Shown here: in pieces, positions 1 through 64,000 of the stretch | Layout of the letters: the number at the start of each line of letters is the position of its first letter | Numbering within the stretch: position 1 is the stretch's first letter | From: Chiloscyllium plagiosum | Lineage: Eukaryota | Direction of reading: 5' to 3' | Length of the DNA: 64,000 nucleotides | NCBI RefSeq assembly: GCF_004010195.1 | Contig: NC_057755.1 | Coordinates: 1,725,306 to 1,789,305 of the forward strand | The notes under the pieces: model-generated | Seen by the model: only the letters and a program-made list of their open reading frames with translations | Database searches by the model: none | What the model was told of the DNA's origin: nothing | Program-made: the position numbers and the translations under genes

Positions 1-1520
1 AAGACTGCTCGAGTACTCTGTTTGTTCTTCTTAACTATCTCTTTTTACATCCTTCTTAGCTAATCTGTAACTCTCCATCGCCTCATCTGAAACATCTTGG
101 CTCATCAACACATAAGTCTCCATCTTCTGCTTAACAAGAGATGAAATTTCTGTAGTAAACCATGGTTCCCGTATGTTATCGCTTCCTCTCCTCCTGACAG
201 GGACATACCTATCAAGGACACGCAATATCTGTTCCTTAAACTATCTCCATATTTCCATTTACTGCGTCCCCCGCATTTTGCTACCCCATTCTGTGCATCC
301 TAATTCTTGCCTAATCGCATTACAATTGCCCTTGCCCCATCGGAAACTCTTGACCTGTGATATGTACCTATCCCATTCCATTACTAAACTAAACGTAACT
401 GAGTTATGGTCACTCTCTCCAAAGTGCTCAGCTAGGACTAAATCCAACTCCTTGCCTGGTTCATCACCAAGCACCATTTCCAGTGTGGTCTCGCTTCTTG
501 TCGGCCCTTCGAGACACTGTGTCAGGAAACCCTCATGTACACATTGGACAAAAACCGATCCATCCGATGTACTCGAGTTATAGCATTTCCAGTAAACGTT
601 GGGGATGTTAAAGGCCCCCATAATGACCACACTGTTCCTTTCACTCCTGTCCAGAATAATTTCGCCAATCCTCTCTTCCATCTCCCTGGAAATCTGGGGA
701 GGCCTGTGAAAAACTCCAAGCAGTGTGACCTCTCCTCTCCTGTTTCTAATTTCAGCCCACACTACCACAGTAGACGAGTCCTTGTCAAAAGTTTTTTAAG
801 CCACTGTTATATTATCATTGATTAACACGTTCACACCTCCCCCTCTTTTACCATCTTCCCTGTTCGTAATGAGATATCTATACACTGGAACCTGCAAAAT
901 CCATTCCTCACCCTGCTCGATTCATGTCTCTGAATTGGCTACAACATCGAAGTCCCAGGTACCCCCGGATACGTCTGGCGTTGAAATGGACACAATTCAT
1001 GCCAAGCTTCTGTCTGCCAGCACATTCCTGTGAACCTGAAATTCTGTCCCTGTCCTCCCTACTCTCAACCCCCTCTGCACTGCAACTACACATCAGGTTC
1101 CCATCCCCCTGCTAAGGTAGTTTAAACCCACCCAAGTAGCACCAGAAATTTTCCCACGCAAGATATTAGTACCCAGCTGGTACAAGTGAAGACTGCCCTG
1201 TTTGTAGAGGTCCCACTTTCCCCAGAATGAGACCCAATTATCCGAGTAGCAGAAACCCTCCCTCCTGCACCATCCTTGTAGCCACGTGTTCAGCTGAAAC
1301 CTCTCTCTATTCCTTGCCTCGTTTTCTCGTGGCACGGGTAACACACCAGAGATAAGAACTCTGTTTGTTCTCGCCCTCAGCTTCCCCCCTAGTTCCCTGA
1401 AATCCTGACTTATTTCCATATCCATCTTTCTACCTATGTCGTTGATACCTACATGGACCATGAGTCGAGGCTGGTCACACTCTTCCTTCAGGACTCCAAA
1501 GATACGGTCCGATACATTAC
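1..1520 (-). mobile_element. CR1 LINE fragment (ORF1 esterase region + ORF2 AP-endonuclease), degenerate, runs off window start
   Basis: ORF 1093-1560: VHVGINDIG...ISGVLPVPR...LNTWLQGWCRREGF...LHL (SGNH esterase of CR1 ORF1). ORF 259-768: GVFHRPP...GAFNIP...HFGESDHN (APE endonuclease). Stops and frameshifts present. Confidence 0.9.
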
Positions 1521-1524
1521 GTAA

Positions 1525-4500
1525 AGAGGTTAGAATTTTAAGAGTTAAAGAATCCTGCAATCTTTGCTGCTAAAAGATGAGGAAATGTGACTCTGAAGGG
1601 CTATTACAGAAAATATGCGAGTAATAGGAATTCACGGTGAGACAAAAAAACATTCAGTTATGCAAAGTGTGGTTAGAGTAAAGAGTGGAGAGGTTGTGGT
1701 AGACTTATGGGACAAACTATTAGCTCCAGCAGTACACTTACTAACGCTCTAGCTGTTCACAGGTAGGAGTGATGATACTGTAGTTAAAAAGCCAGGCAAC
1801 TAAGTTATTGCAATACACATACACTAAGAGTTTTCCTGAATGTGTGGTAACGAGGTTACAAAATCACCAGTTGAAACAGGAGAGATTAAAGAGTAGAGAT
1901 AAGAAAGTTGAAGTGTAATTAACAGAGATCTTGTTTAGTCAACTGGTTGACACAACACAGGAGCAATAGATGACAAAGCAGACATCCTTATTTCAGAGAA
2001 TTAACTGAATTACATTAGAATGATTAGAAACCAAACAAATTGTATCAAAATACTAACAGAGAAGAATAATATATATGTCGTCCGGGGTACGAATACCTTA
2101 AAATTATGTCTTAATGAGGAGATGGAGAACATCATGCATTCATGATTTGGAGATGCCGGTGTTGGACTGGGGTGTACAAAGTTAAAAATCACACAACACC
2201 AGGTTATAGTCCAATAGGTTTAATTGGAAGCACACTAGCTTTCGGAGCGACGCTCCTTCATCAGTCGATAGGACTGATGAAGGAGCGTCGCTCCGAAAGC
2301 TAGTGAGCTTCCAATTAAACCTGTTGGCCTATAACCTGGTGTTGCATGATTTTTAACATCATGCATTCAGGCAGACGAGAAATCGGCGCAAGTTCATTAA
2401 GTCGTAATGCCAGTGGATCGTAGAAGTGCATGTGGTGCATTAACTCCATAAGGTGTAATTTAGGGGTAATAAAACCCAAGGAAACTTTCAGAAACGGTTT
2501 ACCTGCCTGGATTGCACAAGGATGTACTTGAATTTTGCCAGACATGTCATACCCGTAAGGTAATTCGAAAACCAAAGGTGCTAATGAAACCTGCGCCTTG
2601 AAAACCTATTCCTGCATTTGGTGAACCTATTACAAGAGTCTTAATTGATTGTATAGATATCTTACCTCAAGCAAAATGTGGGAATAAGTATTTGTCAACT
2701 ATAATGTCTTCGTCCGCAAGATTTCCAAAGGCTACCTCATTACATAACATAAATTGGTAAGTCAGAATTCAGAAACTGCATATTTGGACTTTGTGTCAAA
2801 TTTGGACTGTGTGTCAAATTTTAAGGCTCAATTAAATAGAACTGGGCAGTTGGCTAGATAGCATTTTAAAGTGTTACAACATACAGTGAAACACGGAGCA
2901 GATTAGAATTCATAAATTCACAGTTTTGTTATCGGAAATAAGGTGTTGGAGTTACTTCAACTGATAGTTGAATCTTTAAAAGCAAGGTTTAGTGGACCTT
3001 AACAAGTTGCAAGTAAATTGAGTGAGGTGAAGTCCTTAGTAGGGCCTCCAGCAGAAATAAATCTCACAGAGTATACAATGTGAATATTCTCAGAAGGTAT
3101 TTTGACAGAGAAGGACAGTACGGGAAGAATATGGTATTGATTACAACACAGAGGGAAGAGCCAAGTTCATAGGATTCTGAATTGGGCATTCCTCAAATTA
3201 AATTTGACATTGAGGACGTTGTCATAAATTGAGACAAATTATTGAGTTAACTTTCAGAAGAAAATCGAAATGACCCAGAAGAGTTATTACTATCATATGG
3301 GGAGTTAAGTGTAGAAAAGCCGGGAAGTACTAACCTAATTATGCATGATGTAGATATAGGAAATTCTGTTCCAATAAAGCAACACCCTTATACGTATAAC
3401 TCTCTAAAGTTGGCAGAGTTTAAAACCGACATTGATTGCTTGCTCTGAGACAACATAATCGATATGAGTTACAATGACTATGTTGAGAAGGAGGGTCAAG
3501 CGACCTATATTTTTAAGTTGGACCTGCTCAGATGATACTCTCAGGTATCTTTGACAGAAAGATCAAAGGCAATTTCGGCTTACTTAACGCCGACTGGACA
3601 TTTTTTCTGTTTAAAGTCATGCCACTTGGCATGAAAAATGCGCCAGCCACGTTTCAGAGACTAACTAATAAGGTTGGCGGATTACCCGGCTGTTTCGTTT
3701 ATAATTAAGACCTGGTAATCTTCCGTTACACATGGAAGAAACATTTACAACATTTATCAGATTTGTTTGAAAGACTTTGGAAGGCATGTTTGATGATAAA
3801 TCACACAATGCGTGAACTTGCCAAAGCCCAAGTCACCTTCCTGGACCACGTTATTGAACAAATAGATCCACGGGATGCAAAGAACCAGGTAATTGAGCAG
3901 GTGCCAATACCAGCGATGAAAAGAACAGTACAACCGGTCCTGGGATTAAATGGATTTTATCAAAGGTTTCAACAATGTTTAGCAGTCCGGCTGATCCACT
4001 GACAGAATCGCTGAAAAAAAGCAAGGGATTTTGGTGGACAGCAGACTGTCAGAATGAATTTCACAACGTGAAAGCGTTAACCATTCCCCCAGTTTTGGTG
4101 AAACTTCATGACGCAAAGCCATTAAAAGTGGCTATTGATGCAAATTGTGTGTGTCGATGAAGTATTCTTGCAAGATGACGAGAGGGGAGAATGACCTATT
4201 GGGTATGTCTCCAGGGAGATGAATAATCATCAGCAAAAATACTTGACAGTTGAGAAGGAGACTTTGAGTTTGCTGTTCGAATTGCAAAATATCAGCGTTC
4301 ATGTTACCAGTAACATATCAGAGACAATCATCTACACTGATCATAACCCATTGAAGTTTGTGGAGAAATTTAAAGACAAAAATGCCAGACTGTTAAGATT
4401 GAGTTTGGTGTTACATACATTCAATTTGAAAAATGAGCATGTGGCAGAATGAGAAAACGTGATTGCCGATGCATTGTCTGGACTCGAAAGAGAAATGGAG

Positions 4501-5185
4501 ACATTCGGTGGCAGGAGTCCCACAGAGTGAAACGGTATGTAGTTTTGTTTTGGCAGTGTGATGTATATCAGTGTTTTAGAGCATTAACAATTTTTAAGGG
4601 GTTTTGAAATGAAGCTATCTTTAGATATTCATGATTCCTTTTTTTTAAGTGTGGAGATGTGACGAAGCTGCACCTTTAACAAGGTTATGCAGTCCTGTGT
4701 TTTTTTTTTCAGAGAGACCGTAAACGACACAGGTTCTAAAAAACTGAAGGTTGAAGACTTTAAGGGCCAATTTTATAATCGGGAACTAATTCTGGCTCAG
4801 GAAGAAGGCTTTCAAGTTTTAGAAAACACTTGTGCAATGAAAGAGGCATGGACAGTTCTCCCATCTCACTAATTGTTTTGTTTGTTTCTTCGGCATTGAT
4901 GTGTAGAAAGGCAGCTGAACCCACGGAAGCAGGTATGAGCTGATACTCTTTCTGACCGCTATTGTGTAAGAACTTGTTTGATTTGTGTCAAGAGGTATTT
5001 ATGGAGTTTGTTGCAGAGTCTGCAACAACATTATTAAGCACGGATTGTCTGTTGGGTTTTCAGATAGGCTAGGTTATTCGGTCATCTATTTTCAGTTCTA
5101 TGTGTTCATTCAATAATCTTGTAATTAAAAAATATTTTGCTTAAAACTGAGTGGTTTTACCAGCTGATTCTTTCCTGGAAGACTC
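1525..5185 (+). mobile_element. Decayed Gmr1-like Ty3/Gypsy LTR retrotransposon (integrase-RT-RNaseH order) with 3' LTR starting about 4658
   Basis: Integrase remnants about 2400-3100 (GLHKDVLEFCQTCH, PIPAFGEP..RVLIDC, KARFSGP). RT from about 3340 (HDVDIGNSVPIKQHPY, MPLGMKNAPATFQR). RNase H 4120-4480 (VAIDAN, YLTVEKETL, IYTDHNPL, ENVIADALS). Purine tract then TGTGA at 4658. Confidence 0.85.
2143..2357. mobile_element. Short fold-back Penelope-derived element with hammerhead cores, nested in the Gypsy element
   Basis: 86-nt inverted arms 2181-2266 and 2272-2357. CTGATGA-A-GGAGC-GTC-GCTCC-GAAA on both strands. Flanking direct repeat AACATCATGCATTCA at 2128-2142 and 2355-2369. Confidence 0.8.
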
Positions 5186-5189
5186 GCTT

Positions 5190-5300
5190 TATAGCTGCTG
5201 GGGAAATATGCAAAGTCTGCACAGACAGTCTGTCCAAGGCGAATTTTCGAATCCTGGTCTCTGGCACTATGAGTCAGCAGTACTAGTCATTATTCCACCC
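5190..5300 (-). mobile_element. Degenerate tRNA-derived SINE 5' fragment truncating the Gypsy LTR
   Basis: Reverse complement resembles the head of the SINE at 9622 (gggtgg..tagtactgctgactcatagtgccagagaccaggattcga). Confidence 0.6.
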
Positions 5301-5439
5301 AACATTTCTTGGCAATGCTTGTCACCCATTGACACAAAACCACTTCTGGGGGATGTGATGTGAAAGAAAAAGGAAGGCGAAAAGCAAAGGAAAGTTGTTT
5401 TTTTTTTTAACGACAAACTTCAAGAATCACTGAAATATG

Positions 5440-5725
5440 TTGGATGCATTGCCACCTTTGTAATGAAAGGAAATACAGCAACGTATTTGCAAACAGCAAC
5501 ATCCAGTAAATAGTGCTCAGATAATGATCATAGAATCTGTTTGGTCTGTTTGTTGATGACATTCTCTTCAATTAGAATCTTTTATGGTCTTCTGACATGA
5601 CAGATTACACCGTGATTTAACCCCTTAAACACTGATCTCTGACAATGCAGCTCTACTGCAGTGCGGCACAGACTTGTCAGCCTTCTTTGCTCAAGTCTCT
5701 CGAATGGAATTGAGTCCACAACCAG
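5440..5725 (-). mobile_element. Old Deu-domain-like SINE remnant
   Basis: Contains ttgcaaacagcaa...gataatgatcatagaatctgttt...ctctgacaatgcagc, similar from memory to DeuSINE/SacSINE-type repeats. Related patches lie near 5990-6200 and 40380-40510. Confidence 0.4.
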
Positions 5726-6925
5726 CATGAACGTTATCCTCCTGCGTGGGGAGGCAGAAGTGGATGAAGCAATTCCTCCGCAGACTTATACTCTCTTTTG
5801 GTAATATAGATAACATGTTGCATGCTTCTTTAATTGCTGTACCAGTGTGATTAGCCAAGATAACATCAACGTAACTTGTGGATTATTGTAAGTCTTTAAA
5901 AGAAAAACATTATATCACTTCCAATTCAACACTTGCACATTCAAAACCCTTTAGCACCTTGAGTAGAATGTCGTTTGACAATGCAAAGCAATTTGGCAGG
6001 GCTGCAATATTATCAGAGATGTCATGGTCCATGCAAGATGTTCCACTCAGGCCTTTCTCATGTGACATAAATATCCCATGGTTCTACTCAAAGGACAGTG
6101 AAGGACGTTTTCTCCATGTCCTAACAAAACGTAGCTGTCAACAACACTGAATCAGCTAACATGGTCATTTATCTAAATGGTTTTTTGGTCGACATTATTG
6201 TGAAATGTCAAATGTGAAGTTAATCCACATTAAAATTCATTGCCTCTATCCTCAATGATCTTTAACAATACCTATTCACCCCAATATAGCACAACCCAAG
6301 GGTAGCTTACAAATTAAGTTCCAGTGATACCTGTTACCACAAATAAAGATTTTTACTTCATTGTGTTCTGTACAAAAACATCCTTGGACCAAGTCTAATA
6401 ATTTACAGAGTTCTAAATAATGTCTCTAAAACATCAAACGTTCTACCAAGATTCATTTGAAAATAGCTGCCAAGTTTATTTGTTACCAATCCACAGGATC
6501 CACCAACATTCACCAATTCCATCAAGGTAAATTGCACCTTACACATTATTGATGAGTAGCCAAAGAATACTCTATGCTGAAGTAGTGACTCATACTTTTT
6601 ATTCAAAGAAAACAATGCTCATTAGTAATTCAAATTTTTGAAAGCGAGCCTTCCTCGCCAGCATAGCATACAGCATTTTTTCACAATAAATTCAAGGCAA
6701 GCATCGAGTTACTTACCTTGAAACACTTTGGATAATTTGAAAGCATACTTGGATGGAATCGATTCTGTTCAGCAACTTGATCATCATACTTCACTCCTTA
6801 CATGTTCTTTAGTGGCAAAGATTTCCCTACTACTGGTTATGGGGGAGAAATATATATGGAATAACAGGAAGATCCTGATCATAGGGACACAGGGAGATGG
6901 TTAATACAGGGGAACCTGCAGGGAT

Positions 6926-7420
6926 TGTGATGAGGTCTGACAGATGGATCTCATTGAATATGACTTCGCTGATTGGGGCTGTTAACGTGTTTAAATCAGG
7001 TACACCAGGCTGACAGATATAAGCTGCAATGCCGGCCATCCTGGTTTTTCTTTCTTCCTGGTGGTGGGAACTGAATAAAGATTTGTACACCAGCTGTCTT
7101 TCACTGTGTCTCACACCTGCACAGACGTAAAATGGTTGCTGGGGAAAACATAAGTACTACTGTTAGGCGGTAGTGTTGGGGAAATAGGAGGAAAAAGGAA
7201 AAAAGAGAAAAATGTGACGACGAGATAGATCAGAGTCTCCGCAGTAGAAAGGTGTATAAATAGGAGACTACCCCTTCAATTCTATTTTTTTTAAAAACTG
7301 CAGTGTCACAGGTTCTGCTTATTCGAGGAAACAAGCTTTGTGCGAGCTTAGACAGTGTCAAATACTATGCAGTACAAATGCAGAGTGACTTGACGATGTG
7401 TCACCAGCCTGTTTGGAACT
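6926..7420 (+). mobile_element. Probable solo LTR
   Basis: Starts TGTGA, contains TATAA (about 7018) and AATAAA (about 7074), and interrupts a purine-rich minisatellite present on both sides. The 3' boundary is uncertain. Confidence 0.45.
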
Positions 7421-7880
7421 CGAGAGGATATAATGCAGCGTAATAAGGACAGCATTGAATAAAAGAGAGTAACATGAGCGTTCAGTTAAGGGGAAAAGAG
7501 AGGAGTTAGTACAGAATAGTAGATATAGAACTAAATACAGTAATGAAGGGAGTAATGAGGAGAGGGTTGAATACAGGATAACAGGGAGAAGGCTAAATAC
7601 GGGGAAAGGAGAAGGTTATGAACAGGGTGGCGGGGATTAGCTGAAGAACAATAACGAGAGGGCTAATCAGAGAGTAATAGAGAAAAATGAATACATTCTG
7701 TAGTTAATAATTGCCAAGTGTGCAGTTTAAATAGAGCAGATGCAATGGAGATCAATCGTGAGAAGATTTAATGTAATGTGTGAGGGACAGGATTAAATGG
7801 AGAGTAATAGAGAGAGGATTAAATACAAGGGATGAGAGATGGTTAACGTCAGGGAAATAGAGAAGATCAAATACAGATTA
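7420..7880. repeat. Degenerate purine-rich minisatellite (unit about GGAGAGGGTTAAATACAGGAGTAAT)
   Basis: Recurrent gagagggttgaatacagg / gagaaggctaaatacggg / gagaggattaaatacaagg motifs. The same motif occurs at 6890-6912. Confidence 0.6.
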
Positions 7881-7884
7881 ATAT

Positions 7885-8775
7885 TTAAAATCACACAACA
7901 CCAGGTTACAGTCCAACACGTTTAATTGGAAGCACACTAGCTTTCGGAGTGATGCTTTTTCATTAGGTGATAGTGGAGGGCTCGATCGTAACACAGAATT
8001 TATAGCAAAAATTTACAGTGTGATGTAACTGAAATTATACATTGAGAAATTGATTGTCTGTTCAGCCTTTCATCTGTTAGAATACAGTGATAGTTTCACT
8101 TCTTTCATGTGTAAATCACAAAACCTTTCTTTTAAAGTTGCATTTTCGGGTTAACTGTTAACAATTGTGATATTGGACAATATGTTGAAGGTGTTGGGTA
8201 CCCTGTGTTCTCTGTCTATGCCAAGATGTTTAGATTGATTCTAATCTAAAAAGTGAAATAACAGAGTTTTACATAAATTCATGCAGTTTTTGAGCTCAGA
8301 GTTCTACATGAATGCATGCAGTTTTTGAGCAAAGTACAATGTAACTCTGCAAGTACAAATTCACCCCACAAAATATATGTGTGCATGTGGGTCTTTGTCT
8401 GTCTGTCTGTGTGTGTCTGTCTGAGGTGGGGTTTGTGAGTGTGAGAAAGTGTGTGTGTGTGTGTAGTATGTGTTAAGTCTGTGAGGCGGTGCATTTCTGA
8501 GTGTGGGAGTGTGTGTGTCTATAAGGGTGTGTTTGGGTGTCTGTGTGTACCTGTGTCCGTGTGTATGTGAGAGTGTGTGGGTGTAGGAATATCTGTGTGT
8601 GCGTGTAGTGCAATGGTGATCACCTGTAATGTGACATGAAACCAAGATCCAGGTTGAGGCCCTACCTATGGGTACCGAACTTAGCTATCAGCCTCTGCTC
8701 GGCCACTTTTCTCTGCTGCCTGTCCCGAAGTCCACCTTAGAGGATGGTCACCCGAAGGTCTGACAACGGCCACTT
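7885..8775 (-). mobile_element. Penelope-like element 3' end (ORF C-terminus, CA-rich tract, terminal hammerhead-like motif)
   Basis: Minus strand reads KVAEQRLIAKFGTH..GLNLDLGFMSHYR*. The terminal 7885-7970 segment matches the arms of the 2143-2357 element. GT-rich microsatellite at about 8378-8608. Confidence 0.75.
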
Positions 8776-9621
8776 AAGTTGTTGTCAAAATAATAACTTG
8801 TAGAATTAAATGATTTATAAAGGAACAAAGAATACATTGTGAGGAGCTAAAATGAACCGTCCGCGACTGTCTTGTATTATATCATAATAATATTGTTTCA
8901 GCTCTGAGAAAAAAACAATAAATGCAAAGATAGGGGAGTGACAATGAGGCGAACCTGAGAGAGATAGAAAATCGATCATAGAACAATACAGCGCAGAACA
9001 GGCCCTTCAGCCCTCAATGGTGCGCCGACCTGTGAACTACTCTAAGCCCATCTATCCACACTATCCTATTATAATCCATGGGCTCATCCAAGGATTGTTT
9101 GAATCTTCCTAATGTGGCTGAGGTAACGACATTGGCAGGCAGGACGTTCCATGTCCTTACCAGTCTCTGAGTAAAGAATCTGCCTCAGACATCTGTCTTA
9201 AATCTATCACCCCATAAATTTTTAGCTATACTCCCTCTTACAAGCTGACATCATCATTCTAGGAAAAGACTATCACTCCCTACCCTATCTAATCCTCTGA
9301 TCATTTTGTATGTCACTATCAAATCCCCTTGCAGCCTTCTTATTTGCACTGAGAACAGAGCCAAAATTCCAAATGCGGCCAGACTAGCATTTTGTATAGT
9401 TGAAACATGACATTATAGCTCCGGATCTCAATCCCTCTATGAAGAAAACAAACCTAACACATCATGTACCATCTTAACAGCACTATCAACCCAGGGTGGC
9501 AACTTTCAGGGATCTATGCACATGGATTCCAAGATCCCTCTGCAATTCCACACAGCCAAGAATCTTTTCATTGACCCAATATTCTGCATTCCTGTTATTC
9601 TTCCCAAAGTGAAAGTGAATT

Positions 9622-9951
9622 GGGGCGGCACGGTAGCACAGTGGTTAGCACTGCTGCTTCACAGCGCCAGAGACCCGGGTTCAATTCCCGCCTCAGGCGA
9701 GTCTCTGTGTGGAGTTTGCACATTCTCCCCGTGTCTGCGTGGGTTTCCTCCGGGTGCTCCGGTTTCCTCCCACAATCCAAAAAATGTGCAGGTGAATTGG
9801 CCATGCTAAATTGCCCGTCGTGTTAGGTGAAGGGTAAATGTAGGAGAATGGGTCTGGGTGGGTTACGCTTCGGCTGGTCGGTGTGGACTTGTTGGGCCGA
9901 AGGGCCTGTTTCCACACTGTAAGTAATCTAATCTGTAAGTAATCTAATCTA
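9622..9951 (+). mobile_element. HE1/V-SINE-type tRNA-derived SINE, full length, nested in CR1
   Basis: A/B-box head (ggtagcacagtggttagcac...gggttcaattcccg), central tgtggagtttgcacattctccccgtgtctgcgtgggtttcctccgggtgctccggtttcctccc domain, CR1-like tail with (taatc)n. Confidence 0.9.
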
Positions 9952-12585
9952 ATGAATCACCACACAACTGCACTGAACTCCATTTGCCACCTGTCAGCCC
10001 AATTCTGCAGTTTATCAAAGACCCCTTGCAACCTGCAACAGTTTTCCACACTTTCTCCTACTCCACCGACTTTAATGTCATCTGCAAACTTACTAACCCA
10101 TCCACCTATTAATGCATCCAAGTAATTTATAAAAATTACAAGCAGCAGTGGTTCCCAAACCGACTGTTGTGGCACACCACGAGTAACCGACTCCAGGCTG
10201 AATACTTTCCATCAGCCACCACTCGCTCCCTTCTTGCAGAAAGCCAATTTCTAAGCCAAACTGTTAAATCACCTTCAAGTCCATGTCTCTGCATTTTCTC
10301 CAGCAGCCTACCATGTGGAACTTTATCAAAGGCTTTGCTGACGTCCATGCACACTCCTTCAACTGCCTACCATCAGCTTGGTCACCTTCTCAAACAACTT
10401 CATGAGGTTTGTGAGACATGACCTGCCCTTGACGAAACTATGTTGACTATTTGCAATCAAATTGTTGCTTGCTAAATGATTATAAATCCTATCTCTTATA
10501 ATCTTTTCCAAAACTTTTCCTAGCACAGACGTAAGGCTCACTGGTTTATAATTACTTGGGGCGTCTCCACTCCCCTTTTTGAACAAAGGCACAACATGTG
10601 CAATCCTCCACTCCTGCGGTACTAAACCTGTGCACAATGACGACTCATAGATCAAAGCCAAAGGCTCCAGAACCTTCTCTCTAGCTTCCCTGAGAATTCT
10701 CGGATAAATGCCATCAGGCCCGAGTGATTTGTCTACTTTCACTACATCTAGAATCGATAACACCTCTTCTTTACCAACCTCGATCCTATCTACTCTAATA
10801 TCTTGTATCTCATTCTTCTATTCTACAATATTCTCCTTTCCCTGAGTCAACACAGATGAGCAACATTCTTTAGCACCTCTCTGATTTCCACAGAACAGCC
10901 TACTTCTGACTTTAATCTTTAAATCGTTTCTAGCAAATCTGCAAATCTCCATCACCTCATCTGAACGAACTCGTCTCATCGTCACATAAGCCTCCTTCTT
11001 CTGCTGAACAAGAGATGCAATGTCTTTAATAACCCACGGTTCGCTTACCTTATTATTTCCCCCCTGTCTGGCAGGGACATACCTATCAAGGACAAGCAAT
11101 ACCTGTTCTTTAAACAAGCTCTACATTTCGATTTTTCCCATCGCCTGCATTTTGTTACCCCATTCTATGCATCCTAAGTCTTGCCTAATCGCATTACGAT
11201 TGCCCTTCCCCCTTATATAACTCTTGCCCTGTGGCATGCAGCTATCCATTTACATCGCTAAAGCAAATGTAACCAAATTATGGTTACGCTCACGAAAGTG
11301 CTCACTTGCCATTAAATCACACACCAGACCTGGTTCATTACCAAGCACCAGATACAGTGTTGCATCTCCTCTTGTCGGCCCTTCGACATACTGTGTCAGA
11401 AAACCCTCGTGCACACACTGGACAAAGACTGATCCATCCGACATAATAGAGTTATATCATTTCCAGCCAATGTTGGGGAAGCGAATGTCCCCATAATGGC
11501 CACCCTGCTTCTTTCACTCCTACCTAAAATTGTTTCACAGATTTTCTCCTCCATATCCCTGGAAGTCTGCGGGGACCAATAAAAACAAACTCACAGCAAT
11601 GTGCCCTCTCCTCACCTGGATTTACCATCAGTCCATAGTACCTCAGTAGACGAGTCCTCATCAAAAGTCCTTTCAGTCACCATTATGTTGTCCTTGAATA
11701 ACAAGACCACACCTACCCCCTTTTACCGCCTTCCGTGTTCTGAATGAAATATATAAACACTGCAACCTCTAATATCCATTCCTGACCCTGCTCCATCCAA
11801 GTGTCCAAAATGGCCACAACATCAAAGTCCTAGGTACTTAACCACCCTGCAAGCTCACTTAAGATATTTCTGGCGTTGAAGTAGACACACTTCAAACCAG
11901 TAATGTGTCTGCCAGCACATTACTGCGACCGAGAAATCCTGTCCAAGTCCTCCCTACTCTCATCCTCCTGTGTACTGGAACTACACCTCAGGTTCCCATC
12001 ACCCTGCTGAGCTAGTTCAAACCTACCCGAAGAGCTAGCAAATATCCCACCCAGGATATTAATACTCTTCTGGTTCAAATGGAGACCGTCCTTTTTATAG
12101 AGGTCTCAACTTCCCCAAAATGAGCCCCAATTATACATGCCCCGGAAACCCTCCCTCCTGCATCATCCCTGAAGCCACGTGTTCAGCTAATATCTCTCCC
12201 CATTCCTTTCCTAGATATCACGTGGCACGGGTAACAATCCAGAGATAACAACTCTGTTTGTTCTAGCTGTCAACTTCCACCCTTGCTCCCTGAAATATTG
12301 CCTTTCATTCCGATCCCTTTTTCTACCTATGTCGTTCGTTCTTACGTGGACCACGACTTGGGGCTGGTCACTCTCGCCCTTCAGGACCCCAAATATATGA
12401 ACGGAGACATCATGGACTCTGGCACTTGGGAGGCAACACACAAAACGTGAGTCTCGTCATCCCTTCTATCTGACCTTGAGTCCTCAATGACTAAGACTCT
12501 TCTCCTTTCCATCCTTCCCTTCTGTGCAACATGGATAGACTCTGTGCCATAGACCTGCATCCCACTGCATGCCTCTGATACTTCC

Positions 12586-12648
12586 ACCCCCCCCCCCCCC
12601 CCCCCCCCCCCCCCCGCCCCCCACCTCCCCCCACCCCCCCCCCCCTCC
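12586..12648. repeat. Poly-C tract inside CR1 ORF1
   Basis: Interrupted run of C, about 60 nt. Confidence 0.9.
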
Positions 12649-12942
12649 CGACAGACAGTATCCAAAACAGTATACTTGTTTTTCCGGGTAACGACCACAG
12701 AGGATCCCTACACTGGGATGGACATTTTACTGGAAGTAAACTCAGAAGATGGGAATTCTTCGAGGCATAGGTAATAAATGCCTGTGGTAGAGCATGCTCA
12801 AGACGGCTCGTTAGTGTTGGAAATATCTATAATAATTGGTCATTACTGACATGAATTATATAATGTGAAGGAGATTCCATCAACATCAGATTGCTGGACA
12901 AATATCAAATACTAATTATAAATTAGTTCAGAATTAAGTCTT

Positions 12943-13261
12943 GGGTGGCACGGTGGTTTCGTGTCTAGCACTATTGACACACAGCATCAGGGATCCAGGT
13001 TCAATTCCTGCCTCAGGTGACTGTCTATGTGGAGGTTCCACATTCTCTCTATGTCTGCACGGGTGGTCCGCTTTCCTCCCATAATCCAATAGATGTGCAG
13101 ACCAGGTGATTTGGCCATGCTAAATCGCTCATAATGTTAGATGCATTAGTCAGGGGTAAATATAGGGGATGGGTCTGAATGGGTTACCGTTCAGAGTGTC
13201 AGTGTGGACTTGCTGGGCCGAAGGGCCTGTTTCTACACTGTAGGGAATCTGGTCTAATCTA
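12943..13261 (+). mobile_element. HE1/V-SINE-type SINE, diverged
   Basis: Colinear with the 9622 copy from gggtggcacggtgg to the ctaatct tail. Confidence 0.88.
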
Positions 13262-13925
13262 AGTAGTGATTTAAGGAAGTAAAAAGCAATGTTGATGCAG
13301 CAAACAAAATAACAAACACACATGCACCAGAAAGCAATGCAAGGTATTTATCGTTGGGCAGCATTAGTACAAAAGCAGACTGCCTGTTTGCTCATAGAGT
13401 GCTGATAAGTACGAGTTTTTCAAATGAGATATGGTCCATAAGTCCCTGTAATTACAGAAACTCGGCTTGAGATCTGTACTGTTGCAGTGCTGCATGAGAT
13501 GCAATGGATGAACTAGCACAGTGATAGCGTTCCCAGCTTAGTGACCTTGGCCCTGGATTCAAGTTATAACTATTCCAGGCGTGTGTTATTACATCTTTGA
13601 ACAGTTTGTTTTCCAAAATAAAATGTACAGAGAATAGACAAATACCTGCAGGAACGCGTCCAACAACAGTTAACACAGCTTTCAATTTTATTCTTTTCTC
13701 AATGAGGGCAGACTGATCGAGATACAATTCCATTTCAGTGGTAAACATCTTCTATCGACTGGTTAAGATAAAGTTGTCGTCATCAATTAGTTCAAACTTT
13801 TGAGGAAGGTTAAACAACTTGCACATTGTTGCAACATTAATCTCTCAGTGGTGATCCGACAGAACATAAAGTTTAATGCTTGCATATTATCTGCAACAAG
13901 GAAGAATAACCACTCTACACTGAAG

Positions 13926-13989
13926 ATGCACCTGCCAGTTCAAACAGCCAGGTTTCTTTACATGATCCTTGCCATCGTTGTTGTTCCTG
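13926..13989 (+). pseudogene. Exon 1 of GPR139-like GPCR pseudogene A (MHLPVQTARFLYMILAIVVVP + G)
   Basis: ATG at 13926, 21 codons + 1 nt, ending CCT G|GTAAGT. Same size, phase-1 donor and ...Y..LA....P pattern as exon 1 of the two intact genes. Confidence 0.8.
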
Positions 13990-14144
13990 GTAAGTCTCTA
14001 TAGTTAACGACAATTTGTGGATGAGATCTCCCCTGTTTTTCTTTGTTAATTAAGAGCTTTGAATTCTAATACTGTGTTCAGTCTTATATCCACTTCGGAC
14101 TCGCAATGTCATACAGTTAAATTATATACAGAATTATAGCAGTA

Positions 14145-14965
14145 GGCACAACAGAAACAGACACTTCGGTGCTACTCGTCTATGCCAACCATATGGCTAA
14201 ATTAATCCAGTCCTATTTGCTAACACTGGGTCCATATCCCTCTAAACACTTCCTATCCATACACCCAACCAGATACGTTTTAAATTTGGTCAGAGCATTG
14301 AGTATAGGAGTTGAGAGGTCATTTTGCAGCTCTACGGGACATTGGTTAGGCCACTCTTGGAAAATCGTGTGCAATTCTGGTCTCCCTCTAATCCGAAAGA
14401 TGTTGTGAAACTTGAACGGGTTCATAAAATATTTTCAAGTTGCCCCTCAGGAGCAGCTTCCACACGCAGAGCATGGTATCTGTATGGAATAAGATGCCAC
14501 AAGAAGTCATAGAGTCATTGAGATCTACAGCATGGAAACATACCCTTCGGTCCAACCCGTCCATGCCGACCAGGTAATACAATGACAATATTTAAGAGGC
14601 ATTGGGTTGCTTATGTGAATGGGAAGGTTTTAGAGAGATATGGGCCAAATTCTGGAAAATAAGACGAGATTAGTTTAGGACATCTGGTCAGCATGGACGA
14701 TTTGAACTGACGGATTTGTTTCCATGCTATTCATCTCTATGAATATTTAACTCTAAATATTATAATTGCTCCAGCCTCCACCACTTCCTCTGCCAGCCCA
14801 TTCCACACACGCACCACCCACTGCATGAAAACATTGCTCCTCAGGTCTCTTTTCATTCTTTCCTCTCTCACCCTAAAGCTATGCCATCTGGTACAAGACT
14901 CCCCGACGCCAGGGAAAATACCTTGTCTATTTACTCTATCCATGCTCCCCATGATTTCAAAGAAT
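14145..14965. mobile_element. Cluster of short CR1 3'-end fragments in both orientations
   Basis: QLYGTLVRPLLENRVQFWSP (+, 14324-14420). MDRVNRQGIFPGVGES...RVWNGL (-, 14760-14960). Several CR1/SINE tails. Confidence 0.75.
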
Positions 14966-16519
14966 TCCATATGGCATTGTTGCATACCTGAACTGATTCA
15001 TCAGATTTACTACTCTGTAATTTTATTACATGAGTCAAATATCATAAACTGTTAAATCGGCCTCAGACCAAGGCTACCTTGAGGGAATGAATAATCGGAA
15101 ATGTCAGTAACTACAAAACTACAATAGATTTTGGACACACGCTACAGTGCATCGCCAAAACACAGTGCTCTCACATACTTGTAAGTATCTATATTTGCAC
15201 AGTTGCATTAAAAAAACACATCAGCTTCTTCCTAATTTAGAGAAAAGTGTTCAAGTTTTGTTTGGTATGACAGCTGATTGTTAAGAATGACGTTGTTGGC
15301 CTAGGTAACTAATGAGGTGAACCTATTGGCTTTTCAAAATATGGGAATGATGAAGATTTGAAGAACCATTTTCGTCTTGTAGAGTCATACAGCATAGACA
15401 CAGGCCCTTCAGTCTAACTCTTCCCTGCCAACCAGCCATCCAAAATCTGACCTAGTTCCATTTGCCAGCATTTGGCCCATATCTCTCTAAATATTTCGTA
15501 TTTATGTACACTTCCAGATGCGTTTTAAATGTTATAATTTCCCATCCCCATCAGCTTCTCTGGCAGCTCGTCTTGATTTAAAGTTTTAATCTGCAGTCGT
15601 GCCTGCCGTTTGCTGATGGAGTGTGTCCCTATGAGGAGAAACAGGTGTATGTACATTATTGGATTTCAAATGCAGGTTTCAATCAGAACTGAGAAATAAT
15701 TGCCAATTCCCTCTACTTTCTTAACATCAGAATTTTCATGAACTGACTTGTTTGGCTTCCCCATCCCACAATGCAAATGATTTGTTTCGGCATGAGTCCA
15801 GATCTGCACAGTGAGGTCGATTTTCCTTTCTGATAGTGACCATCCAATCATCTCAGAGACATAAAATAAACCAGAACACTCCTTAAACCCATAACCCGTT
15901 CTTAGTGACAGCAAGTCATTTTCTGTAAAATGCCCCACGACCATGTCCCACAGCTTCCTTCCAAAGGAACTGGCTGATTATATGTATTTGTTTGCATTCA
16001 TTCACCATTCCAATTGGAACTGTTCTCCTTCAATCTGGACTTTTCCGGGTGTTCTTGCTTCACATCTGAGTGGAGAACATTTACAGCTCTTTTAACGCCT
16101 TTTCTTTCCATTGCACTCTGCTAGATAAGCTGCAGGGTACTTCATTCTCTTTTACCACATTGCATAGCTTCACCTGCCAATCCCAGAAATTTTCTTTGCC
16201 TTCACATGCTTCGATGGCGATCATGGATTAATTTTTAGGCAATGAAGCTGGGCAAGCGGCTGAGGTATCATTTGGGAACATTTTGCAGACATTGATCGTA
16301 ACTCAAGATTGATATTGAAAATGATAAGGATTGGCCTTAATTCAAAGCTCTATTCTGGGCGGCAAGGTCGATTTTTGACAAGATAGGTGTGATTTAGACA
16401 GAGATCAGAGACTTTTACTTAAATCCTCGTCAGGGCAGTGTGACACATTCAAAAAGGAAACGGGGGATTACAGTGCCAACATGTTGCGCAAAAACAAAGG
16501 GTGGTATGAGCAATTACTC

Positions 16520-17365
16520 TAAACCCTGCATATCAGGAGATGTACAGGTTTAGTTAACAGATGATAAAAAAAGGTGAAGTGGTAAATAGTGAAGAGGACA
16601 GCCTTACAGTACAGGATGGTATGGACGACTTGGTTAGTTGAGTTGATTAGTGGTAAATGGAATTTAACTGGATAAGTGTGAGCTGATGCACTTAGGCAGG
16701 GCACACATGACAAGAAAATGCATGACAGAGGGTAGAAATCTGGGAAGTACTGAGAATCAGAGGGACCTAGGTGCACATGAATGCCGTAAGTAGCAGGATA
16801 GGTCGATGAAAATGTTTAAGAATGCAGAAAGAACATTTGTCCTTCCAATCCAGAACACAGACTTAAAGATTAGGGAAGGTATGCTGGAAATGTTGGCTAG
16901 TCCACAGCTAGGGTACTGTGTACAGTTCTAGAATCTACAGTTTAGGAGTGTTGTGATTTGCTTGGAGAGTATGCAACGATCGCCACGCCGATTTCAAGGA
17001 TGGAAAGTTTTAATTATGAAGAGGGGAGATTGTTGGGACACATTATTCACATGTTTAAAATTATTAGAGGCATAGACAGCGTAGTAAGGAAATAATTTTT
17101 GTGGATGGGACAATGACCATGGTCATAGATGCAAAGATGCAGAGGGTTTAGAAGGTATGTGATGGTTTATTTTTCCAACTACAGTTTGGAACTCAGCGCC
17201 TGTAAACAGTCCTCATAACATTGAAGTCTTTAGATGTGCATTTGTAATGCTTTGGCACTAATGCTGGAAAACTAGGTATGAATAATTAGGTAATTGTTTT
17301 TGACCAGAGTATGAATCTATACAATAATGCCCATTTTTTAATCTTTGTGCTATAACCTCTTTGTT
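16520..17365 (+). mobile_element. Old CR1 LINE 3' fragment
   Basis: Degenerate WxMEFN..KCELMH and LVxPQL.YCVQF motifs plus CR1 tail. Confidence 0.7.
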
Positions 17366-18366
17366 TTCATGACTTCTCCAACTCGTCTATGGCCTATCAT
17401 ATTTCTGACTAGTATTTCTGGAAGAACCATTGACAACCCACAACGATCCCGACTGTAAGTTTCTCAACTCTCGTTGTTAGGACATCCCACCTTTGTATAT
17501 GTATCATCGGCTTTTACATTTTAAACACTGCAATGAACAACATATTGCTACTTTGCCAAAATTTGCAAGAATCCAAGTCAAAAGTGCAGTATTCAATGTA
17601 TATTCACTGTCCTTATCTTCTTGAAAGCTACGTGTTGATAATTGAAGAGCGTTAATTGCAGGGTTGTGGGGCTTGCAATTAGGGCAGTCTGACATTTTAT
17701 GTGTGTTACCTTGATTTCCGTGCATCCAAGCAACAGGATCTGCCCCTCATCCTCCACCATATTTTCAGGTGACTGAGATTTGCTGCTTAACAAGATTTAA
17801 CATGGTCCTACCTACCTCATCTTTCACTGTTCTCGAAATGAAGCATTTGCACCCTGCTTGGAAACCACCTTTCAACAAAATGTAATATCACTGTCTGAGA
17901 TCATCATCCCTTTGTGATTGATATACATCTGCCCTCAAAACAAACATTAAAAAACATACCTCTTCCTTTACAACTTTTCTCTGACATTGTAGTTGATTTA
18001 TCTCGGCTCGCTTTTGATATTTTGCTGCCATAGTGATTTATTTTCCTCCTGACACGTTAATGCTATGATTCACTGTGGAGAGTTACCTATCTTTAGGGAA
18101 GGTAGGAGATGACCTATACGCGATTCCAGACCCACAACAATATAACTGAACCTTATTTATCCCCTGGGTAATTAGCAATTAGAAATAAATGCTGATCTAG
18201 CCAGCGATGCCAACACCCCATGAATGAATAGAAATAAAATTTTCCTGTCATGTAGTGTTGCCCAATTCTCACACCACATTATCTAGTTGTGTCGACTGTT
18301 CTTGAAGGAATCGCAGGCGGCATATAATTCAAGTTTACCCTTCCCTGGAGTTTTAGATTTTAGTCT

Positions 18367-18854
18367 AAAATGATTATCATGAACATACCATTTTACTGCA
18401 AGAATAAACAATAGCTACTTTAACGACCCTCGTTGGATTGTATTCCACTTATTTCCTATGGCCTTAATACCAATCGTGCCATTCTTTTTCACTGTGTTCC
18501 ATAATGTTCTGATAATCATGCGCATTTTATTTACAAGTCAAGTCCGTAAGGGATTGAGTGGTCAGAATAATGATGAGAAACAGAATGACCCAGAGATGAA
18601 AAATGGAATTACGGCAGGGATTTTACTCTTCACTATATCCCGAAACTTCATGCTTCTCTGGCTGCTGTATGTTTTATACATCCTTGAAAGATGATGACTA
18701 TGAAACCTTTGAACAAGTTGGATACATGCTGCACAATGTACGTTGCTGCACAAGCACATTTATTTACATGGCAACTCTGTCCAAGTTCCGACTTCAGTTC
18801 AAAAGAGCGATGGACTTTGCAGCTTGCAGAATTATTGAACTAATCACTGCATAA
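18367..18854 (+). pseudogene. GPR139-like GPCR pseudogene A, ECL2-TM7/helix 8 remnant of exon 2
   Basis: KMIIMNIPFYCKNK / SYFNDPRW...IPIVPF...SQVRKGL...DPEM...ILLFTISRNFMLLWLL / VGYMLHNVRCCTSTFIYMATLSKFR aligns to the gene at 28647. Frameshifts near 18410 and 18690. TM1-TM4 part not found. Confidence 0.88.
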
Positions 18855-19034
18855 GTCTGACAAATCTCAACATTCAGTGGGCAAGGTACAAGAAATGTCC
18901 AAAGGCAACCATTCTAGAGTTGCAAGTCTGTCAGAGAGAAATGAGAACGGGGAATATTCAGCAGACATCAAGAGAACCAAAGGAAGATGAAGATAAGGAC
19001 ACAGGTTTGACAATTCAAGGAGAAAAGGCGTCAT

Positions 19035-19328
19035 TTCTGTTCTGAAGATTGGTCACTGTATCCAAAATGTTAACTCTGACTTCTCTCCACAGATGCTGCC
19101 AAACCTGCTGAGTCTTTGCAGCAATTTATTTTGTTTGTTTTGTTTGACATTTGGGGGACCAGTGTAAATGAGCTGCAGCTAATTCACAGATGAATTCCTG
19201 ATGAAGGGAGTATACTTGAAAAGTCGATTGTCCTGCTCCTCTGATGCTGCCTGACGTGGTGTTTTTTTTTTCCAGCATCACACTCTCGACTCGATCCGCA
19301 GCATCTGCCGTCCTCACTTTCTCCTAGG
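19035..19328 (+). mobile_element. Two short Penelope-like terminal fragments with degenerate hammerhead motifs
   Basis: ctgaagattggtcactgtatccaaaatgtt...gatgctgcc and cctgatgaagggagtatacttgaaaagtcgat...gatgctgcctgac. The second is colinear with 24746-24873. Confidence 0.6.
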
Positions 19329-20974
19329 TAATGCACAGACCAAAGTTTAGTGGAGCAAAGGGATGAGCCAATATGTACCCAAGACGACTGGAAAGAAAGT
19401 GGCAGGAGCAGAGTCTCAGCTTCCTTCTTAACCACAGATAATAAGAGTTATCCAAAGTGTCGTTTCCAGTTCTCTTCGTTCGATTTCCAGTTCCTTTCAT
19501 CCTGGAGAAAAAAAAAATAATTCAAAATGTGAAGCAATGCAGATGCAGGAGTATTCCCTATGTCAATAACAATGGTCCTAAGTATTCATATGGTTCTGAT
19601 TCTCACACCAGAAGCTGATAATGGAGGTATTTGCTTTCTGACTAGAGTGAAAGTGCTCAGGTGATGGGGGTGGAGTGGGGTGGGGGGTGTTTGGGCTGTA
19701 TAGAGATGGGGTGACGTGCTGTCATCTGGGCAGATTGCATCTGTTAATATGATGTGGATGATTACTGTAATTCAGGATCTTCGTCCAAGGAGTCTGGCAG
19801 TGGGTAATCAGGGATATGTTTCTTCAAATATCCACCAGAAGGGACTGGGGAGGAATGTTGGTGAAAGCTGGTTGCAGGCACTCAGTCTACATTTGGCACA
19901 GGAGCCAATGTGACAACTGATCTCACACTCCATCCGTTCTCAGGAATTCAGAAAGTTCCAATCACAGTTTTAAATCTGATCTGTTGAGCAAATTCGAACC
20001 AGGGTTCAGCATCATTGCCCATTCTTTCCACTTAATTTTAATTGCTGCATCAGCTTATATGCTATTTAAGTCTTCCATCACACCATCTTCTAACATCATT
20101 TCCTGGAAATTTCAGACCCAGACTTTATTGCTTTGTCTCCAGCAACATCTATATATCAAAGTGTTCTTATTTTTCAAATCAGTCAAAAATTTCACCCAAC
20201 CTTTCCCTGTAAGATCAATGTCTTCTACCTCTGTAAATATCTCCAGCCTGGAAATGTTCCCAGTTTCAGTAATCCTTCCCTAACACAACACCCATTACTG
20301 ACTGTGTCATAACTTACAACTTGCAATGACTCAATTCCCCTGTAATACTGTCCAGACAAATATAAATTTTCACCTTGCTTGAAACGCAATAATCCTCTAT
20401 ATCTTTGTAACATCCCCCAGGCTCACGCTGTTTATTATTTTTATTAACCTGCACTGTTTCAGCATCCGTCCTTCCCTCTGCCCTTCTGCATAACTATTAC
20501 TGTAAGCACCTTCTGACTCACAGATCTTTCTTTCTCACCAACCTTCTCCAGCCGCAATCCCTCACTATTCCTGCGACCAATTCCAGACTCACAGACCTTT
20601 CAATCTCTGATTTTCTCCAAACCAATTCACACCCTGATACTGCAAACACTTGTGGTCTCACAATATTCCATATCATCATTACCTTCAGCAATATTATGCA
20701 AAATTCTCAGGGCTGATGGGCTAATGGTCCTCTCTACATTCTTTAAATGTCTCTACCACTCTATGACTCGAAAGCCATCTACTCTCTCCTGTTATCGTGA
20801 ACACTTCAGTCCTCACAACCATTCTGCTGTTCTGCACCTTTACTTCCTCTTCATTAATGCAGACATTTTTGGATTCAATCTGTATTTATGTCTTTTACAG
20901 CATCACTACCTCAGAAGTTCCAAATCATCTTTATCTTTAGTTGGCGTTTCTTAATTCTCACTCTCTGGTCCGTG

Positions 20975-21625
20975 TTTCCCCCATAAGGGGAAATATTCTT
21001 TCAGTATTTACCTTGGACCAGCCCCTCGGGAATACTCTATATTTCATGTGAGATCATCTCTCATTCTCTAACCTCCAGTGAGTAGAGTCCCAACCACATT
21101 AACCATTGTTCATAAGGCTATCCCTCTGTACCAGGAGTCATCGGAGTGAACCTTTTCTGAACTTCTACCAATAAAATCTTGTGTTTCCATAAATACAGGG
21201 ACCAGAGCTGCTCACAGCCCTCCAGTTGTGGTCTCACTAGAAGCTTGTGCAGTCTGACCAAATTGCGTTTACTCTTATATTCCAACTCTTTTGAAATAAG
21301 GGCTGATATACCATTAACCTTTCCAATTACCTCTTCCCCTGTGTTAACTTACTGTGTTTCGTGTGCAAGTCCCTCCCAAGTGCACAGATTCACTATCTGC
21401 TTACAGAAAAAAATCCTGCTCATATCTGACTTAAATAGTTGACTCCTTATTTTGAGATAATGTCCTTTTGACCTAGACACTTCTACAAGGGAAACAATCT
21501 TTCCACATCTAGCCTGTCATGTCCCCTTAGAATCTGGTATGTTTCAATAAAGTTGCCTCACATTTTTCTGAACTCCAATGAATGCAGAGCCAACCTAAAC
21601 AACCACTCCTCATAACATAGTCCCT
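20975..21625 (-). mobile_element. Old CR1 3' fragments
   Basis: Typical CR1 3' coding remnants (tcattctctaacctccagtgagtagagtcccaacc...accagagctgctcacag) occurring twice. Confidence 0.6.
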
Positions 21626-21677
21626 CCTACCTGGCATAAGCAAGATGGGCAAGTGACCTCATGGTCATAGGAGAAGT

Positions 21678-22062
21678 CCTGAGTGTAGTCCATCTCTCAG
21701 CCATTGACAGACTGTACCGGATCCAGATTTCCAAATGGAAAGTGCAATGCTTTGCAGAACTCTTGCTAAGCTTCTCAGTGCACTGTCCCAGGCCCAGACT
21801 ATCCTTCACGGATTCAGTAAAGATCTGAATTGGACGTGGTGCCACTGAGAACTGTTCTGCAGGAACCATATAAACGTTGTTCAGGTCACAGCAAGAGTAC
21901 TGTTTTCACGCTGAAATCCATACGATGGGAGGGATGTCATAGCATTGAAGGTGGGGACAAAGGAAATTGGCCTGCATGTTGCCTGAGCGGAAGGGATTCA
22001 GTTATGAAGAGAGATTGGGCAGATTGGAGTTGTTTTCCTCAGAACATAGAAGATTGAGAGAG
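21678..22062. repeat. Left arm of inverted duplication (reverse complement of 25281-25661)
   Basis: cctgagtgtagtccatctctcagccattgacag...gaagattgagagag matches the reverse complement of ctctctaaatcttc...ggactacactcagg. Both translate MKRDWADWSCFPQN in the ORF track. Confidence 0.92.
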
Positions 22063-24875
22063 TCTGAGTGTTGGGCCTGAGAAAACGTGGGGGGAGGAGA
22101 AATGAGAAAGCTGGAGAAATCTGCATTCATCCCTTGTGGTTGGAGGGTTCCTAGGCGGAAGATGAGGCGCTCTTCCTCCAGGCGTCATGTTGCTATGGTC
22201 TGGCGATGGAGGGGTCCAAGGACCTGCATGTCCTTGGCGGATTGGGACAGGGAGTTAAAATGTTCAGCCACAGGACGGTTGGGTTGCTTGGTGCAGGTGT
22301 CCCAGAGTTGTTCTCTGAAATCTTCCGCCAGTAGGCGGCCTGTCTCCCCAATGTACAGGAGACTACATCGGGTGCAGTGGATGCAGTAAATGATGTGTGT
22401 GGAGGTGCAGGTGAATTTCTGTCGGATATGGAAGGATTCCTTGGGGCCTTGGAGGGAAGTGAGAGGGGTGATGTGGGCGCAGGTTTTGAATTTCTTGCGG
22501 TTAGTGCCGCAGGGGAAGGTGCCGGGAGTGGAGGTTGTGTTGGTGTGGGATGTGGATCTGACGAGGGAGTCAAGGAGGGAGTTGTCTTTCCATAAAGCTG
22601 ATAGGGGTGGAGACGGAAATATATCCTTGGTGGTGCGGTCTGATTGGAGATGGCGGAAATGACGAAGGATGATACGATGTATCTGGAGGTTGGTGGGATG
22701 TTAGGTGAGGACCAGTGAGGTACTGTCTTGGTGGCGATGGAGGGGCGGGGTTCAAGGGCGGAGGACCAGGAAGAGGAGGAGATGCGGTGGAGAGCATCGT
22801 CAACCACGTCTGAGGGGAAACTTCAGTCTCTGTAGAAGAAGGCCATCTGGGTTGTTCGTTATTGGAATTTGTCCTCCTGGGAGCAGATGCTGCGAAGGCG
22901 AAGGAATTTAAATATGAGATAGCGTTTTTACAGGGGGCAGGGTGGGAGGAGGTGTAATCTAGGTAGCTGTGGGAGTCAGTCAGTTTATAGTAAATGTCCG
23001 TGTTGAGTCGGTCGTCCGAGATAGAAAAGGAGAGGTCTAGGAAGGGGAGGGAGGAGTCTGCGAAGGTCCAGGTAAATTTGAGGTCGCAGTGGAAGGTATT
23101 AGTAAAGTGGATGAACTGTTCAACCTCCTCGTGGGAGCACGAAGTAGCACCGATACAGTCATCGATGTAGCGGAGGAAAAGGTGGGGGTAGTGCCAGTGT
23201 AGCTGCGGAAGATGGACTGTTCCAAATATTCTACGAAGAGGCAGGCATAGCTGGGGCCCACGCGGGTGCCCATGGCTACTCCTTTGGTTTGGAGGAAGTG
23301 GAAGGATTGGAAAGAGAAGTTGTTTAGAGTGAAGACCAGTTCAGTCAGTCGAAGGAGGGTTTCAGTGGACGGGTACTGGTTGGTTCAGCGGGAAAGAAGA
23401 AGTGGAGGGCTTTGAGTCCTTCGTGATGGGGGATGGAGGTGCATAGGGACTGGATGTCCATGGTGAAGATAAGGCGTTGGGGACCGGGGAAGCGAAAATC
23501 ATGGAGGAGGTGGAGGGCGTGGGTGGTGTCCCGAACGTAGGTGAGGAGTCCTTGGACTAAGGGGGGCAGGACCGTGTCAAGGTATGCAGAAATGAGTTCG
23601 GTGGGGCAGGAGCAGGCTGAGAAAATTGCCAGGACAGTCAGGTTTGTGGACTTTGGGCAGAAGGTAGCAAAGGATGGTGCGGGGTTGTGGGACTATGAGG
23701 TTGGAGACGGTGGATGGGAGATCCCGAGGTGATGAGGTTATGGATGGTCTGGGAGATGATGGTTTGCTGGTGGAACGTGGTGACATGGTCAATGGGGCTG
23801 TAGTAGGAGGAGGTGTCCGAGAGCTGGCGTTAGCGTCAGCAATATAAAGATTGGTTGCGCCAAACTCCCTCGTCTGCCGGTTTGTTGGCGTTGTTGGGGT
23901 TGGAGCGGAGGGAGTGGAGTGCTTCACGTTGCTACGGTGAGAGGTTGGAGTGGGTGAGAGGGGTGGACAGGTTGAGGTGGTCAATGTCACAGCGGCAGGT
24001 GTCCAGGTGTATGGGCTGTGTTGGAGCTGGGGGAAGGGGTCGTCAGCAGGTGGGCGGGAGTCCTGGTTGAAGAAGTAGGTGCGGAGGCGAAGGCGGCAGA
24101 ATAAATGCTCGATGTTTCACCACGTGTTGAATTCGTTAATCCGGGAGCGTAGGGGGATGAAGGTGAGGCCTCTGCTGAGAACTGATCTTTCATCCACAGA
24201 AAGGGGGAGGTCTGGAGGGATGGTGAAAATACGCCAGAGCTCGGAGCTAGGACCTGGTGTGGGACTGGAGCTGGGAGTGGGGGCGGAGTTAGGCGTGGGG
24301 GCGGAGATCGGCGCGAGGCACAGAAAACACCTCTGGGACACCCGCACCAACCAACCCAACCGTCCCGTGGCTGAACACTTTAACCCCCCCGCCCACTCCG
24401 CCAAGGACATGCAGGTCCTTGGACTCCTCCATCGCCAGACCATAGCAACACGACGCCTGGAGGAAGAGCGCCTCATCTTCCGCCTAGGAACCCTCCAACC
24501 ACAAGGGATGAATGCAGATTTCTCCAGCTTTATCATTTCTCCTCCCCCACCTTTTCTCAGGCCCAACACCCAGACTCAGCACTGCCTTCTTGACCTGCAA
24601 TCTTCTTCCCGACCCCTCCGTGCCCACCAACTCTCCGGCCTATCACCCTCACCTTAACTTCCTTCCACCTATCGTATTCCCAACGCTCTTCCCCCAAGTT
24701 CCTCCTCCCTACGTTTTATCTTAGCCTGTTTTACACACCTTCCTCAATCCTGAAGAAGGGCTTATGCCCGAAACGTCGATTCTCTTGCACCTATGTTGCT
24801 GCCTGACCTGCTGCGCTTTTTCCAGCAACACATTTTTAAGCTCTGATCTCCATCATCTGCAGCCCTCACTTTCTC
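22063..24875 (-). mobile_element. Penelope-like retroelement (RT + GIY-YIG, frameshifted) with inverted copy of its 3' end at about 24315-24875 on +
   Basis: GVAMGTRVGPSYACLFV and RYIDD (RT). IIYCIHCTRCSLLYIGETGR (GIY-YIG). N-terminal SVLSRGLTFIP. The + strand 24320-24576 mirrors 22063-22320. Confidence 0.92.
24746..24781 (+). ncRNA. Minimal type I hammerhead ribozyme motif in Penelope terminal repeat
   Basis: AATC-CTGAAGA-A-GGGC-TTAT-GCCC-GAAAC-GTC-GATT: stem I AATC/GATT, intact core, stem II GGGC/GCCC, loopless palindromic ACGT stem III, GUC cleavage triplet. Confidence 0.8.
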
Positions 24876-25280
24876 GTGGTATTATTGTTGGCACGGGTAT
24901 GGTAGGTCAAATGGCCTGTTCTTGTGCTGTGCTGTTCTATCTTCTCAGTGTGCATCTGCGAGCACAGGCATGCAAGGCTAAGGGCCAAATGTTTGAAAAT
25001 CGGGTAACAATGGGGTCGGATCACTGGGGAGGTGATGGCTATGTAGTAATATTGGTGGGCTGTTATTTTAGAGACCCAGTTGGCATTTTGGGACTTGGGT
25101 TCAATCCTGGTTTTGACAGCGACCTTAAAATGAACAAAACGAATGTCCTCATTCAGTCTAAATCCTCAACCACTTTCTGTAAATCCATGTCCTCTGCGCA
25201 GTGATACCTTCATCAACAGGAATAGTGTATTCATGTCTACTCTGTTTGTCCCTCTCATTATTAACAAATCGCAATCCTGT

Positions 25281-25661
25281 TCTCTCTAAATCTTCTTTAT
25301 TCTGAGGAAAACAACTCCAATCTGCCCAATCTCTCTTCATAACTGAATCTCTTCCGTTCAGGCAACATGTAGGCCAATCTCCTTTGTCGCCACGTTCAAT
25401 ACATCCCTCCCATCGTATGGATTTCAGCGTGTGAACAATACTCTTGCTGTGACCTGAACAACGTTTAATACAGTTCCTGCAGAACAGTTCTCAGTGGCAC
25501 CACGTCCAATTCAGATCTTTACTGAATCCATGAAGGATAGTCTGGGCTTGGGACAGTGCTCTGAGCAGCTTAGCAAGAGGTCTGCACAGCATTGCAATTC
25601 CCATTTGGAAATCTGGATCCGGTAGAGTCTGTCAATGGCTGAGAGATGGACTACACTCAGG
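25281..25661. repeat. Right arm of inverted duplication (reverse complement of 21678-22062)
   Basis: Direct sequence comparison shows scattered substitutions and small indels. Confidence 0.92.
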
Positions 25662-26325
25662 TTTGAGCTGAAGCAATGAGGCACAACCTGGAATCCATAT
25701 TGCATACTTCTGAGCCTGAGCCTATTGTTGTTGTCTGCACCCTCGGAGCGTGAGTTGGCAGAATGTCTCTTCTGTTCCAAACGATCCAAAAGTCCAATGG
25801 AACAAATATCCCAAGCCAGAATTCACAGGCTTCATTCCCACCTCTGCCAACAACAGCCACGGATGTGCGCAACCACGTCTACAAACATCTCGGTGGAGGA
25901 CTATAACAAGCTTGCACCACACCGCCCAATTCACAATGGGTAGAGTTCGTGGCCAGACCCTTTAGTACATTGAAGGTAGAGGCAATACCCGCTGTACCTA
26001 TACAATGATTAACTACTGAACGATATTTTTGTTCATGTAACGCGCTGCGGTGCTCCTACACATCTCATTGTAGCTGGATGGTAATCAATAGATGTTGGAC
26101 CATGCATTGACTTTGCTGCTTATGTCACTGATGCTGGCAGAGCCCATCACTGCTGATGGAGACAGGGACCCTTAGTGATGGTGGAGGAAAGGATGTCTAG
26201 CACGGAGAATGCTGCAGAAAGCCCAACGGTGTCTGAGAGAATTACTGCTCATATATTTGCCGAAATCAGAGCGGATTGGAAACGTGAACTCCGTTTCTCT
26301 CCTTGTCTCTGCATAAATGCATCCA

Positions 26326-26474
26326 CGATTTGGAGATGCCAGTGTTGGACTGGAGTGTACAAAGTTAAAAAATCACATAACACCAGGTTATAGTCCAACC
26401 GGTTTAATTGGAAGCATACTAGCTTTCGAAGCGAAGCTCGTTAGGACTATAACCTGTGTTGTATGATTTTTAAC
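26326..26474. mobile_element. Second short fold-back Penelope-derived element (asymmetric)
   Basis: Same start as the 2143 element (gatttggagatgcc.gtgttggactgg.gtgtacaaagttaaaaa) with a short inverted tail ending gatttttaac. Flanking repeat TAAATGCA(T/G)CCA at 26314-26325 and 26475-26486. Confidence 0.78.
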
Positions 26475-26920
26475 TAAATGCAGCCAGACCACGACCCTCC
26501 CTGTAGTGGCGTGGCTAGTGCAGCAGAGGATAGTATTGCATCACGTGCAATGCATGGGTGCTGTATTGCACTATTGTAACTTTTCACCCCATGATAAGAT
26601 ATTTCTATTTGAGACTGCACTGGAGCATTATCTCACTGCAAAGGGCACGTTTAGTGCTGAAAAATAGTGGCCCCAGCTTTTTTTAACACACATACGTTCG
26701 TTTATTCATAACATGTGGAATTCATGGAACATGGTTCTTAACTGCACTGCTGAACATTGCTCTGAAAGTAGACAATGTTGCGACAGAAATAAATGTTTGT
26801 TGGTTCTAATAATATCATTAAATCACCTGCTCCAATTTCTTACATCAAAACAGCTCTTTAATCATTACTGATGAGAGAGACCATACATTTAATCGTCAAA
26901 TATTTTCTGACCAAATATTG

Positions 26921-27230
26921 ATTAGATTAGATTACTTGCAGTGTGGAAACAGGCCATTTAGCCCAACAAGTCTACACCGACCCACCGAAGTGGAACCCAT
27001 CCCCCTACATTTACCCCTTCACCTAACGCTACAGACAATTTAGCATGGCCAATTCACCTAACCTGCACATTTTTGGATTGTGGGAGGAAACCGGAACACC
27101 CAGAGGAAACCCACGCAGACACGGGGAGAATGTGCAAACTCAACACAGAGAGTCGTCTGAGGTGGGAAATGAACCCGGGTCTCTGGCGCAATGAGGCAGC
27201 AGTGCTAACCACTGTGCCATAGTGCCACCC
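26921..27230 (-). mobile_element. HE1/V-SINE-type SINE
   Basis: Reverse complement colinear with 9622-9951; (agatt)n tail at 26921. Confidence 0.9.
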
Positions 27231-27410
27231 ATATTCTATTTAATTTCATCAGAATTCACTGTAGCATTTGATGTTTATTGAAACTTACAGAGGATCCAGC
27301 TGAGAGTAATTACTCAGTAGCAAATTCTACTTCTATTGACAATTCCTTTGGGTTGAGCTATAATGGGGAATTTGCAGGCTCCCACCTCAACTCTCTCATT
27401 TCACAGTGGT

Positions 27411-28061
27411 AGAACATAGAACATAGAATAATACAGCGCAGTACAGGCCCTTCGGCCATCGATGTTGCGCCGATCCAAGCTCACCTAACCTACACTAGCC
27501 CACTATCCTCCATATGCCTATCCAATGCCCGCTTAAATGCCCATAATGAGAGAGAGTCCACCACTGCTACTGAGAGGGCATTCCATGAACTCACGACTCG
27601 CTGAGTAAAGAACCTACCCCTAACATCTGTCCTATTCCTACCCCCCCCCTTAATTTAAAGCTATGCCCCCTTGTAATAACTGACTCCATACGTGGAAAAG
27701 GATTCTCACTGTCGACCCTATCTAAACCCCTAATCATCTTGTACACCTCTATCAAGTCACCCCTAAACCTTCTTTTCTCCAATGAAAACAACCTCAAGCG
27801 CCTCAGCCTTTCCTCATACAATCTTCCTACCATACCAGGCAACATCCTGGTAAACCTCCTCTGCACCCGTTCCAGTGTCTCCACATCCTTCCTATAGTAT
27901 GGCGACCAAAACTGCACACAATACTCCAGATGTGGCCGGACCAGAGTCTTATACAAATGCAACATGACCTCAGGACTCCGGAACTCAATTCCTCTACCAA
28001 TAATAGCCAGTACGCCATATGCCTTCTTCACCGCACTATTTACCTGGGTGGCAACTTTCAA
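27411..28061 (-). mobile_element. Young 5'-truncated CR1 LINE
   Basis: Near-intact ORF2 C-terminus (LYKTLVRPHLEYCVQFWSPYYRKD...RGDLIEVYK) and (ttctatg)n tail. Confidence 0.92.
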
Positions 28062-28064
28062 AGT

Positions 28065-28600
28065 TGGTGATGGGTCTCTGTCAGGAATGTGATTGCGTAT
28101 TTCCCAAATTGCCTACAGGAGTGTTCATCCCACTAACGCTCAAGAAGCTCAAAACCGTCCCAGACAAAGCAGCCCACTTGACTGGCACCACATCCTCAAG
28201 CATCCACGTCCTCCGCAACAGACGCTCAGTCGCAGCAGTGTGTACCATCTCCAAGATGTACTGCAGAAATCAGCAACCATCGTTATTCAACATCTTTCAA
28301 ACCCATGAACATTTCCGCCTGGAAGGACAGGGCGATCAGATACATGGGGCCATGCAAATTCTGCTAATTCCCCTCCAATTCATTCAACATCCTGATTTGA
28401 AAATATATCATCATTCCTTCAGTGTCGCTTGGTCAAAATCCTGAATTTCCCTCCCTAAAACTATTGTAGGTCTACCTGCATAAATCGACTGTAGTGGTTA
28501 AAGAAGGCAGCTCAAGATCACCTTCCCAAGGGGCAACTAGGGGCGGGTAATAAATGCTGACCCAACAAGTGATGCCTACGTCTTACGAGCGAATAAAAAA
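28065..28600 (+). mobile_element. 3' end of a second LINE family (CR1/L2-clade), ending AATAAAAAA
   Basis: ORF 28019-28444 (LKKLKTVPDKAAHLTG...RRSVAAVCTISKM) resembles a LINE ORF2 C-terminus. The tail taaatgctg...gaataaaaaa is shared with the remnant at about 18165-18240. Confidence 0.65.
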
Positions 28601-28646
28601 GAAACTCCTTTCAATAGTATCCTCCTGTGACATTAGGGGAGAAGTT

Positions 28647-29548
28647 TTATTTATTCATAATGTAAGTAATTCCTTTGACCAGATATTTTATTGTGTTACT
28701 AATCTTCGCTCTGAACCTGGACAATGTTGCTGCGTAAATAAATGTGTTTGTGCAACAATTTAACCTCTGCAGCATGAAACCAACAATACTGAAGTGGTAC
28801 AGAAAAGGCGAATAATCATCAGGTTGGATTCCTTGCATGACATAATATAAGAAATCTAAAACAACAATTAACCAAAGGAGTATGTAGCTCCCAGATATGG
28901 TGAAGAGCAAAATCACTGATTTTCTTCTGCTCTCCATCTCTGGGTCTCTGCAATTCTCTCCTTTGTTCTCACTCTTCAGCCTCTTTCGGACACGACTGGT
29001 TACTAAAATGTGTCTGACTGTCACAGCATTGAGCAACAGAATTAAAGCGAATGGCAGTAAAGGGGTCAACACTGTATCAAGCCAATCTAATGCTACCCAC
29101 CAAGTCTCAGTATAGTAGCTTGACTTCGTTTTGCAGTAGAATGGCATGTTGTTGATTATCTTCCAAGGCTCATATTGAAAATAGAAGGGGATGTTTTTCA
29201 AACAGAAGAGGGTGCTGATTGTTACGAGAACCACAGTTGCAGTTTTCGCAGTGCTATATGTTGTTCTCAGCTTCTGACAACAAATGGTTACAAACCGATC
29301 AAAGGAAAATGCCACAGTGAACCAGACTGAGCAGTCCCTGGCTGCACGAAACAGGACCATGTTGAGACTACAGACAGGTGTGATATCCAGGAAACACAAT
29401 GGGTAATAATAAATGCGAAAGCTTCTCAGTACAACATCAACAAAAATGACCATCAGATCGGCAGCTGCCATGACCACCAGGTAGCGAGTTGTGCAAGGAG
29501 AAACACCACACTTTCCACGAGAAAGGATAACAATCGCCAGCAAATTAA
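28647..29548 (-). CDS. GPR139-like orphan class A GPCR gene 1, exon 2 (spliced product 322 aa)
   Basis: Acceptor tttatgttccacag|TT AAT TTG (G+TT = Val, then the TM1 Asn). Open to TAA at 28647. Motifs YLVVMAAADL (TM2), PVC and FSFDRF (TM3), ECL2 Cys (FYC), PLLPF (TM5), LLFTIS...LLW (TM6), NCCTNTFIY (TM7), SRFR (helix 8). Confidence 0.93.
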
Positions 29549-30614
29549 CTGTGGAACATAAATGTGAAAATGTGCCTTCAATGACTGATCAGAAATCCCT
29601 CCTCCGTGTTCTACAGAACAATAAGATTTTACCAACATATTGTGACATATTGTATCAGTGGAAGTGGTTGGGGTTTGAGTGACTTTGAATTTTAAGACTT
29701 TCAAAAACAGATCATTCCCTCGCTCAATCTTCCCAGAGATTAGAAGTTTGCACAGGGACTGACGTTACAGCCAGTACTTGGAGAGCAGTAGGAAATCTGT
29801 AATGTTGTTTAGATGTAAAACAACAGATTAATTGTCTGTAGTAGATTCTTACAGTTCTCAACTCCAACTCTAGCAGGTACAGATTCCCATTATAAACCAC
29901 GTTCCCACTTAGTCAATGGGCTGGTGATTGGACAGTCAATAAACAAATCTCACCGCTTCTCCTTTAGTTAAATTATCCCCTGCACTTCCATCGGACTAAA
30001 TCATGATCAGAGCCACAAAAGGACAAGGAAACATCTCATCAGAACCTGCATAGGATTTCAAACAAGATTATTCCATGTATCTTTTATAAAACAGCATAAC
30101 AGTGCACGTTTGGATCCCTTCGTGAATACATGTGAGCCTTCTGATTGCATTGACATTTATACTGTAAATTTTAACACCTATACATGACAAACGTATCTAT
30201 GTGCAGGGATCAGGACGGCAATCTGCAAAGATTTGAATTCCCTAATTAGAGAGAGAGTGAGGATGAGGTAATTACCAGAAGGGCTGGCATTTAAATCAAG
30301 CTTTACATTTCAACATGGGGTGCATATTGCTCAATTCCTTAGTTTAACCAAAGATAATCTGTCTCAGAATTAAAATTCACAAATGGCCCAGCATCCACTC
30401 CCGTTTGTGGAATATGGAACCAAACCTTCTCCATACGTTGTGTGTCAAAGTGCTTCTATTAACTCACCTGAATGTTCTGGCCCCAATTCTCAGACTATAT
30501 CCCCTCATTATGGAATCCCCAACCAATGGAAATCATTTATCCTTTCCTGTCTTGTAGGACATCGCTTAGATCACCCATTAACCTTCCAAATTCTAGCGAA
30601 AATAGGCCTCGTTT

Positions 30615-30710
30615 GGAAAACAAAAATGGAAATTGCTCAGCGGATGTCTAGCATCTGTGAGAAAGAAAGCAGAGTGAAAGTTTTGGGTCCTGTGGTCTTT
30701 CTTCAGAACT
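30615..30710 (-). mobile_element. Short Penelope-like terminal fragment in gene 1 intron
   Basis: Minus strand ctgaagaaagaccacaggacccaaaactt...cagatgct, similar to the 19035 fragment. Confidence 0.5.
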
Positions 30711-30985
30711 AACTTGGATGATCTCTCCTCACACCTTCAAACGGTATGGAACCGGAACAGATGACAGAACACTGAGATCAGAAAATACTGCAGCAACAGT
30801 GAAGTTTGGAATCTCTGTCAGTGAGGACTTGTACAGAGAATGCTTCTAAGTGAATTGCTGTCACTGTTCCGTTGCCTGGATAAGGCTGACCAGTCAGTAA
30901 GCTCGAGACGTAATTTTTCAATAGATAAAATCAGAGAACAGATTGGCAGCAGATTAAAAGAAGTTCAATTGCCATAATACCATAC

Positions 30986-31052
30986 CAGGGATACTAATAA
31001 AAGCAAGGGTCGTGTAGAACACTTTCTCCACGTGATCAATTGGTCGATGCAT
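30986..31052 (-). CDS. GPR139-like GPCR gene 1, exon 1 (MHRPIDHVEKVFYTTLAFISIP + G)
   Basis: aaaaATG at 31052, 22 codons + 1 nt, CCT G|GTATGG donor. Joins exon 2 in frame across a 1437-nt intron and completes TM1 (..ISIP-V-NLLAIVIL). Confidence 0.88.
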
Positions 31053-31138
31053 TTTTCTGAGAGAGGTGACCTGTCCTTTCAGGCAGCTGACAAACTCCTT
31101 GTCTGAAACTCTGAACTAAAGCATTTCTAGAGATGCTG

Positions 31139-31147
31139 CCTTATACT
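31139..31147 (-). promoter_or_regulatory. Candidate TATA box of GPCR gene 1
   Basis: Minus strand agTATAAgg about 90 nt upstream of the ATG; support is positional only. Confidence 0.35.
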
Positions 31148-31440
31148 ATGTGGAAGCTCCTTGGGGAGATTGAAGTTACAACATTTCTCGGTTTTGTTGA
31201 TGTTTTTCAAATTTCTTTAAATAAACAAATTAATTACAAGAATCCATTTAATCGCAATTATTGCAGCGCTGTATCACAATAGAATAACAAAAACAATCTG
31301 GAATATTCCAGGAATAATCCAGTCCACTGAAACACCATGAGTGCGATCTTGAGATGACAAATTATTTCAACTGATGTTTCCCCTAGACAATTTATTTCAA
31401 ATGTGAATTAATGTCTTAGGGCTGTCCTTCTGCAAGCACA

Positions 31441-31765
31441 GGGTGGCAGAGTGGCTCAGTCGTCAACGCTGCTGCCTCACAGCGCTAGGGAGGTCCTGGT
31501 TAGATTCTAGCCACGTGTGACTCTCTGGGAGGAGTTTGCATATTCTCCCTGTGTCTGTGTCGATTTTGTTTAGGTACTCCGGTTTCCTGCCATAGCCCAA
31601 ACATGTATTGGTTAGGTGAATTCATTATATAAAATGGCCCATAGTCTTCATGGATGTGCAGGTTAGGTGCATTAGTCAAGGGTAAATATAGGATAATAGA
31701 GTCAGGTAGGGTAAGGGTCTGGGTTAGTTACTCTTAGGAGGGTCGGTGTGGACATGTTGGCCCTA
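31441..31765 (+). mobile_element. Diverged HE1/V-SINE-type SINE
   Basis: gggtggcagagtggctcag head, V-like core, gggtcggtgtggac tail. Confidence 0.82.
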
Positions 31766-31781
31766 GGTACCGATTCTATCA

Positions 31782-32768
31782 GCTGAAAAATGTGTTTCTG
31801 GAAAAGTGAAGCAGGTCAGGCAGCATCCAAGGAGTAGGAGAATCAATGTTTCGGGCATAACCCCTTCTTCAGGGTTGGAACTGAGATAAGGTGGAGGGAG
31901 GGGAAATGAGGAAGCTGGAGAAATCTGCATTCATCCCTAGGGGGAAGATGAGGCGCTCTTCCTCCAGGCGTCGTGTTGCCAGGATCTTGGCGATGGAGGA
32001 GGCCAAGGACCTGCATGTCATTAGTGGAATGGGAGGGGACATTAAAGTGTTCAGCCACAGGGCGGTTGCGTTGGTTGGTGTGAGTGACCCAGAGGTGTTC
32101 TCTGAAACGTTCCACAAGTAGGCGGCCTGTCTCCCCAATGTAGAGGAGGCCACATCGGGTGCAGCGGATGCAGTAAATGATGTGTGTGGAATGTATCTGG
32201 AGGTTGGTGGGGTGGTAGGTGAGGACTAGTGGGGTTCTGTCCTGGTGGCAATTTTAGGGGCGGGGTTCAAGGGCGGATGAGCGGGAAGTGGAGGAGATGC
32301 GGTGGAGAGCATCGTCAACCACGTCTGAGGGGAAATTCCGGTCTTTGAAGTAGGAGGCCATCTGGGTTGTTCAGCTTTGGAATTGGTTGTCCTGGAAGCA
32401 GATGCGGCGAAGGTGAAGGAATTGGGAATATGGGATGGCGTTTTTACAGGGGGCAGGGTGGGAGGAGGTGTAATCTAGGTAGCTGTGGGAGTAGGTCGGT
32501 TTATAGTAAATGTCTGTGTTGAATCGGTCGCCCGAGATAGAAATGGAGAGGTCTAGGAAGGGGAGGGAGAAGTCTGAGACGGTCCAGGTAAATTTGAGGT
32601 CGCGGTGGAAGGTGGATGAACTGTTCAATCTCCTCGTGGGAGCACGAGGCAGCGCCAATACAGTCATTGATGTAGCGGAGGAAAAGGTGGGGGATGGTAC
32701 CAGTGCAGCTGCGGAAGATGGACTGTTCCACATATCCGACAAAGAGACAGGCATAGCTGGGGTCCATG
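31782..32768 (-). mobile_element. Internally deleted Penelope-like element, same family as 22063-24875
   Basis: PSYACLFVGYVEQ...FLRYINDC, LPFLDLSI...DIYYKPT, YIGETGR, RRLEEERLIF. Terminal hammerhead-like motif cctgaagaaggggttatgcccgaaac at about 31848-31873. Confidence 0.9.
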
Positions 32769-33039
32769 CGTGCCTATGCGCTGTCGTCTTTAAACAAGAA
32801 CATTTTATTCTCTGATTGAAATGTGATTCTTTGCACACATTTATTGTGTGAATTGCTGCCGAGGTCATCATTTATTTCCCATGACTAAGTCCCCAGGATC
32901 TGGAGTCACAGGAAGGACCAAATGAAGGGGAACATTCCGCCTTTGCTCAGGGAAGGGGTCTCAGTAAACAAGAAAGGGTTTCCAACAATGGAAACATCAC
33001 TGACATCACTCTTGACGTCACATTGATACAAGCAGTTCT

Positions 33040-33292
33040 TCACATATACTCACTCGTAAATGCTAATGCAGATAACAGGACGCACACGCTTACACACTCT
33101 CACATTCACCGTCCTTGTTTCACACTCACGTTCATCCACATTCTCACACTCACATTTATAAATGCAATTTTTCACACTCGCATATCCACTGACATACATT
33201 TGTGAGCACTCACTACCTCCGACAGATACTTTCACACATGTTATTTCACACACAAACTATTTCAAGCTCGCACTTTCACGCACATGCATACA
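33040..33292. repeat. Degenerate CA-rich low-complexity tract
   Basis: Repeated cacact/cacatt motifs. Confidence 0.6.
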
Positions 33293-33444
33293 GAAATCGA
33301 TTGCGAAGCATATGAATAAAGAACAACCACATGATGATTGGTCCACGAGCTCCACAGGTTCACAATAATGACTGAAGTACGGACTAATAACAGTGTGGTT
33401 GGAGCTGTGCTCACTCCAGTGCTGCACAGTAGGTCAGACATCGT

Positions 33445-33572
33445 TGTTCAGTGATTAGCACACCTACTTCACAGCATCAGGGACCCAGGTTTAATTCCAG
33501 TCTCCGGCGACTGCTTGTGTGGAATTTGTACGTTCTCTCCCTGTCTGTGTGGGTTTCCTCCTACTGTCCAAA
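33445..33572 (+). mobile_element. SINE 5' half
   Basis: cagtgattagcac...gggacccaggtttaattccag...tgtggaatttgtacgttctc. Confidence 0.75.
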
Positions 33573-33579
33573 GAGTAAA

Positions 33580-35540
33580 CAAAATTAACAGGCCTGTTGG
33601 CCCTTCAAGCCTGTGCGGATCCAAATCCACTGTCTAAACCTATCGCCCAATTCCTAAGGATCTGCATCCATCTACGCCCCACCCACTTATGCATCTCTCT
33701 AGATGCACATTACATGAATCTACCTCACTACCTCTACTGGCAATGCGTTCCAGGCACCTACCACCTCTGTGTAAAGTACGTTCCCGAGTGTATTCCCCTT
33801 AAGCTTTTCTCCTCTCACCTTGAACGTGTGACCTCACGTTGTTGAGTCCCTCATCCTCGGAAAAAAACATGTCTCTATACCCGGTGTGATTTTCTAGACC
33901 TCAATCAGGCATCCCCCCTCAATGTCCTTTTTTACTAATGAAAAATGTTCCATACTACTCAACCTCTCTTCCTAGCCAGCCCCTTCCTTACCAGGCAACA
34001 TCCCCGTCAACCTTCTCTGCACCCTCTCCAAAGCATCCACGCCGTGTAGATAATGTGGCGATCAAAACTGTTGACAGCATTCTAAATGCGGCTGAACCAA
34101 TGTCTTATGCAATTTAAACATGATCTGCCAGCTCTTATACTCAATACTCCCTCTGATGAATGCAAGAATACCATCTGCCTTCTTCACCACTCCATCCACC
34201 TGTACAGCCACCTTCAGTGTATAATGGACCTGAACTCCCAGATCTCTCTGCTCATTAACTTTTCCCAGGGCTCTTCCGTTTACAGCAAGGTTCGCTCTAG
34301 AATTAGATCTTCCTAAATCAACTCACATTTGCTTGGATTGAATTCCATCTGCCAATTCTCCTCCCAAATCTTCAGTCTTTCTATATTATCCTGTATTCGT
34401 TGACTGTCCCTTATGATTCTGCTACTCCACGAATCATCGTGTCATCTGCCAACTTGCTTATCATACCAATAGTGCCCTCTTCCAGATCACTAACGCATAT
34501 CACAAACACAATGGCCTCAGCACTGATCCCTGTGGAATACCACTGGTCACCTTTCTCCATTTCGAGAAACTCCCTTCAGCTACCACTCTCTGTCCCCTGT
34601 TGCTCACAAAGTTCGCTATCCACCTAGCTAGAACACCTTGACCACCATAAGACTTCACTTTTTTCATTAGATTATCATAGGGAACCTTATCAAACGCCTT
34701 ATTAAAGTCCATGTATATGATATCTACAGCACTTCCTTCGTCTATCAACTTGGCCACTTTCTCAAACAACTCTATTACGTTTTTTATGGTACGAAATCCC
34801 CTACATAAAGCATGATGCCTATCACTAATAAGGCCATTCTCTTCCAACTATAAATAGGTCCCATCAAACAGTACCTTCTCCTGGAAAGTACGCACGACTG
34901 ATGCCAGTCTGTAGTTACCTGAAATATCACTATTATCATTCTTGAATAAAGGGATAATATTAGCAACTCTCCAGTCCTCCAGCACCTCACCTGTGTTTAA
35001 GGATGATATAAAGGTATCCGCCAGGACCCAAGCAATTTCCACTCTTGACCTCACGCTCACTGTTGGGAGACCTGGAGTGCTGCTCCAACAACATAACTGC
35101 ATCCTTCTTATTTCTCAGCTCTCCCCATAATGCCTCGTTGTTCAATCCCTCCATAGTGTCCTCCATTCGCACAGCCGTGATGTCATCTCTAACCAGCAAT
35201 GCAACTCCTCCCCTCCTCCCGCCCCCACCTTTTACTACCCTGTCTGTCCTGTCTGAAGCATCTATACCCTGGAAAATTTACTTGGCAATCATGCCCTTCC
35301 TTCAACCAAGTTTCAGTGGGCTCAATGACGTCATATTCCCAGGCACAAATCTAAGCATTAAGTTCATCAGCCATAAACACTATACTCCTTGCATTAAAGC
35401 AGATGCAGTTCAGATCATCAGTTCCTATGCACTCATCTGCTCTCTGCCTACTCTTTCTCGTGGTAATTCTAACTTGATCCTGTTCCTTACGTTCTCTGGT
35501 TTCCACATCACTGCCTACTAGTCGTCTCTTCTGGTTCCCA
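33580..35540 (-). mobile_element. Degenerate CR1 LINE with large internal deletions
   Basis: VDIIYMDFNKAFDKVP...SGIPQGSVL, WRVANIIPLFK, endonuclease remnants (EALWGELRNKK), and 3' tail. Confidence 0.88.
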
Positions 35541-35764
35541 CGATGATGTGCAGGTTAGGGTGGATTGGCAATGCCATCTTGCCTAGCATTCATAGATGTG
35601 TGGTCTGATGGTAATGCACCGATACAGGGATGGGATGTTGGGTTGTACTGAGTGTGGCTGGGATGCACTTCAGAAGCTCGGTGTTGACGTGTTGTGCTAA
35701 ATGGTTGTTTGCATTCTTTTGGGATTCGATAAATTCTACGAATGAAAAGGCTTGCCCATTGTCA

Positions 35765-35993
35765 TCCAGATAGACAACAGAAGGCTGGAAGAACAGAGCC
35801 AGCCAGGCAGCATCGGGAGGTGACGAATTTAATATTTTGGGTGTAAGCCTTCTTTAGTCCTCATAAGAGATGGAGTAAAAAGAGTGGAAGGAAAAAAAGA
35901 GAGCTGGAAAGAGAGAGAGAGTTGGGGTGGGTACTCGGGGCACGGGGAGGCAAACGGTGAGGACAAGGGAGAGAGGGAGAAAGGAGGGATGGA

Positions 35994-36034
<41 letters not shown>

Positions 36035-36160
36035 GGGGGGAAAGTGTCCTGAAGAATGGTTCTACCCGAAAAGTTGAATTCTCCACCTCATGATATTACC
36101 TGGCTTGTCCAGTTCTTCCAACCGCCTGCTTGATTACCCTGGACTCCAGCATCTGCACTT
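35765..36160. mobile_element. Fold-back Penelope-like terminal element with internal purine-rich/(GA)n spacer
   Basis: Left aggctggaagaac..gccagccaggcagcatc is inverted against right gatattacctggcttgtccagttcttccaaccgcct. Hammerhead-like ctgaagaatggttctacccgaaa at about 36049. (GA)n at about 35995-36032. Confidence 0.6.
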
Positions 36161-36359
36161 TTGTTTTTGTTTTTTACCATTGCCACACAAATTCCAGCGT
36201 GGTTTATGATCTATGATTGGGCAAGGCAGTTGTCAAGCAGACATGAAGTGATGACTATCTGCTGTCTCTGACTGGTTGATATGGTTGACAGTCATTTGTA
36301 GAGTTATCTGACTGGCTGGAATGACTGCCAGTGACTGGGCACAGTCCTCTGAATAAAAC

Positions 36360-37285
36360 GTTTGCTCCATAGTTCTTTTCTAAATCTCTTCTCTCTCAAC
36401 TTAAACGTTTCCCTTTTCCAAACTGTAACCAGATCATGTCTATGCTACTCAAGATTTTATAAACCTCTATACGATCACCCATTAGCTTCCAAAGCTGAAG
36501 GGAAAACAGACCCAGCCTCTCCCTTCAGCGCAAACCGTCCAAACCAGGCAGAATCCATTCAAATCTTTTCTGAATACTTTCAAGTTTTACGACATCTTTA
36601 CTGTAGCAGGGAGGCCAGAATTGAACGCTGTACTTTAAAAGTCGTTGAATTCATTTTCTATACACCCGCAACGTGCTCTCCCAATTCCGATACTCAATGC
36701 ACTGGCCAATAAATTCAAGCATACCAAACGCCTTCTTCATCACATGTCTCCTGTGACTCCTCTTTCCAGGAATTATGAACCTGCACTACAAGGCCTCGTT
36801 GTTCAACAACAGTCCCCAGGACCTCACTATTAAATGTATAAGTCATGCCCTGATTTGCCTTACAAATATGCTGCACCTCACTTTCATGTAAGTTAATTCA
36901 TCTGCCACTCCTCTGCTCATTTACCCACCTGATCAAGTCCCATTGTACTCTCAGGTAATCTTCGTTATTGTCTACCACATCACCAATCTTCATGTCATCT
37001 GCAACCTTATTAACCATGCATCCTGTATTCACAGTCAGGTCATTCATATGAATGACAATAAACAAGAACACAGCACCAATCCTTGCAGCACACCGTTGGT
37101 CACAAGCCTCCAGTCCAAAAGAAAACAGCCCTGCATCACTATCCTCTGTCCATTACCTTCAAGCCAAGTTCATATTCAAATCGCTAGCTCTGCATTATGT
37201 TCCATATGATCTAACCGTGCGAACTAGTCTTACAGATATATCCTTGTCAAATGCCTTACTAAAGCCCAGATAAATAACGTCCATC
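36360..37285 (-). mobile_element. Old CR1 RT/3' fragment
   Basis: gtcatctgcaacctt (FADD on minus), ttgtcaaatgccttactaaag (FSKAFDK on minus), and 3' coding remnants. Confidence 0.8.
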
Positions 37286-37288
37286 ACA

Positions 37289-37442
37289 AGGCTCAAATAC
37301 AAAGTAGGACGACACGTTCTTTAAATGACGCAGGAAATGGGTTGTTGCTCGAAGCACAGCTGCCATTTTGTTTTCTGCTTCTGGAAACAAATGGCCACAA
37401 ATCAGTCAAAGGAGAAAGTGATGATGAAGCAGGCAGAGTTGT
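37289..37442 (-). pseudogene. GPR139-like GPCR pseudogene B, TM3-TM4 remnant
   Basis: Minus strand NSACFIITFSFD*FVAICFQKQKTK / MAAVLRATTHFLRHLKNVSSYFVFEP versus gene 1 DCSVWFTVAFSFDRFVTICCQKLRTT...LFCLKNIPFYFQYEP. Stop at 37402-37404 replaces the DRF Arg. Confidence 0.85.
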
Positions 37443-37444
37443 AT

Positions 37445-38250
37445 GCATTGGATGTAGGTTTGCTCGCTAAGCTGGGTGGTTCATTTCCAGACGTTTCATT
37501 GCCTTACTAGGTAACATCTTCAGTGGACTTATGCAAAGCAATGCTGAAACTTCCTGCTTTCTATTTATATGCTTGGGTTTCTTTGGGACAGTGATGTCAT
37601 TTCCTTTGGTGATGTTATTTCCTGTAGTGAAATCACTTCCTGTTCCTTTTCTCAGGGGGTGGTAGTTGGGGTCTAAAACGATGTGTTTGTTGATAGAGTT
37701 CAGGTTGGAATGCCATGCTTATCGGAATTCTCGTGCATGTCTTTGTTTGGCTTGTCCTAGGATGGATTTATTATCCGAATCGAAGTGGTTTCCTTCCTCG
37801 TCCGTATGTGAGGATACTAGTGAGAGAGGGTCATGTCTTTTTGTGGCTAGTTGGTGTTCATGTACCCTGGTGGCTAGTTTTCTGCCTGCTTGTCCAATGT
37901 ATTGTTTGTTACAGTCCTTGAACGGTATTTTGTAAATGACATTAGTTTTGCTCATTGTCTGTATAGGGTCTTTCAAGTTCATTATGTGCTATTTTAGTGT
38001 GTTGGTGGGTTTGTGGGATACCATGATGCCAAGGTGTCTGATTAGTCTGGCAGTCATATCTGAGATGTTTTTGATGTGGGGGAGAGTGGCTCGGGTTTCT
38101 GGGCGTGTTTTGTCTGCTTGTTTGGGTTTATTGATGAGATATCGACGGACTGGCTTCATTGGGTACCCATTCTTTTGTACACACTGTGAAGGTGATGTTT
38201 CTCTGCTCTGCATAGTTCCTTTGTGCTGCAGTGTGACTTGGCTCGTAGAA
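37445..38250 (-). mobile_element. Penelope-like element (distinct family), GIY-YIG 3' part, inserted in pseudogene B
   Basis: NVIYKIPFKDCNKQYIGQAGRKLATRVHEH and LPHIKNISDMTARL. Terminal ccactgaagatgttacctagtaaggcaatgaaacgtctgg hammerhead-like motif at about 37487-37526. Confidence 0.88.
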
Positions 38251-38261
38251 ATCATGTTCTG

Positions 38262-38420
38262 ATGCACCCACAAACGAAGTTGCGTCTGTGAACGAAAGAC
38301 CGTGACAAATAATAATAACAGATTGTCGCAGTATAATGAAGGTGATGATGATCATTAGAGCTGCTGCAGTCGTGGTCATGAGAGGAAGTAATGGCTTAGT
38401 AGTACTAAAACTGAGAGCTG
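38262..38420 (-). pseudogene. GPR139-like GPCR pseudogene B, ICL1-TM2-ECL1 remnant
   Basis: LSFSTTK....TAAALMIIITFIILRQ then frameshift to CYYYLSRSFVH, versus gene 1 VSPCTTRYLVVMAAADLMVIFVDVVLRSFRIYYYPLCFLD. Lies immediately upstream of the TM3 remnant once the Penelope insert is removed. Confidence 0.65.
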
Positions 38421-38884
38421 ACATAAACGATAGAGAAGTCAGTCACCAAAGATGGATCAAGGGGACATAATGTGTTTTGAAAACTAGAAGGAATGTAAGC
38501 CTCATGAGCAAATGAGATGACACACCATATAACCGTAGCGATAGCTCATCGAGCTTATTGTATACAACGCATTTTTCACATTGTGAAGATATATAGTTCA
38601 GAAAATGCTTTGCATGCAATAAGACACCAGACAACTTCTAAATTTATTTTTTCCATGAATTGATAGAACTTTATTGATGTTATACGTCACTGCCTTTGAA
38701 CTGACTACTGCATTCTGAAAAAAACCTCTGGTACTTCCGCAGTTATATATGTTTCTCTTCAGGGAGATGCACATCAACTTTGTAAGAATGTATTCCTGAT
38801 GTGAAAAACAAATGCAGACGGAGGCTTTGGTAAGGTCTGATGTTTTAAACAAAGATTGGTTCGAGACGTGAATACGACAGTTAC

Positions 38885-39295
38885 CTCAGGCTGAGACATT
38901 TTTCACTGGAGCATAAGAGTTTGAGGGGTAACATTATAAAGGTGAAAAAAAATCATGAAAGGTATATATAAGGCGAATGGAAAGTGGTTTTTCCTTAGCG
39001 TGGGGTTTTCAAGACTGGTGGCATTTTTTTTAGGTGAGAGGGTAAATTCTTAAAAAAGACATGAGGAGCAAAATGTTAACACAGAGAGTGGTTCATGTGT
39101 GGAATAAACTGACAGTGGAAGTAGTAGGTGCAGATGAAGTTGCAATGTTTAGAAGACATTTGCGTCAGCATATGAATAAAAAGTGTTTGGAGTGATATCG
39201 AGCACATGCAGACACTTGGAACGAGTTTAATTTTGGATTATGATAGGCATGGCCGAGTTGAACTGAAGCATCTGCATCCTTCTGTGTGACTTGAT
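38885..39295 (+). mobile_element. CR1 3' fragment
   Basis: ttttcactggagcataagagtttgaggggtaac...cagagagtggttcatgtgtggaataaactg and tail. Confidence 0.7.
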
Positions 39296-40754
39296 GACGC
39301 ATATATCCATGGGTCAAGGAGGGTTGTTGAATTGCAGATCCACTTGTTTTATTTTGATAATACAAAATTTGAAGTCACAGAGCAAAGTGAGATATTTTAT
39401 AAATTCCTGCTTTTGGGAACACTCAGACAGATTCTGACCAAGGTGAAAAATTGTGCCACTGGCAAAGCACATCACGTCGGGCAGCATCCGAGGAGCAGGC
39501 GAGTTGATATTTTTGACATCAGCCTTTCATCAGAAATTCCTGAGCAGGTATTGCACCTTTGCAGTTCAACAGTCGGATAACAAATTCCCGGAATCTGTAT
39601 TGATAGCATTACAAAATTTTCAGAGACATGATAGAGAAGCTGCAGTTCTGATAGTATCAGTGCAGGCGAGTTGTGCAGTCACTGTTGTTATGTGGAAAAC
39701 ATCATGTTTAACTACTGCAAAGACAAATATTTCAAATAACATTCAGATCAAGGAGCGTTTTCAGAAAACAGCTGTGTGAGGATGACAAATCTGTCTTGAT
39801 AAAGCATTTTCTCCCTCACCAGAGCTTTGAAATTCCAGAATTGTTTCCTTTCTGGATAGAAAATGAAGAAAGCGTTTGCATGCTAGCAGTATCCTGTTGC
39901 CAAATACACTGGAATGAATTGCCTGACAGAAAACACAGAATGCGTTCGTGTGTGACTCTCTGAGTCAACTACTTGGCACAGCTAACGTCGTGTGGTAACC
40001 TGGTAAGCTGGGAAATTACCATTATACTGTCTGCATTCAAAGCTTTGCTAGATACGCAACCATGAATCTTCCAAACAAAGAAGCTATTCAGCCCCCATCC
40101 CTTTAGTTGGGTTGAAGTGTCCATGGTGTGCTTCATCTCTGGATACAGCATAGAGCGAATGACGAAGGCTGATTATTCAGGGAGGTTTTACAGAACAAAT
40201 CTTGCATAATCACGGGCCTGTAGAGAGGGAGTACTGCGCTGTCAGGAAGGCTGTACAGAGTGAATATTGCATCGTCTGTATGTAACTTCTAAGACAGCAA
40301 ACTTTGCAAATTTGTACTAATCGAATTACCGGTTTTCAGAGATAACTATGAGCTACAGTGTTAATTGTTTCACTGTCAGAGGAGATGTAAAACCAAGTCT
40401 GCCCTTTTTCAATATGCAATCACTGTTGTCATGTAGTCAACATAATATCCAATTCCTGCACAGCAAGATTTCTCAAATAACACTGTGGTGAATGAATACT
40501 TTCTAAAAACAGATACGTGATGCAAACGACTCTTTCTTGGTAATGTCATATTTTCCCTCACCAGATCTGCATTCTTCAACAAAGGTCTTCAACAAAAACT
40601 CGAGCCAATCTGGAAAGATATCGCCGAAGTATTTATATGTTAACAGGTTTATTATTGTCAAAAACACTCAAAATAATTTTCTGAGAAAATTCTAAGGTAC
40701 AGAAACTTACCATGTAGCCTGTTCGTCATAACTCGCTAACTCGCACCTCCATGG

Positions 40755-43700
40755 TGTAAAGTCACGGGGTACACCCTCCTGTTTAATTCAAAACCAACAA
40801 TACTGATTCTTTTTTCCTCTGCAGTAATCTGTGAAAATCGAATGGCTGAGAACTATTTAAGTTTTTAAAAAAAACTTTGTTTCTTAAAGTATAACTGAAA
40901 ATAATTAATTAACCACATTTACAAATTCGTTCTCTAACCTAGCTTTTAGCTTCCCTTCTATAATACTCGTCTGATAAAATTCCCAGTTCTTGTCTTCGGA
41001 TCTTCCTGTGTGTTCTGTCTTCTTGTTAGGAATTTCTGCATGAAAGGTTTCTGATCGAAAAGGTACTTGTAAGAGAGCGCGATTTTCAAGCAGCCTGTTT
41101 AACTGCTGGGCCGTGGCAGCTCTCCTCTCAACTGTTCGATTTTACACCAGTCTTAAACCCAGACCATCGGAATATATCATTGGCGTTTAAGATTTCAATA
41201 TTCTCAATTCAAACTTGATTGGAAATTAGTATTTTTATCGGGGTATAATTTAAACATAATTTAAAGTATTGGCCAGTTTCAAATTTGTTTTGTCTCCAGG
41301 CGGGAAACTACTCGAGTTGGTAAATCCAGTGTTACATGCATTGTTGCCTTATTGAGAACACTTACTGTTGTCCGGTAGTTCTGCTGGTTTTAACTCTCTT
41401 ACAGGTACACTCACATCTTCATAATACTTCTCCCTTCAGATAAAAGACCTATCACAATGAAAAGATGGCTTCCTTTTTTCCTCTACTTTCTAAACACGTT
41501 ACCCTAACATGAGATAACTTCAATATAATTTCACCTGAACTTGTTCCCACATACCTGTGCATATAAAAGCATAAGGAATTAAATAAAGACAAATCTCATC
41601 TAAACTTTATCAGTTAAATCCGCAAAAAAGCGTCTGAAATTACGTTCTTCTGACCCAGAACATACATTATTTTTAAATTAAAAGTCTGCACATAAGATTC
41701 CAAAGAAATCGTCTCACGATCTTATCTTTAAAACATTCTAAGAATGTAATCGGATTGCGGTCAGTGTTCACAATCGTCTCCAACACATTGGTCGTGACAT
41801 ACTTATTAAAATGTTGTCAGGCCAGTACCAAACTCAGTAGTTCCTTTTCGATTCTGGAGTATTTCCTCTGATCGATTTTGATCTTCTTCGAAAAGTAACC
41901 AGCTGGCAGTTTGATTTCATCCTCATTTTCCTGGAGGAGTACAGCTCCAACTCCAAAGTCACTAGCATGGATGGCCACTTTTAAACGTTTTGAAATATTT
42001 TGTGTAGTTAAACTGGTTTGGTGCTTAATATGCATTTCAAATGATCGAATGCCTCCTGACATGGTTCTGTCCACCGAAATGTTGTGCTATTCTTCAGCAA
42101 ATCGGTTAACAGTACCACTATACTGCTGAATAAACCCACTAGAATCCGTTGAGTCCTAAGAATCGACGCACTTCATTCTTACAGGTTGGTCGTGGAAATT
42201 CCTCGATAGCCTTCATCTTTGTGTTCCGTAAGGTCAACCTTCCATGACCGATATAATATCCCAAAAAGTCACCTCAGCTTTCGCGAATTCTGTTTAAGTT
42301 AATTTTAGCACCTGTTTGCTTCTCGTAGTCATTCAAAGAGTTCTGGCAACTGTACCAGGTGATCTTTACAGGACTTACTGAAGATCACTACACTGTGCAA
42401 ATAGACTGAAAAGTTTGTTAACCCATCCACAACTGTCTTCGTCTGTCTTTGAAAAGTGGCACGTGCGTTCTTCATTCCAAATGGCATCACTTTAAATTGG
42501 TATAGCCCATTTGCCGTTACAAACGCAGAAATATCTTTCACGGTCTCTGATCAAGGCACCTGACAGTAACCATGCATTAAGTCCGACTTGGCGATGTAAC
42601 TGGCTAGTCTGTCATTCTCTATGCAGTCCTCTAATCTGTGAAGTTGTTGCAAGCCCGATTTTGCAATGGTGTTGACATTCCGATAATCCACACAGAATCA
42701 TTGAGTCCCGTCCAGTATGGGAACTAAGATGATCGGCGAACTCCACTCACTCTGGCTTGGTTCAATGATTTCCTCCTCGAGCATAGTCTCCACTTCCATC
42801 TGGATCTGTCTTCCTTAAGCCGATAGAGGTGTTGTTTTATCGGAGCAGTATCCCCTCCGTCTACTTCATGTCCAACAGCAATAGTCCTCCACATCTGAAT
42901 CTTACATATGTACTTGTACCGTCGTAACAAATTTTTCAACTCTGTTCTATGCTCCTGAGTCAGATAGCTTACTAATCTATCCCACTCCTAAAGGAATCCT
43001 TTATTTTAAATCTGTTTTGATGCACCTCAAAACTCATATCCTCTGGATTTGCTTTCTCACTCTGCACAGCAGTAAATAACATCTGATTCTTCAGTTCTTT
43101 CTCTCTATTGTTATACAGTTTCAAAATGTTCACATGACATACCCGATACCGTTCTTTTTTTCCTTATGGCATCTTTATCAACTAGTTCACCTGACTCAAC
43201 TTTATCTTAATTTGATAGGGACCATTAAATCTGGCTTTGAAGGGAACTCCTATCATTGGTAACAGAACTAACACGACATTCCCTTGGGAAAACGTCTCCG
43301 TGTCAGAGTTTGGACTACTATTTGCTTCATTCTGCACTAAGCCCTCGAGAGGTTCTGTTTAGCTAACTCACCTACTCAATTTCATCTGTCCCTCACGTAC
43401 TATACATAATCGAATTGCAAGATCACCACTTTTGTCCTGTCAATTTTTCTTTAATTAATTTCAAAAGGCCTCTCACTACATGGCCAAATATTAACTCAGA
43501 GAGAGTGAACTGGGTAGACTCGTTTGGGGCATCTCTAATTGCTAAAAATGCGAATGGGATACCTTTATACCAATTATTCAGGTAACCTGAAAGTATGCTA
43601 TCAAAATGTTTTTCAAAGTCTGATGCCTCCTTTCGAAAGTTCCCTGAGATTCAGGATGATATGAACTGGATCTAAAGTGCTGTATACTTGAGCTGTCCAT

Positions 43701-45715
43701 AACCTCCTTCAACAATCTAACAGTAAATGTTGACTCTTAGCAGGACTGCATCTCTCCGGTAGGCCATACCATGTGAATAAAGTTATTAACTACTCTACCA
43801 CCGTTTTTGCCTTGATACTCGGTAATGGAATTGCCTCCAGAAATCAGGTAGACACATGCATTATGGTTAATAAAGTACTGATTCCCACTTTTAGTTCGCG
43901 GGAGGGGACCTACACAATCAATTATAACCCTCGTGAACGTTTCTTCAAAGCGAGAATAGGCAGCAAATGTCCTGGACTTACTATTGCCTATGGCTTACCG
44001 ACTATTTGGCATGTATGACACATACGGCAGAAGTTAACTAAATCCTTGTGCCTTCTAGGCCAAACATGTTTTGTACATTAGCCTGAGTCTTTCCTACCCC
44101 TAGGAAACCTCCTACAGGTAATCCATGAGCTACCCATGACACTTCCTGTCTGCGTGCGACCGGCAGCACAATCTGATGCACTTAGACCATTTCTCCAAAA
44201 CACTATACTACCAGAATCTCCATTTCCGTCTTAGGATACTATCTTTCAGATAATCACGCTCTGGAATATTCTCTACCTCTTTTTCGCAGTATGTCTCGGC
44301 TTGCTGTTACAAGTCTCTGAGCCTTTCAGGATTAAACACTTCTGTCTGACCGTCCCTCTGTTCAGGTTTTTCCTGCACAATTATGACAAACAGGGTATCT
44401 GCTAACTGAACCTCAGCTCCTTTATTTTTCTCTTTACTTTTCAATTCGTGTTGTGACTTATGATGGTGGGATCTGGTTACCACATTGTGTGGAAATATAC
44501 CAGGATAATTCTGTTTTAACTCATCAGTTTCTTGCTCTTCCTTGGTCTTCTCCACAGCAAGGGTGTCACTCCCATCTTAGATACAGCCAAATCACAATTT
44601 GAATTCTTGGAACTGGCATTCTGTCAATCACTCCTGTTGCAACTTCTCCAGTCCTAACTTGGCACTGCATCCTGATCTTGCAGAATTGAATGTTGAATTT
44701 TGGTCTATCTCTAACATAAATTACCATCCTCTCGGTGTAACAGATCAGAAAGAGTGCATAATCGCTCGTCTCTTACTATCAGAGACGGGTTAGATCCTGT
44801 ACCTCTCAAAATTAAAACTTCTTGTCCTCGGCCCCGTTCTTTCTGAGTAAACTTTACCCACAGAGGCGAATACATGGTAGCGATCAGGTACTAACTCCAT
44901 TCGTAGCCCCTGCCTAGGCTATGCAGTCTCCTGCAGCTCCTCAGCTTTTCTCGATATCTCCTTTACTACCTTCACGAATGCCACTTTCTGAGCTTCTATT
45001 TCCAATGCGCCTTTCTTCAATGACCAGCACGGTGTCTTTGCATGTCCCACTTTACAATAGTGGAAACATCTGAGGTTTTTCACCTCCCTTCCACCCTATT
45101 CGACATCTTTTTTATCCTGTGTAAATTCTTACCAGAGTGCTTGACTCTTGGTTGAGTAATGTAGGACCTCCTCTTCTCCCAACTGCTATCCCTCAAAATA
45201 CGGAATTCTGGTCGGAAGCTTATCTTATTCACAAACATGTACTCGTCTGCTAATTCTACTGCCCTTCTCACTTCCTGAACTTTTCGTTCCTCTATGTAAA
45301 TTCTTACCATCTCTGGAAGTGAATTTTTAAACGCCTCCAGCAGAATAATCTCTCTGAGAGCCTCAAATGTCCTACCTATTTTCAGAGCACGCACCCATCA
45401 ATCAAATTGACAATGGTTGCTTCTTTCGAACTCAACTTAATCTGACCTGGTTCCTTCTTTGTGTTTCTGAACCACTGCCGATATGCTTCTGGTACCAATT
45501 CATTAGCACTTAAAATATCCTGTTTAAACTCTTCATAGTCTCTTGATTCCTCATCTGACAATGCCAAATATACCTCACTAGCTCTGTCTACTAATTTATA
45601 CTGAACTAGCATTACCCATAAATCCTGGGACCACTGCATCTGCCGAGCCAACTTTTCGAGTGAAAGAAAACATTCAACATCATTCTCATCAAAATGTGTA
45701 GATATGTAGATAATT
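40755..45715 (-). mobile_element. Gmr1-like Gypsy retrotransposon: gag-protease-integrase-RT-RNaseH-PPT-3'LTR (LTR 41426-40755), 5' end lost
   Basis: gag ELVPEAYRQWFR...LREIILLEAFKNSLP with a zinc-knuckle remnant about 45030-45070. Integrase about 44200-43100. RT HEVDGGDTAPIKQH, YQFKVMPFGMKNA. RNase H HASDFGVGAVLLQ...YFSKK. PPT GAAGGGAGAAG at 41427-41437. LTR ends TACA at 40755. Confidence 0.92.
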
Positions 45716-48700
45716 GGGATGCCTTCTGGGGAAGGTGGTACCTGTACAAGAAGGACGGGTTGCATCTGAACTGGAAGGGGACCAATGTCCTGAGTGGAAG
45801 GTTGCTCGTGTAGTTCGAGGGGGCTTAAACTGGTATGGCAAGGGGGTGGGAACTTGAGCTGTATACCGGAGGTGTGAGTTGATGCAGATGAGGCACTAGC
45901 AAGAGGTAGACCAGCTAGTTGTGAAGGATTTTCCTGGGAAGGAACCAAGGGATCAGATAAAGTGTGTTTGCTTTAACGCAAGGAGTATCAGGAATAACAG
46001 TGATGAGCTTAGAGCATGGATCAGTACCTGATGCTATGATGTTGCAGCCATAACAGAGACATGGGTTTCTCAGGGGCAGGAATGGTTGCTGGATGTTCCA
46101 GGGTTTAGAGCATTTAAAAAGAATAGGGAGGGGGAAAAGAGGAGGGGGTGTAGCACTACTAATTAGAGAGGGTATCACAGGTACACAAGTTTCCACTGTC
46201 GAGGAAGATCTACCTACTGAGTCAGTATGGATGGAAATTAGGAACAGCAAGGGAGCAGTCACCTCGTTAGGGGTTTACTACAGGGCCCCCAATAGCAACA
46301 GGGAGATGGAAGAAAGCATAGGTCGGCAGTTTTTCGAAAAGTGTGGACGTAGTAGGGTTGTTTTAATGAGTGACTTTAACTTTCCCAATATTGATTGGAA
46401 CCTCCATCGAGCAGAGGATTTGAATGGAGCTGTTTTTGTAAGGTGTGTTCAGGAGGGTTTCCAAACTCAGTACGTCGACAGGCCGACGATGGGAGAGGCC
46501 ATTCTAGACTTGGTGCTCGGAACTGAGCCGGGGCAGGTATCAGATCTTGTGGTGGGAGAGCATTTTGGTGATAGTGACCACAACTGCCTCCCATTCTACA
46601 TAGCTATGGAGAAGGAGAGGATTAGGCAAAATGGGAGGATATTTAATTGGGGAAGAGGAAATTATGAAACGATTAGACATGAGTTAGGAAGCATGGATTC
46701 GGAGCAATTGCTCCATGATAAAGGCACTATAGACATGTGGAGACTGTTTAAGGAACAGTTGTTGCAAGTGATGAATAAATATGTCCCTCTGAGACAGGCA
46801 AGAACGGGTAAGATAAAGGAACCTTGGATGACGAGAGCGGTGGAGCTTCTCGTCAAAAGGAAGAAGGTAGCTTACATAACGTGGAGGAAACTAGGGTCAA
46901 GCTCAGCTCTAGAGGATTATAGGCAGGCGAGGAAGAATCTCAAAAATGGTCTGAGGAGAGCCAGGATGGGGCACGAGAAAGGCTTGGCAGAACGGATTAT
47001 GGAGAACACAAAGGCATTTTACACTTATGTGAGGAATAAGAGAATGGTCAAAGAAAGTTTAGGGTCGTTCAGGGATAGCATAGGGAATTTGTGTGTGTAG
47101 TCTGAGGAGGTGGGGAAGCCCTAAATTAGATGTTTACTTCCGTCTTTACGAAAGAAACGAACTTTGTAGTGAATGAAACCTTTGAATAGCAGGTGTGCAT
47201 GCTGGATTGGATAGAAATAGAGGAAGCTTATGTGCTGAAAGTTTTGTCAAACATTAAGATTGACAAGTCACCAGGCCCGGTCCAGATTTGTCCCCGGCAG
47301 CTTTGGGAATCGAGAAATGTGATTGCTTATCCACTTGCGAAGATATTTGAATCCTCGCTCTCCACTGGAGTCGTACCTGAGGACTGGATAGAGGCAAATG
47401 TAATTCCTCTCTTCAAGAAAGGAAATAGAGAAATCACCAGCAATTACAGACCAGTAAGTCTTACGTCTGTCATCTGCAAGGTGTTAGAAAGGATTCTGAG
47501 GGATAGGACCTATGACCATCTGGAAGAGCATGGCTTGATTTAATGCAGTCAGCACGGCTTTGTGAGGGGCAGGTCATGCCTCACAAACCTTATCGAGTTC
47601 TTTGAGGATGTGACTGGAAAGTTTGATGAGTGTCGCGCTGTGGATGTGATGTATATGGACTTCAGCAAGGCATTTGATAAGGTTCCCCATGGTAGGCTCA
47701 TTCAGAAGGTCAGGAGGAATGGGATACAGGGGAACTTAGCTGTTTGGATACAGAATTGGCTGGTCAACAGAACACAGCAAGTGGTAGTAGAAGGGAAATA
47801 TTCTGCCTGGAAGTCTGTGGTGAATGGTGTTCCACAGGGCTCTGTCCTTGGGCCTCTACTGTTTGTAATGTTTATTAATGACTTGAATGAGGGAATTGAA
47901 GGATGGGTCAGAAAGTTTGCAGACGACACAAAGTTTGGAGGTGTCGTTTACAATATAGAGGGCTGTTATAGGCTGCAGCGGGACATTGACATGATGCACA
48001 GTTGGGCTGAGAGGTGGCAGATGGAATTCAACCTGGATAATGCATTTTGGAAGGTCGAATTTGAAAGCTGAATACAGGATTAAGGATAGGATTCTTGGCA
48101 GTGTGGAGGAACAGAGGGATCTTGTTGTGTAGGTACATAGATCCCTTAAAATGGCCACCCAAGTGGACAGGGTTGTTAAGAAAACACATGGTGTTTTTGC
48201 TTTCATGAAAAGGGGGATTGAGTTTAAGAGTCGTGAGATCTTGTTGCAGCTCTATAAAACTTTGGTGAGACCGCTCTTGGAATACTGCGTCTAGTTCTGG
48301 TCGCCCTATTATAGGAAAGATGTGGATGCTTCGGAGAGGGTTCAGAGGAGGTTTACCAGGATTTTGCCGGGACTGGTGGGCTTATTTTATGAAGAGAGGT
48401 AGACTGAGCTCGGACTTTCTTCATTGCAGAAAAGGAGGAGGAGAGGGGACCTAATTGAGGTATACAAGATAATGAGAGACATAGATAGAGTCGATAGCCA
48501 GAGACTATTTCCCAGGGCAGAAATGAATAACATGACGGGTCATAGTTTTAAGCTGGTTGGAGGAAAGTATAGAGAGGATGTCAGCGGCGGGTTCTTTACG
48601 CAGAGAGTTGTGAGAGCATGGAAAGTGTTGCCAACAGCAGTTGTGGAAGCAAGGTCATTGGGGACATTTAAGAGACTACTGGACATGCATATGGTCACAG

Positions 48701-48791
48701 AAATTTGAGGGTGCATACATGAGGATCAGTGGTCTGCACAACATCGTGGGCTGAAGGGCCTGTTCTGTGCTGTACTGTTCCATGTTCTATG
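45716..48791 (+). mobile_element. Relatively young CR1 LINE, 5'-truncated in ORF1, nearly complete ORF2 with few stops/frameshifts
   Basis: ORFs 46093-47100 (GVYYRAPN, SDFNFP, SDHN), 47193-47543, 47562-48071 (GVPQGSVLGP, KFADD), 48424-48708. Tail ctgtactgttccatgttctatg. Confidence 0.95.
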
Positions 48792-49420
48792 ACATTTTCT
48801 TCCTCTGGACCCGTGATGAGGAGTCACTGAAATAACTACGCAGTGATATCAATGAGTCTCATCCCACAATCAGACTTACCATGGACTACTATTTAGTATC
48901 TGTCACATTGTTGGACACATGCATTTCCATCAATGATGGGCACCTCAGCACCTCACTGTATTGCAAACCCACAGATAACCCCATGATGCTGCACTTCTCG
49001 AGCTTCCACCCGAAATATATTAAAACAACCATCCTCTATGAGCAATCCCTCTCAACACACAGGAAGTATTCGGATGAGGAGGAACGTGGCGAACACTTGA
49101 AACTGCTCAAGGATGCCCTCGTACGGACAGGGTGCGAAAACTTCACACAGACCATTAACCAAGGCTGCAATGGACCCCACGTCTCTGAGGCAACTGTGCT
49201 AACAATTGAGCCAAAGTGCCACCACTTACAGAAGTAAACTGCCAATACCATGGTAACGTCTCTCCAACATTCCTGGTCACACTTGATTTATTTAAAGGCA
49301 AGCGTTGGTCTACTTCTACCTGAAAGATATTCAATGCCCAATATTCCACAAACTGGTACAAATGCATAACCATATCATTCAGTATATACTATATACCATT
49401 CTGTATAGTATATACTATAT
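48792..49420 (+). mobile_element. Penelope-like RT/GIY-YIG fragment
   Basis: DIFFLWT...LLDTCISINDGHLSTSLYCKPTD...SFHPKYIK. Confidence 0.75.
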
Positions 49421-50004
49421 ACTATATTCCATATACCATTCTGGTGAATTGACACCGAACTCAAATACAAAATGACTCCCAAGTCCCTACTTTTTCTTGC
49501 TTTTCTCTATTAATCAAGTGCCTGCCATTGCTATGCGAACATGAAACCGCAACAGTGAATAAACAAAAAATGGCTGACGAACTGATTTCTTCAGAATCGT
49601 TCGTTCTGCCTTGCAGATTAAAACACATCTCACGTTTTTTATGTTCTCTTCTGTCAGCCTGCAACAGATAAAATACAGATGGGTCCGAAATAAAGTCATA
49701 GAAGTGAACATGGAGGTAAATCAATGTTCATGGGATTAAAGGAGCAGTAGCAGAATGGACACAACTTTGGCTCAGATACAGGCGCAGGGTAGAGGTTAAT
49801 GTTTCTTTCAGGTTCGTTGGAGCTATAGAGTGTGATCCCCCAGAGGTTCAGAATAGGACTACTACTTTGTACTGTTAATGGACTGTACTTAGATTTGCAT
49901 GACATAATGTCAGACTTTGCAGATGACACAGAATTGAGAAGGTAGAAAAAAAATCAAAAGAATAATAGCCATGTTTAAGATGATAGCGACAGAATTTATT
50001 TAAA

Positions 50005-50222
50005 GGAGAAAGTCACGACTGTCGATGTTGGAGATCAGAGTCGAGACTGTGATGCTGGAAACGTACAACACGTCAGGCAGCATCTGAGGTGCGGGAGAAT
50101 AGATGTTTTGGGCACAGGACCTTTGTCATAATCATGATGAAGGGATTATGCCCAAATGAAGTCGATTCTACTGACCCTCAGTTGCTGACTGACCTGCTGT
50201 GCCTTTCCAGCACCACACTCTA
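50005..50222. mobile_element. Fold-back Penelope-like terminal element
   Basis: Left gatgctggaaa..gtcaggcagcatctgagg is inverted against right cctcagttgctgactgacctgctgtgcctttccagcac. Centre at about 50130 with tgatgaagggattatgccc. Confidence 0.7.
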
Positions 50223-50315
50223 GAAACTGTTTACAGTTGGTCGGAGGATGAAATTGGTCCACAGGCTTCCTGATGCTGTCTCAATAAAATATTCACAACG
50301 AGACTTCCCTGCTCT

Positions 50316-50915
50316 TGTGACAATGCTGCCCATTTAACAAAGTTATGTTGTCATTGTTTTTCTTTCAAAAACTGTTGCCGAAATGGTTAACAGATCCTGT
50401 ATAAGCCAACAATGAGAGGATGACTTTAGGTCTTTTTAATATTGTTGTGTGATTAAAGGGGAGTGACCAGTCCTCCTCGTTCAAGATTACTTCAGACAGT
50501 TTCCAGCAGGGAGTCAGAAAAATGCTGGTAACAGAGAAGCAGCTACCATGAAAACATATTCCATGCTTAATGGTGTTCTTGCCTGAAGTCTGTCTGGTCT
50601 GTAAGAACCTGTGTTCGAATTTACCATTTGCCAAGGGATATGGTTGTGGACCATTACGGGGATTGGAACAACGCCTTCGTTAATTTGGGACAGAGTCAGT
50701 TGGGTTAGCAAATAAGCCTCATTATTCTCAACTCTGTTTTCTTTTGTTCATGTTTCATCCGTAGTGTTTAAATAAAAACTGTTTTGTTTAAAGCTGAGTG
50801 CTTTGGCAAGCTGTATCCCTCCTGGAATATTCACTCTACCTAAACATATGCTAAATGTTTGGGTATTGGTTACCTTTTTAAAGTGTTTTGACGAGTTCTA
50901 GCTTTGTCCATGAAA
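50316..50915 (+). mobile_element. Solo LTR related to the LTR at 4658
   Basis: Begins tgtgacaatgctgcccatttaacaaagttatg (cf. tgtgacgaagctgcacctttaacaaggttatg). AATAAA at about 50771, followed by tttgtttaaagctgagtg...cctggaa as in 5135-5180. Confidence 0.75.
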
Positions 50916-51181
50916 CCCTTGATGACCAATTAATAAAAAAACTCTTAATTTGATTAAAGTAAAAACGAGGGAGATGAAAGCTTTTTTTCTGTTATTAAGA
51001 GCAAAATCGTCTCCCAATGTCCTTTTTGTCATCAACAAATAATTAGAAAACTTGGATAAAATTTTACTATAAAACAATAGCAATCAAATGTTGGTACAAA
51101 ACTGAAGAAAATCAAACCTGAGAAATATCAATTTCCAGAAAGAAGAACTTACGGATTCATTGTTTTTCAATCTATTCAATT

Positions 51182-52083
51182 TTATTTAAACAATCTCTGA
51201 ATTAGTTTCAGAGGAGATGTAATTACATTTTTCAGTTCTTCTCTGAATTTGCTCTGCGTTGCTGCATAAATGCATGGATTTAAAAAAGAACTCAGACAAG
51301 CCAGAAAATGTCGGGTTTCAGTAGCGATATATTTTGGATGTGTTCGATCCCCTCGGTAATAATTGGCATTTGTCATTCTGGTAATTACTAAAGTCACTGA
51401 ATTTGTTAACCATAGCAATAGAAAACTGATAGATACAGAGAACAGTAGGATAATAGACTTTCTCCGGCTTTCTATTTCTGAATCGCTGTAATTCTCATTT
51501 CTTTGACTCCGAAGTCCTGTGCGGGTTCTGTTGGACATTAAAATACGTCTGACAGTTAAAGAATTAAACAAGACAATTAGACTAAAAGGAAACCAGACGA
51601 CGGAGGCACTGTAAAACCAGACAAATGCTATACCTGCAGATGAAGAAAAAAATGCTTTACTTGATCGACAGCCCCACTTCACCTTATTAAGTATTTGCTC
51701 AGGTTCATATGCAAATAAAACTGGGATGTCCTTGAACAGGATCAAGACAGAGAGACTTGTTACAACTACTGATGCCGTTCTTTTGGTGCAATACTTGGTT
51801 TTAAGCTTCTGGCAGCAGATAACGACAAATCGATCAAATGTGAAAGAGACAATGCACCAAACTGACAAACTGGGATTGAGAGCAACCATGTACACAATTA
51901 CCCGACACACAGAAGTGTGGGACAGGAATGAAAGTGGAAAGTGATAAGTAAAAATATAATATACTATTACATTGATTTTGATGACCAGTAGATCTGTTGT
52001 TGCCATAGCCAGCATGTAAACAGAGATACATTTAGAAAGGCCACATTTCCCTCGCATGAGAATCACCATAGTCATCAAGTTGG
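51182..52083 (-). CDS. GPR139-like orphan class A GPCR gene 2, exon 2 (spliced product 323 aa)
   Basis: Acceptor ttgttctctctttcag|CC AAC (G+CC = Ala, then the TM1 Asn). Open to TAA. Motifs RGKCGLS, YMLAMATTDL, SVC, FTFDRF, WGC, WFPF, LLFSVS...LLW, NPCIY, SKFREEL. Confidence 0.93.
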
Positions 52084-52379
52084 CTGAAAGAGAGAACAAA
52101 ATGCTGTACCAGTGTCTGCTTAAATAGACATGTAAGTACCCGTTGAAAGTACCATTTCTTATGATTCTCTAAACAGGATAATTACTGTCACCGTCATTAA
52201 ACCAATCCAACTCACCCTGTTCAGGATGCTGAAAAAAGTCCAAAAATTCACCAAACTGTTTTTTCCTTGATCATGAAGGAATATCACCATTACATTAGTA
52301 TAGCATTCATGTGATGCGAAATGCAGAAAAAAATGTGCACAGTTTTGATGTGTTTGTTGCAGTAAATACTCATGATGGA

Positions 52380-52550
52380 GCAAAAACAAAAATTGCTGGA
52401 AATGTTCAGCAGTTCTCTTCGAATCTGAGGAGAGAATGCAGAGTTAATGTTTTGAAGAAATGTGACTGGTCTCGAAATGTGGACTCTGCTTTCCTTCCAG
52501 ACGTGCTACCAATCCTGTTGAGTCTCTTCAACAATTTCCTTTTTTTCGGA
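52380..52550. mobile_element. Degenerate fold-back Penelope-like fragment in gene 2 intron
   Basis: aaattgctggaaatgttcagcag...gcagagt is inverted against actctgc...ctgttgagtctcttcaacaattt, with a tgaagaa...cgaaatgt core. Confidence 0.5.
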
Positions 52551-52691
52551 TTTCCAGGAAACACAATTTTTTGGTTATATTATCATCTATGGATTACCGA
52601 CAGTGGGAAAGGAAATTCGTTTATCCAATGTGGAGGGTAAACAATGAGACAAGTTTCACATACAAAAATGAAGCACATCGGACTTACTCAC

Positions 52692-52761
52692 CAGGAAGAG
52701 CAACAGCTGCAAGAATGGGATAGTAAATCTCTTTCACCAGCAGAATGGTTGGTTTACCCAT
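52692..52761 (-). CDS. GPR139-like GPCR gene 2, exon 1 (MGKPTILLVKEIYYPILAAVALP + G)
   Basis: agaATGG start, 23 codons + 1 nt, CCT G|GTGAGT donor. 608-nt intron; in-frame join gives ..VALP-A-NLMTMVIL. Confidence 0.92.
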
Positions 52762-53149
52762 TCTCAGCGATGGTGCCACTCTACTGTTGCAGCTGAAACA
52801 CTCTGAATCACGGTAAAGGCAATGGATTGGAATCATAATTAAAGCAACATCAAACCTCCAGGGAGTGAAACAGGTGATACCATCATAACCTTTTTTACAA
52901 TCATATAACAAACATATGCAGGGAATAGCGAATGTTGATACAACAAATTTAAAGAACATTTCACAATGAATTAGATCTTTAATAAGCTCTACACATGAGA
53001 ATACACAGTTTCAAATTATCAGTTTGCTCCTACGCAATTCATGCATCACTTACTCACAATTACAACCATGAACTTGCCATTGTCTAGCATATGATCCTTC
53101 ACCTTAACTGAGTCAGACAGCTATCCTTTATCTGCAATCAGGAAGAGCA

Positions 53150-54685
53150 CATAACCATCTGCGACAGACCCTGCAATCGAACTTGTTCATGCAACCGGAT
53201 GTCATAAACTAATCTCGTCTCCTTTGCCAGCTTATGGCTCATGTCCCTCTAAATCATTCCTATTCATATACTCATCCAGACACCTTTAAAATGTTGCAGT
53301 TGTATCAGCTTCACCACTTCCACTGGCCACTATTTCTGTGAATACACCACCCTCTGCATGGAAACGTTGCCCCTTAGTCCATTTTAATTCTTTCCCCTCT
53401 CATCCTAAAGCAATGCCCTCTAGTTCTGGACTCCACAACCCAGGGAAAATGCATTCTCGTCACCCTATCCACCATCCCCTTAATTTTATAATTTCATATA
53501 CCTTCGTCTCCGATACCCCACAGAAAAAAAAAGCCCCAGCCTAGCAGCCTCTCCGGGTTATTCAAAATCTCAAACACTGGCAACATCTTTGTCAATCTTT
53601 CGTGAAACCTTTCAAGTTTTACAACATCCTTCCTCATGCGGGGAAACCAGAATTGCACACAATATTCCAAAGTTTGTGGAACTAATGTTCTTACAACCGC
53701 TATATGACTTCTTAATTCCTATTCTCAATGCTGTGACGAATAAAGGAAATCATACCAAACGCTTTCTTCACTTTCTTATCTCCCTGCGACTCAAGGAACC
53801 ATGAACCTGCTACACAAGATTTATTTTTTTCAGCGGCAGTCCTGAGGATCTTGCCATTAACTACATGAGTCCACCCGTGATGTGTCCTTCCAAAATTCAA
53901 CGCTTCATATTTATCTGAAATAAACCGCATTTGCCACTCCTCGACGTATTGTCCCATCTGATCAAGACCTCGTTGTATTCTGAGGTAACCTGCTTTGCTG
54001 TCCAATTTGGTGTCAGCTGCAAATTTACTAACTAGACCTCCGGTGTTCACATCTATATCATTATATAAATGATAAAAAGTAGTGGATCCAGCAGTGACCC
54101 TTGTGGCACACTACTGGGCACAGGCCTCCAGACTGAAAGGCAACCCTCCAGCACCACCTCTGTCTTCTACTTTGGAGAACGTTCTATTTCCAAATGGCTA
54201 ATTCTCCCTGAATTCCATGTCATCTAACGTTCCTATCCCGTCAACCACGAGAAACCTTGTTCAACGCCCTACTGAAGTCCATACAGATCACGTCTTCCAC
54301 TCTGCCTTCATCAATCCTCTTTGTCGCTTTTTTAAAAACGCAATCAAGTTTGTGAGAATAATTCCCACGCACAAAGCTATATTAACTATCCATAATCCAT
54401 TCTTGCCTGTCCAAATCCATGTAAATCCTGTCGCTCAGGATTCATTATAACAGCTCGTTCCATCACTGATGCAAAGTTCAATAGTTTGTCGACCCTTGCT
54501 TTCTCTTTACCACTTTTTAAAATAGTAGCCCCATATTAGTCCAATTCTAGTCTTCCGGCAGTTCTTCTAAGACTATCGATGGTATGATTATCTCAGCAAG
54601 AGGCCCAACATTCACTTCCCTAGCTTCCCATAGAGTTCGGGACACAATGCATCAAATCCTGGACTTTATCCATCTGCATGCGTGG
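53150..54685 (-). mobile_element. Old CR1 RT/3' region
   Basis: GLVSKFAADTK...WQMRF...KAFGMISFI on minus, plus CR1 tail near 53160. Confidence 0.85.
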
Positions 54686-54704
54686 ATAATGTGTGGATAC
54701 TAGC

Positions 54705-54936
54705 TCGCATTTGGGCCATTTACCACTGAACACTTCCTACACACATATCAGTCCAGATACCTCTTAAATGATGCATTTGTACCCACCTTCACCATCTCGT
54801 CTGGCAGCTCATTCCATCCATCCTCTGCATAAAAGTGTTACCTTCAGCTACGTTTTAATTATTTGCTCTCTTAAAGTAAACCTTGATTTCATGTATCTAT
54901 TATTTGATACAATAGTTGGATTAAGTTAAGACTAAG
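54705..54936. repeat. Diverged direct duplicate of 57095-57330
   Basis: Both read gcatttgggccat...aaagtgttac(c)cttcagcta...gtaaa...tatctat...taagttaa.actaag and include the same chimeric junction. Confidence 0.7.
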
Positions 54937-55035
54937 TTAGGTCTGGTCTGTAATTTGGACATTTTTCAAGATTTTACCATTCATTTCCTCACATTCTATA
55001 TCCTCCACGTCCTTCTTCACAGTAAACACTGATGG

Positions 55036-56266
55036 AATGCAGAGCCATTGGCCTTGATTTTTATGTCCTCTTTGTCTACAGGAGTAGTGCCAGAAGACTG
55101 GAGGATAGCAAATGTGGTTCCCTTGTTCAAAAAGGAGAGTAGGGATAACCCTAGTAACTATAGCCCGGTGAGTCTCACTTCTGTTGTGGGCAAAGTCTTA
55201 GAGAGAATTGTAAGGGATAGGATTTATGCACATCTGGATAGGAATAATGTGATCAAGGATAGTCAGCATGGTTTTGTGAAGGGCAGGTCGTGCCTCACAA
55301 ACCTTATTGAATTCTTTGAGGTGGTGACTAAGGAGGTTGATGAGGAGAAAGCGGTAGATGTGGTATATATGGATTTTAGTAAGGCGTTTGATAAGGTTCC
55401 CCATAGTAGGCTACTGCAGAAAATACGGAGATATGGCATTGAGGGTGAGTTGGAGGTTTGGATTAGGAATTGGCTGGATGGAAGAAGACAGAGGGTAGTA
55501 GTTGATGGCAAAGTTTCTTCATGGAGTGCCGTCACTAGCGGTGTTCCGCAAGGATCTGTTTTGGGACCATTGCTGTTTGTCATTTTTATAAATGACCTGG
55601 AAGAGGGGTTAGAAGGTTGGGTAAGCAAGTTTGCGGATGATACGAAAGTCGGAGAAGTTGTTGACAGTGAGGAAGGATGTAGCAGGTTACAGCAGGATAT
55701 AGAGAAGCTGCAGAGCTGGGCAGAAAGGTGGCAAATGGAATTCAATCTATCCCAGTAACCTGGCTTTCTTCATTGCCTTCCTATAGACTTCAGAACCTAG
55801 AAGCCTTCTTATAACAGTAAATGTCTTCCATCACTATAACGTTCCATATCTCTGTTAGTATATACAATACTCTCCTCCCTGAAACACCCCCTGTCTGTGC
55901 CTCTCAGACTGCCTGCCTCTCCCTACATCCATCCCTATTCCTGTCTCCAGAATCTAATCCAGCTCCCTCTATCTCTGTAAATTCCTCCAATCCCCAAACC
56001 CGTTTGTCCCACTGACCAGATGTAATTCTGTTTAGCTCTTGAATCCTCGAGCCCCTGTAAGCCTCCCTATCTCTGTAACCTCTAATCAGGAATGCCCTGC
56101 CAGCAGCAGTGGTGGACTCTCCCTCTTTATGGGCATTTAAGCGGGCATTGGATAGGTATATGGAGGATAGTGGGTTAGTATAGGTTAGGTGGGCTTGGAT
56201 CGGCGCAACACCGAGGGCCAAAGGGCCTGTACTGCACTGTATTCTTCTATGTTCTATGTTCTATGA
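55036..56266 (+). mobile_element. Young 5'-truncated CR1 with intact RT segment, internal replacement (about 55748-56085), nested in an older minus-strand CR1
   Basis: Uninterrupted 236-aa ORF (WRIANVVPLFKK...GVPQGSVLGP...KFADD...WQMEFN). The 3' end 56086-56266 matches the 27411 subfamily and has the (ttctatg)n tail. Confidence 0.9.
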
Positions 56267-57264
56267 AAATATTTATTTAGTATTTCCCCCAACTCCTGCT
56301 GTTCCAGAAGATGCCTGGCAGATCTTTGAGTGGCTATCTTCTCTCCCTAGTTACCCTTCTGTCCTTAATGCTTTTAAAAGATACCTTTGAATTCTCCTCA
56401 ACTCTGATAAATTAATCTCGTGTCCCATTTTGCCCCCCTCCCCGATTTCCCTCTGAAGTATACTCCTACGGCCTTTATACTCTTCTAAGTATTCCCCCGA
56501 ACTCTGCTATGCAGACATGACATATGCTTCCTAAGGGGGATGCGTGTGCCATGTGTCGACAGCAGAGATCGAGAGAATCCTTAGAAGAGCATAAAGGTAG
56601 CAGGAGCATATTTAAGAGGGAAACCTTTGGAGAGTGGGTGGTTAAGCAAAAAGTGGACACGTGATAGCTTTAGCAAATAGAGTTAAGGAGAATCCAAAAG
56701 TATTTTATGAATACTTTGAGGACAAAAGGTTAATGAGGGAGACAATATGGCCCCTCAAAGTTCAGCAAGGAAGCCTGTGTGTGGAACTTCAGGAGATAGG
56801 AGAGATAAATCCATGCTCGTTCGTCTGGATGAAGCTGCACCTTTATGTGTGACATTAATGTTATGTTGAATAATTCGTCATAGATATTTCACCACTGTTG
56901 AAGTTAAACTGACAGGTCTGTAATTGCTGGGTTGATCTTTATAACCTCCTTTGAACAAGGGCATAATGTTTGCAATACTCCAGTCCGCCAGCATCACTCC
57001 TGAATTTCGGGTAAGTCATATAACATGAAAATGATCCTTTTGTCCAACATGTCCATGCCGAACACATATCCCAATGTGACCTACTCCCACTTGCCAGCAT
57101 TTGGGCCATATCCCCCGAAACATTTCCTGCTCATATATCAGTACAGATAACTCATAATGTTGCATTTGTGCACACCTTCACCATCGCAGCGAGCAGCTCA
57201 TTCCATACATCCATTGCATGAAAGTGTTACCCTTCAGCTATTTTTAAAATCTTTGTTCTGCTAC

Positions 57265-60200
57265 TGTAAAGCTATATTTCATATATCTATAATTCATTTG
57301 ATGCTATATTTGGGCTAAGTTAAAACTAAGAATAAAAATTTAAGGGAATCTCAGACCGGTGTTATGCTCCTCCTGCTCAATGTGGGAGATCAGGTACATG
57401 GCTGATGTCCCTGACTCCTTCATATGCAGGACGTCTCTCCAGCTGCAGCTCTTGTTAAAAAGCATGACGGCGCTGAAGCTGCGGATAGACTTGCTTTAGA
57501 GCATCTAGGATGCTGTGGAGGTCACGATCGCACGTTTAGTGAATTGGTCACAGCGCAGATTAGGATTTCCGAGGGAGAAAGGGAATATGTGACCAAAAGA
57601 CACAGAACGATCTGGAAGGCAATGCAGATGTCCCTTGCATTCATTTCTCTCAAAAACAGGTATACCGTTTTGGATACCGCTGGGGGAGATGGCTCACCAG
57701 TGAAAGGAAGAAGTAGTCACGTTCATGGCGCTGTGGCTGGCTCTGATGTACAGGAAAAATGTAAGAGCTATAGTAATAGGGAATGTAATTCTAAGGAGAG
57801 TAGATAGGCCACTTTGTGGTCGAAAACGAGTTTCCTGAATGGTATGCTGCCTCCTAGTTGCACGGGTCAGGGATGTCTCAGATCGGCTGCAAAACATTCT
57901 GAAGGGGGAGGGTGAAAAGCCAGTTGTCATGGTTCGTATCGGCACCAACAATATAGGTTTAAAGTGGGATGAGGTCGTACAAGCGGAATTTAGGGAGTTA
58001 GGTGCCAATTTAAAAATGTAGGACCTCAGAGGAAGTAATCACACGATTTCTACCAGTGCCAGATGCTGGTCAGTGAGGAAATGAAATAATAGACAGGATA
58101 AACGCGTGGCTTCAGAGATGGTGCAGAATGGAGGGGTTCAGAAGTTTTTGTCAGTGGGACCAGTTCTTGGGGAGCTGTGTGTATTACACAGTGGACAAAT
58201 TCTACACGTGGGCCGGACTAGAACCAATGTCTTTGGGGGTGCTTTGGCTAGCACTGTTTAACCTGATGTGGCAGAGAGATGCGAACCAAATGACGAGGTT
58301 AGTGCACAGTAAGGAGGTAGTAACTAAAGCCTGTAAGGAACTAGATAATGTAGCCAGCGTGACTAAGGGGAAGGGAAAGCAGGGAGCAGATGATCGATGG
58401 AAAGGGACCCGTGGTCTGAGGAGCATTTGAGTAAGCGTGGTGTAGAAGGTAACGCAGATGAATATCGGGCTTGGCTTCGTTCCTGAAAGTATGATGTTAT
58501 TGCTATTACAAAGACCTGGTCGAGAGAAGTGCAGGATTCACAATTAAATATCCCAAGATATTGATTCGTCAGGTGGGATAGAGAGTGAATTGAAAGGTGT
58601 GGATGAGTTGCATTCCTGGTCAAAGTGTATATCTCAGCTGCGCTGGAGGAGAACACTATTGAAGGCTCGAGCAATGAAGCAATATGTGCCGAGCTCTGAA
58701 GAAGGAAGGGTTTGATAACAGTGTTGGGTCTGTACGATGGGTCTCCCAACAGCAATTGTGAGATAGAGTTACTAATGTGTCAACAGATCATGGAAAGATG
58801 TAGCAGCAAAAGGGTGGTGGTGCCAACATTGACTAGGATTCACTTTGTGTTTGAGGTCCAAATGGAGCAGAATTTGTGAGAAGCATCCAGGAGAGTTTTA
58901 TAGAGCAGTATGCAAATAGTCCAACTCGTGAAGGAGCCATACTGGACCTGGTGTTGAAGAATGAGTCCAACCAAGTTGTTAAAGTTTCACCAGGGGATTA
59001 AATTGGGAATCGTGATAACAATTGCATAGGATTTAGAATACCCATGGACAACTGTGTTTCTAAAGGAAGAGTAGGAAATTAGAGGAAGGCAAACTAGAGC
59101 AAAATTCAGCGGGACATGGGGAATGTGGAATTTCATCAGCTGTTTTTAGGTAAATCCACATTTAATACGTGGGAGGCTTTTCAGGAGAGTTTGATTGGCG
59201 TGTAGGACAGACATGTCCCTGCCAAAATGAGGGATAGAAACGGCAAGATTAGGGAACCATGGATGACAGGTGAAATTGTAAGACTAGTTAAGGGGAAAAA
59301 GGAAGCATAAGTAAGGTCTCGGCGACTGAAAACAGATGGAACTTTGGAAGAAAATCGGAAAAGAAGGAACAATTAAAAACGTGGAATGAAGAGGGCGAAA
59401 GGGGTCATGAAATACATTTAGGAAACAGGGTAAAGAAAAATTCATATTTAGGGGTCAACAGGATAACTAGTGAAAGGGTTGGCACCCTCAACGACAAAGG
59501 AGGAAAGTTATACGTGGAGTCAGAGAAAATGAATGAGATTCTTAAAAATGTTGCTTGATCACTCACTGTGGAGAGGGACACGACTGACGTTGAGGTTAAG
59601 GATAATGTTTGGTTTTTCGAGTTCAAGTCGGTGTAAGTAGGGAGGAACAGTAGGGTATTGTAAAAGACATTAGGGTTGAGAGGGCCGTGGTCCGGCCGGG
59701 ATCTATCCCAGGTTACTGACGGAAACAAAAGAGAAATCAGCTGCGGATTTCCAGATATCCTTGCAGCATCCTTGAATATGGGTGAGGTCCTGGAGAACCG
59801 GAGAATTGCTCATGTTGTCGCCTTGTTTAAGAAGGGTTGCTGGATAATCCATATAATTATAGACCAGTGAGCCTGACGTCAGTAGTAGAGAAGCTGCTGG
59901 AGAAGTTGCTGAGGGGTAGGATCTACTTACAATTGGAAGAAAATTCACTCATCACTGATATGCAGCATGGCTTTGTGTAGATACAGTGATGTCTTAACAA
60001 ATTAATTGAATTCTTTGGGGAAGTGACAAAGTTGATTTATGAGGGAAGGGCTGTTGATGTTACATACATGGAGTTCAGTAAGGCATTTGATAAGGTTCCC
60101 CATGGTAAGCTGATGGAGAAAGGGAAGCCGCATGAAGTCCAATGCGTACTCACGAGATGGGTAGAGAACTGGCTGGTCTGAAGCAGGCCGAGATTAGTAA

Positions 60201-61213
60201 TGAAAGGGAGTTTTTGAAAATAGAGTACTGTGATCAGTGGTGTTGCACAGGGATCTATGCTGGGACCACTGTTGTGTATGATATACATAAATGATATGGA
60301 GGAATGTATAGATGGTCCGATTAGTAAGTTTGCAGATGACACAAATATTGGTGGAGTAGCAGATAGTGAAGGGGACAGTCAGAGAATATGTCAGAATATA
60401 GACATATTAGGGAGTTGGACAGAGAAATGGCAGATCGAGTTCAAACCGGGCAAATGCGAGAAGATGTATTCTGGAAGATCCAGTGAGAGAGCGGAATATA
60501 TAGTGATTGGAAAAGCCCTGGGGAAAACTGGCGTGCAGAAAGATCAGAACACAGGCTAGTGGAGTGGGCAAGAAGGCATATGGCATGCTTTCTTTCATTG
60601 GACAGTGTAAGTACAAGAGTTGACAGTTCATGTTACAGTTGCTCAGGATTTTGGCTCGACAACATTTGGAATACATTTGCTCACAGTTCTGATTGCTACA
60701 TTACCAAAACGATATAGATGCTTTGCAGAGGATGAAGAGGAGATTTACCAAGATTTTGCCCAATATGGAAGGCTTTAGCTATGAAGGGCGATTGAATAGA
60801 CTAACATAATTTTCATTAGAAAGTCGAAGGTTGACATGGGACCTGATTGAGATCTACAAAATAATGAGACGTATAGCCAGGGAGAATAGCAAGAAGCTTT
60901 TTTTTTCCAGAGTGGAGGACACCAATATTAGGGTCACGAGCTCAAGTTAAGAGGGGAGAAGTTTAAGGGAGACATGTGCAGAAGGTTCTTTATGCAGAGT
61001 GTGGTGTTTGCCTGTAGTGCGTAGCCAGTGGCAGTGGGGGAGGTGGGGACGATAAAATATTTAAAATGCATCCAGACAGATACATAAATGGGCAGGGAGC
61101 AAAGGGATAAGATCCTTAGAAAATGGGTGACGAATTTAGATGCAGTATCTGGATCGGCAAAGGCTTAGAAGGCCAAAGGGATGGCTCCTGTGCTGTAAAT
61201 TTCTTTGTTCTTT
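57265..61213 (+). mobile_element. Near full-length but heavily mutated CR1 LINE (ORF1 zinc finger + esterase, ORF2)
   Basis: CSSCSMWEI...FICR (ORF1 N-terminal Cys motif), LKNRYTVLDT, VRIGTNNIG, SGVAQGSMLGP...SKFADD, 3' tail cctgtgctgtaaatttctttgttc. Confidence 0.92.
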
Positions 61214-61289
61214 TTTGTATACCCTTCAATTTTGGACTCCCTCATCCTAGAAAACATGGCTGTTATTTTGGTTGAAATTCAAAATATAA

Positions 61290-61922
61290 GTATACTGAGT
61301 TGATGCACAAATAGGCAGGATATGACTACTGATGTCCCATCACAGTCTATGCAAATGCAATGTTATTGTTCATTTAAATAGGACTAGAATACAAGACGCC
61401 ATGCAAGGCTCCAGTCATACCATATGCGCAATAATGTGAGCAGATTGGGTCTAAGGAAGTCTGCGCTTGTCTTGGAGGGGCTACAGAGGATGTTTAAAAG
61501 AATGATTCTGGAGATGAAAGGTTTTCCATATTAGGAATGGTTTAAGATTCTGAGTCTGAGCTTGATGGAGTATAGAGTGATGAGGTGGGATCGGATTGAA
61601 ACTTACAGAGTAATGGGAATCCTGGACGTGTAGAAGATGTTTTCAATAGTAGGAGAGACGAGAACTCGATACCACAGCTTCAGAATGAAGGAATAACCCT
61701 CTAAAACTGAGATGAGGAGGAATTTCTTCAGCCATAATGTTGAGAATCTGCGCATCCAAGGCACAAATGGATAGATTTTTTTGTTGGTAAAGGGAACAAG
61801 GGCTGCAGGGAGAAGGCAGGAGGAAAGGGTTGAGAAACAAAGCAACCATATAATATAATCGAATTATTAAGATGTCTCGATAGATTGAATGGCCTAACTC
61901 TGCTCCTATATTGTTTAGTCTT
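61290..61922 (+). mobile_element. Old CR1 3' fragment (another subfamily)
   Basis: gagatgaggaggaatttcttcagcca...gaatggcctaactctgctcctatatt tail. Confidence 0.75.
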
Positions 61923-62149
61923 GTGGTGAAGTGAGAACAACAGTTGGTTTAATCTGAAGCATCCTCCATGAAGCCCCTCCATTCCGCCTGGGAGACAATG
62001 CTTCCCCAGTCAAGCCCTTGTCGTTTTTTTTTTGTGAAATAGAGATTGACTCTTCCTTCAGGCCACTTTCAGTGTCCACCGTCAATGGTTCTCTCTTGAT
62101 AAACTCTTTCATCAAACAAAAAAAAGAAGAACTGTGAAGTTTGGAAAAC

Positions 62150-62480
62150 AAAGAAAACCAAGAAATGCTGGAGAGACTCAGCATGTCTGGCAGCATCCGT
62201 GGAGAAACAAAAAAAAACACAGAGCTAATGTTTCTTGTCCAGTGACCATTGCTGTCATCAAATGCACTGCAACTAATAATAAACCATTGTCAGATATCGA
62301 CGGCCCACATTAGCATTCCTTTGTCTGCCAATTGTTGTTCTCTCTCTCTGGGCTCTATCTCCATCAATCATTAATTTCGCGCCCCTATTTCCACCCCCAT
62401 CTACAATATACATACATATATAGTTTTTTTGTTTCCTGACTACAATCAGCACTGAAGAATTTTCATTGGATATATAGTTA
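62150..62480. mobile_element. Degenerate Penelope-like terminal fragments
   Basis: aaatgctggagagactcagcatgtctggcagcatccgtggaga and a later cactgaagaa motif, same type as 19035 and 30615. Confidence 0.5.
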
Positions 62481-63824
62481 GGAAGAAGACGGTTTTGTCT
62501 GGGACCGCATTGTCTGGGTACTGACATAAAGTTGACAACAGTAATCAGGAAAACAATTCACCATCTCAAATTTAACTAGAAATTAGCTAAAAGTGCCAAA
62601 TCAGCCAATGGAGATCAGATCCCATGTTGGAATAGAACTGGGAACATAGGACAGTACAGCATAGTACAGGACATCCGGCCCTCAATGTTGTGTTGGCCTG
62701 TTATCCTACAGTAAGGTCAGTCCAATCTGCATTCCCTTAATTGTACTATCTTCCATGTATCCAACCAAGGGTCGCTTAAATATCCCTATTGCTGTCGCTA
62801 TCTAAAGCGATTGTTTGTTTAAACAACATAAATCCAACTGATAAATGTTCAAGAATCTATTCTCTTCTAATTCATGAACCAGTAGGAACTGCAACTCGAT
62901 GAGTCTTGCAAGCTGTCTGTGGTATATTGGCATTGATCCAAAATTGTTCAGTTATTCTTCCCCAGTCACCAGTGCTCGAACAATTGTGGTTGAAGAACGT
63001 AGCACGGTAAGAATAATGAAGAGTCACCCACTTTGGAACAATAGTGGCTTCTGCGATCAACGCAGAGGTTTCTGTCAATCAGGAAGTGAGTTTTTAACAG
63101 TGAAGGATATCGTTTGGTTGTATAATCACTGGATCGTTCCGCCATAGGACCAGGAAATGTTCTGGAACGTTGATTCAAATCCTATGAAGACAGATGATGA
63201 AGCTTGAATTGAAAGAAAATTGTAATTAACAGAGAATGTTGGTCGGTTAATGTGGAAAAGCACTCTCCGTTCGGAGTAACAGAGTCATTCCAATGATTGG
63301 GGAAGTGCCCTGAAGATTTCGGAAAGATGTTGTAAATTACTATAAGTGCGAGGCAACACAAATTTCTGTGGACCATTGTTTCTCAAATGCCACCGAGTGT
63401 TATAACTGTTGACTTAGAAACAGGTGTATTCTTCCTGCAGTTAAAAAGTAAAAGGACAAAGTTTCAATGTTCCTACCCATTGATTTGTCTGTGCACCTGT
63501 TGTTCAGTTTCTCTGGGCTGTCTAATGCCGCATGATACAGAAAGGACTGATCTTGGTTTTACCAGAGAGGCAACATGCATCAGACGAGTAGAATGGTTTG
63601 TTTTCTCAATTGGTGCAGGCATATCATTGTCCGTTCAACACAGGTTTGTTTTAATCAACTTGATTTTGTTTTGCAAAACAGATTCTAAACATGGAAAAGA
63701 GATTTCTCAGCAGATGCTCACAAACACTGACCACAAATCTACCCTCTCCGCCCCCAAGTTGCCAAAGAAGCTATCAATGAAAATTTGCAGCTGCCAAGGA
63801 TGTCTCAAAGAGGGTGCAAAATGC

Positions 63825-64000
63825 TCTCAAAGGAAAAAGAGACGAGCAGGAGGTCATTGTGTACATTGGAACTAACGACATATGAAGTGAAAACGATGAG
63901 ATTCTGAAGGGAAAACATCGAAATTTAGGCCGGAATTTAAGAAGGAGGTCCTCGAGGATAATAATATCTGGATTACTACCGTTGCTACGAGCTGGTGGGC
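63825..64000 (+). mobile_element. CR1 ORF1 esterase fragment running off window end
   Basis: EVIVYIGTNDI...NLGRNLRRRSSRIIISGLLP. Confidence 0.8.

Follow-up and report, generated by a model that had tools for sequence, protein, structure and literature searches.

What family do the clustered GPR139-like receptor genes of Chiloscyllium plagiosum belong to, and what might its members detect? The window, by which we mean the whole 64,000-nucleotide stretch of DNA that was analysed, was originally predicted to hold four copies, two intact and two dead; all four are real, but a fifth remnant had been overlooked (Table 1).

Intact and dead copies in the window

The intact genes, A and B, share the two-exon layout expected of them, with second exons of identical length. 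Gene A has a 1437-nt intron with GT-AG borders and encodes a product of 322 aa free of internal stops, and gene B has an intron of 608 nt and a product of 323 aa. Both are class A (rhodopsin-like) GPCRs, as seen from the Pfam 7tm_1 match (E 1e-18 for A and 3e-18 for B; 67-68 bits, the cut-off being 30.5), from seven helices plus helix 8 and from the activation motifs: N1.50, D2.50, P5.50, W6.48, N7.49 and Y7.53 are carried by both, DRF replaces DRY, W4.50 and P6.50 are missing from both and P7.50 occurs in B only. The structure model, which covers exon 2 only (pLDDT 76.7), contains TM2-TM7 and helix 8, with ECL2 modelled as a beta-hairpin. Foldseek gave TM values of about 0.6-0.7 to peptide-receptor structures; with GPR139 only at rank 4 among near-equal peptide receptors, it was dropped as a pointer to one relative. 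The resemblance of the locus copies to the family described below is not due to chance, because the family-profile E-values of the intact genes run from 1e-107 to 1e-124 and those of psi1 and psi2 are 2e-26 and 1.5e-6.

Genes A and B each carry 2 rare substitutions, compared with a median of 3 among their relatives, so neither looks decayed, and the idea that gene B is decaying was rejected. Identity between them is 7/9 in ICL1 and 7/10 in ICL2, 6/24 in ECL2, 2/13 in ECL3, 13/36 in TM5, 9/28 in TM2 and 6/22 in TM7. Divergence was expected of ECL2, TM5 and ECL3, but TM7 and TM2 diverge as much as TM5. The cytoplasmic motifs attributed to the cluster are conserved in the two intact genes but only there, psi1 being without ESRRKS. 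The AATAAA of gene A overlaps the final codons of exon 2, and the N-terminus encoded by its exon 1 is matched by database relatives.

Psi1 lies on the strand opposite to the other four copies. Neither TM1-TM4 of psi1 nor exon 1 of psi2 was found when looked for in the window, and the probable TM2 piece of psi2, a weak match, is supported by its co-linear position. The retroelement fragment that splits psi2 has no Pfam match, and we take it to read like a Penelope-type GIY-YIG endonuclease end. The region upstream of gene A is multi-copy in the DNA of the species together with exon 1: its summed DNA-contig depth is 2273-3409, compared with 17-109 in unique intron, and sequence P0325 matches positions 30960-31184. 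This region is likely a duplicated promoter or 5' UTR; the three upstream regions show weak mutual alignment.

Table 1. Receptor genes, remnants and neighbouring features of the window.
Feature	Position	Strand	Description
psi1 exon 1	13926..13989	+	64 nt, ATG to CCT G|GT donor
psi1 exon-2 remnant	~18316..18850	+	ECL2 to helix 8; stop and frameshifts; nhmmer E 6.6e-39
fifth remnant	26698..26853	-	TM7 end and helix 8, in-frame stops; nhmmer E 1.6e-5
gene A exon 2	28647..29548	-	902 nt including stop; TM1 end to C-terminus
gene A exon 1	30986..31052	-	67 nt
region upstream of gene A	31053..31218	-	multi-copy together with exon 1
psi2 remnant	37284..37442	-	TM3-TM4; stop in DRF motif and frameshift; nhmmer E 2.7e-11
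decayed retroelement fragment	37450..38240	-	splits psi2
psi2 probable TM2 piece	38275..38382	-	weak (E 0.77, E 3.3)
gene B exon 2	51182..52083	-	902 nt including stop
gene B exon 1	52692..52761	-	70 nt

A cartilaginous-fish family and its relatives

At E<=0.001, protein searches retained 1991 of 3071 candidates when gene A was the query and 1465 of 2321 when it was gene B. In the species tally, made on the best 120 matches of each set, all 240 matches listed were from sharks of 11 species, with 80 from horn shark, 54 from sawshark and 29 from sevengill, and E<=1e-30 was reached by 139 clusters built at 50% identity. In a C. plagiosum DNA run, as many as 66 differing contigs covered a single exon-2 site; in run X1 the summed contig depth was 1294-30033 for exon 2 versus 8-12 when only contigs with the exact gene A sequence were counted, depth not being equal to copy number. 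The proposal of a lineage-expanded birth-and-death family is thereby upheld: intact and dead copies coexist in the window and horn shark alone has at least 80 distinct family proteins, rather than a handful of one-to-one orthologues. The proposal of an elasmobranch family was too narrow. Rays and a chimaera also belong, the chimaera sequence nesting within the family in the tree, and because the chimaera is included the family is chondrichthyan. The expansion itself is confined to sharks, rays and chimaeras, and bony vertebrates have a sister gene.

Two clades, A and B, were each found across many shark orders. The short N-terminus seen in the window is the same in database relatives, the first exon-2 Asn being preceded by 20-28 residues in 156 of the 240 listed; aberrant N-termini occur in 84 of the 240 database models. 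The 7tm_1 domain is the sole one matched by all 48 of the 48 members scanned, and Cys3.25 and the ECL2 cysteine are nearly invariant, as in peptide receptors. Databases automatically name family members 'probable GPR139', and Atlas look-ups returned clusters with the same automatic name and FMRFamide-receptor-like clusters, and nothing else.

In the tree, which was built without GPR139 and GPR142 sequences, support was 96/93 for the shark/ray/chimaera family, 100/100 for an amphibian and sturgeon group and 99/99 for the two joined, with coelacanth and teleost relatives in separate clades outside; a quick tree of 79 rows agreed. Among the 25 matches of a search for the sister gene were 20 amphibian clusters, each from a different species and together representing all three orders (66-74%), and sturgeon (46%), and the gene is apparently single-copy (for example, XP_069092602.1 of Pleurodeles, XP_069461538.1 of Ambystoma, P0407 of Xenopus tropicalis and RXM35349.1 of Acipenser). 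It is also automatically named 'probable GPR139'. At 32-33% identity, it shares with the shark family 24-25 residues before N1.50, Cys3.25, N5.58 and the motif DPEM-x-x-R-R-[KR]-S ahead of TM6. In contrast to the many copies, variable pocket, D2.50 and missing P6.50 of the sharks, however, it has one cluster per species, an invariant cationic pocket (R2.61, K6.51, K6.55 and R7.35), a retained P6.50 and N at 2.50, and it keeps three of the four residues of the GPR139 Trp/Phe site (F3.33, W6.48 and N7.39).

The original placement near GPR139 and GPR142 therefore stands as far as class A is concerned, but the closest kin are the amphibian/sturgeon orphan and other GPR210-like vertebrate orphans. 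Family-profile scores were 218 bits for salamander, 202 for coelacanth, 184 for teleost, 146 for amphioxus and 110-118 for unnamed transcriptome receptors, and GPR139, at 73 bits, fell below every other relative named. We presume that the family intron lies at the same TM1 codon as in GPR139 and GPR142. Other likenesses to these receptors are a two-exon gene (reported for GPR139; PMC7318219), W6.48, the absence of P7.50 in most members and the nearest solved structure by profile: in the PDB, GPR139 (7vug) is the top match both to the family profile (72.9 bits; runner-up 50.7) and to gene A (E 1.6e-9). Together with the database names, the exon layout and these matches would fit true co-orthologues of GPR139 or GPR142 with the same ligands, a reading that we nevertheless consider very improbable. 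GPR139 is not among the 22 PDB matches of gene B at E<=0.001, and gene A is about 27% identical to human GPR139 (74 identical letters, counted from the alignment), whereas 70% is reported for zebrafish GPR139 (PMC7318219). At the positions of F109, H187, W241 and N271 of the GPR139 site, mapped by eye from the alignment, A has R, D, W and F and B has A, Y, W and H, so that one of the four (W6.48) is kept. The family has a cysteine pair joining TM3 and ECL2, whereas position 3.25 of GPR139 is Asp (counted from the alignment), it has lost P6.50, and it is multi-copy, unlike GPR139, which is described as one highly conserved gene (PMC5430874, PMC7318219). The family of A and B is thus probably not GPR139/GPR142, in agreement with the suspicion first raised.

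Orphans beside GPR139/142 that are without a human orthologue, namely GPR210A, GPR210B and an unnamed third subtype, have been reported from coelacanth, gar and teleosts as small sets, with no function given and no shark mentioned in the main text (Rinne et al. 2019, PMC6504862). The coelacanth, silverside and anchovy relatives in our searches (P0341, P0350 and P0369) probably correspond to these sets and lie outside the shark and amphibian clade. The Srw domain (PF10324) was matched by none of 48 family members at E<=0.01, and its Pfam cut-off was passed by two of six non-shark relatives scanned (P0369 and P0377). Nematode srw receptors are reported to have undergone a similar birth-and-death expansion from the FMRFamide/myosuppressin-receptor group, with speculation that they sense environmental peptides (PMC2576165), and GPR139 has been linked to the same group (PMC12208981); the nematode expansion is, however, independent of that of the shark family. 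The family resembles OR, TAAR, V1R, V2R, T2R, FPR and Mrgpr receptors in its evolution (clusters, pseudogenes, variable pocket and conserved cytoplasmic face), but it is not a member of these by sequence, and its coding region is broken by a phase-1 intron in TM1. The same evolutionary pattern also fits immune and somatosensory GPCR families.

Ligand pocket and G-protein face

The 35 sites that we take, by class A numbering, to form the pocket were compared with the other TM sites, the measure being pairwise protein identity and not dN/dS. The pocket was the more variable in four of the five within-species paralogue sets: horn-shark clade A (identity 0.58 versus 0.84), sawshark A (0.65 versus 0.87), sawshark B (0.53 versus 0.73) and sevengill B (0.60 versus 0.77). 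The order was reversed in the amphibian orthologue control (0.95 versus 0.80). Horn-shark clade B was without a pocket excess (0.66 versus 0.73; 25% of random site sets were as low), and for clade B overall the comparison of the pocket with outer non-pocket sites was borderline (p 0.068). At equal overall divergence (78%), pocket identity was 0.95 among the amphibian orthologues and 0.58 among the horn-shark paralogues. Entropy in clade A was 1.52 for the pocket, 0.91 for outer non-pocket sites and 0.27 for the G-protein face, and the cytoplasmic face was conserved among shark paralogues and amphibian orthologues alike. Eight pocket sites, picked after the data had been seen, are identical in 22 of 22 amphibian sequences and in sturgeon and differ in 52 of 52 horn-shark paralogues. 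That the ligand face varies while the G-protein face is conserved, as earlier inferred from the window, has thus been measured against an amphibian orthologue control, and as read from protein sequences this pattern is the signature of a ligand-diversified repertoire.

What the family may sense

Because the pocket differs from copy to copy and is fixed in the closest amphibian and sturgeon relative, the family likely represents a set of chemical sensors that has gone undescribed. Our preferred reading, to which we give an even chance, is that it may serve external chemosensing in cartilaginous fishes. Starting from one ancient orphan receptor, which amphibians and sturgeon apparently retain as one gene, repeated duplication would have built up the very large class A GPCR family of cartilaginous fishes to which the two intact and three dead genes belong. 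We infer a single fixed ligand for the ancestor, probably an anion (an amino acid, for instance, or the C-terminus of a peptide), because of the four cationic residues and the three GPR139-site residues of the sister gene. The shark copies would have re-tuned this ancestral pocket, each copy being predicted to bind a different water-soluble ligand and to signal via a likely shared G protein, and would be sparsely expressed in water-facing sensory cells (olfactory epithelium, taste and skin chemosensory cells), acting as a further vertebrate chemoreceptor family. We suggest more tentatively, with somewhat less than even confidence, that this chemoreceptor family is larger than all known cartilaginous-fish olfactory families together and that an orphan sensor of amino acids or peptides was recruited to form it before the chimaera/shark split.

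In the catshark, olfactory neurons are reportedly microvillous, with V2Rs dominating (PMC10116579), and the main text of 'Sensory Shark' does not mention GPR139. O/E-type promoter sites were no commoner than chance (13 versus 21 expected, one lying upstream of A only) and were rejected as sensory support. In single-cell run X5 (about 2% read, tissue not given), 24 reads on both strands were placed at gene A, the only gene examined there; none was at least 95% like gene A and none crossed the intron. Run X6 gave no reads at gene A, and one of the paralogue contigs of run X7 runs into the intron.

Mrgprs and formyl-peptide receptors act in somatosensory neurons, mast-like cells or leukocytes and recognize microbial, parasite or damage peptides. 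A comparable role in internal surveillance is the main rival reading, though an unlikely one. Tandem copies, pseudogenes, a short N-terminus and a variable pocket form the same signature, the modelled ECL2 beta-hairpin and the near-invariant cysteine pair recall peptide receptors, and cartilaginous fishes are reported to be without MAS1-related receptors, so such a niche would be open (PMC8455134); however, the family has no sequence kinship with FPRs or Mrgprs, its profile matching GPR139 best in the PDB, and the recorded expansions of the wider clade (srw) have been classed as chemoreceptors (PMC2576165).

Improbable, in our judgement, is an expanded GPR142-like role as gut or neuro-endocrine nutrient sensors of luminal amino acids and peptides. 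No need for dozens to hundreds of pocket variants is known in nutrient sensing. L-Trp as well as L-Phe is reported to activate both GPR139 and GPR142, the latter acting in pancreas and gut (PMC7318219), and the sister gene retains F3.33, W6.48 and N7.39, but the shark copies retain only W6.48 of this site. We regard as just as improbable a largely neutral spread of copies, favoured by a region rich in repeats and prone to duplication, in which few copies matter and the pocket has been freed from constraint. Three of the five window copies are dead, amid LINE-like fragments, no gene A transcript was seen in runs X5 and X6, pocket variability measured at the protein level is compatible with relaxed constraint, and the aberrant N-termini of 84 of the 240 database models suggest poor transcript support. 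Nevertheless, the G-protein face and structural residues are near-invariant across species while the pocket alone diverges, both clades span many shark orders with a chimaera member inside the family, and of the 21 exon-2 differences listed for A against its paralogues, 12 are at third codon positions (p 0.02).

External chemosensing, if true, would account for chemical discrimination in sharks despite their small numbers of OR, TAAR, V1R and V2R genes. Sharks are said to have few GPCRs (PMC8455134) and a small olfactory repertoire, with 6-13 OR, 3-5 TAAR, 2-4 V1R and 8-43 V2R genes (PMC10116579). No description of a shark GPR139-like expansion was found in the literature searched, subscription journals being outside the search, and in the 24 supplements of the whale-shark genome paper GPR142 has a single entry, within a list of orthogroups, and GPR139 has none. 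The family has been hidden because databases name every copy after an unrelated single-copy human receptor; the amphibian/sturgeon sister group and the contrast between a frozen and a variable pocket are new here. Whatever the tissue, this is an unstudied ligand-diversified repertoire, and its sister gene, conserved and single-copy in both Xenopus and axolotl, offers a tractable route to the ancestral ligand. The horn-shark count of at least 80 proteins compares with 65 for the summed maxima of OR, TAAR, V1R and V2R.

Receptor genes and remnants in the window

The receptor cluster in the window is real. Six-frame translation and tblastn recovered two long frames on the minus strand, whose 7tm_1 products share 40% identity; these are the intact two-exon genes A and B, which lie among three dead copies (psi1, psi2 and a fifth remnant). 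Splice-site and profile scans gave each intact gene a small exon 1 ending CCT G|GT inside TM1, and this exon is confirmed by the same 20-28-residue start in 156 of 240 database relatives. The gene anatomy of the original prediction was right, and its motif list holds for genes A and B but not for the dead copies.

Receptor genes and dead copies in the window
Feature	Position	Strand	Details
Gene A	exon 1 31052-30986; exon 2 29548-28647	-	322 aa; GT-AG intron; no internal stop
Gene B	exon 1 52761-52692; exon 2 52083-51182	-	323 aa; GT-AG intron; no internal stop
psi1	exon 1, 64 nt at 13926; ECL2-to-helix-8 remnant ~18316-18850	+	remnant frameshifted
psi2	TM3-TM4 37442-37284; probable TM2 piece 38382-38275	-	pieces parted by decayed retroelement
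Fifth remnant	26853-26698	-	

Outside the receptor copies, most of the window looks like decayed LINE-like repeats. One LINE-like element (21678-25661) has long inverted arms, 21678-22317 matching 25661-24321 at 92-93% identity; another copy (~87%) lies at 31871-32778. The retroelement end inside psi2 (37450-38240, minus strand) has no Pfam match; from its motif we take it to be Penelope-like (GIY-YIG). In both intact genes AATAAA overlaps the final codons or the stop codon (28647-28660 and 51177-51190), which could give a very short 3' UTR. Upstream of three first exons (31053-31200 and 52762-52900, minus strand; 13800-13925, plus strand) there is a loosely common block of ~30 nt followed by a TATA-like word, and in genes A and B alike a CAGCTG E-box lies 30-40 nt ahead of the ATG; both signals are weak, coming from a comparison of three sequences.

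A chondrichthyan family and its nearest kin

Searches with gene A and gene B retained 1991 of 3071 and 1465 of 2321 candidates, respectively, at E<=0.001. The 240 top matches, 120 per gene and a few of them isoforms, all come from sharks (horn shark 80, sawshark 54, sevengill 29, whale shark 14, zebra shark 13 and six more species), and nearly all are auto-named 'probable G-protein coupled receptor 139'. Carpet sharks hold the closest relatives of gene A among the matches listed. The top identities are 81% (gene A) and 69% (gene B), so the two genes themselves are apparently absent from the collection. A profile search over all 50% representatives gave 139 clusters at E<=1e-30, and the family members among 30 proteins looked up include ones from skates, a stingray, an electric ray and the chimaera Callorhinchus. 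Within one DNA run from the species itself, contigs identical to the gene A intron occur at a depth of 8-12, which is no copy count, and up to 66 differing contigs pile on single exon-2 sites, which indicates many copies in the genome. Over-long N-termini occur in 48 of the 240 database models, and several of them match LINE fragments of the window, so that these are false first exons assembled from repeats by gene predictors; exon 1 is missing from another 36 of the 240.

Against the family profile, full-length outside relatives from salamander (218 bits), coelacanth (202), silverside (184), amphioxus (146), anchovy (133) and caecilian (112), all auto-named GPR139, score above human GPR139 (73). 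The 25 matches of a word-limited search with the salamander protein comprise 20 amphibian clusters, which represent 20 species and all three orders (66-74%), a single sturgeon protein (46%) and four members of the chondrichthyan family (32-33%), with no amniote or teleost among them; with one cluster per species, this amphibian/sturgeon gene is apparently single copy. In a careful tree of 32 rows, built without GPR139 and GPR142, the family forms one clade (96/93) with chimaera and skate inside, and its sister (joint node 99/99) is the amphibian/sturgeon clade (100/100); coelacanth/teleost, anchovy and amphioxus clades fall outside both. A quick tree of 79 rows agrees. Genes A and B belong to separate sub-clades, A and B, each common to many shark orders.

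The outer clades are probably included in 'GPR210', described as three coelacanth/gar/teleost sets beside GPR139/142 by Rinne et al. (PMC6504862), whose main text never mentions sharks. These outer clades (P0341, P0350, P0369, P0383, P0362), two or more of them vertebrate orphans and one from amphioxus, are all auto-named GPR139 and have an equally very short N-terminus.

Ligand pocket and cytoplasmic face

We assumed the pocket to comprise 35 class A positions, listed after the per-site table had been viewed. As variability, not dN/dS, in protein alignments of top matches, whose related rows are a non-random sample, clade A entropy fell from 1.52 in the pocket through 0.91 at outer non-pocket and 0.53 at inner sites to 0.27 on the G-protein face; pocket and outer non-pocket sites differed with p 0.005 in clade A and p 0.068 in clade B. 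The control was the amphibian orthologues, whose mean identity (0.78) equals that of horn-shark clade A paralogues, and here the pocket was the least variable site class (entropy 0.12). Pairwise identity in the pocket versus other TM sites was 0.58 versus 0.84 in horn-shark A, 0.65 versus 0.87 in sawshark A, 0.53 versus 0.73 in sawshark B and 0.60 versus 0.77 in sevengill B, values matched or undercut by no more than 1% of 300 randomly drawn site sets (first 20 rows per set); the same test gave no significant excess in horn-shark clade B (0.66 versus 0.73), and amphibians gave 0.95 versus 0.80. At eight pocket sites, picked post hoc, all 22 amphibian sequences and sturgeon are identical, and all 52 horn-shark paralogues are different.

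The predicted conserved G-protein face and variable ligand face are borne out by the clade A entropies and by four of five paralogue sets, and the pocket contrast is reversed in the control. Because the amphibian pocket is fixed and the shark pockets vary, the ancestor-like gene likely binds a single fixed ligand; in sharks the copies would have re-tuned this pocket and kept the cytoplasmic face.

Origin and role of the repertoire

We propose that an ancient orphan with a cationic pocket, in the FMRFamide-receptor/GPR139 neighbourhood, started duplicating before the chimaera/elasmobranch split. GPR139 has been linked with that neighbourhood (PMC12208981), Atlas and Pfam neighbours also point to it, and nematode srw receptors offer a precedent for expansion from it (PMC2576165). 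Births would be tandem copies carrying promoter and first exon, as a multi-copy 5' block in the DNA contigs suggests, and deaths would come by deletion, frameshift or retroelement insertion (three of the five copies in the window). Surviving copies would diverge in the pocket, each likely sensing a different soluble ligand with a common G protein downstream.

That these receptors are simply GPR139, as their automatic names have it, is highly improbable, and the original prediction was correct to doubt it. Gene A is ~27% identical to human GPR139 (counted by eye from the alignment), to which the zebrafish orthologue is reported to be 70% identical (PMC7318219), and GPR139 is absent among 22 PDB matches of gene B. 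Activation of GPR139 by Trp/Phe is reported to need F109, H187, W241 and N271 (PMC5430874); genes A and B retain only the Trp, and the F, W and N are kept in 22 of 22 amphibian sequences. Cys3.25 is present in 239 of 240 family proteins, with the ECL2 Cys on a predicted beta-hairpin, whereas position 3.25 of GPR139 is Asp. The family also lacks P6.50, Pro occurring in 3 of 120 clade B proteins and not ranking among the top five residues of clade A.

For the family's role, we give external chemosensing an even chance. Immune or somatosensory surveillance by the same receptors is rather unlikely, gut or endocrine sensing is improbable, and we regard neutral proliferation of the copies as equally so. 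Reads mapped on gene A only, at 80% likeness and from ~2% of one single-cell run, numbered 24, on both strands, none at least 95% alike and none across the splice joint; a second single-cell run gave no reads on gene A. From a contig set presumed to be RNA came 68 records on gene A, all below 95%, one extending into the intron. As the tissue is unlabelled and little of the run was read, these reads speak neither for nor against a sensory role. A short interspersed repeat in the gene A intron (30400-30760) collects reads from both RNA-type runs.

We regard the family as a lineage-expanded GPCR repertoire arising from a new root. Published shark olfactory receptor counts are OR 6-13, TAAR 3-5, V1R 2-4 and V2R 8-43 (PMC10116579), and a 'relative paucity' of GPCRs has been stated for cartilaginous fishes (PMC8455134). 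Gene catalogues carry hundreds of members, wrongly named, and we found no paper describing the family in the openly accessible literature searched; new here are its sister gene in amphibians and sturgeon and a pocket contrast measured against a control. The sister gene is worth deorphanising in Xenopus on its own merits. Its pocket is invariant and cationic (R2.61, K6.51, K6.55 and R7.35), and N replaces D2.50.
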